This document shows, in pieces, positions 1 to 64,000 of a DNA stretch of 64,000 nt. The translations under genes and the position numbers were made by a program. The DNA is from a virus. Lineage: Duplodnaviria; Caudoviricetes. The stretch spans positions 1-64,000 of IMG/VR virus record IMGVR_UViG_3300020049_010822; one strand, written 5' to 3'. The notes beneath the pieces are model-generated. The model was not told the origin of the DNA. It made no database searches and saw only the letters and a list, made by a program, of their open reading frames with translations. Every line of letters starts with the position of its first letter. Within the stretch, counting starts at the first letter, position 1.

Positions 1-63
1 AACACTGCATTTCCACCAATTTACACACAATAGCCGACAGGTACGGCACAACCATCTTTTAAC

Positions 64-606
64 ATGAAAATTTCAAGTTCACCAGCTCTTAAAGAGCAAC
101 TGTCCTTCTTAGCTCAAGCACACACTTTGCACGTTCGCACTGGTAGTGCTACGGGCGAACTATTCAAGACAGATACCGCAACCGAAAACGCATTGTTGCC
201 ACTTTCCGGGCAATCATTCACCGTCTTGGAATGCGAACTTCTAGCAGGTCGGGGCAAGTCACGGACAGGCACAAATAGTGTTACCAACGAGAAATACACC
301 GTAGCAACTGGCAATACCGAAGTACTTTGCAAGGTCGCAATCAAACACGATGCAAGCAACCAGACTTACAATTTACGCATGAAATTGGGCGAAGTGGCGG
401 CAATGGATCAAACTAGTGGTAAAGGCGTTCTTTTCTTCGAGCGCGTTGGGGGCAAAAAGGATGCAAACGGGGCAATCATTGAAGCAGGTCAATTTTGGCC
501 ACACGCTGAAAAAGGTGCAACCATTGAACAACAACAAGCCTACATAGCCGCCGCCATTGTAGTAGGCGAAGCCGCAAAAGCAGGCGCACCACCTATTAAG
601 CCATAA
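64..606 (+). CDS. hypothetical early protein
   Basis: 180-aa ORF, AACATG start context, TAA stop. Confidence 0.7.
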   Translation: MKISSSPALKEQLSFLAQAHTLHVRTGSATGELFKTDTATENALLPLSGQSFTVLECELLAGRGKSRTGTNSVTNEKYTVATGNTEVLCKVAIKHDASNQTYNLRMKLGEVAAMDQTSGKGVLFFERVGGKKDANGAIIEAGQFWPHAEKGATIEQQQAYIAAAIVVGEAAKAGAPPIKP

Positions 607-698
607 AATCCACCCTACCCCATTGTCTAGGCTTTTAGCCTAGATTCTCTAAATCTTTAAGAACTTTTCACAACTGGCAGATAATAATAACAGGTACA

Positions 699-989
699 AT
701 GCGAAAGATCAAAGGTAAATCCTGTTATTGTCTGTCTTTACCCCTAAATATTATGGCTACAGATTATTCTCAATACCTCGACCAAAGTGTAGCAGCTTAC
801 TACATATTGCATCATATGCAAGCATCAATTGCAGATCCAAGCTTGATGTTCAGCCATTTAGATCTAATTGATTACATCAAAAGTGTGATCCAATACCCAG
901 AGTTTAATTACACTGAGTATTACTACCGATGTACAATCAAATCAATCAAACCAGCAATACACCACATTGAAGCCAAATCTGGTTTTTAA
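699..989 (+). CDS. hypothetical protein (start possibly 753)
   Basis: ORF in co-directional early gene array. Confidence 0.5.
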   Translation: MRKIKGKSCYCLSLPLNIMATDYSQYLDQSVAAYYILHHMQASIADPSLMFSHLDLIDYIKSVIQYPEFNYTEYYYRCTIKSIKPAIHHIEAKSGF

Positions 990-1071
990 ATAACATTAGA
1001 GGGAAAGCCTATTTAGTGTCACGACTAATAGGTGAGTACCTCGTTTTCCTTCATCCTTCAATCTTTCTAAC

Positions 1072-1473
1072 ATGAAAAAAGATTATCAATGGGCAATCTG
1101 GCTCATCATTGCACTGTTTTCAGTGCTAGCCGCATCATGTGGTGAACAGCCACCAACCACATTTGAAAAACACACTGTGAGAATGTCAACACGGGATTCC
1201 CTCTACGCCAACACTTATCCCTATGAATGGGATAAAATCACTTACAATCTAGTGAGGCATGGGAATCATGCAGAGTGGGATTCAGTACAAACAAAGGTTT
1301 GGTTTAATGAAGAGTATATCGATGTAAACGGTGTGATATTTGATGAGGGAGCTATATGGGTGAATAAGCACACTTTCCAATCGGATAGTTCTGGGTTCAC
1401 GATAAAAGTAACTCCAATGTCTATGCAGATAGTATCAAACAAATACGGACTATCTTCATATTATCGTAAATAA
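1072..1473 (+). CDS. putative lipoprotein
   Basis: MKK + hydrophobic stretch + LAASC lipobox. Confidence 0.7.
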   Translation: MKKDYQWAIWLIIALFSVLAASCGEQPPTTFEKHTVRMSTRDSLYANTYPYEWDKITYNLVRHGNHAEWDSVQTKVWFNEEYIDVNGVIFDEGAIWVNKHTFQSDSSGFTIKVTPMSMQIVSNKYGLSSYYRK

Positions 1474-1545
1474 ACTTTCATGAGATTTATACATGGGATA
1501 TGTCGGAAGATATATCCTTTTTCTTAACCTCAACATCCTACTCTA

Positions 1546-1800
1546 ATGGCTAAATTCTACTCTGATGATGATAGACCAAATACTGTATCATCTGATCCAA
1601 CAAGAATAACCTTGGGGGCAATCGTTACAATCAGTGAATGGACGTACTTAGGTGTGCCTATGACGACTTTTGCGGGTCTACCCATAGTAATGATCCCACC
1701 GCAACCTAAATCAGAGGATAAACCTCTCTTATGGGGAGTTGTAATTGCTTCAGAAAAGGAGCAAAGATGGATAACCTGTTGCTGGTCATTCGAAAATTAA
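1546..1800 (+). CDS. hypothetical protein
   Basis: 84-aa ORF in gene array. Confidence 0.5.
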   Translation: MAKFYSDDDRPNTVSSDPTRITLGAIVTISEWTYLGVPMTTFAGLPIVMIPPQPKSEDKPLLWGVVIASEKEQRWITCCWSFEN

Positions 1801-1803
1801 AAC

Positions 1804-1956
1804 ATGAACTATAAATCCTACTTTCAACACTGTAAAGATAAAAACATCTCATTTGCTGTGGCTGCTCAACTATTATCGTTACTACTTAACTGTAGTGATA
1901 ATGAACATGTTGACGTCTTACACGATCAGATATGTATTTATCATTACACACTTTAG
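1804..1956 (+). CDS. small hypothetical protein (50 aa, not in ORF track)
   Basis: AACATG start, MNYKSYFQHCKDKNISF...YTL-TAG, fills gap between neighbours. Confidence 0.5.
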   Translation: MNYKSYFQHCKDKNISFAVAAQLLSLLLNCSDNEHVDVLHDQICIYHYTL

Positions 1957-1965
1957 CCTTTCAAC

Positions 1966-2208
1966 ATGCTTACCAAACAACAACAAATAGCGTTTATTTG
2001 TACTTGTCAAGACCTCAACATAAAAGCTGAGGACGCTCTTACATTACTCCGCATGACATTTGGTATTGATATATTAATCCAGATGACAGAAGTATTGAAG
2101 ATGACAGGAACAGAACTAGTAACCAATTGCTGTGGAGCCACAGTGTTTGGAGAAACAAATTTCTGCAAGAAATGTGGGGAACAAGCAGAAATGGTAATTG
2201 CTGAATAA
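1966..2208 (+). CDS. hypothetical protein with C-terminal Zn-ribbon
   Basis: NCCG...FCKKCGE motif; AACATG start. Confidence 0.6.
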   Translation: MLTKQQQIAFICTCQDLNIKAEDALTLLRMTFGIDILIQMTEVLKMTGTELVTNCCGATVFGETNFCKKCGEQAEMVIAE

Positions 2209-2386
2209 TTCATCAATCTCTTTATAACATGAATCCACGTTTTGCCCGGCTTTATGCCCGATTCCCGCACCTCAAGCATTTCTCCACGATTTGCTGAGCC
2301 TCCTTTTAACATTGCACTATAGCTGAATATCAACCGATATAAACAGTACGAGATAAATACCTCGTATGTGCACAATCCTTTTAAAC

Positions 2387-2575
2387 ATGAAGAAATATTG
2401 GAAAGTAACGCTGTTTAGCGAGAATTCAAAAACGTATACCTACGTTACTGGCGAAAACATATTCCAAGCGGTGTTGTTCTGTGGAGCAGAGAGAGAGCAA
2501 ATAAAATCCGTTGCTTACGCAAAGGGTTACAGCGAGAAAATGGCCAAACGGAGTAAATACAAACACTCAGTGTAA
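2387..2575 (+). CDS. small hypothetical protein
   Basis: AACATG start at 2387 (MKKYWKV), TAA stop. Confidence 0.55.
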   Translation: MKKYWKVTLFSENSKTYTYVTGENIFQAVLFCGAEREQIKSVAYAKGYSEKMAKRSKYKHSV

Positions 2576-2587
2576 AGAAAATTAAAT

Positions 2588-2980
2588 CCTATTCGGGATG
2601 TGTCGATATCGGCGGCTAATGCTTTACGCAGGACCGAAATGATAGATATGAAAGAATAGGTGTGGGCTAATACTATTGGTACGTATTAGTGTAGAGTCGT
2701 GAGTACTACATCCGCAGTCTTCTACAACCACTACAAGTGATTACAAATAGCAGTATAACAAAGCTGTATGAGAAGATAATCCTCGATCTTTGAGGGGGCT
2801 CATATGTAATTGCGACAGCACAAGTCAGTTCTCAGTATTAGCTAGTGGAGGCATAGGACCTCACGCAATTGTACTAGTATAGAAGAGACAGGCTTGCGGG
2901 TATGACAACTTATGTTGTTAATTGGAAGAGCAGTAATGCGATGACTCCATGAGATATCCGTGGTCCACAGCGATGTGGCT
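2588..2980 (+). ncRNA. candidate ~390-nt structured non-coding RNA
   Basis: no ORF >=60 aa inside; nested complementary pairs CCTATTC 2588/GAATAGG 2654, CTAATAC 2667/GTATTAG 2683, TCTTCTA 2718/TAGAAGA 2880, AATTGCG 2808/CGCAATT 2864, terminal CCACA-GCGA-TGTGG hairpin. Confidence 0.55.
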
Positions 2981-3002
2981 GCTTAAACTAATTATTTTTC
3001 AT

Positions 3003-3686
3003 ATGAAAAAACAATTTTTCCTTTTAAGTTTGTTTCTCACTTTGCTTTCATGCAAAGGTTCTGTTAACCCTAATGAATGGGTTGTTTCTACTGGTACATG
3101 CTGGAACACCATGACGGTATCTAAAGCTGGGGATATGATTCCACGCCTTATGACTACCTGTGATCGAATGGTTATACTCCCAGCCACTGAATTGTCTGCC
3201 GATGTTAACTGCGAAACCAAATTTGCAGGGCGTGTTGCCGGACAAGTGAATATTGTTTACCAGTGGAAGATTACCGATCCAGTTGCGTTCATTCAGTCCG
3301 CTAAATCCATTACGTCAGCAGCTACTGATGAAAAGCACAAGATTGATCCTAATGCGTTAGAATCAATTGAAAATGCTGTAGTAGATAAGATGCTAGTGGA
3401 TCTTGTAAGGGAATATACCCCAAACAAAGAAGCTGGGCTCGATGAGAAGACTATCGAGAATGACATCAACCAAGCCGCATCCTCTAAGTTTGCGAATAGA
3501 GGAGTTTCCCTTTACAACATGTCTGTAAATGTGAATTTCTCTCCACAAACAGAAGAAGCGTTAGATGTCATATCTGCCTTGAAGTTTTATGAACAAAACG
3601 GACAGTCAGATCTCGGTAAGAAAGTAATAGAACAAAAAGCTGGAGCAACAAAAGTGTATGTTTCAACAACTAAAAGGGAAGACTAA
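3003..3686 (+). CDS. SPFH/band-7-like lipoprotein
   Basis: start at 3003 gives MKKQFFLLSLFLTLLSC lipobox; VNPNEWVV, YQWKITDP, GVSLYNMSVNV resemble SPFH domain. Confidence 0.6.
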   Translation: MKKQFFLLSLFLTLLSCKGSVNPNEWVVSTGTCWNTMTVSKAGDMIPRLMTTCDRMVILPATELSADVNCETKFAGRVAGQVNIVYQWKITDPVAFIQSAKSITSAATDEKHKIDPNALESIENAVVDKMLVDLVREYTPNKEAGLDEKTIENDINQAASSKFANRGVSLYNMSVNVNFSPQTEEALDVISALKFYEQNGQSDLGKKVIEQKAGATKVYVSTTKRED

Positions 3687-3817
3687 TTAGTCATCGCTCC
3701 GACTACTCCTCGTCTACTGTATATACTAGTATCACTAGTCACTACGGGCTTCGAGAGTCGGGGCGATTATATTAACTCAAATTCTAATTCTGCTCATCAT
3801 AAAAAAGATAAGAAATT

Positions 3818-4126
3818 ATGGGAGGACAACCAACGAAAAAAGTAGTTAGAATAAAACCCAAACTAGATCCTGATCCGGAGAACTACGGATGGGAGCCTAT
3901 GTGCACTGCAAAGAACATGGAGATCTATATTATCAGAACTCCTGAATTCAATCATGTATTAGCACGGATTTCTCCTCGTTCCCAACCATTTTGGGTACGT
4001 GTCAAGTATCTTTCTTTCTTTCATTGGAAAATATACCTTTGGTGTATCGGTACTAATAAACAAACTAAAAGAATTTGGTTAGGACCTGAATTAACTCAAG
4101 AAATTTTAAGTAATATCCCGATTTAG
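3818..4126 (+). CDS. hypothetical protein
   Basis: 102-aa ORF. Confidence 0.55.
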   Translation: MGGQPTKKVVRIKPKLDPDPENYGWEPMCTAKNMEIYIIRTPEFNHVLARISPRSQPFWVRVKYLSFFHWKIYLWCIGTNKQTKRIWLGPELTQEILSNIPI

Positions 4127-4135
4127 TCGGGAACC

Positions 4136-4267
4136 GGCACTATAGCTCAGCGGTAGAGCACCTTATTATAGATCTGTTCAGCAGTATGTAATAGGAGGAA
4201 TGAACGGTTTCAGCACTATAGGTGACTGTCTCAATTCGATACACTGGTTCGAATCCAGTTAGTGCCG
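4136..4267 (+). tRNA. aberrant tRNA-like RNA (132 nt) with expanded anticodon/variable region; possible UCA loop
   Basis: acceptor GGCACTA/TAGTGCC, D-arm GCTC-AGCGGTA-GAGC and T-arm ACTGG-TTCGAAT-CCAGT are canonical, but ~60 extra nt lie between D and T arms. Confidence 0.7.
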
Positions 4268-4308
4268 CCTGTTAATCAAAAAACAATTGATCGGTTAGAA
4301 AGATCATA

Positions 4309-4342
4309 CCCCAACTGTGTCTAAAAGTAGATGCGGTTGGGG
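4309..4342 (+). terminator. strong stem-loop downstream of tRNA-like RNA
   Basis: CCCCAACTGTGTCTA-AAAG-TAGATGCGGTTGGGG; no clear U-tract. Confidence 0.45.
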
Positions 4343-4371
4343 ATTATTAAAAAATTAAAACACATTTCAAT

Positions 4372-4743
4372 ATGAAAAAAATCCTTTTTTGCTGCTTATT
4401 ATTAGGAGCTATCAACTTGCAAGCACAAGGTCGTGTGGAATTCATTAGCTCTATTACTATACCTAAACCATTAGGTTGGAGCGGTGTACCTGTATTACTC
4501 ATCCGAGCAATTGCGGATGTACGGTTAGAATTAGCACAGGATACAGATCTTGCAGAAATGGAGAACTATCTTTCTACATTCCAATGTATGACGAATAAAA
4601 ATTCCAATACTTCATACGAAGAATGGGAAGATTGCCTCCGGCTAGCTAGTATCCCATATCCTGTCTCCATAATCAATCGGTGGAAGACACTTAAATTATT
4701 GGAGTATAATAAACAGCGTGCAACTCATCTAATGCGATGGTAA
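4372..4743 (+). CDS. putative secreted protein
   Basis: MKKILF...LQAQ Bacteroidota-type signal peptide. Confidence 0.65.
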   Translation: MKKILFCCLLLGAINLQAQGRVEFISSITIPKPLGWSGVPVLLIRAIADVRLELAQDTDLAEMENYLSTFQCMTNKNSNTSYEEWEDCLRLASIPYPVSIINRWKTLKLLEYNKQRATHLMRW

Positions 4744-4838
4744 CCGATTTTTAACATGCCAATACTATTATTCCTTTTATTGGGATTCTTGGTGCATTGG
4801 ATAATGCTCAAGATCACTGACCACTTAAATTCCCTGAA

Positions 4839-5135
4839 ATGAGAATACTCTTTTTCTTATTGCTCAGCTTTCAGTTAAGTGGGCAATCCTACTCCACGGC
4901 CCAGAAGTTGACAACAGAATGTGGTGTAGAAATCACTTTGTCTTTACACCAGGGCCCAGAACTCACCACCTTGGATATTTGTATTCCCTCTAAAAGGGTG
5001 TATATGTTTATCAGGGTGAAAAACAAACAAATTAAAATTCTCAAAGAGAACAATAAGTTAGTATATCTGGAAATCAACTTTCCTTATGTAGGAACTTATA
5101 AATTTTACGGAGGTGGACAACCCCTTGCGATGTAA
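4839..5135 (+). CDS. putative secreted protein
   Basis: MRILFFLLLSFQLSGQ signal peptide. Confidence 0.6.
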   Translation: MRILFFLLLSFQLSGQSYSTAQKLTTECGVEITLSLHQGPELTTLDICIPSKRVYMFIRVKNKQIKILKENNKLVYLEINFPYVGTYKFYGGGQPLAM

Positions 5136-5170
5136 TGTCGTTGGGGGCCACTCCTAAATCATTTTACAAC

Positions 5171-5572
5171 ATGAAAAAAATCATTTTTATCCTGCTTGGA
5201 TTACTCCTCGCAGCCATTGCCCTTCCCGCTCAAATTATCGAGCTTAAAATCGATTCCACAAACATTGCTAAAATGCAAATCTGTAACACCTTCGGATGTG
5301 AGACTGTGGACTTAGGTGAATGGATTACCGTGTATAATGAAAGTCAGACATCCCCAGCTGGGGATTATAGAACTGCCCTCATTAGATCACAAGACACAGA
5401 TGAAAATGCTTTACCTTTATGGTGGGCATATATCGTCATAGTACAAGACGAACAGGAAAACGTGGAGTTCCACTTTAACAACATGGTGATCTATCAAGGA
5501 TCGCGTTTTATCATGAACTCTATCTCGCGTCCAGTCCAATGGGATATGATGTGGCAGAGATGTCAATTTTAG
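5171..5572 (+). CDS. putative secreted protein
   Basis: AACATG start at 5171, MKKIIFILLG...PAQ signal peptide. Confidence 0.65.
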   Translation: MKKIIFILLGLLLAAIALPAQIIELKIDSTNIAKMQICNTFGCETVDLGEWITVYNESQTSPAGDYRTALIRSQDTDENALPLWWAYIVIVQDEQENVEFHFNNMVIYQGSRFIMNSISRPVQWDMMWQRCQF

Positions 5573-5645
5573 GTTAATAATGATTGTACTTCCCATTCTG
5601 TAGTAATTATAGGATGGGTTTTTCTTGTCACTAACTAATTTTAAC

Positions 5646-6098
5646 ATGAAATACATTGTATTTTTCCTTACCATTTATCTCTTTTCCTGCGGCTCCATTA
5701 AACAAGAGGCTGATGCCACTATGTTCGGAGGTGAGGACACCGATCAAGAGACTGTGAAAAATCTCGCCCCGGCCACTTACAGAGTGTACTACGAAGAAGC
5801 GGCGCCCAAGTCCCAAGTCAAAAACAAATTGACTACAGACCCATGTAAAAACACTGCCTCAAAGCAAATTACCGGCTCAGAATGGGATAAAGGTTATCTC
5901 ATCCACAGCATGGACTGTCAAAAATTGAACGGTCCTTGGATAGCCACATTTGTCTTATTCGGGCAGGAAATGAAAGCTTTGCCCGCATTTATGCGCCCTG
6001 GCCGGGTAACAAATTCTTATCACAATTTAACCCCCATGAAGGTCTATGTTGACGAAAATGTTGCGGACCCCATCTGGGTCCTTGTCGATCTCCTTTAA
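5646..6098 (+). CDS. putative lipoprotein
   Basis: AACATG start at 5646, MKYIVFFLTIYLFSC lipobox. Confidence 0.65.
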   Translation: MKYIVFFLTIYLFSCGSIKQEADATMFGGEDTDQETVKNLAPATYRVYYEEAAPKSQVKNKLTTDPCKNTASKQITGSEWDKGYLIHSMDCQKLNGPWIATFVLFGQEMKALPAFMRPGRVTNSYHNLTPMKVYVDENVADPIWVLVDLL

Positions 6099-6256
6099 AC
6101 AAGGAATGTGTGTCCTATTGGTATACGCACTGCTCTGCAATTATTGCAGCACACCGCACAAGAAGACAGTGTACCCTAAAAGGCACCCAATTCACAAAGT
6201 AAAATGACCATCCTGCTCTTTTGTTAAACTTCCCTAGCTGTAAAGTTGGGGATATT

Positions 6257-6329
6257 GATTCCATAGCTCAATGGATAGAGCACCGCCCTTTTAAGGCGGG
6301 GGTTTGAGGTTCGAATCCTTGTGGGATCA
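6257..6329 (+). tRNA. tRNA with TTT (Lys) anticodon, Arg-like body
   Basis: cloverleaf GATTCCA/TGGGATC, D GCTC-AATGGATA-GAGC, anticodon arm CCGCC-CTTTTAA-GGCGG, T TGAGG-TTCGAAT-CCTTG; CCA not encoded. Confidence 0.9.
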
Positions 6330-6482
6330 CAACTATTTATTTTGTTTTGCGACAGTCCAGCAGTCGATGCTATTCCAGAGCGCCAATTCTTTTAACGAAT
6401 GTGGTTTTTGTAAGTTCAGGCGTAACTGGACATCTCCCCTACCGAAATTGGGGGCTGGCTGTCATTTAAAAAACCTTTTAAC

Positions 6483-6851
6483 ATGAAAGATTACTTGGAG
6501 CATCAAATCAGAAATGCCAAAAGTTTTGGTGAATTACTTGGAAATCTGTTTCTCCTCACCACATATCACTCAGAGTACACCAAATTCCTAATTCTCATCA
6601 GAGAAAACTATTGGCCTAGAGTGCCCTCTGACGCAGACTCAAATGCGTTATTGTTAGATTTAGTTCGCAGGTTTGAATGCTGGACTACCGAACAACCAAA
6701 TCGGTATTGGAAAACAATGATTGTTAAAAATCAACACGCTTTAGTAGCTGGTAGTCCATTATCTCCAGAAGCATTTTATGCCCCTGATTATGACGCGGCG
6801 ATAATTCACTGTATTGTTGTACTTGAAATCAAATCCGAAGATTTAATATGA
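6483..6851 (+). CDS. hypothetical protein
   Basis: AACATG start; TGA stop in ATGA overlap with next gene. Confidence 0.65.
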   Translation: MKDYLEHQIRNAKSFGELLGNLFLLTTYHSEYTKFLILIRENYWPRVPSDADSNALLLDLVRRFECWTTEQPNRYWKTMIVKNQHALVAGSPLSPEAFYAPDYDAAIIHCIVVLEIKSEDLI

Positions 6852-7156
6852 ATAGCGCAGATAGTACTCTGTTTATATTAGCCGTGTTGTTCCTCATCAT
6901 TGTAGGCATTTGGTATACTATCAAATCACAGAAATTAAACGATGCGAGGGAGACTGTAAAATCTGATAAAAGATCGGAATTACAATATGAATTACGACGT
7001 GCTAAGACCACAACAAATAACCTAGTAGTAGTCTTAATTGGAATATTGCTAGGAATCATCGTAGTTTTTGCGTTGGGTAAACCCCAGCCAAATCAAGGAG
7101 AAAAACTAAAACCATCACCAGACACAATTAGTTATGAGAAGGCCAGATACCATTAA
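6848..7156 (+). CDS. two-TM membrane protein
   Basis: two hydrophobic segments. Confidence 0.65.
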   Translation: MNSADSTLFILAVLFLIIVGIWYTIKSQKLNDARETVKSDKRSELQYELRRAKTTTNNLVVVLIGILLGIIVVFALGKPQPNQGEKLKPSPDTISYEKARYH

Positions 7157-7418
7157 ACCGTTCGCTGCTTTTTCAATTGTATATGGCTTTTTATTTGCCA
7201 TATATTTTTTGTCGACCCCAAATTCATTTAAGCCTCTAATTTGCTTTGTAGCAATGTTATTATGGGCAGTAATCACTCTACCTCACTACAGTATTAAAAG
7301 TGTCTTAGAACGAATCCTCGTGCGTTCTAAGCACATCTGGAAGTACTACAGAATGTTGTTCATCATAATTACAATCATTTTCACCATATTTATGTGGTGT
7401 TTAATACAATTAACATGA
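7134..7418 (+). CDS. membrane protein
   Basis: three hydrophobic segments; ATGA overlap stop. Confidence 0.6.
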   Translation: MRRPDTIKPFAAFSIVYGFLFAIYFLSTPNSFKPLICFVAMLLWAVITLPHYSIKSVLERILVRSKHIWKYYRMLFIIITIIFTIFMWCLIQLT

Positions 7419-7561
7419 AAGTAACAACGATAGTTAACATTGTCGTCATCATCGTGGGAATCTACTTCATATTTACAGGTGAACGTTGGGCTGCTGAATT
7501 TATAGCTTTACTGTTTTTCTATAAATTAGGATTAGTATCTCCTAAAACAATCAATTTCTAA
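7415..7561 (+). CDS. small membrane protein (48 aa, not in ORF track)
   Basis: AACATG start, MKVTTIVNIVVIIVGIYFIF..., TAA abuts next start. Confidence 0.55.
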   Translation: MKVTTIVNIVVIIVGIYFIFTGERWAAEFIALLFFYKLGLVSPKTINF

Positions 7562-7562
7562 C

Positions 7563-7808
7563 ATGAAAAAACTTCCACCAGAAGTACAGGAAGCCATCAT
7601 CTTGGTAGGTAAACTAGACCCAAAAGATTATCCTTGGAAATACAAAGCACTAAATAATTTGTGTCAATGTACAAGTAAGGAGGCTTACATGTCTAACTTT
7701 ATTACATCTCCAAATGGATCTCTGGCTAAAGCTGTAAATATGTTTGTGTGGGCAAATACACTACAAGGATTTGATTTTTGGTATAAAATCCAAAGAAATT
7801 TACCATGA
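7563..7808 (+). CDS. hypothetical protein
   Basis: 81 aa, C-terminal FVWANTLQGFDFW motif; ATGA overlap. Confidence 0.6.
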   Translation: MKKLPPEVQEAIILVGKLDPKDYPWKYKALNNLCQCTSKEAYMSNFITSPNGSLAKAVNMFVWANTLQGFDFWYKIQRNLP

Positions 7809-8074
7809 GGAAACTCGAATTAGGTGAAAAGCTTGCCGTTATTTTCATACTATGTATGGGAGTATACGCTACTTACGTACATTTTGGGACTCACATGTAT
7901 ACTGCGGCTTTAATAATGTGGAGCTGGGTAAAAGAAGATCTCCGTTTTTCTCGTGCTGGACAGCATTTTTTATGTGCGGGAATTTCTATAGCTGTTATTA
8001 TGATAATCATCGAGGTTATAGAATTCCGATTAAAACGTGAAAAAAAGGAATCTGACGATCTCCTAGACGATTAG
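7805..8074 (+). CDS. membrane protein
   Basis: hydrophobic segments. Confidence 0.6.
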   Translation: MRKLELGEKLAVIFILCMGVYATYVHFGTHMYTAALIMWSWVKEDLRFSRAGQHFLCAGISIAVIMIIIEVIEFRLKREKKESDDLLDD

Positions 8075-8082
8075 ATACAAGA

Positions 8083-8415
8083 AATCCCTAGCCGACTTTA
8101 ACGGCTACCAAGGATAAGGGTCCCTACCCTGTTTTATATTACTCTTGCCTGACAGCAGTGCGTTAATTCCTCATTTAGCAGGACCATCCCTTTATCGTTA
8201 GAGACTCAACGACACGTCTTGCACGTACCTAGAGTGTTTGACCGTAATACAACGGCCCTCTGCTAAATTCACTGTCAGCGTAATAGTAATACCTTTCGAC
8301 ACTATCGGAGAAAACCATCCGATTAAGATGAAATCCGACTTCTAGGCCACCTCGTATTAGATTTTCAATCTACTGCTTGGCCGATACAGGAGTCACTCTT
8401 CCTGCAATGTCTATC
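8083..8415 (-). ncRNA. candidate ~330-nt structured antisense RNA
   Basis: no ORF >=60 aa; nested helices (plus coordinates) 8137/8285, 8149/8272, 8173/8260, 8305/8334, 8345/8378, 8387/8400, 8089/8102; lies directly downstream of a minus-strand host-type promoter. Confidence 0.65.
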
Positions 8416-8420
8416 TAACA

Positions 8421-8451
8421 CAAAGATAACACATTTCAAGACGAAATACAA
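8421..8451 (-). promoter_or_regulatory. Bacteroidota primary-sigma promoter (-33 TTG / -7 TAnnTTTG)
   Basis: minus strand TTG (8451-8449), 20-nt spacer, TATCTTTG (8428-8421). Confidence 0.7.
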
Positions 8452-8477
8452 GTCTTTGTTAAATTATTTTTCAAAAA

Positions 8478-8912
8478 ATGGAAAAAAAACCCACAATCCG
8501 TCGCTGGGTAGCTGAACATCGGGACAATCAAATTTTCGGCGTAGACTACGATGCTAACCTATTACAAAGAAGATTGGTAATATTTCTGCACGATTTCGAA
8601 TTCGATACTAAAACAGAACGAGATAAAGCAGAACTTGTAGGTGAAGAACTGCGGTATATTAAGGGTAGCCCTAATGTGCGCGAAGAACAGCACCCCGAAT
8701 TGAGAAAAGCGTTGTATGACGCGCGTAATGTTAAATCTAATGAATGGACGGGAGTACTTCTTGAGTATTCTGAGATCCTATGCCAGGCTGGAAAGGGGTT
8801 AAAGCCCCGGCTCGTAAATTATCGCCTTAATAAAAAGGCACATCTGATAACCTACATCCGTCTCTTAGAAGTTGCCCATCACTATGGGTACGAGATTGAT
8901 GAAAATGAATAA
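8478..8912 (+). CDS. hypothetical protein
   Basis: 144-aa ORF. Confidence 0.65.
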   Translation: MEKKPTIRRWVAEHRDNQIFGVDYDANLLQRRLVIFLHDFEFDTKTERDKAELVGEELRYIKGSPNVREEQHPELRKALYDARNVKSNEWTGVLLEYSEILCQAGKGLKPRLVNYRLNKKAHLITYIRLLEVAHHYGYEIDENE

Positions 8913-8915
8913 GTT

Positions 8916-9191
8916 ATGTTTGAACCACCATTTGTTTATCTTCTCGCTTCAGGAGCCTTAATTCTAGGCATCCTGATTGGGATTATCACACGCCCATCGA
9001 GAAAAAAGTGTGAAAGCATCGCCGATGTGGAGGAAGCGGCCATTCTTGAAATCCGTGAGAAATTCTGGCATAAAGACATTTCTCATCGTACGTTTGCTGA
9101 AATGTGCGAAGAGATTCGTAGCGAGGCTCACGATGAAAAAGAGAAAATGGAGAGGCGTACAGTACGACTTCAAAAGAAACTTAAAAAATGA
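8916..9191 (+). CDS. membrane-anchored hypothetical protein
   Basis: N-terminal TM, TGA stop. Confidence 0.6.
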   Translation: MFEPPFVYLLASGALILGILIGIITRPSRKKCESIADVEEAAILEIREKFWHKDISHRTFAEMCEEIRSEAHDEKEKMERRTVRLQKKLKK

Positions 9192-9336
9192 TATTCCCAA
9201 GTGCCTTTAATAGCATCCTACAAAACGTTGTAGGGTATTATTATGGGAGTATTACCAACTAGCGCACAGGGCTTTAGGCACTATGTCCTTAGCTTGAGGT
9301 AGTATTCTCTTATTCCTAACTTTAAACATTTAAAAA

Positions 9337-10194
9337 ATGGATAACATTCGAATTGTTCCAACCATTCAGGCCAGAGAACGGCCTAAACCCACCTTCGTTC
9401 AATTCTTTTGGGCGTTGGTACTCATGTTTCAGAAACTTGAACGCAAACAGCGTGTCCATGTGGGCATTGCCTTCTTAACGATCACCATTCCGATCGGATT
9501 GTTATCGTTCGCTTTGATTTCTGAAGTAGTGGAAACTGCAGACAATCTACCCAAGCCAGTTCAATCTGTAGTATCTCCACTATCTCTTGCGCTACCTATA
9601 TCAGATCCAGCGCCTACAATCTTCCCTGCAGGAGAAACTGAAGTTCCGGATGATTCTGAGTATGTGCCGGAAGAGGATGAATTAGAAATTCCTAAGCCCG
9701 CGCCAAAGAAAAAGAAGAATGATGCAGCTCCTAGAGGAGTAAGGGAAATTATCCCCGCAAGCGCCGAAGCTTATATTGCAAAATATTCTATATATGCAAA
9801 AGAGTGCATGCGAAAATATAAAGTACCGGCTAGTATTAGTCTTGCGCAGGGATTAATTGAGAGTAATAGTGGTAAGAGTAATCTTGCCGTGAATGCTTTC
9901 AACCACTTTGGCATGAAGTGTTTTTCTAAAAACTGTCATAAAGGGCACTGTGTTAATGCCACAGATGATACCCACAAAGACTTCTTTCGCAAATACAAAT
10001 CTGTTGCGGAATCCTATGACGCACATGGAGTGTTGATTAGTGGAGGTAGGTATGCTTCTTTAAAAAAATACGGAAAAGATTACCGTAAATGGGCGTATGG
10101 ATTGAAATCGAAGGGGTACGCTACTGACAAGCTGTATGCTGAAAAATTAATTGGAATGATTAAACGCTATGGTTTGGACAGATATGATCGCTGA
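9337..10194 (+). CDS. membrane-anchored GH73 glucosaminidase (FlgJ-like peptidoglycan hydrolase)
   Basis: AQGLIES, NHFGMK, GYATD, YGLDRYD motifs; N-terminal TM and Pro/Glu linker; TGA is a true stop at domain end. Confidence 0.9.
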   Translation: MDNIRIVPTIQARERPKPTFVQFFWALVLMFQKLERKQRVHVGIAFLTITIPIGLLSFALISEVVETADNLPKPVQSVVSPLSLALPISDPAPTIFPAGETEVPDDSEYVPEEDELEIPKPAPKKKKNDAAPRGVREIIPASAEAYIAKYSIYAKECMRKYKVPASISLAQGLIESNSGKSNLAVNAFNHFGMKCFSKNCHKGHCVNATDDTHKDFFRKYKSVAESYDAHGVLISGGRYASLKKYGKDYRKWAYGLKSKGYATDKLYAEKLIGMIKRYGLDRYDR

Positions 10195-10238
10195 TTACAA
10201 CATGGGGGGCGGCTAACCAAAACCGCCCCCACATTAAC

Positions 10239-11246
10239 ATGACACTTCAAGAGTTTCGGAATCACATGAATCCGCGCTTTTCCTACATGGAGAGCGCGAT
10301 AGATTCTATCTACTTTGCAATTCAAAAGAAACAGCACTGCTTGCTGTTCGGACCTGGTGGCCACGCTAAATCCACTATTGTGGAAGAAGCCATCAAACTA
10401 TTTATCGGAGAGGCTGCGTTCTATAAGGACGTATTCATCGCAAACTGCGCTGAGGACATGGACAGCACTCCCATTATGGGTTATGATGATATCCCTTCAC
10501 TTAAAGCTGGTAAGCTCAAAAAAGTGTTGGATGATACCGTCTTCCTGAAAAACGATTACGCCATATTGGAAGAAGGCCTAGATGCCCCTCCAATGCTAAT
10601 CAACGCACTCAAAGACCCGCTTATGCGCGGTTATGTATGTATCAATGGCACTTGCATGCCAAATCGCCTTAAATCTTTGTTTATCTGCACGAACGTAGAC
10701 CCAGTAAAATGGGCGGGCAAAGACAATTCACGCTTAGCGCTTCTCCAACGCTTCACCTACTCTATTGAGGTGAAATGGCCATCTTACGATTACAAACATT
10801 GGGAAGGCTTTTTGAAAAAGAGGAGCATTCATAATCCCATTATTGCAAAGTTTGCCGAGATAGCCCATATTGAAAAGTGGGAAATCTCTCCTCGCTCTGT
10901 TGAAAAGATGTCTGGACTCTATACAGAGTTCGGAATTCAAGCCCTCGAAAACTTTGAACGGATACCAGCAAATGTCCTTCAAAAGTGGAAAGACTATGAA
11001 AAGAACATTCCGTTCATAAAAGAGATTTGCAATCTTCAGCTGAGGGTGGAAGCCATGCGCACCATGCCTCTGCATGAACGTGGAAATGAGATGATACGCA
11101 TAACGAAAATTGCCCGCTCAATCAAGGGTATTCCTGTGGATGGCGGCTTCTCTGAGCAACTCAAACAATGTCTCGTGGATGCGAAAGCCATCGCTAATGC
11201 GGCAGTGGAAGCCGCAGACCAAGTTACAAAAACCGTAGTAATCTAG
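10239..11246 (+). CDS. MoxR/RavA-like AAA+ ATPase
   Basis: GPGGHAKS Walker A, ILEE Walker B, CTN sensor, ALLQRF Arg finger; adjacent VWA gene. Confidence 0.8.
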   Translation: MTLQEFRNHMNPRFSYMESAIDSIYFAIQKKQHCLLFGPGGHAKSTIVEEAIKLFIGEAAFYKDVFIANCAEDMDSTPIMGYDDIPSLKAGKLKKVLDDTVFLKNDYAILEEGLDAPPMLINALKDPLMRGYVCINGTCMPNRLKSLFICTNVDPVKWAGKDNSRLALLQRFTYSIEVKWPSYDYKHWEGFLKKRSIHNPIIAKFAEIAHIEKWEISPRSVEKMSGLYTEFGIQALENFERIPANVLQKWKDYEKNIPFIKEICNLQLRVEAMRTMPLHERGNEMIRITKIARSIKGIPVDGGFSEQLKQCLVDAKAIANAAVEAADQVTKTVVI

Positions 11247-11253
11247 TACTAGT

Positions 11254-12531
11254 ATGGTAGAAGATGAAGATGAACTATATGAAGCTCTCCTACAAGCCTA
11301 TGGAGACCCAGAAGAAGCGATACAAAAGTATCGTCTTATGACTGGGAATACCCCAAAAGTTTCTACAGTAGGAATTGATTGGCATCCTAATTGGATCCAA
11401 CATCCTGAAAATCCCCAAGAGTTAAACAAATACCTGGACCTTAGAGCTTCAGGAAACGCGCAATTAACTGCTCAAATCGCTCAAATTATGTCACATATGG
11501 TCTATGGAGAAGATGATTTCGATCTCTCCTTCATGGACGAGCAGTATCGTAAACCACTAGAATCTCTTTTGCCTACACTGGCTGAAGAACCTGGTGGAAT
11601 ATACGAGATGGCAGATCTCGCTGCTAGATATGTGATGATAAATCGAAACGAGAAAAAACAGAAGTCGCCCCAACAGGCGGCTGAAGAGTTTAAAGAGTTA
11701 GTTGAGGAGACCAAAAAACAAAAGGCCAAGAAACAGGCCTTTGGAAACCGGGGCGGTCCTCATGGGGGTCGTCTTTGGCAGGGTCCTCCTCATGAACAAT
11801 TTTTCGTGGGAGAAAGCAGTGGTAGTTGGCCCCAAATCCAAAATATGGACATAGTGAAGAATGGGGCTAAAGCAGATAATAAACTGAAATTGGGAAAGCC
11901 TAAAGTGACGTATCTACGTCGCATGGCTAGGTCAGTTAATGAGATTAAATATTGTCGACCTGCTACTCTCGCGTTGCCAGATGATGTTTTTTGGATGAAA
12001 TATGCTCAAGGACAGCTTGAGGTATTTATACCTCAAAAACAAATAATCCAAAAGCAAATAAAAATAGTATTACTAGACGATTCGTTGTCTATGCGTCACG
12101 GTTCTAAAATAAAGTGGCTGCAACGTATTTTCAATACTTTATTTGAAGAAGTGTTGAATGGAAATTCCATTATGTATTTTGCCCCCTTTACTCACACTAG
12201 AAATCCTCTATGGAAAATAGAAACTCCTGAAGACGTAGAAAACCTTAAAAAGGATTTTCGTTCAGGTACTGGCGGCGGTACAGAAATAGGAGACATCTTA
12301 AAAGAGATGATTCCAAAAATACAAGCAGGGGAGATCGACGGACATCCAATTCACGATAGGACAGAGACCTTAATCATCAATGATGGTCAAGATGCTGTTT
12401 ATTCTATAACACCCCCCATTCCAATTCATAGCATTAGCGTTGAAGAAGAAAACACAGGGTTAAAACAATTGTGCCATGACAGCGGAGGACAGTACTTCCT
12501 TGCTACAGGTGGAAATTTACAGTTATTATAA
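11254..12531 (+). CDS. VWA (ViaA-like) domain protein
   Basis: MIDAS LLDDSLSM, GGGTEI, INDG. Confidence 0.85.
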   Translation: MVEDEDELYEALLQAYGDPEEAIQKYRLMTGNTPKVSTVGIDWHPNWIQHPENPQELNKYLDLRASGNAQLTAQIAQIMSHMVYGEDDFDLSFMDEQYRKPLESLLPTLAEEPGGIYEMADLAARYVMINRNEKKQKSPQQAAEEFKELVEETKKQKAKKQAFGNRGGPHGGRLWQGPPHEQFFVGESSGSWPQIQNMDIVKNGAKADNKLKLGKPKVTYLRRMARSVNEIKYCRPATLALPDDVFWMKYAQGQLEVFIPQKQIIQKQIKIVLLDDSLSMRHGSKIKWLQRIFNTLFEEVLNGNSIMYFAPFTHTRNPLWKIETPEDVENLKKDFRSGTGGGTEIGDILKEMIPKIQAGEIDGHPIHDRTETLIINDGQDAVYSITPPIPIHSISVEEENTGLKQLCHDSGGQYFLATGGNLQLL

Positions 12532-12832
12532 TTGTTTCCCATCTTGTAACAAGTTAAGACCAGCGGTGCGATTGCCTGCGGGTTTGTTCGCACTGTCAAA
12601 TTCTATACCTTATAAAAATCAATACATCCAGATCGAAGCTAAACAGGTGCTATCAACCCACTTTAAAGCTAAAAAAAACGTTGTGTATCTTATTAAAGCT
12701 GAACCATCAGCTTATAGATATAATAATGTTTCTGGGGGTATATTAGCTCTCGAAAAACCACATGAAAAAAAATTCTTGGGGCTTACGTCCCAAAACTCAC
12801 ATATTTTCTCACTCACTCAACACAACAAAGCA

Positions 12833-13642
12833 ATGAAATTATTGCAAATCGCTTTTCCTCAAATGCAAGGAGCCACAAAAGAAACATTTGGCCTGAGCGC
12901 TGAATCATCCTTTACTCCTGAAACAGCGTATGATCTTTGTCTGCGGCAAAGCAACGGGGACACACTGACAGAGCCTGAACAAGCTTTAGCGTCGTCTGAC
13001 GCATGGCTGCAGATCTTCAGAAATGTGCAACGTGTTCAATTGAACACCGTACTTCCAAACTTACCGTTTCCTGCCGCCACGATCGAAATGGTTGCTGCTA
13101 TTCCTCAAGACCGATTGAACGACAGTGTTGAATACGCCGAAGCAGTTCTCTCTGGGAATCCTGCTGAAGCCGGTTCTATCTCCGCATTGGGCGTGGAAGG
13201 ACTGACAGAATGGCTCGGTGCTGCCGACCTTACGGCTTACCAGACCCCGGCTGCTCCAGAAGATGTAAAGGCGGCTATCGAAAACGCCATTGAAGCTCCA
13301 GCGGAAGAAGTTCCAGCCGAAACGACTGTTGCTGCAGAAGAAGCCCCTGCTCAAGAAGAAGTCCCTGTCGAAGAAACAACTCAAACAGAAAACCTGCCTG
13401 CACCCCCAATCAACGCTACAACTTCTGTAGTGGTACCCGGAGGTAAACTGTACACAGCGGCATCCACGGTTGTAGGCTTGCGCGATCAAGTGCAAGCAAA
13501 CATTGCTGCTCAACAAGAAACTCTCCAGCAAATTGACAAGGTGATTATTGCGGGATTTCTTAATAACGCGGCTGAATTGGATGCCGTAGCTGGGTTGCCT
13601 GCCACCACTGAAGCAACAGAAACACTCGCTGTAGAGGCGTAG
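12833..13642 (+). CDS. acidic Ala/Glu-rich hypothetical protein (frame open upstream to 12476)
   Basis: likely start MKLLQIAFPQ at 12833 after A/C-rich leader; followed by terminator. Confidence 0.65.
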   Translation: MKLLQIAFPQMQGATKETFGLSAESSFTPETAYDLCLRQSNGDTLTEPEQALASSDAWLQIFRNVQRVQLNTVLPNLPFPAATIEMVAAIPQDRLNDSVEYAEAVLSGNPAEAGSISALGVEGLTEWLGAADLTAYQTPAAPEDVKAAIENAIEAPAEEVPAETTVAAEEAPAQEEVPVEETTQTENLPAPPINATTSVVVPGGKLYTAASTVVGLRDQVQANIAAQQETLQQIDKVIIAGFLNNAAELDAVAGLPATTEATETLAVEA

Positions 13643-13681
13643 TCGCAGGTAAAAGCAAAAATCATTGTGTAGTTCACTAAA

Positions 13682-13716
13682 TTCCCCTGCTCTCTTCGGA
13701 GGGTGGGGGTAATTTT
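13682..13716 (+). terminator. intrinsic terminator
   Basis: GC stem with TTCG loop followed by T/A tract. Confidence 0.6.
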
Positions 13717-13732
13717 AAAAAACTAGTTTATT

Positions 13733-14356
13733 ATGCCAGCACAAACAATGCGCTATAAAAACCTAAGCTACTTTCTGCCTGAGGCGGGGGATCTGGTTAT
13801 GAAACCAGGTAAGACTCCATATGTCTCACTTCGTTGCACGGCAGCAAAAGCTCCGGACGAGTGGGTATCAGTCAATCTACCACCTACTTTGGCCGCGTCT
13901 GCGAAGGTTACTCTAGATTCATTCGTGGCTCAAGGGTATGAAGTTGAAGACTTCTGTCTAAGGGGCACCCTGACGTTCGAACCATTCGGATACGATTTAA
14001 ACGAATCACTCGAAATCCACAAAAAAGTTCGCGTGTTAAAAGTTAAAACCCCCCATTTTGTAGGAACCCAGGTTATTAACTTGGATGAGTTCGAAATTCG
14101 TTCTTCTGAGAGGCCCATTCTCCACATCAGTCCAGCAACAGGGGAAGTAATGCACCGTAAGAAGCAAAGTACGATGGTGATGGGAAACATTACGAATTTC
14201 ATAAATGAGGCAAAGTCGGCACGTGATGCGGAAAGGGATTTCAAATATGCACATTTGTTTATTTGGAAACGTCGCAGTAGAACCTCTCTGCTTTTGCAAG
14301 AATTCATCGAGGAACTGGAAAAAATAGTCACCCCCACAAAAATACTTGTAATATGA
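13733..14356 (+). CDS. hypothetical protein
   Basis: 207 aa; ATGA overlap, TGA-TAA tandem stop. Confidence 0.7.
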   Translation: MPAQTMRYKNLSYFLPEAGDLVMKPGKTPYVSLRCTAAKAPDEWVSVNLPPTLAASAKVTLDSFVAQGYEVEDFCLRGTLTFEPFGYDLNESLEIHKKVRVLKVKTPHFVGTQVINLDEFEIRSSERPILHISPATGEVMHRKKQSTMVMGNITNFINEAKSARDAERDFKYAHLFIWKRRSRTSLLLQEFIEELEKIVTPTKILVI

Positions 14357-14820
14357 TAAAGGGCCAAGGTAGCATTATAAAACCACGTCCACTTCCAGTT
14401 TGGTATTGGTCAGGATTAACAATGCGTCCAAGAATGAATTCTTGCGAAGTGGAAATGAAAATCAACATCTCCAAGAAACAAGCGGAAGCTTTAGATCCGG
14501 CTAAAAGGGAAGAGGCTGAACTTACTATTCACACCCTTCTCAACCCTTTATATTTGTCGAATTTTTATGTGGTGAGATGTAATCTTGAAAATCCACAAAA
14601 AGGAGGAAACGGAAAAAGTCTATTTTTCGGTACCATCATAATACGTGGACATTTAACACTTCAAGAAATGCAGGAACGCTCTTGGTCCAGTCATATTTTA
14701 GCTTTACGCACAAACATTCGAAAATATGTGGTGGAAATTACTGGCGTTAAGTTTAGTCGTGTTCGCGTTTTACGCGGAAAAGATCGAAAAAAGCAGCGTG
14801 TTTTACACCTGCAAAATTGA
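14353..14820 (+). CDS. hypothetical protein
   Basis: 155-aa ORF. Confidence 0.6.
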   Translation: MIKGQGSIIKPRPLPVWYWSGLTMRPRMNSCEVEMKINISKKQAEALDPAKREEAELTIHTLLNPLYLSNFYVVRCNLENPQKGGNGKSLFFGTIIIRGHLTLQEMQERSWSSHILALRTNIRKYVVEITGVKFSRVRVLRGKDRKKQRVLHLQN

Positions 14821-15247
14821 AAATAAAGCCGTATTAGACAGTGCTAACGTATTTAAATCGTGGAGTGTCTTTTTAGAACGTCGCGGTATCAAATTTAGTG
14901 AGGTCGTAGCTGGACAAATGTTGCACGAAACGTATTTCTTTACGTCCTCCGTATATAAAAATTGTCACAATCCTTTCGGCATGAAAATGAATGGAAGGGG
15001 ATTGGCAAAAGGTGTATGTGAAGGGCATGCTTACTACAACACTGTTCTTGACGCGATCGAGGATTATCGGTTGTATCAAGCTCGAATGTTGTATTTAGCA
15101 AAAAAACAAGGACGTCCTTGTGTAACAAATGACGATTACTTTGAACTACTTTGTGATCTTCCTCATTTGAGAGGTCACAGGTATGCGGAGGACTTAGACT
15201 ATGTTAAAAAAGTAAAGGCCAGAATGGTCTACACTAAGAATCTGTAG
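14726..15247 (+). CDS. secreted GH73-like glucosaminidase
   Basis: signal peptide; VAGQMLHET, NPFGMK, RYAEDLDY motifs. Confidence 0.8.
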   Translation: MWWKLLALSLVVFAFYAEKIEKSSVFYTCKIENKAVLDSANVFKSWSVFLERRGIKFSEVVAGQMLHETYFFTSSVYKNCHNPFGMKMNGRGLAKGVCEGHAYYNTVLDAIEDYRLYQARMLYLAKKQGRPCVTNDDYFELLCDLPHLRGHRYAEDLDYVKKVKARMVYTKNL

Positions 15248-15498
15248 GGTCTCGTCCGTAGGGCCTTATATTGTCTATCTGGGGCATCATCAGCTTCAGA
15301 TGGTATGCGGAACGATTCGGTGGGCAGCCCGGCCTCAATCTAGATTCCATAGCGAATATCTTTATCGCATGTGTTGCCTTTTTAGCCCTTTTTAGGCTGG
15401 GGAGGTGGTGTGTGCTCAAGGGGATTAGTAGTCGTGGACCAGCAGCTGCCAGGCATAGTGGCTGCCTGCCGTATTTTTAACTCTCTAACACTTTAAAC

Positions 15499-16938
15499 AT
15501 GTTACTATTATCGTTCTGGTGGACAGTAATGCCCATCGTATTTGTACTAGGAACCATTGCGTTCCTATTCATTTCGTACACCTACAAAAAAGAGCTAGCG
15601 GCTACCGCCGAAGCAGCTGTAGACGCAATTGTGGAAACGTCCGACGTCGTATCAGATGGACTCAACAAAGTGGCGAACTCAATCAAGAGTTTAGCCGTTT
15701 ACCAACCTCAGGATAGAAAGGAAAACTTTCTTATATCTGCGTTGGGTAACGCTGCCTATAGCACCATACAAATGTCCAATTCGGACATGGTGGTCAACGT
15801 GTTGATTCAAAGATTAATTGAAAAGGGCTGGACGGTGGAGGCAGAATTCAAAGACGTCGACTACAATGGACAAAGCTCGCATGTCGTATGCTCTAAAGAG
15901 CTGGACGATGAAGGAGGGCCAGAAGTGGCTGTACTTGAGTTTAAATTGCAGGACTATCCTCTTGAACGCATCAAGTCCAAAAACACCGGCCTCGACTTGA
16001 CAAAATTTGCCGTTGGAGATGAGATCACCATTACGGATGGGATTAAAGTAAGTGTCACGGATTGTGACATGGATTGCCAGCTGGAGCTTCGCAGCATCAT
16101 AAAAGATGCTTGTACAGCTGCGACAGTCCAAGTACAACACTACGCCAAATCCAGAACAGGAGTAATTCCCACAAAAGTGTACAGTCCTGAATACGGACAA
16201 TTTGTGGACGACACCATTGCTACTTCCAAAACATCTGCAGCAATCCTGGAACTATCGTACAATATTAATCGCCGCAAAGTAGGCGCTAATGCTGCTACGG
16301 AACAATACAAGCTGAAGATTGCGAAGTTCATTGACGTTGTAGTACAAACCACGGCGCCCAAAGACGAACACGGAAATCCAGAACAAGGACGACGTTTCAA
16401 CATTGGTCTTACTGGACCTGCGTCCAGTGGGAAGTCTTATCTTCTCAAAGCTTTGCTTGAAGCTGGATCCAAGGGTGGTGTGACCGTTGTCAAGTCGACG
16501 GCCGATTCATTTGCAACCTTCAAAAACGACCAAAAGGCAATGACCAATCTGAAGAGGTTGGCTGAACGTGGGCCGACCTGGTTAGTGATTGACGAAGCCA
16601 ATGGATTGCCTAAAGACCTGGTTGCAGCGCTTGCTTCCGTCATGGATGGTTTGGACTCATCTCCAAATCTGTCTATCATTCTCGCTACAAATCGCGACGC
16701 AGATCTCACCGACACTGATATCAGTAATCTATTCCGGGAAGGAAGAGTTGATCTGCTATTGGATGCTGGTGATTTGGAACCTGCTCAGTGGAAGCCTTTG
16801 TTGGGAAAACTCAAAGAGGAAAATCCAGAATTGGTGTGGACAGACCCAAAAGAAGAAGCGCCAATGACATTGGGAAAAGTCTACGCTTGTGGACAACCCA
16901 AGAGCCTGGAGGGGATCTTCTCCACCATGACAATCTAA
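15499..16938 (+). CDS. membrane-anchored AAA+ ATPase
   Basis: N-terminal TM; GPASSGKS, VIDEA, ATN, REGRVD (second region of homology). Confidence 0.85.
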   Translation: MLLLSFWWTVMPIVFVLGTIAFLFISYTYKKELAATAEAAVDAIVETSDVVSDGLNKVANSIKSLAVYQPQDRKENFLISALGNAAYSTIQMSNSDMVVNVLIQRLIEKGWTVEAEFKDVDYNGQSSHVVCSKELDDEGGPEVAVLEFKLQDYPLERIKSKNTGLDLTKFAVGDEITITDGIKVSVTDCDMDCQLELRSIIKDACTAATVQVQHYAKSRTGVIPTKVYSPEYGQFVDDTIATSKTSAAILELSYNINRRKVGANAATEQYKLKIAKFIDVVVQTTAPKDEHGNPEQGRRFNIGLTGPASSGKSYLLKALLEAGSKGGVTVVKSTADSFATFKNDQKAMTNLKRLAERGPTWLVIDEANGLPKDLVAALASVMDGLDSSPNLSIILATNRDADLTDTDISNLFREGRVDLLLDAGDLEPAQWKPLLGKLKEENPELVWTDPKEEAPMTLGKVYACGQPKSLEGIFSTMTI

Positions 16939-16945
16939 CTCGAAA

Positions 16946-16990
16946 GGGCAGTGGTTTTCAATCTAGAATTCCACTGCCCCTAACTTTTTC
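16946..16990 (+). terminator. intrinsic terminator
   Basis: GGGCAGTGG/CCACTGCCC stem then T-rich tail. Confidence 0.65.
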
Positions 16991-16993
16991 AAT

Positions 16994-17641
16994 ATGTTAA
17001 AAGGCAATTTTGTAAGAGAGACCTTAAAAAAAGGTCAAATCTTAGACTTACCAGAGTTCGTTGTAAAATCTTTAAACTCTACCTCTGGATTAGCTGTTAT
17101 TGTCTTTGTTGATAGCAAAGTGGAATTAACAGTTCCGTTTTGTTTTCCTCCGTTAGGTATATCCCAATATGGAGCTGATGGGTACATGCAGCCAGAGTTG
17201 TTGCCATACACCCATACAGGATTCATCATGGATAGGAACAGTGATAATAAGGTACGGCATCGTTCTAGTGCGGGAGAATGGATACAAATGAAATTGGATC
17301 GAAATTTTGATCTCAACGGAGAGTTTGTACTTTTACCTGTAGGAAAGGAAGCAATATACTACACCTCAATGCGTTGGAAAGATGCTCCAGCACATTTTAA
17401 GGAACATTGTGAGTCCTGGATTAATAGAAGTTTTAAGTCCAAGGGTTCAGTATACGCAATACGGGATGTAGATTCAAAAGTCTTTCACAGTTCGCTTCTG
17501 TTATCGAAAGTCACAACAAACAAAAGAAAATATACAATTTTCATGCTCTTTGAAGAGAGTGTGATTTACCCTATTCCGGGGGAAGTGCTTCTGAGAAAAA
17601 TTGCATACAAAATTAATGAAATTAATAATAAACCATCCTAG
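16994..17641 (+). CDS. hypothetical protein
   Basis: 215-aa ORF. Confidence 0.65.
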   Translation: MLKGNFVRETLKKGQILDLPEFVVKSLNSTSGLAVIVFVDSKVELTVPFCFPPLGISQYGADGYMQPELLPYTHTGFIMDRNSDNKVRHRSSAGEWIQMKLDRNFDLNGEFVLLPVGKEAIYYTSMRWKDAPAHFKEHCESWINRSFKSKGSVYAIRDVDSKVFHSSLLLSKVTTNKRKYTIFMLFEESVIYPIPGEVLLRKIAYKINEINNKPS

Positions 17642-18173
17642 CGAAAATGGGAATCGACGTGTGAAGTTGATCCCCGCCGTAAAAGATATTGTGTTTGATT
17701 ATGGCTATGAATTTCCTGTGGGAGTACAAAATCCTGCAGTTAAGTTAATTTTACCGGATAATGATACGTATGCGTTACTGAACGCGGAAGATCCGCAAGA
17801 ATTAACAAGAATGTTAAAGCAAAAATTAAGACAAAAGGTAACAATTGAATTACCTTTGTCTGTACTTGATAAAGGCGTGTCTTTAACAGAAACTCTTGGA
17901 GAAATGCCTATCGATGTAGAGAATTGGGTAAAAAACGTACCTTTACGTCAATTTCGAAATACCGAGGCTGCTCAACCCTTCTATAAAGGAGAATGGACTG
18001 CTCTAGAAAATGGAAATTGTTACCCCATATTGAAAAAAAATTCTGCGGCCTTAGCAGATCTTTGGGCAGCCACTATGCCCACGCCAGGCCGTTTATCTCA
18101 CCATTCTAAAATCAACTATTTCCATGCGTTACTTATTATTTTTCGCGCTCTCCATTCTGATGTTCGCTTGTGA
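17601..18173 (+). CDS. hypothetical protein
   Basis: 190-aa ORF, start uncertain. Confidence 0.6.
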   Translation: MHTKLMKLIINHPSENGNRRVKLIPAVKDIVFDYGYEFPVGVQNPAVKLILPDNDTYALLNAEDPQELTRMLKQKLRQKVTIELPLSVLDKGVSLTETLGEMPIDVENWVKNVPLRQFRNTEAAQPFYKGEWTALENGNCYPILKKNSAALADLWAATMPTPGRLSHHSKINYFHALLIIFRALHSDVRL

Positions 18174-18573
18174 TGATCCAGGGGAACAACCGTGGCAAGC
18201 CCCGCCGATCCCATATGGTACAGATACTATTGAAACCAATACTATCGTAATGGATTCCGTTCCAGAACCAGTAGCCATGACCAACATGGAGTTGCGCATC
18301 AACTTGGCTCAGATTGCCGGAGCAGGGGCTCCCACTCGTGTAGTTGTTACAGCAGACCTGGAGGATGGAGAAATCGTTGGATATTCTGTCACTACCTCTG
18401 CTCGTAAAAAATCAACTGCTAAACCACACGTTGAAAAACCAAATGTCTGTGCTAGCTGTTATGTTATAAAAGCTGGTGACACCAAAACCAATTTGGCTAA
18501 ACGTTTTCATATTGGCCAAGATCAAATCAAGAATAAAACGTTAATAATCGGACAAAAACTCATTGTAGAATGA
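18124..18573 (+). CDS. LysM-domain lipoprotein
   Basis: LMFAC lipobox; C-terminal YVIKAGDT...LAKRF...LIIGQKL LysM signature. Confidence 0.8.
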   Translation: MRYLLFFALSILMFACDDPGEQPWQAPPIPYGTDTIETNTIVMDSVPEPVAMTNMELRINLAQIAGAGAPTRVVVTADLEDGEIVGYSVTTSARKKSTAKPHVEKPNVCASCYVIKAGDTKTNLAKRFHIGQDQIKNKTLIIGQKLIVE

Positions 18574-19046
18574 ATCGACAACAAATAGATTGGATTAGAT
18601 GGAACGCCGCTCAGAACAAAAAGTACAGGCATACTGATGCTTACTGGGAAGAAGACGTTCTAGAAGAAATTGAACCCCAAAGATCAAAACGATTGGAGCG
18701 TATAAGACGCCTGAAAGAGGCAAATGATTTTGTGGATCAACTCTTCAAACAAAAATTCGCTCCTAAAATATTCAAGGAGCTGGAATTTGAAATGGAAGTG
18801 GATCGTATAACGAAAATTCGCAAACTTGAAGCTGTTCTACCTACGGGTATGTTGCTTCAAATGCGTGCTTGCGTTCCTGGTCGACTAATTCGCTTAGCGT
18901 ATGAAAGTAAAACTATCTCCGTCCCTGGAGAAGAAACTGGGGATACAGAAGACGAAATCGAACTTAGAGTTCGTGCAGTTCAAAGGAAAACACGTTCCAT
19001 TAAATCAGATGTTGCTGACGTTAAAAGACGTCGGTATTACATTTGA
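18570..19046 (+). CDS. hypothetical protein
   Basis: 158 aa, ATGA overlap. Confidence 0.6.
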   Translation: MNRQQIDWIRWNAAQNKKYRHTDAYWEEDVLEEIEPQRSKRLERIRRLKEANDFVDQLFKQKFAPKIFKELEFEMEVDRITKIRKLEAVLPTGMLLQMRACVPGRLIRLAYESKTISVPGEETGDTEDEIELRVRAVQRKTRSIKSDVADVKRRRYYI

Positions 19047-19242
19047 AGAGGAGCTTTCTTACTCTAAGCAATGGATGTATACCTTTAAGGCCGTATGTCC
19101 ATATGTAAAAATTAATATCGCAGCAAAATCAAAAAACAGATCCAATGCAAAAAGAACAGCTGTTGTCCGAGTTATTAGGTACCTCGGAATTCTCAATACT
19201 TCTCTACACTCTGGTGGGAGAAAAACTACCCCCAACATATAA
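19009..19242 (+). CDS. small hypothetical protein, weak dsRBD-like pattern
   Basis: beta-rich segment then KSKNRSNAKRTAVVRVIRYL helix. Confidence 0.4.
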   Translation: MLLTLKDVGITFEEELSYSKQWMYTFKAVCPYVKINIAAKSKNRSNAKRTAVVRVIRYLGILNTSLHSGGRKTTPNI

Positions 19243-19465
19243 GGGGGTTGCGGCGAAAAAGATATCCCAAGACTGTGTTACCTTTGTAGATCTTTGGAGA
19301 CACATCCAAGGAAAAAAAGAAGCTGTCGCTGTTCTTTGGACTGCGGAAAAGCTACAACACTTGGAAATTACATGGAAGGGAGCTTTTTACTCCAGAGCTG
19401 CTTACACCATCAGTCGCAAGCATCTTAGAGGTGTGCTCCTGGAAATCCTAATTAAAAGCTTATGA
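19145..19465 (+). CDS. hypothetical protein
   Basis: 106 aa, ATGA overlap. Confidence 0.55.
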   Translation: MQKEQLLSELLGTSEFSILLYTLVGEKLPPTYKGVAAKKISQDCVTFVDLWRHIQGKKEAVAVLWTAEKLQHLEITWKGAFYSRAAYTISRKHLRGVLLEILIKSL

Positions 19466-20064
19466 AAAAAAGATTGTTACTGTTAGAGCCCTATGCCGAT
19501 GAAACTATGAAACACGTACAGGAAATACGCATGTTATTCATAAATAACGGTTGGGAAGTACAGAAACTAACTCCTGATTGTAAGACTTATCATGAAAATT
19601 CCGTACTCATCATTCCAGATACTGGAGGATTAAACGGAAATGCGTCCTATTGTTTCAACGCAGACAGCTGGATGCCCCCACATGTAAAGCCTCAAGATCA
19701 AGGTGTGGAGTATTTTCGGTTAAACAGACTTTTGTACTATGTACAGAAGCATATACCAGTCATCGGATTGGGGTACTCCGCTTATGTTATCTTTGCAGAG
19801 GTTCTAAAAGGTACCCTTCAATTTGGTCCTGACGGAATGTCTGTCGGTACTTCCAAAATAAAGGCTCATCTGGAAACAGAATTGTTTTTCTGCCCTCAAA
19901 AGCACTATGTGTGTGGCGGAATGTTTGCTGAAAAAAATCAGAATTACGGTGAGGAATTAATCATCTTCGCTGAACAAATGTTAAAATATGGAGGTCAAGG
20001 GGGGAATGTTAAGGTCCCAGTACCCAACCCACCTTCCGATACTTCAACAAAGTTAATTATATGA
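19462..20064 (+). CDS. degenerate class I glutamine amidotransferase/peptidase C26-like protein
   Basis: LIIPDTGG and IPVIGLGYSA resemble GATase LLLTGG / PILGICRG but the nucleophile Cys is absent. Confidence 0.45.
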   Translation: MKKRLLLLEPYADETMKHVQEIRMLFINNGWEVQKLTPDCKTYHENSVLIIPDTGGLNGNASYCFNADSWMPPHVKPQDQGVEYFRLNRLLYYVQKHIPVIGLGYSAYVIFAEVLKGTLQFGPDGMSVGTSKIKAHLETELFFCPQKHYVCGGMFAEKNQNYGEELIIFAEQMLKYGGQGGNVKVPVPNPPSDTSTKLII

Positions 20065-20369
20065 ACCCGCAACTAGCACGGTACATTACTGATAGGCACT
20101 ACTGAGTGCTTCGTAGAAAAAAAGATGATTGCCCACTTAATGTCTCCTACACTGTAGAAGGGTTAATGTGAACAACCAATAAATTAGGGAAATCTTTATT
20201 CTTCAAGGATACGATAATCTCTAAAGGAAAGATATTGCCAAGGAATGGGCGGTATGAGGAAGCTTCGGACGTCTATTATGAGAAGTTCGAACCAAAGAAT
20301 CATACTGCTTATCCTTTGCAGACAGCCGAATTACGGTGGTTAGACAAGGCCATGCGAATGTCCTACTAA
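20061..20369 (+). CDS. hypothetical protein, first TGA-recoded gene (102 aa, not in ORF track)
   Basis: MNPQLARYITDRHY[TGA 20103]VLRR...LM[TGA 20169]TTNK...MSY-TAA fills the gap exactly. Confidence 0.65.
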
Positions 20370-20429
20370 TCAGGCTGCTCACTCCCCGCTGTAGTTTTAG
20401 AGGGAGATTGAAAACTTAAAATTGAATAC

Positions 20430-21050
20430 ATGGAGAAGATTGCAAACCGCTGGTTCAAAGGCTTTATGATTGCCACCACGGTTACATTGCTTGTTATCAC
20501 TGGTTTTGGCTGGCACCACCAGTTCAAAATTAACAACGAGCAAAAATCGACAATAAATCAGCTAGAAGCACAGGTAGAAATACTTAGCGAAAATATGCTG
20601 AAATTTAAGGCGAGCATGGATACTTTGAGAGAAACCCACCCCTACATGAGTAAAAAGTGAAGGGGCCGGAAGACCTCGTGTGCCAGCGGCACCTTTTTCG
20701 GATTCTTGCTATATACTCCCGTTGATACGGCTGTAAGCAAGGAGTTAGTAATGGCTTTATCAGATTACTCTGGGCCTAAAGCTAAAATTAATTCTCTGAA
20801 ACGACATTACAATCATAAATCAAAGCACTATTGCGGTAAAGCCGTTGATCTTGCTTGAGATGAAACTGTGATTAGTTTCTTAATATCTGATGAAGGACAG
20901 ACGTGGCTACAAAAGCACGGGATTACATTTTACATTGAAGGCAAACCCGGATCGAAGCGAGTATCTAAATATCTCGGCGACCAGAAAGCTGCCCAATTTG
21001 TATTCTTTAATCCGGATGCAACAGCAGATCACGTACATTTGAATGTATAA
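20430..21050 (+). CDS. membrane-anchored peptidase M15-like (Zn D-Ala-D-Ala fold) cell-wall hydrolase, TGA-recoded
   Basis: reading TGA 20658 and 20856 as sense joins TM + coiled coil to SKHYCGKAVD...DHVHL (SxHxxGxAxD / HxH). Confidence 0.8.
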
Positions 21051-21098
21051 AAGGGACAGGGGGAGTAGTCCATCTCCCCCTTTTCCCAAGTTAACATT

Positions 21099-21368
21099 AT
21101 GGACACTTTAGTAACTATAGTGCTTACTTTTGTTGGCACTAAAATCGCTGAATACCTCTGGCAGGTACTACAATCTATCCCCGTAGCCGTAACAGCTACA
21201 AAACAGACAATGACAGACAATGCAACAAGTAATTTACCAAGAGAATCAGGAGACATCTCGATTGTCGGGATTCGCCGCAATAGAAATGGTGGTTACACAG
21301 CCGTGGACCATTACATGAATACGGGACGGGCAGATATCATTAATCTCCGAAACGGAACTCAAAGATAA
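21099..21368 (+). CDS. hypothetical protein (overlaps polA N-terminus)
   Basis: 89 aa with hydrophobic N-terminus; uncertain. Confidence 0.35.
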   Translation: MDTLVTIVLTFVGTKIAEYLWQVLQSIPVAVTATKQTMTDNATSNLPRESGDISIVGIRRNRNGGYTAVDHYMNTGRADIINLRNGTQR

Positions 21369-23175
21369 AATATCCAAGTATGAATACATCGCATTGGATA
21401 CGGAAACTGTTGGTGATTTTACTGATCTCTATGATCGTAAGGTTGTCATGCTCCAAATGGGTAATGATAGAGAACAGTTTGTATGAGACACTCGCAAGAG
21501 TTCACCTCAAGCTTTTTTACATTGGCTCTCGACCAGAGATACGGTTATTATTGGGCACAACATAAAATATGACTACCAAGTCATAAAGACAAACTATGAT
21601 GTGACCTTAGAGAATGTTTGAGACACCATGCTCGCTGCGCAAATAGCAGAGTGTGGATTAGACGCCCCCAAAGGCCACTATACCTTGGAGCAGTGTGTTG
21701 CACGATATGTGCGACCATATTATACTCGTCAAGGTAATTTATTCGCCCCAACAATCACAAAAGACATTAGGAGCTCCTTTGCTCAAGTCAGCAACGCTCC
21801 CTTTACCGCAGAGCAAATTTACTATGGAGCTTTCGATATTGAAACTTCATATGCACTGCATAAAAAATTACTCCAGATCGGAAAACAAGACGATCTACTC
21901 CGTATATTTGAGCTAGAATTTGATTTTCTCAAAGTACTAGGGGACATGGAGTTAAATGGTGTTTATCTAGATGCAGATAAGTGGTTAAAAACCGCTAGAT
22001 CTGTAGAAGAAAAGACCGCAGGAATAAGAAAACAACTAGACGAGCTGGAACCAATAAATTGGGATTCCCCTAAGCAAGCAGTTGTCTACCTGAAAGGTGT
22101 GGGAGTTGATGTGCTAATCCTGGATAAAAAGACCGGGGAAATAAAAGAGAGTGTAGGCAAAATCGGCCTCCAAAAACAGACAGCCCGGTTTCCCATTCTC
22201 AATACTTACCTTGAGTACAAAACGCTTAAGAAAAAAGCAGTTGCGTACGGAGAAAAGTTTTTAAGGCACATCAACCCCCATACGGGTAGAGTTCATAGCT
22301 CGTTTATGCAAATAATGAGGACAGGTCGAACATCCTCCACTAGTCCTAATATACAAAACATCACAAGAGGAGACGTGTATAGGTCCGCATTTATGGCGGA
22401 AGAGGGGAACACATTGGTTGTGGCAGATTTCTCTAATCAGGAGATGAGAGTGATAGCAGACAAGTCAGGGGATCCAAACCTTATTGCCGCGTTTAAAGCT
22501 AACAGGGACGTTCACCTTGAGACTGCTAAGCTTACTTTTGATAATCCTGATTTAGAAAAAGAGTCTGAAGAAAGACAAATGGCTAAGTCCATTAATTTTC
22601 TTGCCGCATTTGGTGGAGGGGCTTCTAAACTTTCTGAATCCTTTGGCATAGCTTTAGCTAAAGCCAGATCAATTTTAAAAATGTATTTCCTAGCCTTCCC
22701 CTCTTTAAGAGCTTATTTTGATGCTCAAGGAGTTCTAGCAAAGGCTAATGGTTATGTACTATGTAATCCAGTTTCTGGACGTAGGTCATATATTCCATTT
22801 TGGAATAAGTACAAAAAATACCAAAGTTATCTAACAATAGCAAAAGCAAAGGGCCATGATCCGCATCCTAAAATTGTAGATGACTATTCATACTATGATG
22901 CTAAAATACAGAGGTGGTCACAAAATTTACCAATCCAATCAACCGCAGCTGATATAAGTAAAAGAGCGGGCGTTCTTCTACGTAAATATAGTAAGAAGAT
23001 TCCGTTCAAGATTATAATATTCGCACACGACGAGTGGGTACTTGAGTGCCCGCTTGAAATCAGTCAAACCGTTTCAAGAATACTAGAGAAGTGTTGTCTG
23101 GAAGCTTCTCGTGAGTATACAACTCATCTAGACATTCCGGCGAAAGCAATTGTATCACTAACATGAAAAAAGTAA
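21220..23175 (+). CDS. polA: family A DNA polymerase with 3'-5' exonuclease, TGA-recoded
   Basis: ExoI ALDTET, ExoII GHNIKYD, [TGA]DTM, motif A ADFSNQEMR, B RQMAKSINF, C HDE; TGA at 21316, 21484, 21619, 23164; start 21220 or 21286. Confidence 0.95.
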
Positions 23176-23182
23176 TTAAAAC

Positions 23183-24274
23183 ATGATTGAAAGTACCATT
23201 ATTTTTGCTATCTTCGGTGTCGGGATGGCTCTGTTGATGTGGCGTATGTACCATGTTGCAAAAGACGACCCAGAATTAGCTGGTCTTGAACCGGCAGCCC
23301 TCTTGGGTAAATCATTCATCAAATACAATCTAACGTACTTGATGGGTCTTCAACTCTGCGCACTTATCGCAGAAGCTGCCCTTTTGGGTTCAGTTGTTGA
23401 CGAAAAGACTAACGTGGCGGTCAGGATGTTCTTACATCTTGTGATGGCTGCAATTAGTACTGTGGGGGCATTTGGCTTAGCCAAGTTCTTTGGTGAATTT
23501 GTGTATGTATTTGTAGCTTGGCCAAAAAGAGCTCCTGGAGTTAGCATCGGTCTGATGATGAGTAATTTTGTACTAACTGCAATCGCTTTCTTCTTTGCAA
23601 TTGGAGCGCCCATATTTAACATGTTAGCTCTAGCTAACGCACTCCATAATACTGTCCAGTTGGATGTATTTATGGCGGCACTTCAGGTGGAATTAGGGTT
23701 CAAGCCTTTAGCTTACCTAACCTATATTATCCAATTAAATGGATTACCTGCTAACTACGCTCCGTTTGCAAGTCTGCATTCGGGTATGGTATCCTCCTTG
23801 GGCATCACTTTCTTCCATTTAATATTGACGTTTTGGGAGATTGTCTACACCCTTAAACTGGCCTTGGAATCCAAAAGTCTTCTGGATACTATTCTTAATA
23901 GAACAGTAGGCCTCGACGACAAAGAAAAGAAAAAGAAAGAGGATAAAAAGGAAGATAAAGAGGACAAGGGTAAAAAGATAGACGGTAGAGTACAAATCGA
24001 GGCCGCTCTTGGTTTCTTGAAATTAGATTCCAAGGATGTGGCAAAGTGGACAGAGAATCTTTTGGAGTATTTAGATGTTGCCACACACGATCAAAAAGCA
24101 GTGGCCACCAGAACAGCGACTATCGCTGCGCTGCATTTCCAGATAAAGAGTTTGGATCGTGGTAAGAAAACTGCGGATAACCGTACCCCTGAAAAACTTG
24201 CGGATGACATTCGTAAAGAGCTGGAAGGGTGGACCAATAACAGCATCACCTTACCAAAAGCAAAAAACGGATAG
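23183..24274 (+). CDS. multi-pass membrane protein with charged C-terminal domain
   Basis: about 6 hydrophobic segments then KE-rich linker. Confidence 0.7.
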   Translation: MIESTIIFAIFGVGMALLMWRMYHVAKDDPELAGLEPAALLGKSFIKYNLTYLMGLQLCALIAEAALLGSVVDEKTNVAVRMFLHLVMAAISTVGAFGLAKFFGEFVYVFVAWPKRAPGVSIGLMMSNFVLTAIAFFFAIGAPIFNMLALANALHNTVQLDVFMAALQVELGFKPLAYLTYIIQLNGLPANYAPFASLHSGMVSSLGITFFHLILTFWEIVYTLKLALESKSLLDTILNRTVGLDDKEKKKKEDKKEDKEDKGKKIDGRVQIEAALGFLKLDSKDVAKWTENLLEYLDVATHDQKAVATRTATIAALHFQIKSLDRGKKTADNRTPEKLADDIRKELEGWTNNSITLPKAKNG

Positions 24275-24312
24275 GGGGGCACGTTTGTTTAAAAGATAAA
24301 TGTCCCCATTAT

Positions 24313-25059
24313 ATGGACAAGAAACAGTGTGACAGGTGCCTCATAGAAGCTACAGGCTGTGCTCAGTGTGGCACTATTCCAGCTTCTTACGCGTTTATCA
24401 ATTCTAAACCTATATGGAAAGCATCCCATAAGGGTAGATGTTGGGAATGTGCTTTAGAAAAAGCTGTGGATATTAATGAGGTCTGTAGGTCTTGCAATCA
24501 GGACAACCATGAGATGAAACTTAGGGAAGTAGTCCTCTGTAAAGCATGCGTTTCTGAATACGCTCTTGTCTGCAAGAAGTGTAAAGAAGATACGGATGTT
24601 TATGCAGAAGGGTCAAACTATTGCCCTACGTGCTTTTATGGTGATGATTTCAAGACCGTTACTATAGACTCACGCCATCCAACTGAGGTTTGTGTCTCCT
24701 GTGGGGAACTGTCACACTTAAATAAGGACAAAGAATGTAAGAATTGCTACGTGGAGAAAACCATGAGTAATGCTTATAATGATGATTGGGGCAAGACAAA
24801 GGTCTGTCCTGAATGTCGGAAAATCACCAAACGAGGTAACAAGATATGTACAGCTTGTCAATTGAAAAAAAGAAGTGTAGCCACCTGTTTTGGGTGTTCT
24901 TCTCGTTTCCAAAAGACCAGTAGGCACGATACATTTTGTCAAGCCTGCAAGAGAAATCTTGAAGTTGGTATATGTACTTCTTGTCGAAGAAATGATGTTG
25001 AGAATTTTGATGAGCGAGGCTGGTGCACAAAGTGCCAGTACGATAACGGACCATTGTAA
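24313..25059 (+). CDS. poly-Zn-ribbon Cys-rich protein
   Basis: 15 CxxC motifs in 248 aa. Confidence 0.75.
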   Translation: MDKKQCDRCLIEATGCAQCGTIPASYAFINSKPIWKASHKGRCWECALEKAVDINEVCRSCNQDNHEMKLREVVLCKACVSEYALVCKKCKEDTDVYAEGSNYCPTCFYGDDFKTVTIDSRHPTEVCVSCGELSHLNKDKECKNCYVEKTMSNAYNDDWGKTKVCPECRKITKRGNKICTACQLKKRSVATCFGCSSRFQKTSRHDTFCQACKRNLEVGICTSCRRNDVENFDERGWCTKCQYDNGPL

Positions 25060-26249
25060 TGAGAGATAAAATACAGGCTGAGGCGCTCGCCGCATGAAAA
25101 GGAGCAAATAAGTGGGGAACAATCATTCTCCCTACTTCACTTGGGAAAACATACGTGGGTGTAATGGCTTATAAGTCTTTCGAGAATCCCCCAAAGACAC
25201 TAGTCATTACCTCACGTGTGCCCATAGTGCACCAGTGAAAAGAAACTTTTGAAGATAAATTTGGAATTAGCTTTCCAATTGATTATCTTTGCATTCAGTC
25301 CGCCTACAAGATAGACGCTGAGTATGATTTAGTTATTATAGATGAGGTACATAGATCCTTATCTCCGGAGTACCGAAAGGTATTTCAAAATATAAAGACT
25401 AAGCATTTAATCTGTTTAACCGCAACCCTGCCAGAAGAAAAGGAATACCGTGATTATTTGGACTCTATATGTCCTGTAGTATATTCTAAGACTTTGGCTG
25501 AGGTGATAGAAAATAAAGTTATACCTGAGTTCACTATTTATAATTTAGAGGTACCTTTATCTCCTAAAGCAGGAGGAAGATATAAAATATTTGATTCTCA
25601 ATTTAATGAGGGTAATATTCTCTTAAACAAGATTTTAAATACTAATGAACTTTATAAGTATAAGTATACTAATACATTTGATCTAGCTAGAAATAATGTA
25701 AATTCTACTGATAAAGCTTTAGCTGCCGCATGTAAAAAGTATTGGGGTGGGATGCAGATGAGAAAGAATGTGGTTTATAGTAATCCATCTAAACTCATAG
25801 CTGCCAGACAAATTATAGAATACATCGGTCCTGAACGAAAATGACTGTTGTTCACCAAATCTATAAAGTTCGCAGAAGAATTGCAAGGAGTGGTTGGAGG
25901 TGGTATATATCATTCTAAAATGAAAACGCAGGAGAGGAGTGATATCCTTGAGCGTTTTAAAGAAAACGAATTTAACATTCTTATCGCAGTAGACGCCCTT
26001 AACGAGGGAGTAAACGTAGTAGATGTGGATGCTGCTATTTGTCTTTCCGGTGTTTCCACCGAATTGACAAATACCCAACAAATAGGACGGCTTTTACGTC
26101 AAAAAGAAGGTAAAAAACGTCCCATATTCATTAACCTCTATTCTAGAAACACTGTTGAAAAAGGTTGGGTAGACAAAAAAACAGTTGGAGCTGGATTAGG
26201 AAAATACGTCAAATGGATAACAAACGTAAGACAAGTCCAAACCGGTTAG
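25059..26249 (+). CDS. superfamily 2 (DEAH/SSL2-like) helicase, TGA-recoded
   Basis: PTSLGKT, DEVH, LTAT, LNEGVN, QQIGRLLR in one frame via TGA 25095, 25236, 25842. Confidence 0.92.
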
Positions 26250-27352
26250 ATAATTATGTACGATCTTTTGGTACTGTTTTACCTAAAGACATACTTTTTT
26301 ATAGAGCCCCAGACGGAGATAAACACGCACTTTGTGTGTTTTGTGATCGTCACCATGACCACCAACCAATTCTTAGGCATGATTATGCTAGTTCAGAATC
26401 CGCACAAGTAGTAGAAGGTGTGTTTAGTTGTGACGCCTGTGCTACAGTTATTGAAAGAATGGAAAAACGAATCTTGGGGGATCGTCCAGGAGATGTGTTA
26501 GAAAACGCCTTAAAATATTCGTTCGGAGAGCATATTGTTGAAAAAAATAGGGAAAAGAATATCAATAATTTCTTGAATGAAGGAATATTTCCCCCTTTTG
26601 CTTATCTCTATTATCAACATCTACCTTCTAGTGATCCTCTAGAAGCTATGCACCGCATAAATCAATGCGTATTCTGCGACGCGGAGATTCAAGAATTTAC
26701 ACCAGATACTTTTAGAATACAAGCTCCTATGGGTCCCGCAGTTTATCATTTAGATGGCGGTGATTTATTAGTGTGTGGGATTTGTTCTAGTAGAATTTCT
26801 GATGCTATACCAGAGATTCATTTTGACGGTTGGGTAAGAAACACCTTCGTGGAAAAAACTTGTCCGAAGTGTACAGCTTCTTTTTTAATTACTAAAGATG
26901 AGGATGAGTATCAGTCCATGTCTAAGACTAGCGGTCAACACTTATGTCCTGCTTGTGCCTATCGCAATGTGGATTTATCCCATGAAGGCCCTTTGTATTT
27001 TCGCATGCAAGAAACAGACGGGCGACTTAAGAGGTATATGGATTCTCTGTGTAATTTTTGTTCAGAATTCTTCTCCATAGACCAAACTCTATCTGAAGCA
27101 TATGTACTTAAAGCTCATGTAACTGCGGCAGGTAAAATTACTTGTTTAGATTGCTGCTATCAGCAACACCAACCAGTAGCCTCTCTTAAAATAGAGGAAA
27201 TGGTGTGGACTTTTTATTTCAATGATGTCACCAATAAAGCTTTTGGGATTAAAAGAATAATTTCAAAGCCGCATTCAGAAATCAGAGAATTTAGTTCCAT
27301 AGCTGATATGTACAGATTTTTTTCAAGGATAGAGGAGGTGTCTAATGGATGA
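26213..27352 (+). CDS. Cys-rich Zn-finger repeat protein
   Basis: 8 CxxC motifs; ATG start at 26213 preferred. Confidence 0.7.
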   Translation: MDNKRKTSPNRLDNYVRSFGTVLPKDILFYRAPDGDKHALCVFCDRHHDHQPILRHDYASSESAQVVEGVFSCDACATVIERMEKRILGDRPGDVLENALKYSFGEHIVEKNREKNINNFLNEGIFPPFAYLYYQHLPSSDPLEAMHRINQCVFCDAEIQEFTPDTFRIQAPMGPAVYHLDGGDLLVCGICSSRISDAIPEIHFDGWVRNTFVEKTCPKCTASFLITKDEDEYQSMSKTSGQHLCPACAYRNVDLSHEGPLYFRMQETDGRLKRYMDSLCNFCSEFFSIDQTLSEAYVLKAHVTAAGKITCLDCCYQQHQPVASLKIEEMVWTFYFNDVTNKAFGIKRIISKPHSEIREFSSIADMYRFFSRIEEVSNG

Positions 27353-27626
27353 GATAATCTATAGAGGTACCGTGCGTATAAATGTGGATGTAAAACTTTA
27401 CTTAAGTCTGTATAAAAAACTCAATCCAGAAAAGGTTGAATATTGGGCAAGCGGATGGTTGACTGGAATACCATTAGTAGACAGAAGGACTAGAGTACCA
27501 GTAAAAAGTACCTCTAAACACTCCACCATCACCGCAACAATACTTGTACTTTTTGATAACGCTATTGAAGAGTATAATAAGTATTATAATGCTTACGTAA
27601 ACATAAATGCCAACTCCAGTAAGTAA
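27345..27626 (+). CDS. hypothetical protein
   Basis: 93-aa ORF in overlapping series. Confidence 0.6.
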   Translation: MDEIIYRGTVRINVDVKLYLSLYKKLNPEKVEYWASGWLTGIPLVDRRTRVPVKSTSKHSTITATILVLFDNAIEEYNKYYNAYVNINANSSK

Positions 27627-27861
27627 ACGTTATCTTTCTAGTGTGAAGATTGGGGGTGTACAACCAGCTCAAATACACATTTTTTCTACCAAAACTGGTC
27701 TTTTTGTATTCAAATTATCGTGGCAAAAATTATCACCCCCATCCCCTAACGTAGAAAGCAAAATGTTAGGCCCTTATAAAGCCATTACAGAAGGGGTTGA
27801 AAAGTGTTTGATTTGGCACGGTAAAAAGTTCAAGTATTTAACGGACTACGATTATGGCTAA
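27607..27861 (+). CDS. hypothetical protein
   Basis: 84-aa ORF. Confidence 0.55.
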   Translation: MPTPVSKRYLSSVKIGGVQPAQIHIFSTKTGLFVFKLSWQKLSPPSPNVESKMLGPYKAITEGVEKCLIWHGKKFKYLTDYDYG

Positions 27862-28138
27862 GAAAAAACGTAAAAGTACGGAAGAGCTTTGGAACGACTG
27901 GGAACATGAAGTACGTAGCTCCAGTATTTGTCAAATAGATTTTGAAACGCAAGATGGAGTTTTTTCTGTCTTCGTCGAGAGAAATCAAATTAATGGTATC
28001 GGATACCGTGCTAATTTTGTAGAAAACGGCTATCACTTAGAAAATATTGCTCATACTACTTTGGTAGGTGTAGTGGTATTAGCTGTAGAAACAGCTTTTA
28101 AGAGTTACCGTGCTATTAGCCTTTTAAGGTATGAATAA
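27854..28138 (+). CDS. hypothetical protein
   Basis: 94-aa ORF. Confidence 0.6.
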   Translation: MAKKKRKSTEELWNDWEHEVRSSSICQIDFETQDGVFSVFVERNQINGIGYRANFVENGYHLENIAHTTLVGVVVLAVETAFKSYRAISLLRYE

Positions 28139-28622
28139 ACGCACTGTAGAATCACTGTTAAAAGTACACTTGACCCACTTACATGTTGGATGTCAAAAGT
28201 ACATGAAGGAAGAAAGTGTAACTTACAATTTTACAATTCATTTCAAGCATAAATACCAATTGGTTGTTTTGCAATCCGTTTGGTATAAAGACATTATACC
28301 TTGCATATTAGACGCCATCTCTATTTTGGAAGCTCTAAATGAAGAGGTAAAAGCAAATTGGGCTATACTTCACGAAGAAATGGTCGTAACAAAATATCTG
28401 ATTAATGAAATTAACGCAAAGTATAATACAAAAGTTGGAGAAAGAGAAGATATCCGTAGAAGAAGCTTTCTACCTCCACTTATTGACAACCGGAGAGATA
28501 ATCTGGATCGAAAAATTCAAAAATGCGCCTTGAAAAAGGCTCAGGTCTCGAAACTTAATCGAGAAACATACGAACCACATTTCAGAATCTGGGAGAAGTT
28601 TGATTTTGAGCTTCCTGGATGA
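28131..28622 (+). CDS. hypothetical protein
   Basis: 163 aa to TGA (TAA at 28637 if read through); 3' part overlaps next gene. Confidence 0.5.
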   Translation: MNKRTVESLLKVHLTHLHVGCQKYMKEESVTYNFTIHFKHKYQLVVLQSVWYKDIIPCILDAISILEALNEEVKANWAILHEEMVVTKYLINEINAKYNTKVGEREDIRRRSFLPPLIDNRRDNLDRKIQKCALKKAQVSKLNRETYEPHFRIWEKFDFELPG

Positions 28623-28962
28623 AGATGGGGTATCTAATCAAGAAATTGGATATTCCCCTGCATTCGAACTTTTTTGAAAAACTTTCCCAGGTTCTGATAG
28701 ATATTTACATTGGCCAGAAACTAGAAAATTAAGAGTGTCTAAAAAGGACACTTACAAAGCGTACTTGCATGCCTTAGATAATGTATCTTCAGATAATTTA
28801 CTAAAGGCTTTAAATCAAGACCTTGAAAATAGAAGAGCTCAAGTAGGAAAAGAAAATCCTTTTAAATTTATGAAGGGATCATTTCGTTGGTTAGAAGATC
28901 AAATGTACAATGAGGTTGAAGTACCACAAACTTTAACGTTTGCAAATGACACACTATTATAA
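28405..28962 (+). CDS. putative replication initiator/helicase loader, TGA-recoded
   Basis: FELF[TGA 28675]KTFP matches the FxxFWxxYP motif of phage replication proteins; TGA 28531; directly upstream of DnaB. Confidence 0.7.
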
Positions 28963-29942
28963 TGTTAGAAGTGCGGCACATATCAAGTGGTATTGATTCC
29001 ACAATAGACTATATAAATAAGCTACGAACAGGGAGAATAAAATCCTTAAAGACGTCTTTTTCAAAACTGAATAAAGCGTTACTTAATGGAGTAGATTGAA
29101 ATCGAATCTTTACTGTTGCAGGTAGATCAGGATCGGGAAAATCAACAATTTTAGAGCAAATAAAACGTGACTTTATTGATCTGAACGATGAACCTTTTGA
29201 GATACTATCTTTTGAATTTGAGATGTTAATGGAAGATCAACTTACAAGGTATGCTTCCTCTCAAACCAAAAAATCTCTAAAGGAAATTTATTCTGCTGAG
29301 GCCCCTTTAACTCAGGAAGATTACGATGAAGTAGTGAATTTATTAGAGAAACGTAAAAAGGTTCCTATATATTATGTAGATAATCCCGGTACTCCCGCGC
29401 AAATACGAGCTACAATTCTTAACTTTGCTATGGAGAGGAATCTAAAAGATTTGGGTAAGGGATTAGTTGTTTCTATAGACCACGTATTGCTTACAAAAGG
29501 AAGACAAGGAGATGCTGAGAAAGCTATAGTAGATGAGCTTATGTTTACTTTACTTGAGTTAAAGAAGTATTTTGCTTCTATAGGACAGAGGTGTTTATTT
29601 CTAGTCCTATCTCAACTAAACAGGGATATTGAAAGAGAAGAAAGAGTATTAAATCCCGTATTACATTTCCCTACACGTAACGATCTCTTTGGAGCTTCTT
29701 CGATTTACCATACATCCGACTATGTGTTAATTTCACATCGTCCAGCAGATGTGGTTGGTATGCCTGAATACTATGGGCGACCTAGGGAGAATTATCCTAA
29801 GGGATTACCGACAAAATATCCTGCAGATCCAAAACGTGATATGGTATATTGGCATTTAATTAAGGAAAGGTTTGGTAAGCCTGTAATTATACCGATGGCA
29901 GAAAACTTTAAACATTCCTCAATAGAGGAAGTAAATTTATAA
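28962..29942 (+). CDS. dnaB: DnaB-like replicative helicase, TGA-recoded
   Basis: GVD[TGA 29097]NRIFTVAGRSGSGKS, FEFEM, IDH, LSQLNR, KERFG. Confidence 0.93.
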
Positions 29943-29944
29943 TT

Positions 29945-30604
29945 ATGGTATTAGTACAAGTATCCGGCCCGCCAGCAAGCGGCAAAACTACAGGAGCTAG
30001 ACATTTAGATCCAAAGAAAACTTATTACATTGCAGCAGACGGTAAAGGATTGTCCTGAAAAGGATGAAAGAACGACTACAATTCAGTTAATAAAAATTAT
30101 GCTGAAACTGCAGACCCAGCAACTATATACAAACTAGTTAAAGCAGTGTCTGAAACTAGACAGGATGTTAATTGCATAGTTATTGACACTATCAACGCTA
30201 TGATGACTACTGAAGAGATGGCTATCTTAGAATCTCCTTCTCGTGATAAATGGGCCGATCTTGCAGTAGATGTCTTTAACCTCTACAAACTCATTAGAGA
30301 AATAAAGAGAGAAGACATGGTAGTATTTGTCATGGCGCATACCGAACCTTATGAGGTTAATGGTATTACACACTGGCGCACAATGACCAATGGTAAGAAA
30401 CTTACGAAGGTTAATCTAAATGCCTTTTTGTCTTATAACCTTTATTCTAAGGTGAATAAAACCTCGGATGGTAAAATGGAGTATTCGCTCATTACTCAAT
30501 CTGATGGTACTACTGAAGCGAGGAGTTTGATGGGGGTGTTTGAAGAGAAGATTCCTAATGATTTGGAGGTAGTAAGGAAGACTGTTTTAGAGGCAGAGAG
30601 ATAA
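29945..30604 (+). CDS. Sak4/AAA_24-like ATPase, TGA-recoded
   Basis: GPPASGKT, KGLS[TGA]KG[TGA]K, IVIDT, MAH, IPNDL. Confidence 0.88.
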
Positions 30605-30636
30605 AATTTTCAAAATTCAATTTAATTAAATTAATT

Positions 30637-31218
30637 ATGTTACAAGCAAAATTGTTCAATGATACCAACTCTAGTGGTGGAGGCGTGAAAGTTCCCGTTG
30701 GGATTCACGAAGGAGCCGAATTTCTCGGCATTACCATAGAGAGCACATGAAGTGATATTAATTACGGCCTAGATGGTCGTAGTATTCACAAACGGCTTTT
30801 TGTACCTACGGGGGCACAGCCACTAGAAGGCGAAACCATCCAGCAAGCCCTGGACCGAGAAATTTCCCGTAATTTGGGTCATGTGGTGCAAGCCATGACA
30901 GCTGTTCTCGGCAAGGAGATTGTAGATACATTTGAAGCGTCAGACTATAAGGGATTTCTAGCGGCAGCAGCTGCTGTAATGAACCCGAAAAAAGGCTGAA
31001 AAGTCAACCTGAAGGTTATTCCAGACCGGAAAGAGCAAAAATATCCGGACCTTCCCGCGTACGGCACCTACGTGGAGCAGCATGTTGAAGGCGTACCCAC
31101 TAAGCTTAAATTCTCAAAAAAGGAGGCAGAAGCTATAGAAGTAATGGAAAAAAACCGAAGCACTTCTGGTATGAGTGATTCGGCTATGTCTGCAGCGGAC
31201 GTTGACAGCCTAGTATAA
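30637..31218 (+). CDS. putative single-stranded DNA-binding protein, TGA-recoded (missed by ORF track)
   Basis: 193-aa frame with TGA 30748 and 30997; position after Sak4-like ATPase; PVGIHE N-terminus, acidic tail, own terminator. Confidence 0.65.
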
Positions 31219-31226
31219 AACTTAAC

Positions 31227-31260
31227 GGGGGCGGGGTCTTTGGATTTCGCCCCTTTTTAT
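31227..31260 (+). terminator. intrinsic terminator
   Basis: GGGGCGGGGTC-TTTG-GATTTCGCCCC-TTTTT. Confidence 0.8.
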
Positions 31261-31268
31261 TTACAAAC

Positions 31269-31547
31269 ATGACACTAAAACATCTCATAAAAAATATCAA
31301 GACGTTAACAAGACTTCTTGAACAAAATCCCAAACTACTTGATAACATTGTTATTGTACATTACTCATGTGAACTTTTGATCTGGGATAACGAAGAGAAG
31401 AAAATCTTAATACATAAAAAACCATTTGCGGTTTCAAATACATTTCATCTTTGTCTTGAGTCTCAAGTGGAAGCTTTTTTATGTGAAGAGTTTAAGGTCA
31501 TAAAGTTCATACAACCTGTCGTGTTAAATGGTAGCCAGAGATTATAG
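31269..31547 (+). CDS. hypothetical protein
   Basis: 92 aa, AACATG start. Confidence 0.55.
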   Translation: MTLKHLIKNIKTLTRLLEQNPKLLDNIVIVHYSCELLIWDNEEKKILIHKKPFAVSNTFHLCLESQVEAFLCEEFKVIKFIQPVVLNGSQRL

Positions 31548-32502
31548 ACCGAACTGATTTGAAAAAGTTTCTGCAGAAGCGGTATTTGAACATTACTTAG
31601 GAGAAAAAGTTGTGATTGGAAAAATGTACAAATCTCCCCTAAGAAAAGATGCACATCCCACGTGCTCTTTTTGGAAATCTCAAAAAGGCATCTTATATTT
31701 CCACGACTTTGGTCAAAGTAAAATGTATGATGCTGTAAGATTTGTAATGGGAAAGTTTTCTGTAGACTATCCTACAGCTCTAAAGAAAATAGAATCCGAT
31801 ATAATACACATGCAGCCCGTTTCCGAAGTCTCTACAGAGAAGCTTCAGAACAACTTTGATTTTGTGCCTTTACCTTTTTCGGAATCTAAGTTTTACTGGG
31901 ATACTTATAAGATCCCACTTGAAATCGCAGCCAAATTTGCTTTCCTAGCTAAGAGTGTCTACAAAAATGAGACTTTCTACGCTAGAAGCACAAAGATAAA
32001 TCCTATCTTCATTTACAAGTTCACGTCTGGGCATATGAAAATATATCGTCCATACGCAGAAAAAGGAAAGAAATGAGGAGGTAACGCCGACGCAAACGAT
32101 ATCGGTGGTTTTTTTCAACTCCCTAGAAAAGGAGTTCTTTGTTTTATAACCTCCTCCATTAAAGATGTTATGGTCCTGCGGCAACACGGCTTTCCCGCGA
32201 TCTGCTTTAATGGAGAAGGTTACGGTAAAGGGGATAATGAACCTACCAACAAAGTAGTCTTAACTTATGCGGCAATATTAGCTCGCAGATATAGGTACAG
32301 ACTTCTCTTCCTAGATAATGACGAACCAGGCATCTCTGCCTCTTCTGTTCTTTCTAGGAAGTTAAAAATGCCGTATGTAACCACTGGATGTTCTTTTAAA
32401 GATATCTCAGATTACCAAAAGAAATATGGGCCTAGTAAAACATACCGGCTCATTAAAAAGTTAATTAAATCCAAATTTAAGGATGAAGGAATTCCTTATT
32501 AA
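31528..32502 (+). CDS. DNA primase (Zn-binding-like N-terminus + TOPRIM), TGA-recoded
   Basis: SPLRKDAHPTCSF, FHDFG, KIYRP, K[TGA 32074]GGN, ITSSIKD, FLDNDEPG; TGA 31555. Confidence 0.9.
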
Positions 32503-32869
32503 AAAAGGGCAGGCTGTCGCAGCATTAATTCCCCTTTTTAACGCCATTCTGCTAACGGCCGTTTTTATGATGGCCATTTCCCAAAGGGAAGAAATGCAGA
32601 CAATCAAAAGCAAAATAAATCAAGAAGATTGCTCTTTTTTTATTAACATTGCAGAATACTCAAAAGGAAGTGTGGAATATTTCTGCACTGCGTCAGATTA
32701 CAAGTCCATGAAACAGATTGAGTTAGAGTACAAACATCAAATTCAAGCTCAATCAGTTAGTCAATGTCAATATGGTCAATGTTTGGATTCAGTGCAAATT
32801 TCCCTGTTTAGGGACTGTACGAATAATTACGACATTGAAATTTATCGAGATACCACCATTCGATTTTAA
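32483..32869 (+). CDS. membrane-anchored hypothetical protein
   Basis: N-terminal TM. Confidence 0.55.
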   Translation: MKEFLIKKGQAVAALIPLFNAILLTAVFMMAISQREEMQTIKSKINQEDCSFFINIAEYSKGSVEYFCTASDYKSMKQIELEYKHQIQAQSVSQCQYGQCLDSVQISLFRDCTNNYDIEIYRDTTIRF

Positions 32870-32880
32870 AAGTATTCAAA

Positions 32881-33582
32881 ATGAAACACGATAATTTGAA
32901 GGGCCTGGTCGGAGAAAGCTGGATTTGGCCCCTAGGAAAAGCCTTTGACTATTTTAAGGATACGATTGTGCCCTACCTAGAGGCAGAAATTAAGAAGGAT
33001 GTGACATATCGAAACAGTCCTCCCTCTAAAAAACAGTTATTCCCACCTGTACATAACATTTTTCGCGCCCTAAAAGAGGTGCCATTTGAGAATGTGCGGG
33101 TGATAATACTCGCTCAGGACCCATATCACAATATCGGGGCCGCAACAGGATTATGTTTCGATAATCCTAAGGTCCAAAAACCTTCTCCATCCCTAAGCAA
33201 TATCCTGAAAGAGATAGAGGCGGATTTGGGTAAACCTTCACAAGCTTATGATAACGTAAGTTCCTATCTTGAGCATCTCCCTTCGCAAGGAGTACTCCTT
33301 CTGAACGCCGCGTTAACTGTGGAGAGAGAGAATCCAGGTTCGCACTTACGATTGTGGAAACCTTTCACTGAAGAGCTGATTCATCAAATAAACACCCGCC
33401 TGCCAAATGTGGTTTGGGTCTTATGGGGGAACCCAGCACAAAAGTTCGAAAAGTTAATCACGAATAAAAGTCATAAGATTGTAAAAGGTGCTCATCCTTC
33501 TCCATTCTCTTATGGAAAGTTTAAGGGACAGAAGTTCTTTTCCAGCGTAAATTCACTACTCACCAATCCAATACAATGGTAA
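32881..33582 (+). CDS. ung: uracil-DNA glycosylase (family 1)
   Basis: AQDPYH, ATGLCF, PSLSNI, GVLLLN, LWG, HPSP. Confidence 0.95.
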   Translation: MKHDNLKGLVGESWIWPLGKAFDYFKDTIVPYLEAEIKKDVTYRNSPPSKKQLFPPVHNIFRALKEVPFENVRVIILAQDPYHNIGAATGLCFDNPKVQKPSPSLSNILKEIEADLGKPSQAYDNVSSYLEHLPSQGVLLLNAALTVERENPGSHLRLWKPFTEELIHQINTRLPNVVWVLWGNPAQKFEKLITNKSHKIVKGAHPSPFSYGKFKGQKFFSSVNSLLTNPIQW

Positions 33583-34313
33583 TTCTAGATCAAAAGACTA
33601 GGCAAAAAGTCCAAGGGGCTCCTGGTTTATTTCTGAATCCCCCGTACAACATGTCGGGTTCTTTCAATTCCCCATGCACTGGAGAGATCCAAAAAGTGCA
33701 CATCAACCCCAATGAGTCAGTACGCTTGTCACAAGACAAAGCCCGACTACTTAAGTTTCTTGAACAAGTTGGTATCCCAGTAGGAAACCATAAGGCAATG
33801 GAATCCTTCGTTAAAGGAGGAACTTTCAACTTGCCTGCGTTTGAGGAGCAATTCAAATACGAGGAAAATCCTATTGATGTGCGCTCTGAAAAAGGAAGCA
33901 CCACCATTGGGGATTATGAGGAGTTGCTTGCTTTCCTAACACATCTAAACAAACACAGTGGAGCGGTGGGAGTACAGAGCAAAATAGAGGCCCCAATGGT
34001 GGGCACTATGCGCGCTATTCCCCCAATGGACGGCAAGCCCTTGAATTTGGGGGCTCGTGTGGTTAATGATGGTGTATTGGCTCACAACTTCCCTAAAAAC
34101 CAGCAACAAGCTCTTTTAGCGGGAGGAAAAGAAGCCCTATCAAAAATTGGGCTTGATTATGGTTGCGTCTTCATTAAATTCGACCCTACTGGAGCGGACT
34201 TTGAGGTGATTGATATCGTCACTGATCTCAAACGTGAAGACGCCATCGGACTCCGTTCTTACGCGGACGTCTTGCATCAACAGTTAAAAGCACATGGAAA
34301 AAACCGTAAATAA
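33576..34313 (+). CDS. degenerate ATP-grasp-like protein
   Basis: INPNESVRLSQDK...LEQVGIP and ALSKIGLDYGCV resemble RimK-type ATP-grasp; catalytic D and ExN not conserved. Confidence 0.45.
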   Translation: MVILDQKTRQKVQGAPGLFLNPPYNMSGSFNSPCTGEIQKVHINPNESVRLSQDKARLLKFLEQVGIPVGNHKAMESFVKGGTFNLPAFEEQFKYEENPIDVRSEKGSTTIGDYEELLAFLTHLNKHSGAVGVQSKIEAPMVGTMRAIPPMDGKPLNLGARVVNDGVLAHNFPKNQQQALLAGGKEALSKIGLDYGCVFIKFDPTGADFEVIDIVTDLKREDAIGLRSYADVLHQQLKAHGKNRK

Positions 34314-34668
34314 AACTAGATCTCCACTAGAACGGTTCTGTTGAGTACACTTGGAAAAGGAGGGAGTACCATTCATTTACGAACAATCGTTTGAACTACT
34401 CCCTTCTTTTTCTTACACCGGTACTGTTTTAGAAAAGACCCCAACCAAGAAAAAACTACACGTTAAAAATAACAAATTTCAAAACATAATATTCACCCCT
34501 GATTTTATAGGAACAGATTGAGTTCTAGAAGTTAAAGGAACCAGACGTCCTGATTTTAATTTAAGGTGGAAAATGTTTAAAAATTTGATAAAGGACAAAG
34601 GATGGTTATTGCTACTTCCTACAAATCAACACGAAGTATTAGTAAGCATTGAGATTATTAAAAAATGA
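34294..34668 (+). CDS. PD-(D/E)xK endonuclease (Holliday-junction resolvase-like), TGA-recoded (missed by ORF track)
   Basis: RSPLE, FIYE, FTPDF, [TGA 34519]VLEVKG, RWKMFK; TGA 34342; end at TGA 34668 or TAG 34875 if read through. Confidence 0.8.
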
Positions 34669-34675
34669 ATCGACG

Positions 34676-35698
34676 GTGACAGAGATTGAGATAACGAAAG
34701 AATATTATGCGAGTACGCGCTTGTCAAACAGCCTGCTAAAAAGTATACAAAACCCAAGACTGTTCAAGCTAAAAAGAGAAAGACCGGAACTGTTCGAAAA
34801 CGACGACAGTACGGCTCTACGAGTGGGTTCGGCAGTGGATTGCTTATTGACGAGTCCTTCTACCTGAGCAAGTAGTTTCGCAGTTTTAGAGGTAAATAAA
34901 CCTTATGGGCTTATGGGCACGTTTGTTCAATATTTAGATGAAGGCCTTACTCCTACTTCAGATCCTACTCTATACGAGAGAGCCTATTGGCAGAGTGGGT
35001 ATAAGATGCCTCTTAAGTGGGTAATAGAAAGATTTTGAGGAACTCCAGATGCTGTTGAATATTATAAAAAGACACGAGGAATCAGTAAAGATGTCACGTT
35101 ACTTTCTAAGGATGAATATGAATCAGCTGCAAAAGCTGTGGAGCTTATCCGAGTTAGTCCTTATGCTGCGTCTTACTTCTCTAAGGGAAAAACTTGGGAA
35201 GAATTGATGCACCAAGTGCCTATTTACTTTACACTGGAAGGGGAAGAATGTAAAGCATTACTAGATGGCATTAAGATAGATCATAAAGAGAAGACAATAG
35301 AGCCTTTCGATCTTAAAACTATAGGTAAATCTGTATTTGATTTTAAAGCTAACTACCTAAACTACGGATACTATACCCAAGCAGCTTTATACGAGTATGC
35401 TATACAACAACCTGAGTCCCCCATATATCAGTTAATCGTAGATGGGTACACCATAAAGGATTTTATTTTTATAGTAGCAGAAACTAAGACGTCTTCTACT
35501 AATCCCGCATTGATTTACTCTACCACGCAAACGGAGCGGCATGCGGGAATGCACGGAGGATTTTGTGAAGGTAAGAGATATAAAGGCATATTAGAATTAA
35601 TGTCCGACTATAAATGGCATGTGGAGAATAACCAGTGGACATATCCCAGAGAAGTATTTCAAAATGAGGGGAGAATCCCCCTAAACTGTTTTAATTAA
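34676..35698 (+). CDS. PD-(D/E)xK exonuclease (ExoVIII/DUF3799-like), TGA-recoded
   Basis: LSNSLLK, GSAVDCLL, KALLD, DLKT, YYTQAALY joined via TGA 34865 and 35036. Confidence 0.85.
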
Positions 35699-35704
35699 TC
35701 TGAT

Positions 35705-36271
35705 ATGACTTACAGCATAACCGCGAGTTTTCTCGCACCTGTATTGGGTTTGAAAGATAATGCGCCTCTAAATTTGTATGGGCCGTACCATGAAGGTACG
35801 TTTTCAGCAGATTCTTTCAACCCAAAGTATACCGCATGAGGGAATAACGTCCTCATGTTATTTAATAAAGATTTACCGGAAAAACTTTCCGAATACTTAC
35901 GAAACCATCAATCTTTCGTAGAAACATATGAACCGCATGAAGGTTACACTATGTTTGTATTCGCGCTACCAGAAAGCATAAAAGAAAGTTTTATTAATCC
36001 CGTGTTAGCTGGTAAATACTCTGAAGCGGATAAAGCTGTAGTTGACCTCTACTTTCCTAAGGATCCAAATCATGCCCGTTACGGGAATCGTTTAGTCTTT
36101 GACAAAAGCGATCTTTGGAGAACAGAATGGGAAAAAAAGATTGGTATTTCCCTACCTGAAGAAGCAGAGGTTTGGTCGAAAGCTACTAAAAACACTGAAA
36201 ATTATGGATATGTTGACCCAACTGAACTCGGCCTGGACGAACCTACTGACCAATTGAAGGTCGGCGAGTAG
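35705..36271 (+). CDS. hypothetical phage protein, TGA-recoded
   Basis: N-terminal extension via TGA 35837 to ATG 35705 fills gap; GKYSE and EVWS motifs. Confidence 0.7.
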
Positions 36272-36668
36272 ATACTCTAAAGTCGTATCAGATACAAATT
36301 TAGTGAAGAAAATTGCGGAGCAGCCTTCTTTGGAGGCGTTTGCTCTTTCCGTCTTGGGACTCACTGAAAAAGACCTTAATTCTATTAAGGTAGAAAAAGA
36401 AGATAAGCGTGAATATATCCGGTTGATGATTGAAACGTCTGACCCTTCATTCGGAAGATTCATGACCCAAGCGTATCAGTTCTACCAAGGACTCCGCACT
36501 AGCGGCAGAGGGGACCGTAAAAAGTTGTTGAAGCTAGTTGACGCAGATGCAATATTGAAAACATTGCAAAAAAAGGCAGCCGCATTAAAAGTAGATTCGG
36601 ATCTAGATGATGCCGCCGTCGAACTTTGTGTACTCCTTTACCGTTTAACTAGAGCCAAAGCAGTATAG
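36204..36668 (+). CDS. hypothetical protein (start 36204 via TGA 36255, or 36303)
   Basis: open frame; start uncertain. Confidence 0.55.
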
Positions 36669-36744
36669 CACCTGAAATGCGGCTTATTCAATATAAAACC
36701 CTAGCGATAGTGAAGTCGAAGAAATTATTGTTTTGGTGAATGAA

Positions 36745-37250
36745 AAGGAACCCGCTGGTCTACAACTATGTCAGAAAACACACGCCTTACTTCGTGTAAG
36801 AGTGAAAGAGTTAGATATCTAGGACCAGCGGAATCTCCTTTGCTTAAACAAAACAACCATAACCAAAATCCAGTAAGACGTTAGTTCCCTAACAATGTGT
36901 GAAGTAATAGTAGCCATAAATACTTCGGTGGAGGTATAGTTACGGAACGCTCCATTATTCAAAATAACATACTCTATGTAGCAAGCCAGTGTCCGTTCCC
37001 GATATGTAGGTTTGGAGTTAGCAGTAGCCAGAACTCACCCTTACTTTTTGTATGTAGTGTTGTATCCGGAAGGATAGATAGGTATCACCTTTACCAGGAA
37101 GTAGCGAGAGGTAAGCCCGGTGGTTTTACACAAGTTGCTGTACTATAAAGGTATAAGTTAAAAACGATAGGGACTGGAGCATCTCTATTCACTCTGCAGA
37201 ATGTTTTCTCAGAGGTAGCCACAACACGAGTTTTGAACAAGAAACTTTAA
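36745..37250 (+). ncRNA. candidate structured non-coding region (~500 nt)
   Basis: no plus-strand ORF >=60 aa; CCGCTGGTC 36752/GACCAGCGG 36823, TATCC-GGAA-GGATA, GAGTT/AACTC, GGAACG/CGTTCC; ends at terminator. Confidence 0.4.
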
Positions 37251-37251
37251 C

Positions 37252-37292
37252 ACCCTCGTCTAGCTTAACAGCTGGGCGGGGGTTTTTTATTT
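37252..37292 (+). terminator. intrinsic terminator
   Basis: ACCCTCGTCTAGCT-TAAC-AGCTGGGCGGGGGT then T-tract. Confidence 0.8.
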
Positions 37293-37297
37293 TTAAC

Positions 37298-37699
37298 ATG
37301 AATCCTACGTATACTCTTGAAGAAGTAAAATTTGCCAAAAAAATATTATTTTCTCTAAGAGAAAAGCATGTTGTCTGGCCAAGAATCAAATTTGTTGAAA
37401 CCGCTTTTTATGTTCGTCTTGACGATGAAATGTGGTTAGATATCTCCAAAGATAAAAATTCTGCTTATGTGACTATTGATTGGGGGTTGTATAAACCTTT
37501 AATGATTCATCAACATATTACAATTCATAATCATCCCTCAGGTAAGATTAGTCCTTCTAACGGAGATTGGTTATATGCCAGGCATATAGACAACCATTTA
37601 AATTGTAATTGTTTATTTCATTTAATCATAGGTGCCAATTTTTCTCATCTTTGTATGTTTCAATATGGGAGAGGCATCTTACACATTTTCAATCCATGA
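37298..37699 (+). CDS. RadC-like JAB-domain protein
   Basis: IHNHPSGKISPSNGD JAB motif. Confidence 0.75.
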   Translation: MNPTYTLEEVKFAKKILFSLREKHVVWPRIKFVETAFYVRLDDEMWLDISKDKNSAYVTIDWGLYKPLMIHQHITIHNHPSGKISPSNGDWLYARHIDNHLNCNCLFHLIIGANFSHLCMFQYGRGILHIFNP

Positions 37700-37914
37700 T
37701 AATACCATTAAATAGTACGCAGGAACAAGAAATAGCTTTAATTCCAGAAAAAGGAAAGGGTTATCACTATGTCTACATATATCTTCGAGGTCCGATTCCT
37801 TCAAGGCAATTGTTTCGGTTTAAAACACTTGTTTTTGGAGGTCAGAAAATGCCTTGGCCAGTGCAGATAGGGCAGCCAAAAGAATATTCGTTTGAAAAAT
37901 TCACCAAAATTTAG
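37696..37914 (+). CDS. small hypothetical protein
   Basis: ATGA overlap start at 37696. Confidence 0.5.
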   Translation: MIIPLNSTQEQEIALIPEKGKGYHYVYIYLRGPIPSRQLFRFKTLVFGGQKMPWPVQIGQPKEYSFEKFTKI

Positions 37915-37922
37915 AATACATC

Positions 37923-38324
37923 ATGAGCAAGAACAAAAAAGGATTAGGAACCCCAGAAGAAATCGCCAAAAGAGATATCAATTCGTATACTTACGAAATG
38001 GTACTTCCCGCAAAGCCAAGACTACGTCGAGATGTGCGTAGATCTGTTGTAAAGCTTAAAAAGGAAACACAAGCAATTCTTAATAAGGAGTTGTTTAACC
38101 ATCGTCGAGCTTTAAATTGGCAGTACGACGGGATTTTTCCGGCAGAAGCGTACAATACGCCCACAGCTAAGAAAGAAGGAAAGATGCGTCCTTCTATTGT
38201 GAATCTTCATCAGCTAGCTCGTACCGGTTCGCGGAACACTTCCGAAATCAACCGTCTTGCCCGCATTGAGCGTCGTCGTAAATGGGAACAAATGAATGCT
38301 GAAGTAATGGGCTTAATTGCGTAA
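37923..38324 (+). CDS. basic hypothetical protein
   Basis: 133 aa, K/R-rich. Confidence 0.65.
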   Translation: MSKNKKGLGTPEEIAKRDINSYTYEMVLPAKPRLRRDVRRSVVKLKKETQAILNKELFNHRRALNWQYDGIFPAEAYNTPTAKKEGKMRPSIVNLHQLARTGSRNTSEINRLARIERRRKWEQMNAEVMGLIA

Positions 38325-38328
38325 TCAA

Positions 38329-38616
38329 ATGGAGAAAAAGCTTTATATAGTTTCAATCCATTCTCATGGAGGTAGCTTTTGGGAAGCCTCTGGAACTCAT
38401 CATCTCGTTGAACTCACTGAAAAGGAACACAAGCGACTTGCTGAAAAATATCAGTACAAAGAGATTGGTCCAGAGCGATTCGTATGTATAACTCCCATTG
38501 AAGAGATATACACAGCCCCTGAAATATTAGACGTGATAATGACTGATATTAAGGAGCATGAATACGAAGATGATGAAGACGACAACAATGAAACCGTACA
38601 CGAATCAATAACTTAA
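38329..38616 (+). CDS. hypothetical protein, paralog of next gene
   Basis: KKLYIVSIHSHGGS..E..G.H motif shared with 38621. Confidence 0.65.
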   Translation: MEKKLYIVSIHSHGGSFWEASGTHHLVELTEKEHKRLAEKYQYKEIGPERFVCITPIEEIYTAPEILDVIMTDIKEHEYEDDEDDNNETVHESIT

Positions 38617-38620
38617 CATC

Positions 38621-38881
38621 ATGAGTCAAAAAAAGAAAGTTTATTTAATCTCTCTACACAGTTTTCAGGGTAGTATGAGAGAATCTACCGGCGATCATTT
38701 TGTTGCTTCTCTTTCAGAGGAAGAGGTAATAAAATTAGAAAAAGAAGTAGCAGGGATGCACGAAGAGAAAGAAATGTTTATTGAACCGGTGACTGAATTA
38801 CTGCAATTTTCTGATGTTTTAGTTAAAGCACGTGAGTTTATGAACGAAGGCTTTGAAGAAAATACCGAGTTAGAAGAGTAA
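38621..38881 (+). CDS. hypothetical protein, paralog of previous gene
   Basis: KKVYLISLHSFQGS..E..G.H. Confidence 0.65.
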   Translation: MSQKKKVYLISLHSFQGSMRESTGDHFVASLSEEEVIKLEKEVAGMHEEKEMFIEPVTELLQFSDVLVKAREFMNEGFEENTELEE

Positions 38882-38930
38882 AAACAAAAAAGGGACAGTG
38901 ACCGTTATGGCCGCTGTCCCTAATTTTTTC
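38881..38930. terminator. bidirectional terminator between convergent genome arms
   Basis: A-tract, AGGGACAG 38891/CTGTCCCT 38914 stem, T-tract. Confidence 0.8.
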
Positions 38931-38937
38931 TATACTC

Positions 38938-41900
38938 TTATCTGACTGGAATTATCCCAAAGATAAATTCTTGATCTTGCTCTTCGTTGTTGAAGGCGTC
39001 TTGCATTTGTAACGCTCCAGATCCCCAAGGAGTAGCTCTAAGAACTGTCTTAGCTCCTGTAGGCCATCCATCTGAGTTCCGTTCTCCAGTAACACCGGCA
39101 GCCATTAACTCAAAAAAAGCTTTACCTGTTTTAGCTACTTTCTCTAAAGCTACTACTGGTTTTTCAATAGTACCTAAAAGATCATATGGAGAGGCTCCAC
39201 GAGTTAAGTCATCAATTGTTCTACGAATAGATTTTCCGATGTATGATTTTTCATCATCGTCGTCTAAGGAAATGTAGAATATACTTAACAACATTGCAAA
39301 CCATAGTCCAGTATTGATTGCAGCTCCTAATGCTCTTGCTCTATGTCCTTTTAAAGTGTTGGCTCCAAACTTATCTGTATCTTGTAAATACTTTCTTAAT
39401 TCTTTTATAGAACGTTTTGAAGCTAGTGTACCTATCGATCCTGCTAGTACTCTTAGCTGCCCTTCCATGATATCCGAGTGCCATTGATATACAGGCATTC
39501 CATCTGGACGTTTACCTATCATTACATTCTTACCTACTGTAATATCTTTGTAAGGGTCGGCGTAAAGCACTTTGAGATATTGATAAAAGTACTTATGAAA
39601 TTGAAGTATAAAATCACCTATTACGGTAGATTCTATAGCTGTCTTCTCTTCTTTACGATAGGAACCGTTAAGCTTCTCATAAGCACGCTTCATAGATTTT
39701 ATTTCAAGCGGTGTAAGATCTGTAAGTTCTTCTACTATACCATTACCTTTATCTAAAACACCCCTTACTCCTAATTTCCAATTACCTTTTTCATCATAAG
39801 CATCCCACATAGATACTTCCTTACCATCTTTATCTTGGATTTTAGTACCTTGCATTATACCAGCAAGTTGCCACATCGCTCCAAAAGTTTCCCCTATGTT
39901 ATAGAACATAAAGGCGTGTGAGGTAGGAGATAATTGGATAGCTTTAGAAAGTAATCTATCATTATTAACTTCATAAGGATAGTTATCAGGTAACCAATCG
40001 AATTTTTTAGCTATATTCCACAACTTAGACTCATCTTCTCTACCAGTCATCTTATATTGGATATAATCTTTAAGAGCAACTGAAGCTCCTCTAGCATCTA
40101 TACCTTCAAAGGTTTCTGGAGGTACACCTATAATACGAGACATTCCACTGTTAACTAGGTTTCTAGTGGATTGAGTCATGTTAGCTAACGAAATCATGAC
40201 TGCGTTACGAAGTGGTGCAAATACTTTAAACGACATTACAGAATAAGTAACCGAAGATTTAATAGCTCTAACCACCTTATCTTGAGAAACTATGTACGGA
40301 GTTCCTGCAGCTATACCAGTAAGCTTAGATCCAATCACCCCCATCTTTCTATTCCAACGTTTAGAGGTAACTTTAACCTCTTTATTCTTATCTAGAATTT
40401 GAGTGTAAATTTCATCATCTAACCATTGAGTAAGATTAGGATATCTAGGATTACCATCTTCATCAAACTCTTCTCTAAGCGCATTAGAAGTACCTACTGC
40501 AATGTCGTAGATTGGATCCATATTCTCTTTATATGCCATAGAAGCCATAAAGCTTTTAAATGAAGCTTCTACATTCCAAGAGTGATTACCTTCTTTTACT
40601 GCCATAGATCCTGAATGCTTGAAGTACTTAAGTGGTATAGGAGAATCTGTACTAGAGTAAGTATCTTCCAAGAAGGATGTTAAGTTTCTCTTTATGGAAT
40701 CGCCTAGAACAGTCTTTATTCCTGCAAAGTTGGCTAGGAAAGCTTCTTCTTCTCGCACTTCAGATATGTCCTTAGGAATACGAGGCATAAAATCTTCAGG
40801 AAGTGTTTGAGGTAGATTTAAATCCATATACCTATAAATAGGAAAGTTTTCATCTCCGTTTTTGTATCCCACTACTGTATTAGCAAACCTCTCATATTCT
40901 TTAGACATAGATACTCGAATGAAATCTCTATATGCTTTTTGAGCAGGAGTCATTTCAGATATCACTCCATCTGACTCATAAGTATTAGAAGTGTTTAAGA
41001 AGTACCCTGGGTTAGCTATATCTTCAGACTTTCTCCACATGAATGCAAAGTGTTGCCTTGTAGTCTTATTTAAATATCTCTGTGCTACTTTATGAGCCAC
41101 CAATGTTACTCCTAAGCCCACAAAACTAAATGTGAATAAACTCGAAGTAAGCGCAATTAAAGCCGCAAAATCAAGTGTCTTTCTTAAAGCTGGATTCTCT
41201 GATATAACTAAATCTTTGTAAAGTTTATCATGCTGTTCGTTGAAGGATAAATTTGATTTGACAATTTTATCTTTTGCATCCATAAGTAATTTATGGAGTG
41301 TCTGCACTTTAGTGTTAGATATGTCAGAGAAGTTTTTAAAGCCTCCAATAAAAGGATAGGTAGGAATGTCTCCTAACTTAGCATTAAGATCTGTACCTAC
41401 AAGCTTCTCAAGTTCTAAGAGTGCATTAGTATACACAGCGGAAAGAGTAGAAATATTACTATCTCTTTCAATCTGAGCTTTTGTTTTACCCTTATGAAGA
41501 GCAGATATCTTTGTCTTTAAATATAGTATTTGATCTGGATATTCAAGATGGGCTATCCTATCCATTACAGAATCTAAAGAAGCATCTGTTCCTTCATATG
41601 TAGTAGCGTCTAACAGCTTCTTATCTAATAAAGTCTTGTAAACATCTGGAAAGTTTTGCTTGTAGAAATCTCCTATAGTGTATAGATAAGGTTGTAGATC
41701 TAGAGTCATCGCAGTTGCTTGACCTTTGTGGTCTAAACGTATCAGTTTTATAGACCTGAATCCCATATCTGGATATTGAGATTTTAGGATCAGTGCTCTA
41801 AACGCTAGTTCCAAATAACCGCGAGATAATTTAGAATCTTGTATATCGTACTTCTCTCCATACTGCATAAGATAAGGAGTGTTGTTATCAGAAGTGATGC

Positions 41901-43509
41901 CTCCAGTCTTCCAGTCTAAAAGAGTCATATCTCCATTCGCGTGCTGAACAATACCATCCGCAGTAGTAGCAATAGGCTTGCCATTTGTGTCTACAAGTAG
42001 ATCAGATTTCAAAATAATCTCTGATGCTATTCGATCTTGTTTAGCTTTAGGAATACCTAGAGTACCATCTACATCTATCTTAAGACCCGCCACCTTGATA
42101 ATGTCTGAAAGATTCTCTACAAAGTTTTTAAGATTAGGATGGGTTTCTAAAGTGTAGAAGGACTCCCCGTATTGCTTTGCGTATTGTAGTGCAATCTCTT
42201 TAGCTTGTTTTCTAGTAGCTACATCTGTTTCGAGTAGGTATTGCATAAAGGCGTGCACCATCTTACCAAATACTCTACCCTTACCTAAGATTAATTCTTC
42301 AAGCTCTACAACTTCATTAAATGTCTTTGGAACACCTTCAAGTAAAACAGTTTCAGTAATTTGTTCTGCTTTCTTGTTCTTAACATCTATACCTCTAGAA
42401 GCGAAGAAGTCCCTAGCTTTAGCAGTGGCATAAGATTCTTTAAAACGACGTGCCTTAGTAGAGAAAGCTCCATGCTCCTTATCTCCTACAAAAACAGTAA
42501 GACGTGTAGCTACTTCCTTTCCATCTAAATCCTTATAATAATTAGAATCATCGTCCGTAACCAGTTTTGGGTTATCGGACCTAATTTTTTCTATATAATC
42601 AATAGGCTTCTCTTTCTTTCTAGATATCTTATTCTCTATGTCGTCTATTAGAATATCTACTTTCTTATAAGCAGAAGTAAGCGTATTTTCTTTAGATAGA
42701 TCTAATCCTTTCTCCGCTACTTTAAAAAGATCAGCAAGTGTGGTAGCCGAGTCTATAGTAACGTTAGAAGATATGTTTAATATTCTACGAATAAACTCAA
42801 AGAACTGTTGTAGATAAGAACTAAACGTTCTCTTTGTAGATTGAGATTCTAAGTAATCAGTGACTACCTCTTCTTCATCTTCTCTGCGATCTCCTAGATT
42901 CCTAGCTTGTTCTAATATTGATTGGTATAGAACATTATTTCTAATCCGAAGCGTTCTAACGAAAGGGTGAAAGTATTCGTGGATTGGAGTACTCTCTGTA
43001 GCAAAAGCTGTATTGATATAGACTATCTTATTACCCCCATCGTTTACATATCTACCTGCCCATTTTTGATTAGGTTCATGTATTACTCTAAAGGGAATGT
43101 TAAACTTCTTGGATAAAACATTTAACATCTTATCCATAGAGGTAGGAATAGAATCGGCATTAATATAATCTGCAGAAGCCTCCGGAAACAATAGCATATT
43201 ACCTGCTGGAGTTTCTACTAAATCTCCTTTAAGTGTTGCCTCAATACCTGCAAACCTTAATGCAAATGCCTCTACCATACTTGGGATAGAATTATCTCCT
43301 CCCGTTATAGGATTTAGATAAGTAGCATATTTAATCGAATAGTGCTCTGGATTTTCTGCTATTGCTAATTTTAATGCTAGCTTGATCTGCGTATTGGTTT
43401 GCGCTGTTATAGTATCAGATTTAAAATAGTGTATAGTAGCTAAAGTTTCATTTTGATACTGCGCCATCAAGTCCTTTCAGAGTTGACTAGATTTTAGTGG
43501 GCATTGCAT
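38938..43509 (-). CDS. large virion-internal (ejected) protein with zincin-like and PD-(D/E)xK-like motifs, TGA-recoded (1523 aa)
   Basis: MQCPLKSSQL[TGA 43479]KDL N-terminus; HEYFH; ADG...LLDWKTG; hydrophobic hairpin. Confidence 0.8.
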
Positions 43510-43512
43510 ATT

Positions 43513-46500
43513 TTAACATTTTATAGTTGTTTCGTATATCTTTAAGAAGTCTTCTAGTGACATATTATCAGATTGGATAAGATTAAAAACTTCAGGTCCA
43601 AATTCTATTAAATTTAAAAATTTGTCTTGAATTTCAGTAACAAAGAAATACTTACCATTACCAGCACTAACAAAGTCTCCAGCTTGTATATTTTTATTTC
43701 TCATCTCCCCTTTTATTTTCGCAGTGTGGGTATGAGTAGTATTAATAGACGGAATTATTTCAGCCCCATTATTAAACACCCAAGAGAGCAGTTCTTGTTC
43801 CTTAAGAGCAGTCTTTAATGCTCCTATCTTTTCATTCATCTCTTCCTCCCTTTCTCTAAATGGTTCTAAGAAACCTATCTTATCTCTAAGCGCCTTAGCG
43901 ATTTTATTTCTAAGGGTAGGATTACTATTTAAAGGATTTAAGATGCTGCCATCTACATAATAGTTTAGATTCTTATCAAGCTTCTCAACTGCAGATAATA
44001 TATGGTTAGTAATCCCAGTTAATTCTTCCATTGTAGCATTTGGAGGCAGTTCAGCTATGGGTAATTTTATAGCCGTGCTTTCATCTGTACCCTCGTTAGA
44101 AAGAAGTCTGGCTCTTTTATTTTTAAATTGTATATCTCTATACTCTTTTAAATTACTAACAGTTACCACTGTACCAAGATTTTCGTTTAGAAACTTAGCC
44201 ATAAAGTTCTTTAAATCTACTGCTTCATCTGTCTTAGTAATTGGAAAAGAACCTTTATAAGTTAGAGCGTATACTATCTTATCTGGCAACTTTGAAACTT
44301 TATCCACAGCGTAGTATCTTATAGTATTAGCAGAGGCTGAACTTTTAGGAAAGGCATATATTACTTGTCCTTTTTCAAACTCGTGAGTTCTATAATCAGT
44401 AGTTAGTTTACCTTGAATTATATTAGACGTATTTACTATGGGGTACTTTCCAGATTGAAGCGCCCCTAAATCTAAGGAAGCGTCTAGTTCTGAAGGCTCA
44501 AAATGATAAAATCTACTGCCAGAGTTTTCAGTTAATTTTGTATAGTATGAAAAAGGCGAGCCAGGTGTTTTTATTAACAAATAAATACTATCATCATACC
44601 TACGTAAAAACTTAGCACTAGTATCAGAGTAAGGTTTCTCGTACTTTAAATCAAAGTATATATCAGTTCCATCTACATTATCAACACCAGCAAAAGATTC
44701 TTGAGTTCTGTCAGCTGTCTTTGTGCTTCTTTGTAAGACCGGTTTTAACTTAGTAGTTTTAGATACTAAAGAAGGATTATTCTTTAAAAACTGAAACATA
44801 AATCTATCCTTAAGTATTGCTAAGTTTAGATCTGTTTTAGATTCCCCCTTAGGTATTACACTATTTAATCTTTGGTCTAATGCTACCCCATATTTAACTA
44901 CCCAGTGAGCCGGGAATATTAAAGCGAAGCCTGTCTTTTCGTAATACATGGCTTCTCCCATTAAGGCATACTTAAACAAATCTTGAGCTCAATCGGCACG
45001 AGTATATCCAGAAGATATCTCTGTAGAATCCTGCGTTAATTTCAAAAACGCATCTCTAATCTCTTCTAATACTTCCTCATCATTAACTTTATCGCCTATA
45101 ATCTGAAGTTTAGATAATCCATTATTCTCTATACTTGGTTCCAAAGCTCTAACAAAAGAGTTAGTTTCTAGATCAGGAGAATCTATTAAAGTAATAGCTT
45201 TATTTACAAAGATTTGAGCCCAAGCTTCTTTGCCTCTTAGCATCTGAGAGGCCGTAGTATACTCTATCGTGTCTGGTATGTTAGTAGTGAAAGTCTTATT
45301 TTCTAATTCAAAAGTCAGATTAGAAGCTAAAAATTTAATAAGTTCCTTACTAACTATATCCACTTTCTCTAGCTCATCTGTTCCAGTATAAATATTAGCT
45401 TCTTTTAGAAGAGCCTTTATGAAGTTCTGAACTACAGGATTATACACAGCAAAACTGTTCTCAAGTATAGATTTAAGTTGTAATAAAGATTTGTAAGTAG
45501 CAAATACGTGTGGTATTCTTAGTATGGCTACATTACTAAACACACTGTTTGCTCGCTCAACAGTTCGATTAACTCCTCCTCTAAGAACCCTGTTTACAAA
45601 AGAGGCTCTAATAGAAGCAGAGAGAGTTCCAAAAAGCTTGCTGTTCTTTCCGCTTGTGGCTGTACTCACTTCTGCTTCAGCCATCTTATCAGCTTCTTCT
45701 GCGTTCTCTTCAAATTTAAGTTTATAATCTTCACTTTGAGTTTTGTAATTATTCAGCAGTTCCGCCTTTACAGCCGCTTTAATATTAGACGATGTGTTTA
45801 CTTCATCCCTAAATTGGTTATGTTTCTCAATCTTGTCGATTAAAGAATCCACTTTCCATTTCTTATTCGGAAGACTTCTTAAAGCTCCAAATATTTGCGC
45901 GTATTCAAACAACTCTTCTCCCACAGGAATAATCTTATGTATAGAAGCCATTACTACAGCATTGGATAACAAAGTAAGATCATCACTAGCTTTACCTACA
46001 TAAATCTTATCTAAAATTTCTGTTTTAATATCTAGATTTTCTAGTACATCCATCAACTTTCCTTCCTTTATATCGGATAGTATACTTGCCACACTGTTCT
46101 TGCCTGTATATTCTTTTAAAACTTCCGTTAAAGCTTCATCAGATAGAGCAGATATAGACTTTAGTAAATCGTCTATATAATTTTCTTTTATAATTTTGGC
46201 GCTCCATCTAGAATTCTCATTTGCCTCCATTAGCAGCGGAGTCTTAAATATTTTAGAGACTGTGTTAAGAGGTACCCCCATGCCTAACATAGTTAAATAG
46301 GTGTTAGCATTAACTCCAGTGATACCTAGAACAGATAACTTTTGTTCTTTTACGTTATCTATGGCAAGGTTAATAACAGTATCAATAGTCTCGAAGTTGT
46401 TTATCTCTTTTCCATTAGGACTTAACTCCTTAATGGTAGTCCTTCTCATAGTATTAGCTTTAACGCCATCTATAGAAAGGGAGTTCTTTGGTGTCAATTC

Positions 46501-47034
46501 CACCACTTCTCTTGCGTGTACTTTATATCTATTAGACTTTTCTAGTAGGGCTTCAGCAGAGTAAACACCCTCTTCTTTTAGAAGTGTTTTAAAATCATCT
46601 AATTTGGTTTCAATGATGTCTCCTGTTTTAGTATCCAATACCGCAGATATGGTAGCTCCATCTAAAACATATCCAAATGTTTTACCAAAGTTAGCGGATA
46701 TGCCTGTAAGATCAATACCTGCATAAGTATTATATCTAATCTCTTCTTGTACTGAATAGTCAGTAAGTTGTCCTGAAGGATTCAATTGCTCTTCTACTTC
46801 TTCAGCACTTAATAATCCTTGAGTGATTATACCTTTTTTTTCACGTTCCAATCTAGCCCACATCTCGGATAGGGATTCTGGAGATTGTTCTGTATTATAT
46901 TTAGAAACTATATCCAAGGCAAGTTTGGTGGGAGAATCTCCTAAGAGACTCCCCACACCGTTTACCAATACATAGTCTTTAAATTCTTCTTGAGTGTATT
47001 CTACACCCTTAAAAATTATTTTACAATTTAACAT
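43513..47034 (-). CDS. large virion-internal protein associated with the virion RNAP, TGA-recoded (1173 aa)
   Basis: 681-aa and 488-aa ORFs are in frame across single TGA 44991-44989 (RAD-W-AQDLFKYA); VINLAIDNVKEQ motif. Confidence 0.8.
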
Positions 47035-50000
47035 ACTAATTGTATTAAACCTGCTTTTTGTAAATCGTTTATAAATTCTTCATTAGATAACAACTTACCT
47101 AATTCTTCTAGTGTTTCACTCCTTAATCCTTTTACAGCCTTGAAGCTAATAGGAGTTAAAAGATCCTGTCTGTTTTTAAAATCTAACATATTCTTTGAGA
47201 AAAGATCTATGATATGATTCTTAGCTGAAGATTCAGCAGCATCTGCAAGAGTGTTTAACTGTTCATTTAAAGCTTCTATTTGCTTTCTAATTTCCGTTTG
47301 TTTAGGTATAGAAAGTTTTAAAGCCGGATCGGAAACACTTAACTGATTAGTGAGAGTCTCTATCTTTTTAGAGACCTGATTCATTACCTTCTCTAAATAC
47401 TGATGTAGATATAAACCATCAATAACTACCGCTCCATTCTCCCCAAAGCCAGGCATATTAGAACTAGTTAATACTAATCCATTATCATACTCATGGCTAT
47501 CTAAATACGAAGATACTAAATCATTCAAGTCCATGTCTTTTCCTGCATGTTTTTCTTTACGTATTACAAAGAGTGAATCGACATCATACTTTATTGTTCA
47601 TGTGGTTTCGTTAATCTCACACCGTTAATTACAGCTGCATTTTGCAATGCAGAACAGACTATATCTTCATCCTTGTCGGATGCTTCCCATTTCGAACCAC
47701 TTGGCCCTACCGGACGTTTCCGCCCGTCTATATTATATGAAATCTTATACATCATTTCTGGTATTTGTGATACATAAGGTTTAACTAAATCAATAAATTT
47801 AATAGCATTTGAAGTTCCGCAACAAAGTGAAAAGGTGCCTTTCCCTTCAGAAATAGCATAGAATTTAATATCCCATACTTCATTGAAATAATCTATAATA
47901 ATTTGCAATTGTTCTTTTGGTAAACAAGTGGCAATTCTTACATAAATTCCAAAGTTGCCTCTGTGGTTTAAACAACCATCGTCCATAAACCAGATAGCCA
48001 GACCTTGTGCGTCTAATCTATTTAGCATTTTTCTATTTGCTATTACTTTTCGCGTACTCTTATAAAAGACCCTTCTTAATACTTTTATAAATGGATTTAT
48101 ATTTAATCGGGTATAATAATAGGTTTCTCCTATTTTATAACCTTTTGTACTAATATATGAATTTACTCCAGAATTTCTAATTCCGTTGTTATTCAGTAGA
48201 TCAACTTTTCATTGTAAATATTCTTTTTGTTTTTCACAATGTGTCATTCTATATCCATTCGTTGAACTGATAGAGCCGTCTCCTAAGAGCATAGCAATCA
48301 TTAAATTTCTTGATTCTTTATTAAATTTTGTTTTCATATTTTTATCGTTACATTATAGAACAATATTCTAGATTAGTCGTTGAACCGTCCTCTAAAATTT
48401 AGAGGCTTGGCTGCTGATTACCCTCGTGGGGCTTCCCAGCAATTAAAGAAGTTTTAATCCGACAATGATATTTATCGGAACCGTGATAGTAAACCACAAG
48501 AGAAGGCGCAATAACTATGTTACCTTTAGATCCTTTAGGTACTGGGTAGAAACCTACTACTTTTAATGGTAATAAAGAGTGATAGTTAGTAGAAGGTATA
48601 CGGAAACCTACTAGTCCATTTTCAGAACCAAAGGTAAAGGCATCGCCTTCTTTCATAAACTCTCTATAAGTCTCTGGAAGTATAATCTCGCAGTAGCCAT
48701 CTTTATCTCTAAACTCTAGCTTACGTTTCGTCCATCTTCCAGTACTTTCATTATAAAGCTCTTGCAATCCCAAGTCTGCTTGTAACACTAACTTGGAACC
48801 TTGGAATTTAAATCCAGTAGTAGCCTTAGTCATGAAAGACGCAATTGTGCTCACAACCCGTTCTGAAATCAAAGGTAAGTTTAACGACGCTTTTTGTTTA
48901 GTTTCTGGATCTACTGCCTGCAACATCTCTAACACGTCTCTACCTCCTGGTAATCCTTCAAGAGAGCTGATAACCCTTTTAGTTAACATGGCTTTAGAAG
49001 CTGAAGAAGCTCCTCCTTTTCTTGTTAACCGTAAGGCTCTAGATACTCTGCGAAGTCCGTTTGTTATTAGGAACGAGTTTAGCTTATGTAGATCAAAAGA
49101 CTCCGCGAAGTTAGCACCATTGGTATTCATAAACGCAGTTCCTTGTGAAGGATTAGCTACATCTTTATCTGTATCAGCAGCAGGGTTTAATTGAAATCTA
49201 AGATTGCCGTTATTTATATTTAAGAATGTAGAATCGTTTACGGAGTCTAAAAGTAGATTGCCATCTTTTTGATTTAACTTGGCTAGTTTAGAAGGAAGAC
49301 CAACTTTAACTGCCGACTTAAACACCATTTGATCCGCCTTAGCTTTTCTCATAGTATCCCGGTAAGTACCTAAGTGTGGATATCTTTCAACAAGTTCGTC
49401 TGTTAGAACCTTTACAGAATATTTTACAGCCGTAGGTATACCATTCTCTATAGAGAAATATACCGGCTTCATTACTATATCCGTAAGAGATTCTATACCG
49501 TAAGTTCTGGCTACCTTTTCATAAAATTCTGGTAACATAAAACCTTCAGCATCTGAAGCGTCATAAGTATCACGATACGAATCAGCAAGTACTCCTTCCA
49601 TATCCTGAGGTATATTTAACTGCAGGTCATCTACAACAAGTATTCTAGAAGTAAGAGGGATGCCGTAGACAGAATCTGTAAGAAGTGTATCCCCAGTAGC
49701 AGTGACAATTTGTATCCGTTTAGTTTGGTCCTCTTTGTTCTTGTAGAATGTTTCATCACCATATAACAATTGCGAAGCTGAATATTGATTTATAATAGAA
49801 TTATAATAGAACATCTCTATTGCTGCCCCTATTATTTTATTACGTTTATCAATTGCCTCTTGTTTTACTTCATCAGTAGCATCTTTAGCTGCAAGAGGAG
49901 TTACCACACCTAAATTAAAGTACTTGGCAGTTCTTTTTAAATCTGCTTCTGCTATTCTGATTTTAGCTGGTTTAGTTAAAGAGTGCTGTTGGAAATCTTT

Positions 50001-53000
50001 CGCTATTTCAGCTGCTTGTTTCTTCACATGCTCTCTCACTGCTTTCAAAGCTTGAGCTTCAGTCATAGAATCTACACTACCAGAAAGTCCCGCAAGTTTC
50101 CATTGTTTCCAATTAGGAACTCCATTTTTATCTTTAGCTAAATAAACTTTAGTGTTAGCTAAATCTGGATTATCTTTTGGGTCGGGTCTATTTTTCTGGG
50201 CTTTAATGATGCTAGCTAGAGCTTTTGAAATCTCTTGATCTTTTTCTGTCTGTCTTAAAGCTGTAACCTCTACTGCCTGTATTGTGGTACGATTAGAAGG
50301 TATGGGCAAGAACTGAAAATAGGAAGAACCAAAACCAACCTTAGTGAAGAATCCAAATACTATATTACGTTTTCTAAAGTCTTTTAAGTTCTCTTTAGTT
50401 AGGTATTTAGCGTCTGAATCGTTACCCTTAGTTTTTAAACCATCGTGATCTATAAATCCAGTAATGTTATTAATACCATTAAAGAATATGTTATCTTTTA
50501 AGAATCTATCATTAGAAGTTAATTTCTTTCTGTCTTTATTAAACTCGAAAGTAGAAAACTTTTTATGAGGTAGATTCTTACTAGTCTTATCTAAGGCCCT
50601 CATTATAGAGGTTAATAACTGTGACTGATAGGAACCATCTATCCAACCATAAGCTTTTTTACCATCCGCTCTAGTGTAAGAGTGAGTTTCAGATAATTGA
50701 TAGTGGTTATTAAGAACATCTACTAGATTACGTAATAACTTAGTTTCTGATTTTAATAGATTACTACCTCTTCTCTCATCATTGTATTCCTCTATACTCT
50801 GATTCTCTTTAACCCCGGCTTTATACTTTGCTTGCATTTCCTCTAAAGCGGGATGAAAGCCTTCAAACATAATGTCTAACTGAGCACTAGTAACTTCAGT
50901 AATTTTTCTCTTAATCCCTACTACATTAATAAAGTCTTTTAATGCTTCTCGTTTAGCTTCTACATCACTAGTAGACGCCTCACGTATTTTACGTAAAAGA
51001 GCGTCTGTAAATAGTGTATTACCTCCCAAGCTGTTTGTATACTTATCAAACTTATTAGCTACGTAGCTTTCATGGATTTGTTTACCCCCACCTGTTTTAA
51101 CTCGTATATACCTAGATTTGTACTCACCATAGCTGTACTCATCTATACCCACATGAGGTAAATTCTCTCTTAAAGAAGATACCGCTGCAAGTAACGATCT
51201 GACAAAATCTAAATCTTCAAATAAGAAGTACGCTTTAGAGACACTAGTATAATCTGTTTTAGTAACAGCAGCTATACTTTTTATTAAATCATCCATACTT
51301 CCCCCTTCTATTTGGTGAAGAGTTCTGTATTTAGTTGGGTTCAACTCAACGTCTCTAGTCGTTGCTTCTCCTACAGGAGAACCATCTGTAGATACTAAAG
51401 CATATAAACTTTTGTTTGAAGCGTCCTTTCTAAACGCAATGTCTTTACGTAATGCGGGGTCATTAAATTGATTTTGTATTCTTCTTACAGTGGAGAGCAT
51501 GAATCTTCCAGTTGCTGTCCTAATATTAGGAGATAACTTGGAAGACTTGGCTGAGAAAGAACTGAATGCTTGTTCCAGAGCGTCTAATGCTGTCTGCATA
51601 GAATCTACTGGAATAGAAGCCACTCTAGGGAGTATAATAGAGAAAGCCTCTCCTAATGCAGCATAATCTTCTTCTCCATCTTTTAAATACTTAATAGATA
51701 TAAGACGTTGCTTAACATTACCAGTAAGTTTAATTGAAGGATCAGAGAGCTCTGTATCGAAGGTCTCAGCTGAAAGGGCTGACATCTCACTGTCCAGAGC
51801 TGCTAATTCTTTATCTAATTTTTCTCCAGCTTCAATTCTAGTATTTAATTCCTCTTGCTGTTCTAATAAAGCATCCAACTTTTGTTGTTGCCGTTCGTCG
51901 TATAGACGTCTAAGTGTATCTCTAGTTTGTGCTTGTCCAAAGAAAGTATCAACAAAAGACTTGGATAACTTAACATTATCCAGAACCTTACTTAAAGCTC
52001 TCTTACGAAAAGCTAGTTGTTCTCCAGTATCTTCTGGAAAGAATTTCTCTGGAGTTCTACGCATCTCTGCAAGACGTTCAAAAGTAGCGGTTATAACTTC
52101 TGAAAAAGACATTACTTTACCATCTCGTCTAGAAAATTCGATATCAGTAAAGTTAGAGATGATAGCTGCCTTAACAAACTTGTATTCGGCTAAGTTATCA
52201 AAGTTAGCTGCTATGTTTATCTGAGCTCTTTCTACTTGTCCGTTCTGGATTTTTCTATTATAAACTCCACCTTGAATGGAACTAAAGAATTTTTCTAAAG
52301 AAGATAAGTTATTAAATGTAAACCCAAGTAGACGTAACAGCTTTTGCCAAAACACTTGAAACACATTAGGCTTCTTTGTTATAGAGTAGGTCTCAAAATC
52401 AACAGCCAGTTTTTCTTCTAAAGCTACTTCATCTAAATTACCCCATTTCTCTTTAGCTAGAGATAATACTTGAACTTGTTCAGCAGGAGTTAAATATTCC
52501 CAGAAGATTTTGTGGAACATCTCGTGCCTAACTGTTCTAGATCCTATCTTACCGTTAGTATTTAGTGCATAGTTTATGACCCCATTTTTATACAGACCCC
52601 AAAGTGTTTCTCCTCGGTTATTTACAAGCTCGCCGAATTTAAACATTCTAAACACTTCAGAGCCACTTTTCTTTTTAAAGAAAGATTTAAAGAGTTGGAA
52701 AGTACTAGGAGGATTAATTCTAGTCATTAACTCTTCTACTTCTTGAGGTGATAGATCTTCTCCAAGATCTTGGTCTACACCTTGGAATATTTGAGCTCTT
52801 TCAAATTCACCTGCCTCTACTACTTTCGCAGCAGCATCATAATAGTCTTCTTCCTCGGTAAGCTTTTGTAATTCTGCTTTGAAAGCTACGTTATCAGGAT
52901 GTTCTAACAGAGCATTGAATTCTTCTTCGTTATCCGCAGATTCTAATAATCGTTTAGCGAAATCAAAAAGTGCTCCTTTAGGTGCTGGTATTGCTGGATC

Positions 53001-56000
53001 ATCGGTATTCTTTAACAATTTCCTTACTTTAGAGGATAGGCTAACAATTTCAGCTAGTGTAGGAAATATATCCTCCATGATGTTTACTTCATGTACAGGA
53101 TTTTGTGTCTTATAAGAATTATTTATGTCATTATAAGCTTGAACTACTTGGTTAAAACGTACCATTAATTCATCATCCGACATGCCTAAATCTTCCGCAA
53201 TAAATTGTACTGTGTCTAAAAAGTCTTTTTCACTTCTATTTTTACCCGAATAATAATCTAACCGAGCTAGATCGGAAACCATCATTAAATACTTAGGGGC
53301 ACTAACCCCAAAGATTTTAACAAATACAGCTCCTCTGATGTAATCTCTAGAAGCCAAGATCCCAGCGCTTCTGCCTACACCCTCCACTTTAAGTGAGGTT
53401 ACAAGCTCAGCTTCAAGTTGTTCACGAAGAGTTAAAGAACTTTCTCCTACATCTTTCAGAGCTTGGTAAATATTCTTATTATTAGTAGTAACTTGAGCCT
53501 TCTTAGTATTTTGTCTATACGACATTACTGCACCTTCAAAAGTAGCTTCATTCATGAATAACATAAATTCAGCAACTACTTCTAACGGATACTTAGTTCT
53601 TAGTGTCTTAGGTAAGACTTTAGTGTCTCTAACATCTCTAATTAGTTGTTGGAGTGGGGAAATCTTTTGAACTTCTACCTCTTGCGGAACATCAGGAGCT
53701 AGCATATCGGGAGAAGTTCCTACTACGATCTTAGTAGGTACTGCCTTTACGAAATTAGTTTGTAAGATATCTTTAACTCTTACTCCGCTAGTTGTAGATT
53801 CTGCTGAAGCATCAAACTCAGCTCCAAGTGGAGTTCTAATTCCAAATCCGTCAGAAAGATTGGAAAGTCTGCCAGAAGAGTCTAATCCATCTACAAGTAA
53901 TCCTTGAAGATCTTTTGTAGTTATAGGATTTAAATGTACAATACTTTCTTCTCCTGCCTTGATAATCTCTTTTACAAACGTAGCTCTAGATGTGTTGCCC
54001 AAACCTCTTTTCTCTAAACTATCATTATAAACTTTAAGTCTATTGATAAGTTTATCTTTCATCTCCGCGTTATAAGCTAAGCCTTTTTTACGAACAAACT
54101 TAATAGGACCTAAAAGACTTACACCAGAAGAGTGTGTAACTGTTCTTTTCTCTGTAGATTTATAGTCAGATTTTCTATAATCTCTAAGTATTACATTAGT
54201 CCCGTCCGGAAGAGTGGTTATAAAGTTTTGCTTACCTATAGCATCAATAGCTTTTTGGGCAGCTCCTTTGTATTGTCTAACTTCTCCCTCTCCTACATCT
54301 CCGTGTACTAGAATATCCATTTCGTAAGCTAACTGCATCAATTCCTTAGGAATTTTATCACTGCTTACTGGAGGAAAAACACCAATTAAATTCTCACTGT
54401 TAAACAACAGCACATCTTCTACCTTACCTCCTTGCGAAGCTCTGTAAGCTTTTGCTAAAGATATAACAAGAGAATGAAAAGGGTAATAAGATTCTCTACC
54501 TATAACAACAGGTTTACCATTTCTAAGCTCAGAAAGTTTTCCGGGTAATCCTGAAGTAGCTAATAAAGTCTCAAATCTCTTTAGCTTATCTAGAAAAGCG
54601 TATAATTGAGATAACTGAAAGTCCGGTCTGTCCGGGGTGTTTTTATTAAGAATGGTAGGCACTAATCTAATAAACTGATTTTTCATAGGTTGTCCACTTC
54701 TTGTCTTCATATTATATATGATAAGATATGGAGGCCCTAATCTAGGTCTTTGTTTATCTGACTTAGCACTTGCAAACCACTGGCGTACTTGCTTTTTAGT
54801 TTTAAAGGATACAATCTTAGTGTGGTTGTCAAAGTTATTTATAATATCCGCATAGTTTTCAATGTAATCCCCAGGATTTTCCCCGTAAAGAGTTTTGAAA
54901 TATGTGGTTAGGATAGATAGCTTTTCTAACTTACCTTCTCCATCTACATCCGCTGTAAAATCATCAGTAGGTTGCGGAGAATAGATATATTTAATATCTG
55001 CTGTAGTTGGCTGTATAAATAATTTATACGAAGATTCAATTGTTTCATTAGGATTTATTAAACCTGAAAGTCCCGTTTCAGAATTTTGAAAGGTGTACCC
55101 TTTTAAAGTAGCTAAAGAAGGGATCTTTAAATTGGTTTCAAACTGCCCAACTTCATCTTCACTAAGTATAGCAATCTTTCTAAAAGCAAACGGAGCACCA
55201 TCCTCTAAGATGGGTTGTAATATTAAATATCTAGTAGCTGCAGATCCATCTCTTTTTGGAGTTACATCTTTTACAACTATAACTTCATCACCAGATTGAA
55301 GCGCTGGTAAATCTTCATCTAAATTAGAAGAGGCTAATACATTAGAATCTGGATTTCAAAGACTATGAGTGCCTTCTGGAACTAATATTTCTCCGCCTTC
55401 ATCTACATCTTGTTCATTACCTTCATCAGCAGTTTCCTGCTCATCTTCTGTATTGGTCTCTTCTTCCTCAAGCTCTTCTTCTACTGCTTCTATTTCCTCT
55501 TCTTCAGTAACAACATCCTCAGTAATCTTAGATAGGATATCTATTTGAGTAGTTAAAGTTTCTATAGCAGTAGTATTCTTGGTTTCCTTAGCAGCCATTA
55601 CTTTCTCTAAAGTTTGAGGGATACCTCTGTCCTCTTTAAAGGTAGAATCTGGAATATTAGCTACATGTACAAAGGTAGTTGCTCGTGAAATAGCAGTATA
55701 CATCCAGGCATTAAATACCTTGGACACACCTAAAGCCCCACCATCTGTCACTTCTACATCTATGTATACTTCATCTCTAGTGATACCTTGAGCTTCTGGA
55801 ACAGTTAGAATTTCGGCATGAGGGAATTGAGCTTGATACTTTTGTTTCTTTTCTTGTGATCCAACTAATATAGCTCGACTTCTAGAAGGATTAGATAATT
55901 CGCTACTTCTATAAACATTAGCTATGTTGTTTTCTTTCTCGGTAAAGCTACCTATTATATTTGTTGTAGATATAATAGGATTAAGACTAGCCGCAGATTG

Positions 56001-59000
56001 AATATCTTCTACTTTATTAATTGATTTAAAAGCATTCTGAAGATCTACTATCTCAGCTACATCTGAACGGTACGTTACAGAAAGAGGAGATATAGTTTGT
56101 ATGTTCTCTATGAATGGAAGAGTAGCGTGGTCATTAGACATCCGTACTCCTTTCCTATACTCTAGTTTTGTAGCTTCAGATCCTTCCCAATAAGCCCTTT
56201 CAGATATTGCAGGTTCAGCACTAAAGTTATTATCTATAGGGGCTTCAGATACATTCCCTGGTGTGATCTGATTTGGGTCATAAAGAAATATAAACTTAAG
56301 CCCAGCATCTGGATTCTCTCTGTTGTACTTGGCGAATGCTGCTGCAAATTTATTGATAGGCTCATTTAAGAGAGCACCAACTTCATCTACAACAATAAGT
56401 TTTACTCCTTTAGCAAGACCGTTTGTGTTTAGGATATTTGTAAGTTCTTCTACAGTGAAAGGACCTACTGGTGAGTCCAGAGACTCCTTGATATTCTTAG
56501 CTGCTAAAGGTTGCGGAGCTGCTGTTACAATCTCTTCTCCGGACAGTTTTAATACATGCTTTAACAGTTTTGATACTACTAAAGATTTACCCGCTCCTGC
56601 AGGAGCTTTTAATGCAGCTCCATTTTGATATAATTCATTCTGTACTTTATTTGGAGCCATCGTAAAGAGAGCTAACTCTCTAACAACCCGAATTTGGGAA
56701 GTAGATGGTGTAGGTGCAGTAGGATTCTTTTTTAGATAATCTCTAACCGAATTAAGGAACGACACATTATTGAAACCTGCAGCTTTAGTTTGTGCAATTT
56801 GTTCTAACGCTATCAGTTGTGTCTGAAGTAATAATAACTGTTGTAGTTGTTCTGCAGTTGTTACTCCTACGAAAGAATCTAAATTCCTTGTAAACCTTAC
56901 GACATCATAATCTTTTACAAAGTTCTCAAGTGCTAATAAATTCTTTGAGTTAGCATCCGCAGTAGCAGATTCCTTTTTTAATATTAACTGAAACAATCCC
57001 CCAAAACCTCTGGTAGGATGTGTTAATATTATGTTAATATCTTCTGGAGTTAATTTATAATTAGCAGGACTGGTAGTTAAATCGAATACAGAAAGAGCGG
57101 CTAATTGTTCTTTAGCAGAAGTCATTACACGAATCTTTATCGCGTTATAGTCTTCCTCTGTTCCTTGTGCTATCAAATCTGCTGTAGCCATAGATCCTAA
57201 CACTGGATCTAGTTCTATGAGCTTATTCAACTCTGCATTCTCTGGAGCTAATGAATTAACACCAGCAGCATAGTGAAGATCTTCCAGCTTATTTTTTAGA
57301 TCTTTGTTAGCTCTATTTTCCTTTGCTTTAACTAATATTTGTTTTAACGTTTGATGTAGTTTTTTAGCTTCTGTAAGAGCTGGTTTATAAGCTGCATCTT
57401 TCTTAGCTAAAGGTATTAACCCTTTATTAATTAAAATCTCTAATTTAGCTATCTCAGTTTCAACGCCAATAACATTATCATACTCTGGAGAAATATTTTC
57501 CCCATCCCATTGTGAAGCGTTTAGAATCCTATTAGGTGCATTCAATAAACCTTCTACAGCTCTAACTTTAAATACCTTATCATTAGTATTTATTTCAGGG
57601 AAACCTTCTAGATCTTTTAGCTTCTGTAGCACGTTTACAGTATCAGTATCAAGATTACCTAAGGCATCTTTTATTGCTTTCAATCTTTCCCATTCGGCAT
57701 AAGCAGCTTCTTGGTCAGCATCAAAAGCTTCATAGTACTCTAATTCTGATTCACTCCAACCTTCGGATTCAAACTGTGCAAGCAAAGCTCTATAAGGAGT
57801 ATTAATTCCATCTAGATAAGATATTATAATATCTCTCAGCTTAGCTACTTCATCTGGATAGAGTGTGTATTCGTTATCTAAAATTCTATTAGTTAATGTT
57901 CTAAGAGAGTCTGCAGATTCTGGAGTGTATCCAGTTTTGGTTAGATACTTAATAAACAGATTTATAGCATCAGCAAAGAAAGCGGTTTTAGCTACTTTTA
58001 CTTTATCTTGATGTTGTAGCAACTGCCCATTCTTGTCCGCATAAGTTTCTAGATCTGCTTCAGTAAATTTATCATTAAGAAATATTTCTCTAGACTTTTC
58101 TCTAGAGGTTTTACCGTAAGATAAAATACCTTTTGATACAGCTTCTTTATACGCATTAAAACCTTTTTTAGGTTCCAGCATCTTAGTGTAAAGCCCGCCT
58201 AGTTCTTCTCTAGCCTGTACTAAATCTTTACGTTTTGTAGAGAGCTCCGCTACTAATGTTTCTTCTACAGAATTTTCCTCTGTAGTCTTATAAGGAAATA
58301 GTGAATCTAGTTGATCCGTTTCTTGGAAAGCCGTTTGTATTGTACGAAGACGCTCATAATTAGAACTATTAGTAATAACATTATTTATCTCTTTATCTAC
58401 ATCTTCTATTAAAGTATCTAAGTTAACTATTCTACCACCAACTTCAGCTGCAGTGTCTCTGAATCTTCTTAGAGCTTCATCTGTCTTTGGAGCAATAATA
58501 GCATTATTAGTAGATAGATAATTTGCTTCTAATCTTTCTATATGTTTTTTCCAACGTTCTACAGTAGTTTCTATTTCTTCTGGATTCTCAATGCCCGCAG
58601 CTTGTAACTTCTCTGGAGAGAGTTTCTTGTAAGAATCTAGCTTTTGAAGGAGAAGATCAGTAGAGCCATGCTTGAAAGCCTTTTGAGCTAAGTTGTTTAG
58701 TTTAGATAATTGAAATAAAGAAATCTTAAGATTATCCGATCTATCTTTAGAAGCTTCAGATTCAATGAAATTGTCAAACTCAGAATGCAGCTTAGCATCA
58801 GCTGCAAATTCTGTCGCTTTGGACTTATCGATTAGAGGAGCCCCATTCTCATCTACTGGAAGTTCTCCGGGAACAGTATACTCCCCTTTCTCATTAGCAT
58901 TATAAGTTTCTTTAATTCTTTGATAGGTTTCAGGATTAATTTCTTGTACAATCTCTTCTGACTCATCAAAATATTTAGTAACTCCATCCTCTGTTTTTAT

Positions 59001-60395
59001 AACTAACTTACCTTTCTTATCTTTAGTCTTAGACATTATACTAGAAGACATAAAGTCAGTGTAGGACTTTTGAAGTTCGTTAGTAGCTAATTCCCTAGCT
59101 TCACGAATAGTTCTAGCCTCTCTTATGGCTCCGTGTCCTGCCGCAGCAGTAAGTGCCGTTTGTCCCGCACCTATTAAAGATCCTAAAGCGGTAGACTCTA
59201 AACGAGCATCATCTGAAAAGTCTAATCCGTGTAACAAGAAATCTTGCGCTAAATCTTTACCGCTTTCTAAGAAAGATCTGTGTAGATTAGAAGCATCGTT
59301 TACTTTTTGTATAGAGTATTGTAGATCCTCTTCAAAACCTTCTGATAAACCTTGTTCTAAGAACCTTTTAGTAAACATTCCTGCGGCATGCCCTTCATCA
59401 AATAAAAATTTATCGAATCCAGAAGCGTAGGTAGGTTTCTCCGCCATGTTCTCAATACCATTCATTATCTTCAAACCTTGTTTGTTAGTTCTAGTAGCTA
59501 CAGACGAGGGAGCGTAGATGGGTTTAACAAGCTTGGTGAAGAATCCATTAGTTGCAGCACCAGTCAACATATTTAACCAAAACACATTAGTTAAAGAGTT
59601 CTCTGCAGCCTTTTCTATTTCTTGGTCAGACATGTTATTCTTGCCCTCCATCCTATCCCTATGGAGTTTATCTGCAACAGTCTTCTTAGAGTCCATTGCC
59701 TCCATAGCAGCTTCATTAGTAGTCAAGAATACGTTAAGAGCAACCTCGTCAATGTTACCTGCTATCTTAGCTAGATTAGGAGCAGCAAGCTCACTAAATA
59801 CAGCTGTAAAATCTTTACCTTTAGCTAGCTGGTTTACTAATCTAGTACCCATTTGAGCTTTACCTAGGAGACCTGCTAAGCCGAATGACTGTGCTAAGAA
59901 TCCTATTGTCTCTACATTGGCTGTGGCGAGTTGCCCCGGAGCAGTGAACAGTTTTTGTGCAAAGCCCATATCTTGATACTTGGCTTCTTGAAAGTGTGGA
60001 AACACCTCATCTCCATAAGCATTAATGGATTCCGCCATGTTCATGAATGGATTGTCATCGAAACCATCAGAGAAATTACCTCCAGTTAAAGCGGAGAAGG
60101 TTCCTTTACCTAATCCTGTGATTCCACCTACAATCGCTGGAACTCCGGATACAGTCTTTACACCCACATCTCCAGCAAAGTTTCCGAACGCATCTAACCA
60201 GGATTGATTCTGATAACGAACATCGGTCTGATCTGCAAAGTCTTGAAGACCTTTATCATAGTATCCGGCTCCTGTTAGATTTCTTGCTACCCAACTACCT
60301 TTGGTACTGTCATAGTATCCTCCTCTTTCTGAGGTAACAGGATTTGTGTATTGCCTATCTTTTAGGCCGCTGGATATTGTACTTAAATCTGGCAT
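47028..60395 (-). CDS. giant virion RNA polymerase polyprotein (~4160 aa; exons 60395-48474 and 47588-47028), TGA-recoded
   Basis: single TGA 55358-55356 followed by 215 stop-free codons into the 2103-aa ORF; SF1 helicase motifs (APAGAGKS, VVDE, AQG, YTAISRA), zincin HEMFH, DAEGF, GFRIP; splicing restores catalytic GSDYDVD. Confidence 0.88.
47589..48473 (-). mobile_element. group I intron (885 nt) inside the RNAP catalytic motif
   Basis: 5' exon ends in U paired to G in P1 (TCCGAT/GTCGGA), terminal G at 47589, core P AATTGCTGGGAA, Q AATCAGCAG, R GTTCAACGACTA, S AAGATATAGTCT; in-frame exon ligation. Confidence 0.93.
47591..48337 (-). CDS. intron-encoded LAGLIDADG homing endonuclease, TGA-recoded (248 aa)
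   Basis: IAMLLGDG and LAIWFMDDG motifs; QKEYLQ[TGA 48211]K. Confidence 0.92.
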
Positions 60396-60398
60396 ATT

Positions 60399-62330
60399 TT
60401 ATTGTGTTAATTCTTCATTCTCTAAATCTGCTTTCCGCTTATGGGGCATCCAACTATTTACTTCTTCCCAAGGTAAAAGCATTCTTTCCATCTCTGAAGT
60501 GGTGGCAGCGCCTCCCCCTACAGTAAAGGGATCTCCATAATCAGTAAGTTGTGTACCATTTTGTCCTTGTTTCACAGGATAATAAACTATGTGCATTCTA
60601 CCATCTACATATTCTTTTCTTCCCTTAGCATAAGTTACTCCACCGGTTTTATTATTTCTAACGGGAAATACTTCACCTTCATCCATTGCTGGATCTTGGA
60701 TAAATCTAAAGGCTTTGTTAAGCACTTCATCTTGATAGTTCTTAACGTCTACCCTGTTAGGAGCTACAAAATAATAATCTCCTTTACCATATGGATCTGG
60801 CATTACTACAGATCCTGAAGGAACATGTCCTGTATGACCTCTAGCTCTACCCAAAGCACCATAGTCAGCTTTTAAAGGATTCTTTTCATTAGCTAGTTTA
60901 TTAGCAAAAGATATTCGGTCCTCAGCATCTATTACTTTTTCTATTTTGCCCGTTTCATTATTCTTCTTATATATCTCATAAGTTCCTTGTAATAATCCAG
61001 GCATTAATCTATTAGCTTCTTCTTGTTGAACTGGAGTAGTGTTATAAGCATCATAATCTATCCTACCGTATTCTCTTACTCCTGAATCTTTAGATGTTAC
61101 CTCATTATACTTACGAATAATATCTGAATCTGCCATATTAGGGTTAGCTTTCTTTATGGATTCTAACCTATCATAGTTATAATTAGGATTAGTTCTATTT
61201 GCTAACAAAGCAGAAACATTAGTTGGTACTTTTTTAGATGTTAATCCTAAAGCTTGTGTTATACCTAGTGGGTCAAAAGCGGGCATCGGAGCATCAATAG
61301 CTTCTGGTATAGGAGAGAATTTACTATTTGCATCTCCAGCTACCGTAAGATACGAAGACTGGCCTCCATTTGTAGTTCCAGCGTTATCTAATTCGTCTTT
61401 AAACTTGACTCTCTTCAAAGCATCTTGATGGCGCTTTTCAGCTAAAGACCATTGTTGTTTAAACTCATAATCAGATTTTGTTTTCCAATCTAATTTGTAA
61501 TCTAGTTCCTGAGAGTCTTCTAAAATTCCAGTACGAGTAGGTATCACAAAATCTTTGTAATCTTGTATTTGATCGGCGAACATCTTTCCAGGATCTTCTC
61601 CATACAATTCGGCCATTTGATATACATACCCTCTAAGAGCGTCGTTGTTATAGGCAGCAGCCTCAAAAGCGGACGCAACTTCGTTAGGATCAATATATTG
61701 TTTTTTGGTAGTAATGGATTCTATCTCTCCATTAATTATACGCCCAGTTCTTTGGGCTCTCTCTATTGTTCTTGGTTTTATTTTAGCTAATACATCTTCA
61801 AACTCTTTATGAAAATCTTGATACTTTGCTAAATCTAAAGGCCTTATTTGAGAATAAATTCCTGTAGCAGGATCTAATTTAGTAGGTCCTTGTTTTTGAT
61901 AGAAACCTTCCAAACCTGAAATTTGCTGTTGTGTAACTTCTCCTTTAGCTAGACGCTCTCTTTCCCTTTTAAGAGAATCTTGTTGTAAAGCAAAATTGTT
62001 TTGTATGGCAGCAGCCTCTCCTCCCGGCCCGTACAACTTAGCCATATCAGCTTGAAGTTTATAAAGATCCTTTCCCGCTTGAGAATAGTCTCCATTATAT
62101 TTAGAAGCTACCTGATCTATTCGAGATTCAAACTGACTCTGTAATTCATTAGCTCTGGCCCTATCCTGTACACGAGCTTGGATGTATTTATTCTTCATCC
62201 CCTGTGCAGTAGCAAAATTAACATCATACTGCTTCTGCGCTTGCTCTAAAGCTGCCCCAATAAATTGTACTGGAGGAGCATAAAGTTCTGGCCTATATTC
62301 AGACCCTCTATAGAAACGATTAACCGGCAT
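60399..62330 (-). CDS. putative virion-internal protein
   Basis: 643 aa, helical N-terminus, directly upstream of RNAP polyprotein as in crAss-like gene order. Confidence 0.65.
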   Translation of the reverse strand: MPVNRFYRGSEYRPELYAPPVQFIGAALEQAQKQYDVNFATAQGMKNKYIQARVQDRARANELQSQFESRIDQVASKYNGDYSQAGKDLYKLQADMAKLYGPGGEAAAIQNNFALQQDSLKRERERLAKGEVTQQQISGLEGFYQKQGPTKLDPATGIYSQIRPLDLAKYQDFHKEFEDVLAKIKPRTIERAQRTGRIINGEIESITTKKQYIDPNEVASAFEAAAYNNDALRGYVYQMAELYGEDPGKMFADQIQDYKDFVIPTRTGILEDSQELDYKLDWKTKSDYEFKQQWSLAEKRHQDALKRVKFKDELDNAGTTNGGQSSYLTVAGDANSKFSPIPEAIDAPMPAFDPLGITQALGLTSKKVPTNVSALLANRTNPNYNYDRLESIKKANPNMADSDIIRKYNEVTSKDSGVREYGRIDYDAYNTTPVQQEEANRLMPGLLQGTYEIYKKNNETGKIEKVIDAEDRISFANKLANEKNPLKADYGALGRARGHTGHVPSGSVVMPDPYGKGDYYFVAPNRVDVKNYQDEVLNKAFRFIQDPAMDEGEVFPVRNNKTGGVTYAKGRKEYVDGRMHIVYYPVKQGQNGTQLTDYGDPFTVGGGAATTSEMERMLLPWEEVNSWMPHKRKADLENEELTQ

Positions 62331-64000
62331 TTGTTGATTTTGTTTTTTGTTGTTCGGCCATTATTCTAGCGTATACATCTGGATACATTTTCTGTAATAC
62401 TGCTAGTGAGTCATAGGCGATTTTCTTTTCATTTAATCCTTTACCAAAGTTACCTAAACTATTGGACGCTACGTCTACAGCTTCTTTATAAGCAGCTCTA
62501 TTTCTAGCATTAATATCATTAGTACCTACAGTTTGTCCTATATTATATCTACGTTGATCCGATTGTCTTGCTTCCTGTTGTGTTCTAGCAGATTGATTCA
62601 TCTGATTGTACTTAGTTAGGATATCAGAATCTTGATTCAATTTACCTACATACAGATTATTTAGGAAAGATCTGTTTTGATTTATAGAAGAGTTTTGTAA
62701 AGTATTAAGTCCTTGTTGGAAATTTCTGTTAGCTTGGTATAAAGGATTAGAAGGATCGAAATTCTCTTTAGTTATATTTGTAGTATCGTAATAAGGTTTT
62801 TCTACTTCTGCTCCTCCTGCCAACTGTCCAAACTTAGAAGCTACTGTTAGTGCTTGTAATCCATCTCCAATAGTAAATTGAGATCCCAAACCTGCAAGAG
62901 GACTCGTAACTGAATTAGTGCTATTTTGTCCAAAGGTAGCGGCACTAGCAATATTAGGTAAAGCTCTTGCTGGAGCAGTAGATGTTACTGGTTGTGTAAC
63001 TGGACCAGTTCCTACTCCAGAATCAAATTCTCCTCTGTAAAGAGGTAAATCGCCAGCATTAGCAGAAGCTAACATTTGTTCATATGTAGATATATCATTA
63101 GCTATTTCACCAGGAGCAGGTGGAGGAGCTGTAGGATTTGTTTTAGAAGCTTTGGCAGCACCCGGACCCCTTCTTTTATTAATGGCAACAGGTGAAATAA
63201 CTGGTGCAGGAGCAATAGGAGGAGCTACCACTGGACGAGGGAAAGCTCCTAAACTTGGATCTTCTGGTGTGTTAGTTAACACATTAGATGGAGTCTCTAA
63301 TCTTGGCCCAGGAGCTCCTGAGCTTTCTATTTTCGGAGAACTCATAAATCTTAAATGTTCATCCACATTGTAAGATCTATTATTGGTTAAATCTCTGATG
63401 TTAGATCCGTTTACTTCAAATTGGCCTGCGTTAGGTTGTACTCCTACGTATTCACCTTTTGAATTTCTTACAGTAAATTTCTTAGAATACGGGTCGTAAA
63501 ACAACCCATCTCTACCTAAATCTATGGCCGCTTGCCCTGCTCCCAATCTTGAACCTATAAAAGTATCTGGACCTATCGGTCTACGCCTTTTTCCTGTTGC
63601 TGGATTAAAAGGATTAGTGATATCCAACCATTGAGTTGGAGATATATTAGCAATAGGTAATTTGTTATTATTTGTTTCCCCAATAAAAGTATAAGGAGGA
63701 TCTGTAGGGTCATCTGCATACCCTCCATAAGCAAAATCTCTAGTAGGTTTTCTTAACCCTTTAGCTGTAGCTATAGTTTCTTGAAGTGTAGCCAAAGACT
63801 GCATAGCGGATTCATTCATCTTTATAGTGTTTTTAGCTGATTCATCCTGAGGATTGGTCATCAGTTTTTTCTGAGCTTTACCTGTGGAGTTCTCAATCTT
63901 AGCAGCCTCAAATGAAAATGGTTTACCGTTAGGGGCTTTAAGCTTAGTAGAATAAACAAAGTTTTTCTTAACCACTTCATTATGATCTAAATTAGCATTT
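62320..64000 (-). CDS. putative virion-internal protein (5' end outside window)
   Basis: frame is open to window edge; Pro-rich linker and N/Q-rich coiled C-terminus. Confidence 0.65.
   Translation of the reverse strand, partial: NANLDHNEVVKKNFVYSTKLKAPNGKPFSFEAAKIENSTGKAQKKLMTNPQDESAKNTIKMNESAMQSLATLQETIATAKGLRKPTRDFAYGGYADDPTDPPYTFIGETNNNKLPIANISPTQWLDITNPFNPATGKRRRPIGPDTFIGSRLGAGQAAIDLGRDGLFYDPYSKKFTVRNSKGEYVGVQPNAGQFEVNGSNIRDLTNNRSYNVDEHLRFMSSPKIESSGAPGPRLETPSNVLTNTPEDPSLGAFPRPVVAPPIAPAPVISPVAINKRRGPGAAKASKTNPTAPPPAPGEIANDISTYEQMLASANAGDLPLYRGEFDSGVGTGPVTQPVTSTAPARALPNIASAATFGQNSTNSVTSPLAGLGSQFTIGDGLQALTVASKFGQLAGGAEVEKPYYDTTNITKENFDPSNPLYQANRNFQQGLNTLQNSSINQNRSFLNNLYVGKLNQDSDILTKYNQMNQSARTQQEARQSDQRRYNIGQTVGTNDINARNRAAYKEAVDVASNSLGNFGKGLNEKKIAYDSLAVLQKMYPDVYARIMAEQQKTKSTNAG

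Follow-up and report, generated by a model that had tools for sequence, protein, structure and literature searches.

A 132-Nucleotide tRNA-Framed RNA with a Conserved Long Hairpin, Encoded in the Early Region of a TGA-Recoding Phage

The window, that is, the whole stretch of DNA analysed, is the first 64 kb (64,000 nucleotides) of a 99,851-bp virus record (IMG/VR IMGVR_UViG_3300020049_010822; Caudoviricetes; CheckV completeness, 99%). On its plus strand, 9 nt past the stop codon of an open reading frame (ORF) at 3818-4126 on the same strand, begins a 132-nt RNA gene (4136-4267) that matches the Rfam tRNA family RF00005 with 46.6 bits (gathering cut-off, 29 bits; E value over the whole window, 8.7e-07). 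Its acceptor, D, and T arms are aligned to the model with posterior probabilities near 1 and, with the score, place it in that family. Between these arms, 76 nt occupy 15 model positions, and the D arm and T arm are separated by 82 to 83 nt, versus the usual ~22 nt. A canonical anticodon arm (5 bp, 7-nt loop, U33, purine 37) is absent. A first-pass annotation of this DNA had described a tRNA-like RNA with perfect acceptor, D, and T arms and an oversized middle, and that description stands. The ORFs flanking the gene have no IMG/VR relatives and belong to no Pfam family. The features of the locus are as follows.

4116 to 4132 (+): small hairpin over the stop codon of ORF 3818-4126, ending 3 nt 5' of the RNA
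4136 to 4142 (+): acceptor stem, 5' strand; 7 of 7 pairs formed with 4260-4266, with double-sided changes at pairs 6 and 7 among the five homologues
4145 to 4159 (+): D arm, 4-bp stem and 7-nt loop with G18 and G19; 3 of 4 pairs covary
4162 to 4170 (+): long arm, lower stem, 5' strand; 9 bp with 4187-4195, pair probabilities 0.86 to 1.0
4171 to 4172 (+): GA of the internal loop, opposite A at 4186
4173 to 4185 (+): long arm, upper stem; a U-U mismatch, then 4 bp and a 3-nt loop, UCA, at 4178-4180
4187 to 4195 (+): long arm, lower stem, 3' strand, paired with 4162-4170
4196 to 4242 (+): expanded variable region, 47 nt, with a weak fold (z = -0.7)
4243 to 4259 (+): T arm, 5-bp stem and loop UUCGAAU; 3 of 5 pairs covary
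4260 to 4267 (+): acceptor stem, 3' strand, and discriminator G (4267); no CCA encoded

The minimum-energy fold of the 132-nt RNA (-40.3 kcal/mol; z = -2.7) is a cloverleaf with a rod-like "anticodon" arm. The whole upper tRNA body is kept, the anticodon stem is prolonged as a rod, and a second hairpin fills the variable region. Folded alone, the hairpin at 4162-4195 has a z score of -3.1; its pairs have ensemble probabilities of 0.86 to 1.0. The first 5 bp of its lower stem are the counterpart of a tRNA anticodon stem, which puts UAG (4169-4171) at the anticodon offset. Two repeats lie in the variable region: 4209-4219 nearly duplicates 4177-4187 (11 nt), and 4213-4221 repeats 4137-4145 (9 nt). 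They suggest a local duplication.

Annotation software handles the gene poorly. Default ARAGORN made no call at 4136-4267, its sole tRNA call in the window being tRNA-Lys(UUU) at 6257-6330. With introns allowed, it reported a tRNA-Ile(UAU) that is interrupted by a 47-nt intron, lacks nt 26, and has a variable region of 19 nt. That call was rejected: it is one of ~1000 possible solutions, the homologues described below differ (L061 is called as Ile(AAU) with a 17-nt intron), and we know of no class II tRNA-Ile. Both results, the default omission and the intron-bearing tRNA-Ile, are wrong as annotations of this locus. Low-threshold ARAGORN calls of a tmRNA and of "SeC|Leu" were dismissed as noise. 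A permissive Rfam scan of 4050-4350 returned tRNA alone, with no group I intron and no hammerhead or other small ribozyme, and inspection by eye found no small-ribozyme core motif. The insert, at 17 to 60 nt, is also far from the roughly 200 nt or more of a group I ribozyme core. Exact scans with the two halves of the RNA found nothing for the 5' half and one tRNA-Cys only for the 3' half.

Homologues were reached through the neighbouring proteins. A search of 5.8 billion proteins gave a single relative of the upstream ORF at 3818-4126 (70% identity). It is encoded on a Logan contig of 7 kb (L061), and directly after it stands a 104-nt tRNA look-alike of like design (z = -6.05). Further contigs of the lineage were reached via the MoxR-like protein at 10188-11243. 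The family was defined with a scanner for acceptor, T, and D arms and with a covariance model (R1), which finds five distinct members at 66 to 111 bits.

Window, 4136-4267 (+): 132 nt
L061, 3715-3818: 104 nt
L070, 2843-2946 (L070c): 104 nt
L072, 3633-3742: 110 nt, with an identical copy in L073
L077, 2456-2571: 116 nt

All five come from one lineage, and L061 and L070c are close to each other; between member contigs, neighbouring proteins are 56 to 82% identical. Across ~320 kb of related and pattern-selected loci, R1 gave no other score above 41 bits; the nonmembers scored included ordinary tRNAs, archaeal intron-bearing tRNAs from the pattern scan, T5 RNA1, the species-genome hits, and locus L081. 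Pattern scans of IMG/VR, JGI metagenome contigs, and 185,579 species genomes yielded no further member. Their hits in metagenome contigs, viral contigs, and species genomes were set down to chance or to unrelated interrupted tRNAs, the viral-contig hits being judged by sequence inspection and the species-genome hits with R1 (all ≤41 bits). A tRNA-like sequence at G002:2315-2382 has 5' acceptor bases in common with the family but sits at the position of the window's tRNA-Lys, lacks the long arm, and scores 24.5 bits; it was not counted. On these searches, the family appears restricted to a single rare lineage. Small as it is, it has good covariation support, and among Rfam families the general tRNA model alone matched it.

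The small hairpin at 4116-4132 is kept, with compensatory changes, 5' of the L061 copy and is absent from L070, L072, and L077; on this distribution, it is probably a feature of the upstream ORF and not of the 132-nt RNA.

Every member folds singly to the same cloverleaf with a long arm, and the pair table was built from each sequence's own minimum-energy fold; MAFFT and model-fitted alignments (A2 to A5) misplaced gaps in the long arm and were set aside for pair counts. Of the 150 helix cells in the five sequences, 148 hold standard pairs, and double-sided changes occur at 20 of the 30 pairs. When the 3' partners were shuffled 2000 times, the observed pairing was never reached (shuffle mean, 109 cells). 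The lower stem of the long arm pairs in 45 of 45 cells, with double-sided changes at 8 of its 9 positions and a last pair that is always A-U. Beyond it, the internal loop has an invariant 5' GA, faced by a single A in four of the five members; in L077, it is GA plus 3 nt opposite AAA. L072 and L077 also carry a 1-nt bulge exactly at the boundary between the first 5 bp and the next 4 bp of the lower stem, the position of nt 38. In the relatives, the upper stem has 5 bp that covary, including both loop-closing pairs, which read GC/UG, AU/UG, AU/UA, CG/UG, and GC/CG across members. Because the loop-closing pairs covary, the tip is a closed 3-nt loop and not an open 7-nt anticodon loop. The tip itself reads UCA in the window, L070, and L072, UCU in L061, and UUAA in L077. 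The first-pass hairpin at 4161-4195 is real (9 bp, internal loop, 4 bp, UCA loop), with compensatory changes in the four relatives.

The tRNA body is conserved as well: U8, A14, G18, G19, A21, and the T-loop UUCGA do not vary among the five homologues (alignment A2). The variable region of the relatives is a 16- to 23-nt hairpin, GNRA-capped in three. An extended variable arm had been proposed at 4196-4242; the relatives do have a clear hairpin there, but the window's own fold is not significantly stable (z = -0.7). A further proposal paired 4174-4180 with 4201-4207 as the second state of a switch. The complementarity is true, but that fold costs 7.6 kcal/mol and has an ensemble probability of about zero, and its second strand is absent in the relatives, so neither energetics nor conservation speaks for a two-state RNA.

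The 132-nt RNA gene is, on this comparative evidence, under selection and not simply decayed. Decay had been one of the first-pass suggestions; the gene would then be a former tRNA gene that took up insertions and duplications and is now functionless. This reading does find something to point to: the window copy is the most aberrant member, with two nucleotides (one extra) following the D stem and a variable region that, at 47 nt, folds poorly and holds internal copies. Relatives in the lineage, moreover, have several tRNA genes with abnormal anticodon loops. Yet every helix, the inserted hairpin included, is kept by compensatory changes despite 56 to 82% identity of the neighbouring proteins, and the bases of tertiary contacts are invariant. 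We consider a decaying pseudogene very improbable.

The tip triplet UCA is the anticodon for UGA, and the phage recodes that codon. The early region uses the standard code, and TGA is read as Trp to the right of ~20 kb: in-frame TGAs at 20856, 21316, 21619, 23164, 25095, and 25842 align with TGG in related contigs, and reading frames extend when TGA is read through. The first-pass statement that the RNA lies in a standard-code early region of a TGA-recoding phage is thus borne out by these alignments and by the lengthening of frames. From this setting came the proposal that the unspliced long arm displays UCA as a direct, noncanonical opal suppressor or readthrough factor. The apical UCA is indeed preceded by U and followed by a purine, and it is retained in three of five members; this phage does recode TGA. 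Against the proposal, UCA does not form nt 34 to 36 of an open 7-nt loop on a 5-bp stem but caps ~13 bp as a 3-nt loop closed by covarying pairs, on an arm ~9 bp too long for a tRNA anticodon arm; the first-pass remark that such an arm (a rod of 9 plus 4 bp with a 3-nt loop) does not suit normal decoding geometry was sound. The switch fold that was to give the RNA two states is disfavoured energetically and not conserved. Nor is the triplet kept among recoding relatives: L061 has UCU, and L077, with UUAA, shares in-frame TGAs at conserved Trp positions.

The genome also has another tRNA for the task. It had been noted that no ordinary suppressor is visible, which is true of the window, but the third Rfam tRNA of the whole genome is a tRNA(UCA) at 96383-96455 (-; 42.9 bits), outside the window. 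It carries the anticodon loop CU-UCA-AA on a normal 5-bp stem, and its acceptor stem and G73 are, on our comparison with E. coli tRNA-Trp, presumably those of a bacterial tRNA-Trp. ARAGORN overlooks it because of its odd D and T loops. This tRNA-Trp(UCA) accounts for the TGA recoding of the phage and agrees with the alignment of TGA to TGG, and its bacterial-type tRNA-Trp frame suggests a bacterial host. A UCA that is not conserved and a tRNA(UCA) elsewhere in the genome were two of the three findings named in advance as grounds for abandoning the readthrough idea, and both were made. As a readthrough factor, the long arm is barely credible; the 132-nt RNA almost certainly does not read UGA, and the striking idea of a giant UGA-reading tRNA does not hold.

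The tip could instead serve as bait. Phage tRNAs are known to counter tRNA-cleaving defences (PMC10264068, PMC11555353). A rod ending in U-UCA-G might mimic an anticodon stem-loop, for example, that of the phage's own tRNA(UCA), and soak up a host nuclease or enzyme by which the imitated tRNA would otherwise be attacked. Tips of the form U-UCA-R or U-UCU-A occur in four of the five members, and like tips are found in long-arm look-alikes at L070:67-169 and L080:5629-5719, whose acceptor stems differ; the tips keep the U33 and purine-37 signature of anticodon loops. On the other hand, the loop is closed, given the Watson-Crick or wobble covariation of the would-be pairs 32-38 and 33-37; the tip of L077 is a UUAA tetraloop; and the two closest members already differ, one having UCA and the other UCU. 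Matches by chance are not rare either, as stop anticodons are three of the 64 triplets and several windows could be read. An anticodon-arm decoy is in our judgement quite improbable.

Another reading takes the arm apart. If a hairpin intron after nt 37 (4173-4189) were removed by proteins, a tRNA-Leu(UAG) with a 5-bp stem, a 7-nt loop, and a long variable arm would result. The six bases past the first 5 bp read N-N-N-A-G-A in all five members, so that the triplets at the anticodon offset (UAG, GAG, AAG, CAG, and UAG) all correspond to leucine. Through the next 4 bp, the anticodon is base-paired to the insert, an arrangement seen in archaeal and eukaryotic pre-tRNAs; the bulge of L072 and L077 lies at the nt-38 position. 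L079, a more distant relative, has in the same early region a normal tRNA-Leu(UAG) whose variable arm is GNRA-capped. The match of the first 5 bp to an anticodon stem, the boundary bulge, the A-G-A and leucine triplets, and the tRNA-Leu of L079 lead us to conclude that the gene probably descends from a tRNA with a hairpin inserted after nt 37.

Other phage tRNA genes lend the idea of removal some weight. A pattern scan of IMG/VR found ~30 genes with perfect acceptor and T stems around a 109- to 139-nt body, and ~20 of them become perfect tRNAs (5-bp stem, 7-nt loop, U33, purine 37) when one 39- to 63-nt insert is removed after nt 28/29; the "enigmatic" tRNA introns of Lak megaphages (PMC6784885) point the same way. 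Short removable inserts in phage tRNA genes thus seem, from such patterns, to exist. The window RNA fails the same test, in which one removal must leave a 7-nt loop (U33, purine 37) on a 5-bp stem and a variable loop of 4 to 5 nt: its best solutions need a missing nt 26 or an A33, together with a 19- to 47-nt variable region.

Further details speak against a leucine tRNA. U33 is near-universal in elongator tRNAs, but the spliced loop would carry A33 in the window and L072. It would also have A37, where bacterial tRNA-Leu reading CUN normally has G37. Bacterial tRNA-Leu needs A73, which L061, L072, and L077 have, but the window and L070c carry G as discriminator. The window RNA resembles a class II tRNA-Leu in having a variable arm (a hairpin in that region in five of five members) and NAG at the anticodon offset (UAG, 4169-4171), but it lacks A73 and the class II D arm (3-bp stem, long loop), its D arm being of class I type (4 bp, 7-nt loop). 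R1 also ranks the true tRNA-Leu of L079 (23.3 bits) below the tRNA-Met of that contig (29.1 bits). Within one narrow lineage, moreover, the wobble position takes all four bases. As for the cutting, the 3' site would sit inside a helix in three members, and the motif is not a bulge-helix-bulge. No EndA (PF01974), RtcB (PF01139), or Rnl-type RNA ligase (PF09414) was found in the phage genome; in the control, Bacteroides thetaiotaomicron, RtcB was present and EndA absent. To our knowledge, protein-driven tRNA splicing is not known in bacteria or their phages. Excision of RNase III type was rejected by reasoning, since a 2-nt staggered cut would not leave a 7-nt loop.

We regard a protein-removed hairpin intron, the main rival of the reading favoured below, as unlikely, if far from negligible, and its specific form, a true intron cut at the GA/A loop and nt-38 bulge and rejoined by proteins into a working tRNA-Leu(UAG), as unlikely to a slightly greater degree. 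If true, a bacterium or its virus would possess a tRNA splicing pathway of the cut-and-rejoin kind, of which we know no description, and the five-member family would be a convenient substrate for a search for the enzymes.

With moderate confidence, we favour the reading of 4136-4267 as a stable, non-decoding, tRNA-framed RNA that shows a conserved hairpin, like RNA1 of phage T5. No constraint of decoding is visible: the window and L072 have A where U33 would fall, and the discriminator alternates between G and A. Because the tRNA body is intact, host RNase P, 3' trimming, and CCA addition would release the RNA from an early polycistronic transcript, and tRNA enzymes would also protect the released RNA, so that the tRNA body would be a frame for processing and stability. 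By analogy with T5 RNA1, it may accumulate unspliced. The conserved hairpin, with its GA/A loop and tip, would then be the working part, binding a putative protein or RNA partner. The compact motif (9 bp, GA/A loop, 5 bp, tiny loop) offers a handle for pull-downs and mutagenesis.

Counted against a non-decoding RNA are the invariance of the would-be letters 35 and 36 and of nt 37 (AGA), with a wobble letter that varies with compensation; the nt-38 bulge in two members (all of these also fit a spliced tRNA-Leu(NAG)); the ~20 other phage "long tRNAs" that become canonical after insert removal; the small sample of five sequences, all of one lineage; and the irregularity of the window copy.

Several known systems resemble the window RNA in part. 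Lak megaphages have "enigmatic" introns in tRNA genes (Devoto et al. 2019; bioRxiv 10.1101/356790, PMC6784885), and they share with it oversized phage tRNA genes, an alternative genetic code, and inserts far too short for group I self-splicing. Lak inserts, however, are defined against insert-free copies and leave normal tRNAs, whereas no insert-free copy of the present family was found and removal of its insert gives no canonical loop (A33 in two members). Recoded phages provide the same setting, a TGA = Trp phage with its own tRNA genes; Zeta crAss-like phages carry a suppressor tRNA-Sup-TCA (PMC12386605). Such suppressors are ordinary cloverleaves (5-bp stem, 7-nt loop), a role that fits the tRNA at 96383-96455 and not the 132-nt RNA. 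Protein-spliced archaeal and eukaryotic tRNA introns are marked by a bulge-helix-bulge motif (PMC4090602). The window insert is like them in its canonical start between nt 37 and 38, its 4-bp helix pairing the anticodon, and unpaired bases at both ends, but its bulges are of 2 nt (GA opposite an unpaired A) and 0 to 1 nt, versus 3 and 3.

The logic that we propose for the window RNA is that of the engineered, man-made "tRNA scaffold" used in E. coli, in which tRNA enzymes process and stabilise a foreign hairpin built into the anticodon arm. The stable RNAs known as species 1 and 2 of phage T4 are a further parallel.

RNA1 of phage T5 (gene rna1, T5s03; NC_005859, 30501-30644; host, E. coli) is described in its record as a "tRNA-like stable RNA with unknown functions." Folded here, it has, like the window RNA, an acceptor stem, a D arm, a T arm, a variable-arm hairpin, and a long hairpin in place of the anticodon loop, and it too is phage encoded; its gene is set among tRNA genes. 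It differs in its long arm (~59 nt, with other internal loops) and in its D arm, which is of leucine type and not of the class I type seen in the window RNA. R1 gave no hit at an E value of ≤0.01 on the T5 locus (L085), and T5 RNA1 thus has no homology to the family detectable with this model. In architecture, the window RNA and its four homologues nonetheless show what distinguishes T5 RNA1, a tRNA frame with a long conserved hairpin for an anticodon loop, and the family joins the poorly understood phage tRNA look-alikes, T5 RNA1 among them.

TGA at conserved Trp positions (window 20409-25842 and relatives) is common to the lineage, and TGA recoding is therefore old in this phage group; for example, at the site equivalent to window 20658, eight relatives have TGA and L080 has TGG. 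A tRNA(UCA) was located on the whole 99.9-kb record (G000), 32 kb past the window end:

G000:96383-96455 (= L003:1501-1573), minus strand, tRNA(UCA)

The acceptor stem of this tRNA is tRNA-Trp-like, with G73; the usual GG spacing is absent from the D loop, and the T loop is CUCGAAC. It scored 42.9 bits (Rfam), was not called by ARAGORN, and is likely the suppressor for TGA-to-Trp.

In the RNA under study (window 4136-4267, plus strand), the oversized variable region repeats, within 4209-4221, two other parts of the molecule: the hairpin tip region (4177-4187), as an 11-nt near-copy, and the RNA 5' end (4137-4145), as an exact copy of 9 nt. Each match, taken singly, is only marginally above chance; the repeats hint at local duplication as the source of the extra 25-30 nt of the variable region. 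Approximately 40 nt 3' of the RNA is a further structure:

Window 4309-4343, strong 15-bp hairpin

This hairpin is followed by an A/U-rich run with no clean T tract, and may mark where the early transcript ends; contig L077 has a hairpin of similar strength 3' of its copy of the RNA.

Normal and abnormal tRNA genes were both found in the lineage:

Window 6257-6329, normal tRNA-Lys(UUU), 66.9 bits
L070:4749-4824, abnormal-loop tRNA gene
L074:4481-4559, abnormal-loop tRNA gene
L074:5778-5849, abnormal-loop tRNA gene
L067 (G002):2433-2509, abnormal-loop tRNA gene
L061:6049-6122, abnormal-loop tRNA gene

The slot syntenic to tRNA-Lys(UUU) is occupied by tRNA-Met(CAU) in one relative (G001) and by the aberrant 8-nt-loop tRNA (4749-4824) in another (L070); the tRNA in this slot is therefore exchanged among close relatives. 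The five abnormal-loop genes have normal bodies, but their anticodon loops are 8, 12 or 6 nt long or consist of a 16-nt stretch (read by ARAGORN as a four-letter "anticodon", CUAA, in L070 and a two-letter one in L074), and three of the five have the loop core U-AAA-G.

Among IMG/VR contigs retrieved by pattern scan (L011-L060), ~30 from unrelated phages carried tRNA genes of 109 to 139 nt in which the acceptor and T stems were perfect. In ~20 of these, removal of a single 39- to 63-nt insert restored perfect canonical tRNAs (Asn, Gly, Lys, Gln, Ile, Glu, and others); the insert lay directly after nt 28/29, within the 5' strand of the anticodon stem, and many inserts opened with the same few bases. 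In L041 and L045, by contrast, the anticodon arm was intact and the insert, 46 nt long, came after it, in the variable region.

Two further long-arm tRNA look-alikes were found, with acceptor stems that differ from that of the family (the window RNA and its copies in L061, L070, L072, and L077):

L070:67-169, long-arm tRNA look-alike
L080:5629-5719, long-arm tRNA look-alike

Their arms are 36 to 45 nt and their variable loops short; the arm tips, A-UUCUA-U and G-UUCAA, are similar to those of the family.

Follow-up and report, generated by a model that had tools for sequence, protein, structure and literature searches.

The RNA gene and its surroundings

The stretch of DNA analysed here, called the window, comprises 64,000 nt of a 99,851-bp virus record. 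Between two of its plus-strand ORFs, 7805-8074 and 8478-8912, lies a gap (8075-8477) in which no ORF longer than 42 aa is found under either translation table 11 or table 4 (TGA=Trp), and both flanking ORFs are complete, the first ending with its stop codon at 8072-8074 and the second beginning with its start codon at 8478. The segment 8083-8451 holds a stand-alone gene for a folded RNA of ~330-375 nt, encoded on the minus strand, and its locus is single-copy in the record. A preliminary description, made from the letters alone, had placed here an independent, highly structured non-coding RNA running opposite to all flanking genes; the non-coding tract, the promoter, the 5' hairpins, the nested stems and the 3' hairpins that it listed were each found again where it had located them, and its central claim is borne out by family-wide covariation, by an asymmetry between the strands and by the position of the promoter. 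In comparison with shuffles, the fold of the window's own sequence has a z of -2.5 on the minus strand and of -4.4 on the plus strand; the decisive support for the RNA is its conservation with covariation in relatives. We regard it as very likely that this is a real minus-strand RNA gene belonging to a new family.

The flanking proteins have almost no relatives overall. No relatives of the products of 7805-8074, 8478-8912 and 10239-11246 were found in the viral contigs or GenBank phages searched, and the relatives that do exist are P0002, with a neighbour protein of 87% identity, and P0003. The latter, a public gene call of 202 aa, is a relative of ORF 8478-8912 with an identity of only 60%, and its N-terminal 58 residues are the translation of a homologous RNA gene on the wrong strand; the peptide FDTIGEN within them corresponds to UUCGACACUAUCGGAGAAAAC, positions 8294-8314 of the window. 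The N-terminal part of P0003 is a spurious extension of the ORF through the RNA gene. Since this extension reads FDTIGEN, conservation of the gap's DNA reaches to a phage in which the neighbouring protein has an identity of only 60%.

A family of RNA genes in phages of Bacteroidota

Entry into the family was gained with a degenerate coding-style pattern on the FDTIGEN stretch, the matches of which were mostly due to chance, followed by blastn, and together they exposed the core TTYGACACTATCGGAGAAAAC ... AATCCGACTTCTAG. Scans with anchored patterns next yielded 21 IMG/VR loci, 48 JGI/TARA metagenome loci and, with helix 1 left free, 88 IMG/VR loci. The family amounts to 137 viral and metagenome loci in 28 clusters (80% identity over at least 150 nt), in which the window is a singleton. 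The member contigs include some from freshwater, marine and rumen samples (e.g., the sources of L121, L134 and L015). The terminase TerL of the main clade resembles the TerL of Bacteroides crAss-like, Flavobacterium and Cellulophaga phages.

The RNA had not been recognised as tmRNA, RNase P, 6S or an intron, and it matches no known family in the catalogues consulted. With Rfam 15 (4227 models, including those for GOLLD, ROOL, 6S, tmRNA, RNase P, group I and II introns, HEARO, riboswitches and small ribozymes) no covariance model matches at the RNA gene: the scan of the whole window at the gathering threshold returned only two tRNA matches, both elsewhere, the scan of 7900-8650 at E values up to 10 returned a single chance match to a snoRNA (14 bits), and 19 other member loci gave only tRNAs. 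Furthermore, blastn of four different members against 50,697 GenBank phage records gave no match, the core pattern was not matched exactly in the genomes of GTDB, taken at one per species, model R2 (described below) found nothing significant in the whole genomes of the cultured relatives crAss001, phi14:2, Lbo-JY46 and phi4:1, and no description of the RNA was found in the literature. The family is uncatalogued, and its carriers are uncultured Bacteroidota phages (crAss-like and kin), well over a hundred in number.

Specific classes were also considered one by one. A minimal RNase P, to which the likeness of AGAAGUC and of ACAGAAC..GACUUAGC to CR-I and CR-V pointed, was rejected, as the covarying helices use these bases differently and no RNase P model matches. 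A group I intron is at odds with a strand opposite to the flanking ORFs, with an own promoter and terminator, with flanking ORFs that are complete and with the lack of a match to RF00028. A 6S RNA consists of one long irregular helix with a central bubble resembling an open promoter, an architecture unlike the junction, rod and hairpin seen here, and neither the 6S nor the 6S-Flavo model matches. The ncRNA of UG27, for example, is described as forming three long stem-loops between the gene of its reverse transcriptase and a partner gene (PMC9226505); for such RNAs associated with reverse transcriptases (retron msr/msd, DRT2/3/9, UG27) the expected setting is missing here, as PF00078 has no match in the 99.9-kb genome, with positive controls, and no large ORF is conserved beside the RNA.

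The four-way junction

Domain 1 (8298-8411, minus strand) is a four-way junction, found in the MFE fold and in the covariance models R1 and R2, in which helix H1 closes H2, H3 and H4. H1 (8411-8407/8302-8298) is all-paired as GACAU/GUGUC and is followed by H2 (8406-8400/8391-8385); H3 (8382-8378/8349-8345) encloses a GAAA-capped hairpin (8372-8367/8363-8358), and beyond the junction strand UAGAA (8344-8340) H4 (8339-8334/8309-8304) carries a distal hairpin (8331-8326/8320-8315). The covariance model mis-assigned H1 and H2 in the row of the window, and the coordinates given for these two helices are those of the MFE fold. Three 5' hairpin domains, one of them with a GAAA loop, had been noticed beforehand; in the unconstrained MFE fold they appear as three hairpins closed by a fourth helix.

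Model R1 was built from alignment A4, of 17 hand-checked sequences, and R2 from 52 diverse hits. Both recover every member tested, and the window is found at E 4e-5 with R1 and 3e-8 with R2. In alignment A5 (45 rows) 99.0% of the cells are paired, 14 of 23 pairs show compensatory changes and the covariation score is 0.445 (shuffled 0.151), while in slid controls 23-47% are paired; in alignment A7 (63 distinct rows) the corresponding values are 94.6%, 17 of 23 and 0.473 (shuffled 0.138), with 28-44% in slid controls, all of these being figures from model-based alignments, which lean towards the modelled structure. The observed score was reached by none of 500 shuffles in either alignment; the collection of homologues and the search for covariation that had been recommended as a check (137 loci, 17 of 23 domain 1 pairs compensatory in A7) both speak for the RNA.

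H1, H2 and H3 covary freely, and H1 alone occurs as GACAC/GUGUC, GUUAC/GUAAC, GAAGC/GCUUC and UAUCC/GGAUA. In contrast to these three helices, the junction strands and one arm are nearly invariant across the family, as AGAAGUYGGAU ... UUUCUCCGAUAG. The most conserved core of the window (8304-8343) consists of AGAAGUCGGAU (8343-8333) and UUUUCUCCGAUAG (8314-8302) around H4, which are the search anchors common to the 137 loci. Because H4 and the junction served as anchors, their near-invariance is partly imposed; additional invariant positions (UU, C and A) fall outside the search pattern. The 22.7-kb contig L206 holds two diverged copies of domain 1, at 5399-5512 (-) and 12815-12912 (-), and in the first of these, found only by the model, an A-U pair of H4 is replaced by G-C, which means that the family extends past the anchored patterns.

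Pairing of the H3 loop (UGAGG) with the H4 loop (CCUCA) in a pseudoknot was discarded, as there is no covariation and UGAGG stays constant while its partner varies, and scans of the main clade for tertiary pairs by mutual information and by helices were too noisy for any call. In the distal loop of H4 (A4 columns 68-73 and 93-98; L011 compared with L139) the variants UUGUGAG..AAAUUGG and UAGUAUG..AAAAGAG always swap together and switch even between otherwise near-identical RNAs, with no simple Watson-Crick register that fits them; this co-switching reflects either the exchange of a module by recombination or a contact in the tertiary structure.

About 25 nearly invariant nucleotides in junction strands flanked by covarying helices form the conservation pattern of ribozymes and riboswitch aptamers, and the junction could accordingly be read as the catalytic core of a ribozyme or as the ligand pocket of a small-molecule aptamer, for instance a sponge for a host signalling nucleotide. 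We consider this improbable: no ribozyme or riboswitch of Rfam matches even at E values up to 10, no conserved context of a cleavage site is seen, the window has no regulated gene downstream and, as said, part of the invariance comes from the search.

The branched rod and the 3' end

A GAAA linker (8297-8294) leads from the junction into domain 2 (8137-8297 including the linker), which in the MFE fold is a long branched rod. Its nested helices are P5 (UAUUACU/AGUAAUA, 8291-8285/8143-8137), P6 (8278-8271/8156-8149), P7 (AUUUAGCA/UGCUAAAU, 8268-8261/8180-8173) and P8 (8258-8251/8188-8181), and they enclose an inner hairpin (8229-8223/8217-8211). The long nested domain reported earlier is recognised in this fold, where UAUUACU/AGUAAUA, CUGACAGU/GCUGUCAG and AUUUAGCA/UGCUAAAU are followed by 3' hairpins. 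In the nearest relatives, L242 and L186, P5 (AACUACA/UGUAGUU) and P7 (GUUACAAU/AUUGUAAC) are both kept as helices with wholly different sequences, and helices of the window's domain 2 are maintained by compensatory change in comparison with L242; the blocks ACAGUG, GGUACGUG, CUCUAACGAUAAAG and GCACUGCUGU of domain 2 are common to these two loci and the window. The equivalents of P5 and P6 covary in the main clade.

Domain 3 comprises the hairpin UAGCCG/CGGCUA (8107-8102/8094-8089), which was flagged as terminator-like and the stem of which covaries in comparison with L242, and an outer stem AUCCU/GGGAU (8115-8111/8088-8084) with an AGGGAU motif that recurs across lineages; a hairpin followed by AAGGGRAU is present in most of them. 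A 3' tail of uncertain extent (8040-8083) contains UUCUUGUAUCUAAUCG, common to cluster 4, a weak hairpin (8063-8047) and seven U (8046-8040), and this candidate tail overlaps the stop and last codons of ORF 7805-8074. The sequence common to the window and cluster 4 extends, in the alignment with L242 and L186, to ~8068. On this sequence the RNA of the window could end either at the hairpin 8107-8089 or at the weak hairpin and U7 of 8063-8040; most of the lineage representatives inspected (e.g., L162, L147 and L134) have, on the RNA strand, a 3' end made of a hairpin and a U-tract.

Strand of the RNA

In the model-based alignments, 960 of 970 cells pair in the minus orientation, against 853 on the complement, and in A7 the corresponding proportions are 94.6% and 84.7%, with 140 G-U pairs. 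The RNAalifold energy of the main clade is -40.95 on the minus strand and -32.94 on the plus strand, and every one-sided change in this clade is, in the minus orientation, an exchange of C and U opposite G, which would be a C-A mismatch if the plus strand were read. The better z of the window's plus strand arises because the minus strand, rich in G and U, folds well even when shuffled. An RNA from the plus strand, which this z had suggested, was rejected on the asymmetry between G-U and C-A, on the strand of the promoter and terminator and on the RNAalifold energies. A plus-strand core resembling a group I intron (P3 GUUUU/AAAAC, P7 UCGGA/UCCGA) was likewise dropped once the strand was settled and the stand-alone context was seen.

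The same asymmetry bears on whether the element works as DNA. An ORF-free and hairpin-rich tract at the boundary of modules, often near terL, where pac sites lie, could be a DNA-level element (origin or pac site) with hairpins acting in the DNA, or could give rise to a replication-origin or primer RNA, but 110-140 G-U pairs turn into C-A mismatches if the other strand is read, and the object of selection is therefore a single RNA strand, not DNA in duplex or cruciform form. Moreover, the element is single-copy and no repeats or iterons are present. The GC-skew check proposed together with the idea of a replication-origin RNA lent this idea no support: cumulative skew, which follows the direction of transcription, has its maximum at ~38 kb, where the gene arms converge, and its minimum at ~96-97 kb, where they diverge, with no extreme at 8 kb. 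We consider an origin, primer or pac role extremely unlikely.

Promoter and 5' end

The sigma-A promoters of Bacteroidota (Bacteroides/Flavobacterium) have the consensus TTTG at -33 and TAnnTTTG at -7, with a spacing of ~19-21 nt. The predicted promoter of the RNA, cTTG-N20-TATCTTTG at 8451-8421 (-), fits this consensus, with a -33 element (C)TTG at 8449-8451 that stands 20 nt 5' of the -7 box TATCTTTG at 8421-8428. Its position predicts a start of the RNA near 8416-8413, in keeping with the host-type promoter and the start at ~8415 that had been proposed, and helix 1 begins at 8411. In 20 of the 28 clusters an exact TAnnTTTG is found on the RNA strand 5' of helix 1, within 160 nt upstream of the core, and a TTG ~20 nt further upstream recurs in most lineages; the counts of the box in controls are 3 for the same region on the other strand, 4 beyond the 3' end on the other strand and 1 in the RNA body. 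Where helix 1 is confidently placed, the box ends a few bases before it. The evidential weight of the promoter lies in this position, fixed in 20 of 28 lineages, and not in enrichment along the genome, where the pattern occurs about as often as in shuffles (11 matches vs. 7.7 +/- 2.8).

A near-identical promoter, TTG-N21-TATCTTTG, lies outside the window at 99225-99255 (-), where it heads the late minus-strand arm with ORFs directly after it, and for this reason the RNA may be timed with the middle or late genes and not with the early ones. At this second promoter an ATG stands 5 nt past the box, which would make the first gene (127 aa) near-leaderless. The view that the RNA is made by the host polymerase independently of the virion RNAP stands in one part, in that a host-type promoter is present; independence itself is a deduction from that promoter, and the late arm has a near-identical one.

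Genomic context and relation to terL

For 14 of the 28 clusters the flanks analysed include terL and, in all 14, the RNA gene is found on its 5' side at 2-7.6 kb. In 11 of these clusters the two genes are co-directional, with the RNA 2.7-7.6 kb upstream, and in the remaining three (clusters 0, 6 and 14, which form the largest clade with 64 loci) the RNA is inverted and no co-directional gene follows it. In this clade an ORF of ~90 aa, the promoter and the RNA make up an island, inverted and set between opposing operons, that has TATATTTG and CCTAC/GTAGG of its own. The ORF, conserved, acidic and without any Pfam or PHROG match (e.g., L121:3626-3898 (-)), shares the strand of the RNA and precedes it by 40-66 nt, only in clusters 0, 6 and 14, and is possibly a lineage-specific partner of the RNA. 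The phage of the window differs, with terL on the minus strand at 91.2-93.5 kb and an RNA gene that stands alone and inverted ~8 kb into the plus-strand arm.

The usual position would also fit a cis-acting leader of the late (terL) operon that is transcribed before the rest of the operon and modifies or gates the polymerase, by processive antitermination of the put or EAR type or by attenuation as in lambda 6S, with the inverted copy of the window being a displaced relic or acting via a different target. In 11 of 14 clusters the RNA indeed lies upstream of terL and in its orientation, it comes directly after a host-type promoter, and the late arms of the carrier phages are very long single-strand operons. 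Against such a leader, the window and clusters 0, 6 and 14 have nothing co-directional downstream, although 11 other clusters do, a setting that does not fit a riboswitch either; many members end in a hairpin and U-tract, in several a further TAnnTTTG box separates the RNA from the first ORF, and a length of 330-375 nt in three domains is far beyond the needs of known cis antiterminators. We judge a cis-acting leader to be rather unlikely.

The antisense orientation that had been reported for the locus is correct for the phage of the window, where the RNA opposes all its neighbours, but it does not extend to the family, as the RNA is intergenic and points the same way as the genes downstream in 11 of the 14 clusters for which terL is within reach, and antisense regulation is for this reason not the function of the family. 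In the window, the RNA might still act as a cis-antisense regulator of ORF 7805-8074 or ORF 8478-8912, by pairing with the mRNA or by transcriptional interference, since its 3' tail may reach into the last codons of the former and 26 nt separate its promoter from the start codon of the latter. This is very unlikely: the conserved body is intergenic, the homologues overlap no gene and are flanked by unrelated genes that differ between lineages, and the viral-contig collection contains no relatives of either flanking ORF.

Comparison with known RNAs

The closest parallels in kind are GOLLD (RF01998) and ROOL (RF03087), which, like the RNA described here, are stand-alone, promoter-driven, multi-domain phage RNAs with no partner protein alongside, and are sometimes found beside tRNA genes. 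In the present family tRNA genes occur within ~2 kb of the RNA in only 3 of 28 lineages (the window, L048 and L147; the scan covered 43 loci). There is no match to GOLLD or ROOL in sequence or structure, their length is roughly 580-800 nt against ~330-375 nt, and, unlike them, the RNA described here is restricted to Bacteroidota-type promoters. A separate Rfam tRNA match in the window, at 4136-4267 (+), is 132 nt long, scores 46.6 bits and is not called by ARAGORN.

In the crAss-like phage phi14:2, two abundant long non-coding RNAs have been reported from the g004-g006 intergenic region (bioRxiv 10.1101/2020.03.07.982082). These share with our RNA an origin in ORF-free tracts near the left genome end, and they are highly expressed; unlike it, they are sense transcripts that show up together with the early class. 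A search of their locus with R2, filters off, gave a best E of 0.14, elsewhere in the locus, and by this model search the phi14:2 RNAs are a different family. The source of both is a 1.7-kb tract (NC_021806 2905-4601, L251), all ORF annotations of which were withdrawn in 2020.

The lambda 6S RNA (the pR'-tR' leader) and HK022 put are short transcripts of the host polymerase that head the late operon upstream of the packaging genes, which is the usual position of this family; they act in cis and are small and simple, whereas the RNA described here has three domains, its own terminator and an inverted orientation in the window and the largest clade. The pRNA of phi29 (RF00044) is likewise phage-encoded, with a host-type promoter and a multi-helix junction, and acts in trans on the packaging machinery; its model does not match, the carriers of our RNA have a classical TerL terminase, and the intermolecular complementarity of loops is a feature of pRNA.

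Proposed function and significance

Taken together, we consider it likely that the locus is a self-contained gene for a trans-acting structured ncRNA of ~330-375 nt, made by the host polymerase and belonging to an uncatalogued family of Bacteroidota phages. The host sigma-A RNA polymerase would start on the minus strand at TTG-N20-TAnnTTTG, a few bases before the first helix, and the transcript would fold into the four-way junction, the long branched rod, in which the sequence is free and the helices are kept, and the 3' hairpin with AAGGGRAU, giving a stable and discrete RNA. That it would act in trans as a stand-alone molecule is suggested by a gene that is inverted with respect to both neighbours in the window and the largest clade, co-directional elsewhere, and often followed by a second promoter. 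The invariant junction would serve as a specific site of binding or activity, its most likely partner being a protein involved in transcription, translation or packaging, with the rod and the 3' hairpin supplying stability and architecture, and the usual home 5' of the terL operon, together with a promoter type that matches that of the late arm, suggests an action at a middle-to-late stage.

A role as a protein-binding platform working at the late stage is put forward only tentatively; it is a guess, because no protein is conserved next to the RNA gene across lineages. We think it unlikely, but conceivable, that the core of the four-way junction is an active site or ligand pocket, the RNA being then a new class of ribozyme or stand-alone aptamer, or an RNA cofactor of packaging or late transcription, made by the host polymerase at the late switch; if this were true, it could, for example, sequester an immune or signalling nucleotide of the host as an RNA sponge.

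In gut, freshwater and marine Bacteroidota the crAss-like phages belong to the most abundant viruses, and almost all of their biology has been deduced from proteins. The family described here adds to them a widespread RNA gene, absent from the catalogues, that is strongly supported by covariation and whose promoter, strand, core motif and usual position in the genome are defined. For annotation this means that ORFs should not be called through the gap, as the public call P0003 already does. As a new orphan RNA class of ~350 nt, the family has a compact conserved core that suits structure determination and the fishing of partners, and, because it habitually heads the terminase operon, a part in the late programme could be tested directly, given a cultured carrier.

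Follow-up and report, generated by a model that had tools for sequence, protein, structure and literature searches.

Can one codon carry two meanings in a single phage genome, and if so, where does the meaning change? We examined this in a window of 64,000 nucleotides (positions 1 to 64,000 of IMG/VR record IMGVR_UViG_3300020049_010822) from a phage genome of ~100 kb that is 99% complete. The phage is crAss-like and belongs to the Crassvirales: it encodes a TerL of phrog_6681, a portal protein of phrog_6547, a crAss-type MCP that is 92 to 94% identical to the PF23898 Crass_capsid protein of relative L043, and giant virion proteins heading the leftward arm. The best cultured matches of TerL are phi14:2 and other crAss-like phages, and Cellulophaga phage phi14:2 (NC_021806; 34.6% over 97%) is the closest cultured relative by this protein. 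Phi14:2 shares the two-arm architecture, its leftward arm likewise beginning with giant virion proteins, and has the gene order Sak4, primase, UDG, resolvase, exonuclease seen in block B (Table 1). It differs in being annotated with the standard code and in having PolB in place of PolA; at the TGA sites, its homologues of block-B proteins carry W, F or D.

Table 1. Features discussed in the text (window coordinates, except the last row, which is in genome coordinates)
Feature	Position	Strand	Remarks
Block A	64..20064	+	36 ORFs, mostly small; standard-code reading; 0 internal TGA, 12 TGA stops; two GH73 glucosaminidase-domain proteins, MoxR-like ATPase, AAA ATPase, many unknowns
tRNA-like gene	4136..4267	+	Acceptor, D and T arms intact; 76 nt replace the anticodon arm
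tRNA-Lys(UUU)	6257..6330	+	Sole ARAGORN tRNA; no suppressor
ATGA junction	20061..20064	+	TGA, stop of 19462..20064; ATG, start of 20061..20369
Block B, replication module	20061..38881	+	36 in-frame TGA, 34% of Trp codons
PolA	21220..23175	+	PHROG/Pfam
SF2 helicase	25059..26249	+	PHROG/Pfam
DnaB-like helicase	about 28962..29942	+	PHROG/Pfam
Sak4	29945..30604	+	PHROG/Pfam
Primase	31528..32502	+	PHROG/Pfam
UDG	32881..33582	+	PHROG/Pfam
Resolvase-like	34294..	+	PHROG/Pfam
Exonuclease	34649..35698	+	PHROG/Pfam
Virion-arm gene, 1173 aa	43513..47034	-	One sense TGA, codon 682, bases 44989-44991
Giant virion protein gene, exon 2	47028..47588	-	186 aa + stop; 68% identity to C-terminal 188 aa of P0245
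Group I intron	47589..48473	-	Rfam RF00028 at 42 bits + 3' fragment
LAGLIDADG homing-endonuclease ORF, in intron	47591..48337	-	Sense TGA, codon 43, bases 48209-48211
Giant virion protein gene (~4160 aa), exon 1	48474..60395	-	One sense TGA, codon 1680, bases 55356-55358
tRNA(UCA), divergent, tRNA-Trp-like	96383-96455	-	Outside the window; 5' end of the minus-strand (leftward) arm

The sequence-only reading had proposed that TGA switches from stop to Trp at position 20061. As read from the sequence, TGA is a stop left of 20061 and Trp right of it. The gene 19462..20064 is the last standard-code gene and 20061..20369 is the first that contains TGA. In orthologues of the upstream gene, the stop at the same position is TAA (L006) or TAG (L007), and all nine relatives have TGA or TGG at codon 37 of the downstream gene. 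Each of the ATGA stop/start overlaps that had been listed (at 6848, 7415, 7805, 14353, 18570, 19462, and 20061) is present, and the GH73 protein 9337..10194 stops at TGA, 6 residues past its Pfam domain. Moving from translation table 11 to table 4 lowered the coding density of block A (0.844 to 0.787) but raised that of block B (0.759 to 0.840; median ORF, 128 to 189 aa) and of region C (0.937 to 0.983). The share of TGA among Trp codons differed between block B and block A (Fisher, p=2e-12) and between block B and the minus-strand arm (p=3.6e-6).

In block A, the 36 plus-strand ORFs have 98 TGG Trp codons and no internal TGA, a zero that is partly a product of ORF calling with table 11. Their stops are TAA (16), TAG (8), and TGA (12), and six of the 12 TGA-ended genes were counted as ATGA start overlaps. 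Noncircular support comes from the orthologues: the TGA ends coincide with TAA, TAG, or TGA ends, and at orthologous Trp sites in six recoded relatives, TGA occupies none of 141 cells. The next TAA or TAG lies a median of 5 codons past the TGA stops, compared with 25 past the TAA and TAG stops (p=0.002). This block also contains a tRNA-like gene (Rfam tRNA, 46.6 bits), for which ARAGORN -i gives a weak Ile(UAU) model with an intron. It folds with an 11- to 13-bp "anticodon" arm with the tip GUUCAGC, and a positional counterpart in one relative has the tip GUUCAA.

Block B has 36 in-frame TGAs and 71 TGG codons. At least 26 of these TGAs are robust; the remainder are N-terminal, possibly 5' of the true start, or lie 0 to 4 codons from a TAA or TAG, as in three genes where stop and Trp are indistinguishable. 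Together with three minus-strand TGAs in the window, these bear out the original estimate of about 30 right of the boundary. In recoded relatives, 99 of 127 cells (78%) at 25 of the block-B sites are TGA (65) or TGG (34). Two nonrecoded relatives have W in 16 of 29 cells (55%), about equal to the 23 of 48 found at ordinary TGG sites, and W649 of PolA, encoded by TGA, is W in 21 of 21 homologues. The first reading's statement that recoding is densest in the replication module stood, in three genomes of the clade (~30 to 34% in block B versus 6 to 16% in late genes); within relatives, the counts were 15/30 versus 2/34 for L004/L029 and 18/42 versus 6/32 for L002-3/L043.

The minus-strand virion arm is recoded sparsely, with TGA making up ~10% of Trp codons. 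Its TGA sites include some in TerL, where W27 and W80 align to W or TGA, and single codons within two giant genes. For the 1173-aa product, homologues of 1100 to 1250 aa cover the full length in one stretch, and the TGA, which directly precedes a conserved A.DLFKYA motif, is W in the closest homologue. For the ~4160-aa product, relatives are single proteins of 3.9 to 4.7k aa that run through the TGA site; this lies inside a conserved EGTHSL[W]NP motif, where two homologues have W and the others have different sense residues. The exon junctions of the latter gene were set by alignment to P0245, an orthologue without the interruption, and the intron ORF matches phrog_11023 (1.9e-21, residues 5-200).

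Across the whole genome, a standard-code-compatible zone of ~26 kb starts at 93.4 kb, crosses the contig ends and stops at 20.06 kb; the remainder is recoded. The plus-strand part of the zone is block A; on the minus strand it takes in the first 6 kb of the arm, where the tRNA(UCA) and a GroEL are encoded. Its genes have internal TGA either nowhere or only C-terminally, and TGA serves as a real stop. The proposal of two codes held for stop on the left and Trp on the right of 20061, but as worded it was not supported: the boundary does not separate standard from recoded genes across the whole genome, and the minus-strand arm beyond the window is sparsely recoded too.

An early-expressed readthrough factor had been postulated. 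Such a factor exists, a tRNA(UCA), but it is encoded on the minus strand at the other end of the genome (Table 1) and not in the early plus-strand block. It scores 42.9 bits against the Rfam tRNA model (gathering score, 29), has the anticodon loop CUUCAAA, and was not detected by ARAGORN. Its acceptor stem (AGGGGUG/CGCCCCU) and G73 match E. coli trpT, and the alignment gives it the features of a tRNA-Trp isoacceptor: A1-U72, G73, and a Trp-type anticodon arm. In these respects it resembles bacterial tRNA-Trp and code-4 tRNA-Trp(UCA), with acceptor and anticodon stems like those of trpT, but its T-loop is CUCGAAC rather than UUCGAAU, its atypical D-loop is without the GG pair, and its CCA is not encoded. 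It appears to derive from tRNA-Trp by an anticodon change from CCA to UCA and is a predicted suppressor, whose charging with Trp we infer. By the wobble rules, a UCA anticodon is expected to read UGA and UGG. Recoded relatives L043, L016, and L019 also have this gene upstream of TerL, the barely recoded L013 and L017 have a CCA-anticodon version at the locus, and in the nonrecoded L041 and L042 no hit was found within 10 kb of TerL. L014 has TGA in TerL, yet we did not find a tRNA(UCA) in the 10 kb upstream; the tRNA may be located elsewhere, or other factors may exist. A search of the 99%-complete genome in six frames found no match to PF00472, PF03462, or PF00579 and thus no release factor (RF1/RF2) or TrpRS.

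TGA at the Trp positions of homologues, a distinct TGA-free block in which TGA is a stop, and a phage tRNA(UCA) together place this genome with block-wise recoded phages. Block-wise use of codes 11 and 4 in crAss-like phages with suppressor tRNAs has already been published (Yutin 2021, PMC7886860; Borges 2021, 10.1101/2021.08.26.457843; Mgcod, 10.1101/2022.06.29.495998), and in such phages the recoded strand has the suppressor tRNA at its 5' end (PMC7886860; 10.1101/2022.06.29.495998). Our phage is like them in belonging to the Crassvirales, in reassigning a stop over part of the genome with one standard-compatible block, in this placement of its tRNA, and in having in-frame TGA opposite TGA or TGG in relatives. 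Whereas in the published cases the switch falls at a change of coding strand, here the boundary lies within a co-oriented array at an ATGA overlap; and whereas their replication and transcription genes are standard or dual coded and their late genes recoded, here recoding peaks in replication genes and is lowest in late genes. The split code is of a known type; its unusual features are a boundary within one strand and the concentration of recoding in replication genes. As in the Jade, Agate (both TGA), and Lak (TAG) phages, early standard-code genes would be followed by a suppressor tRNA that enables the recoded ones (10.1101/2021.08.26.457843); recoding of replication genes is variable, and those of Lak are mostly recoded (10.1101/2021.08.26.457843). 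The code-change operon of Jade phages has RF1 and TrpRS; here we found neither domain in six frames, and a Jade-type operon was rejected. The zeta crAss-like phage Lera also shows TGA-to-Trp reassignment with a tRNA-Sup(TCA), and TGA interrupts its TerL, RNAP, and helicase genes, but it is a gut phage, carries 26 tRNA genes, and is recoded mostly in structural or lysis genes (PMC12386605).

The pattern is probably best explained by stage-dependent opal suppression through the phage's own tRNA(UCA), with replication proteins delayed or throttled. The host's standard code would suffice for the genes of the ~26-kb zone, where genes with a TGA stop usually have a backup TAA or TAG a few codons on. 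The other genes would yield full-length products only once the suppressor tRNA, competing with host RF2, decodes UGA as Trp. TGA weighs most heavily on the low-copy replication enzymes, where it makes up 34% of Trp codons, whereas abundant virion proteins have the fewest or none (0 in MCP and portal), likely because every suppressed codon lowers yield. Replication proteins would be held back or throttled until the tRNA builds up. The data show the meaning of the codon, the boundary, and the tRNA with its conservation; both the timing and the efficiency of this suppression we infer. Counting against this reading, the ATGA overlap at 20061 leaves no space for a promoter or terminator. Transcripts may therefore be common to blocks A and B, and in that case the boundary would be a matter of translation alone. 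In phi14:2, the virion RNAP transcribes the replicative arm, all of it early, and the leftward arm needs host RNAP. By analogy only, this pattern would fit a translational delay. The earlier suggestion of a lock on replication, lifted when the factor arrives, is plausible. A stricter checkpoint, in which early replication mRNAs made by the virion RNAP await a suppressor tRNA from the host-RNAP-dependent arm, with possible participation of the tRNA-like RNA 4136-4267, seems doubtful to us; if true, it would couple the onset of replication to successful takeover of host transcription.

The same pattern could arise with no regulatory purpose, a possibility we consider unlikely but the most serious of the alternatives. 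TGG would drift to TGA in any gene translated after the suppressor appears, with TGA purged only from genes needed before then and from highly expressed genes, and the distribution would be a by-product of timing and expression rather than a lock on replication. TGA and TGG swap freely at shared sites between close relatives, late-gene TGA density among relatives is very variable (0/37 to 11/21), the abundant MCP and portal are without TGA, and TGA is only modestly biased toward N termini (p=0.025), all as drift would have it. Against this, the A/B boundary and a 25 to 35% TGA share in block B are conserved among relatives whose PolA is only 51 to 82% identical, many single sites are kept as TGA across all recoded relatives, and in block B a purine follows sense TGA in 29 of 32 cases but TGG in only 43 of 71, a hint of context selection.

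It is improbable that the suppressor tRNA serves mainly to attack the host through readthrough of UGA stops, with the phage's own TGAs a secondary accommodation. This role has been proposed for crAss-like phages (Yutin 2021, PMC7886860; zeta-crAss paper, PMC12386605), and it would suit the sister phages L013 and L017, which are almost free of recoding yet retain a tRNA-Trp-like gene at this locus. However, the CCA anticodon of that gene is no suppressor, and the UCA form co-occurs with recoding in this clade.

Far less probable still is a genome in code 4 throughout, with a host that reads TGA as Trp or provides the suppressor and with the block-A TGA stops coincidental. Readthrough of these stops mostly adds 0 to 13 codons and would barely alter the products, and published surveys often find no phage suppressor for code-4 phages. 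The block-A results speak against it: TGA is absent both internally and at orthologous Trp sites, 12 of 36 genes end exactly at TGA, half of them as ATGA start overlaps, where orthologues terminate by TAA or TAG, and coding density falls under table 4; a genome in which TGA is sense throughout and never a stop was rejected on these results. In addition, the phage encodes the tRNA(UCA) itself, and its closest cultured relatives infect Flavobacteriia, which use the standard code. That a chimeric assembly joined two phages of differing code, or that TGG-to-TGA sequencing errors made the pattern, can be dismissed: at least six independent assemblies (JGI, ENA, Logan, and IMG/VR; different samples and pipelines) agree in gene order, in the boundary, and at many TGA sites, and base composition has no break across 20 kb. 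The boundary is also present in the independent assemblies L001-L004 and L006-L008.

The phage thus offers an unusually clean natural case of one codon with two meanings, switched at a single ATGA in a co-oriented array, with an identifiable suppressor tRNA, its CCA nonsuppressor form, and nonrecoded sister genomes at hand for comparison. Such suppressors escape standard tRNA finders, a possible reason that code-4 phages are mostly reported without one, and annotation of this clade requires mixed tables 11 and 4 together with intron-aware gene models. Recoding in the Crassvirales is not limited to late genes, and the replication enzymes, with the heaviest TGA load here, offer a case in which translational gating or throttling can be tested.

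The window comprises the first 64 kb of a 99,851-bp single viral contig with a completeness of 99% (CheckV). TerL, portal, and phage GroEL genes were identified with PHROGs, and the major capsid protein (MCP) was 92 to 94% identical to a relative's protein with the Pfam Crass_capsid domain. Among cultured phages, TerL was closest to that of Cellulophaga phage phi14:2 (34.6% over 97%); crAss-like phages of Flavobacterium and Bacteroides came next. This genome and phi14:2 have in common a two-arm layout and the replication gene order Sak4, primase, UDG, resolvase, and exonuclease. A megablast search of the 20- to 32-kb region against GenBank phages gave no match. The phage belongs to the Crassvirales, in an uncultured lineage related to phi14:2.

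Positions, strands, and Trp and stop codon counts of features in the genome (whole-record coordinates; L011 is the segment of this genome outside the window)
Feature	Coordinates	Strand	Details
Plus-strand genes	64 to 38881	+	gene calls
Minus-strand genes	99227 down to 38938	-	gene calls
Block A	64-20064	+	TGG 98; in-frame TGA 0; stops TAA 16, TAG 8, TGA 12
Block B	20061-38881	+	TGG 71; in-frame TGA 36; stops TAA/TAG
Minus-strand arm	38938-99227	-	TGG 141; in-frame TGA 16; stops TAA/TAG
tRNA-like gene with insert	4136-4267	+	insert of 76 nt
Resolvase-like ORF	34294..34875	+	4 TGAs
Exonuclease ORF	34649..35698		
Giant virion gene	47028-60395	-	~4160 aa
Group I intron in giant gene	47589-48473		885 nt
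MCP gene	85377-87676	-	L011:4377-6676; exons 87676-86771 and 85988-85377
GroEL-type chaperonin gene	93412-95019	-	L011:12412-14019; phrog_5725, 8e-130
tRNA(UCA)	96383-96455	-	outside the window
tRNA-like minihelix	~96553-96612	-	L011:15553-15612

For codon counts, ORFs were called with table 11 in block A and delimited by TAA/TAG elsewhere. The TGA fraction of Trp codons in block B, the replication module, differed from that in block A (p=2e-12) and from that in the minus-strand arm (p=3.6e-6). The sequence-only reading had TGA switch from stop to Trp at 20061, and coding density by block bore this out: under table 4 instead of table 11 it fell from 0.844 to 0.787 in block A and rose from 0.759 to 0.840 in block B, where the median ORF lengthened from 128 to 189 amino acids (aa). 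Every ATGA overlap named in that reading is present, and the GH73 protein does end at its domain end (285 aa, with the TGA six residues past the domain). A boundary at the same place and a TGA share of 18 to 35% in block B were common to all recoded relatives, a recurrence across assemblies that excludes an assembly error or chimera for practical purposes. Promoter and terminator consensus scans of the boundary were not informatively above shuffled controls, and neither element was seen at the ATGA overlap itself.

Alignments agreed with the earlier proposal that TGA encodes Trp to the right of the boundary. PolA codon 649 was opposite W in 21/21 homologues reaching the site, and codon 134 was opposite W, F, or Y; in phi14:2 homologues, the residue was W opposite both codon 13 of the helicase and codon 183 of the primase. 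We compared 25 block B TGA sites across replication regions from nine relatives. In recoded relatives, 99 of 127 aligned cells were TGA (65) or TGG (34). The two non-recoded relatives (L005 and L009) had W in 16/29 cells, on a level with ordinary TGG sites (23/48). The residues aligned to TGA were W or otherwise aromatic or hydrophobic. Of the eight commonest residues, none was glycine and cysteine was seen once, and readings of TGA as glycine (code 25) or selenocysteine were rejected on these grounds. Two signals concerning TGA placement, both weak, were that the first third of genes held 46% of TGA and 27% of TGG codons (p=0.025) and that the 3' base in block B was a purine at 29/32 TGA compared with 43/71 TGG codons. 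Full readthrough of the resolvase-like ORF would produce a 227-nt overlap with the exonuclease ORF. Because the next ORF starts at one of its TGAs (codon 125), TGA may function as a stop there even within recoded block B.

The absence of internal TGA from block A, with ORFs called under table 11, is not merely circular when related contigs are compared. Where block A genes end in TGA, the orthologues have a TAA, TAG, or TGA stop at the matching position; those of 19462..20064, for instance, end in TAA in L006 and TAG in L007, two relatives covering the boundary region. Among cells aligned to block A TGG codons in six recoded relatives, TGA occurred in 0/141. No relatives were found with the early protein 2949..3686, and the block A comparisons therefore leave out its early 9 kb. 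The next in-frame TAA/TAG lay a median of 5 codons past block A TGA stops versus 25 past TAA/TAG stops (p=0.002), and a block with such nearby backup stops fits what the Mgcod authors call a "dual-coded" early block.

Block A also carries an unusual tRNA-like gene, with normal acceptor, D, and T arms and an anticodon arm replaced by an insert that folds as a long stem with GUUCAGC at its tip. The ARAGORN -i model for it, Ile(UAU) with an intron, was weak and was not accepted. A pattern search for tRNA genes with 60- to 90-nt inserts returned 7 unrelated phage loci and no homologues. In the same arm of a relative, an 85-kb IMG/VR record, we observed a 91-nt tRNA-like gene (L048:1501-1591, minus strand) with a 10- to 13-bp "anticodon" arm tipped by GUUCAA. 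The early arm of the non-recoded relative L041 has a Pistol ribozyme match (L041:689-748, minus strand; 55 bits, gathering score 34.5).

The minus-strand arm is recoded as well, but sparsely. TerL codons 27 and 80 were opposite W or TGA, and a single TGA falls within the domain of the LAGLIDADG ORF. Two same-frame junctions, at 44989 and 55356, were considered as gene boundaries and rejected, as homologues are single proteins across both. The TGA at 44989-44991 is inside a single 1173-aa gene whose homologues (1100 to 1250 aa) cross the site, the closest with W there; that at 55356-55358 falls within the conserved EGTHSL[W]NP motif of the giant gene, and the relatives' single proteins of 3.9 to 4.7k aa extend across it. 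The MCP and portal genes contain zero TGA. In the first 6 kb of the arm, TGA occurs only at two C-terminal codons of 98540..98887, both opposite W in relatives. With block A free of in-frame TGA and this stretch nearly so, the standard code suits a single unbroken zone of ~26 kb, which runs from 93.4 kb across the contig ends to 20.06 kb.

Two genes of this arm are interrupted. The giant virion gene is split by a group I intron with a LAGLIDADG homing endonuclease, and its counterpart in the closest relative is an uninterrupted 4158-aa ORF. Between the two MCP exons is an insert of ~780 nt that weakly matches group I introns. The GroEL-type chaperonin gene lies directly upstream of TerL, a placement kept in all relatives, recoded and non-recoded alike.

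The sequence-only reading had also proposed a factor that switches the code. A search of the rest of the genome recovered a candidate in tRNA(UCA); an RF1/RF2 or TrpRS domain is not encoded. The tRNA scored 42.9 bits against the Rfam tRNA model, and its anticodon loop, CUUCAAA, gives UCA. ARAGORN in default mode missed it and reported only a tRNA-Lys; with -i, it gave an Arg tRNA with a 2.8-kb intron, which was spurious. The acceptor stem (AGGGGUG/CGCCCCU, with A1-U72) and G73 match E. coli trpT, taken by annotation for comparison; the T-loop is atypical, and CCA is not encoded. The tRNA had no blastn match in E. coli genomes, and its exact anticodon arm was not found in IMG/VR. A covariance model made from four copies located the gene upstream of TerL in the recoded relatives L043, L016, and L019 and a CCA-anticodon version in the sister phages L013 and L017, both almost without TGA; in the non-recoded L041 and L042, no match lay within 10 kb of TerL. 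This distribution indicates that the suppressor derives from a phage-borne tRNA-Trp and that its presence tracks recoding. As reported for Sup-CTA tRNAs of crAss-like phages, the recoded strand carries it at its 5' end.

Other tRNA-like elements lie near this gene, here or in relatives. The minihelix, ~95 nt upstream of tRNA(UCA), consists of a 7-bp acceptor and a T arm with GGUUCGAGUCC, and near the tRNA(UCA) of the closest relative there is another, weak tRNA match (L043:5452-5527). A tmRNA gene lies just upstream of the tRNA-Trp-like gene in three relatives (L013:5128-5389, L017:5135-5396, and L019:6944-7226; Rfam, 53 to 55 bits), and none was detected in this genome.

Taken as a whole, the mechanism is probably one of staged opal suppression. 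Early in infection only the host code would be available, and genes of the 26-kb neutral zone would be translated correctly. As tRNA(UCA) accumulated, it would compete with RF2 and read UGA as Trp, giving full-length products from the remaining genes. Every suppressed codon should cost yield, which would explain few or no TGA in abundant virion proteins and three or four in low-copy replication enzymes. The virion RNAP of phi14:2 transcribes the entire replicative arm, which is early, and the leftward arm needs the host RNAP. If this scheme holds here, by analogy, replication proteins would be delayed at translation until leftward-arm expression begins.

Phages with block-wise reassignment of TGA to Trp are already known, crAss-like ones among them (Yutin et al. 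2021). The Mgcod preprint (10.1101/2022.06.29.495998) reports code blocks as well as early blocks that are dual-coded, and Sup-TCA tRNAs in only 3/17 complete code-11/4 genomes. Borges et al. (10.1101/2021.08.26.457843) set out an early-standard, late-recoded model and noted that recoding of replication genes varies, with those of Lak phages mostly recoded. TGA also interrupts the helicase, RNAP, and TerL genes of the zeta-crAss phage Lera (PMC12386605). This genome adds another case, with three distinguishing points: one code boundary falls among genes that share one coding strand; recoding is heavier in replication than in structural genes, the opposite of the usual crAss gradient, and this order is kept in three of the clade's genomes; and the suppressor candidate, derived from tRNA-Trp, is divergent and escapes ARAGORN.
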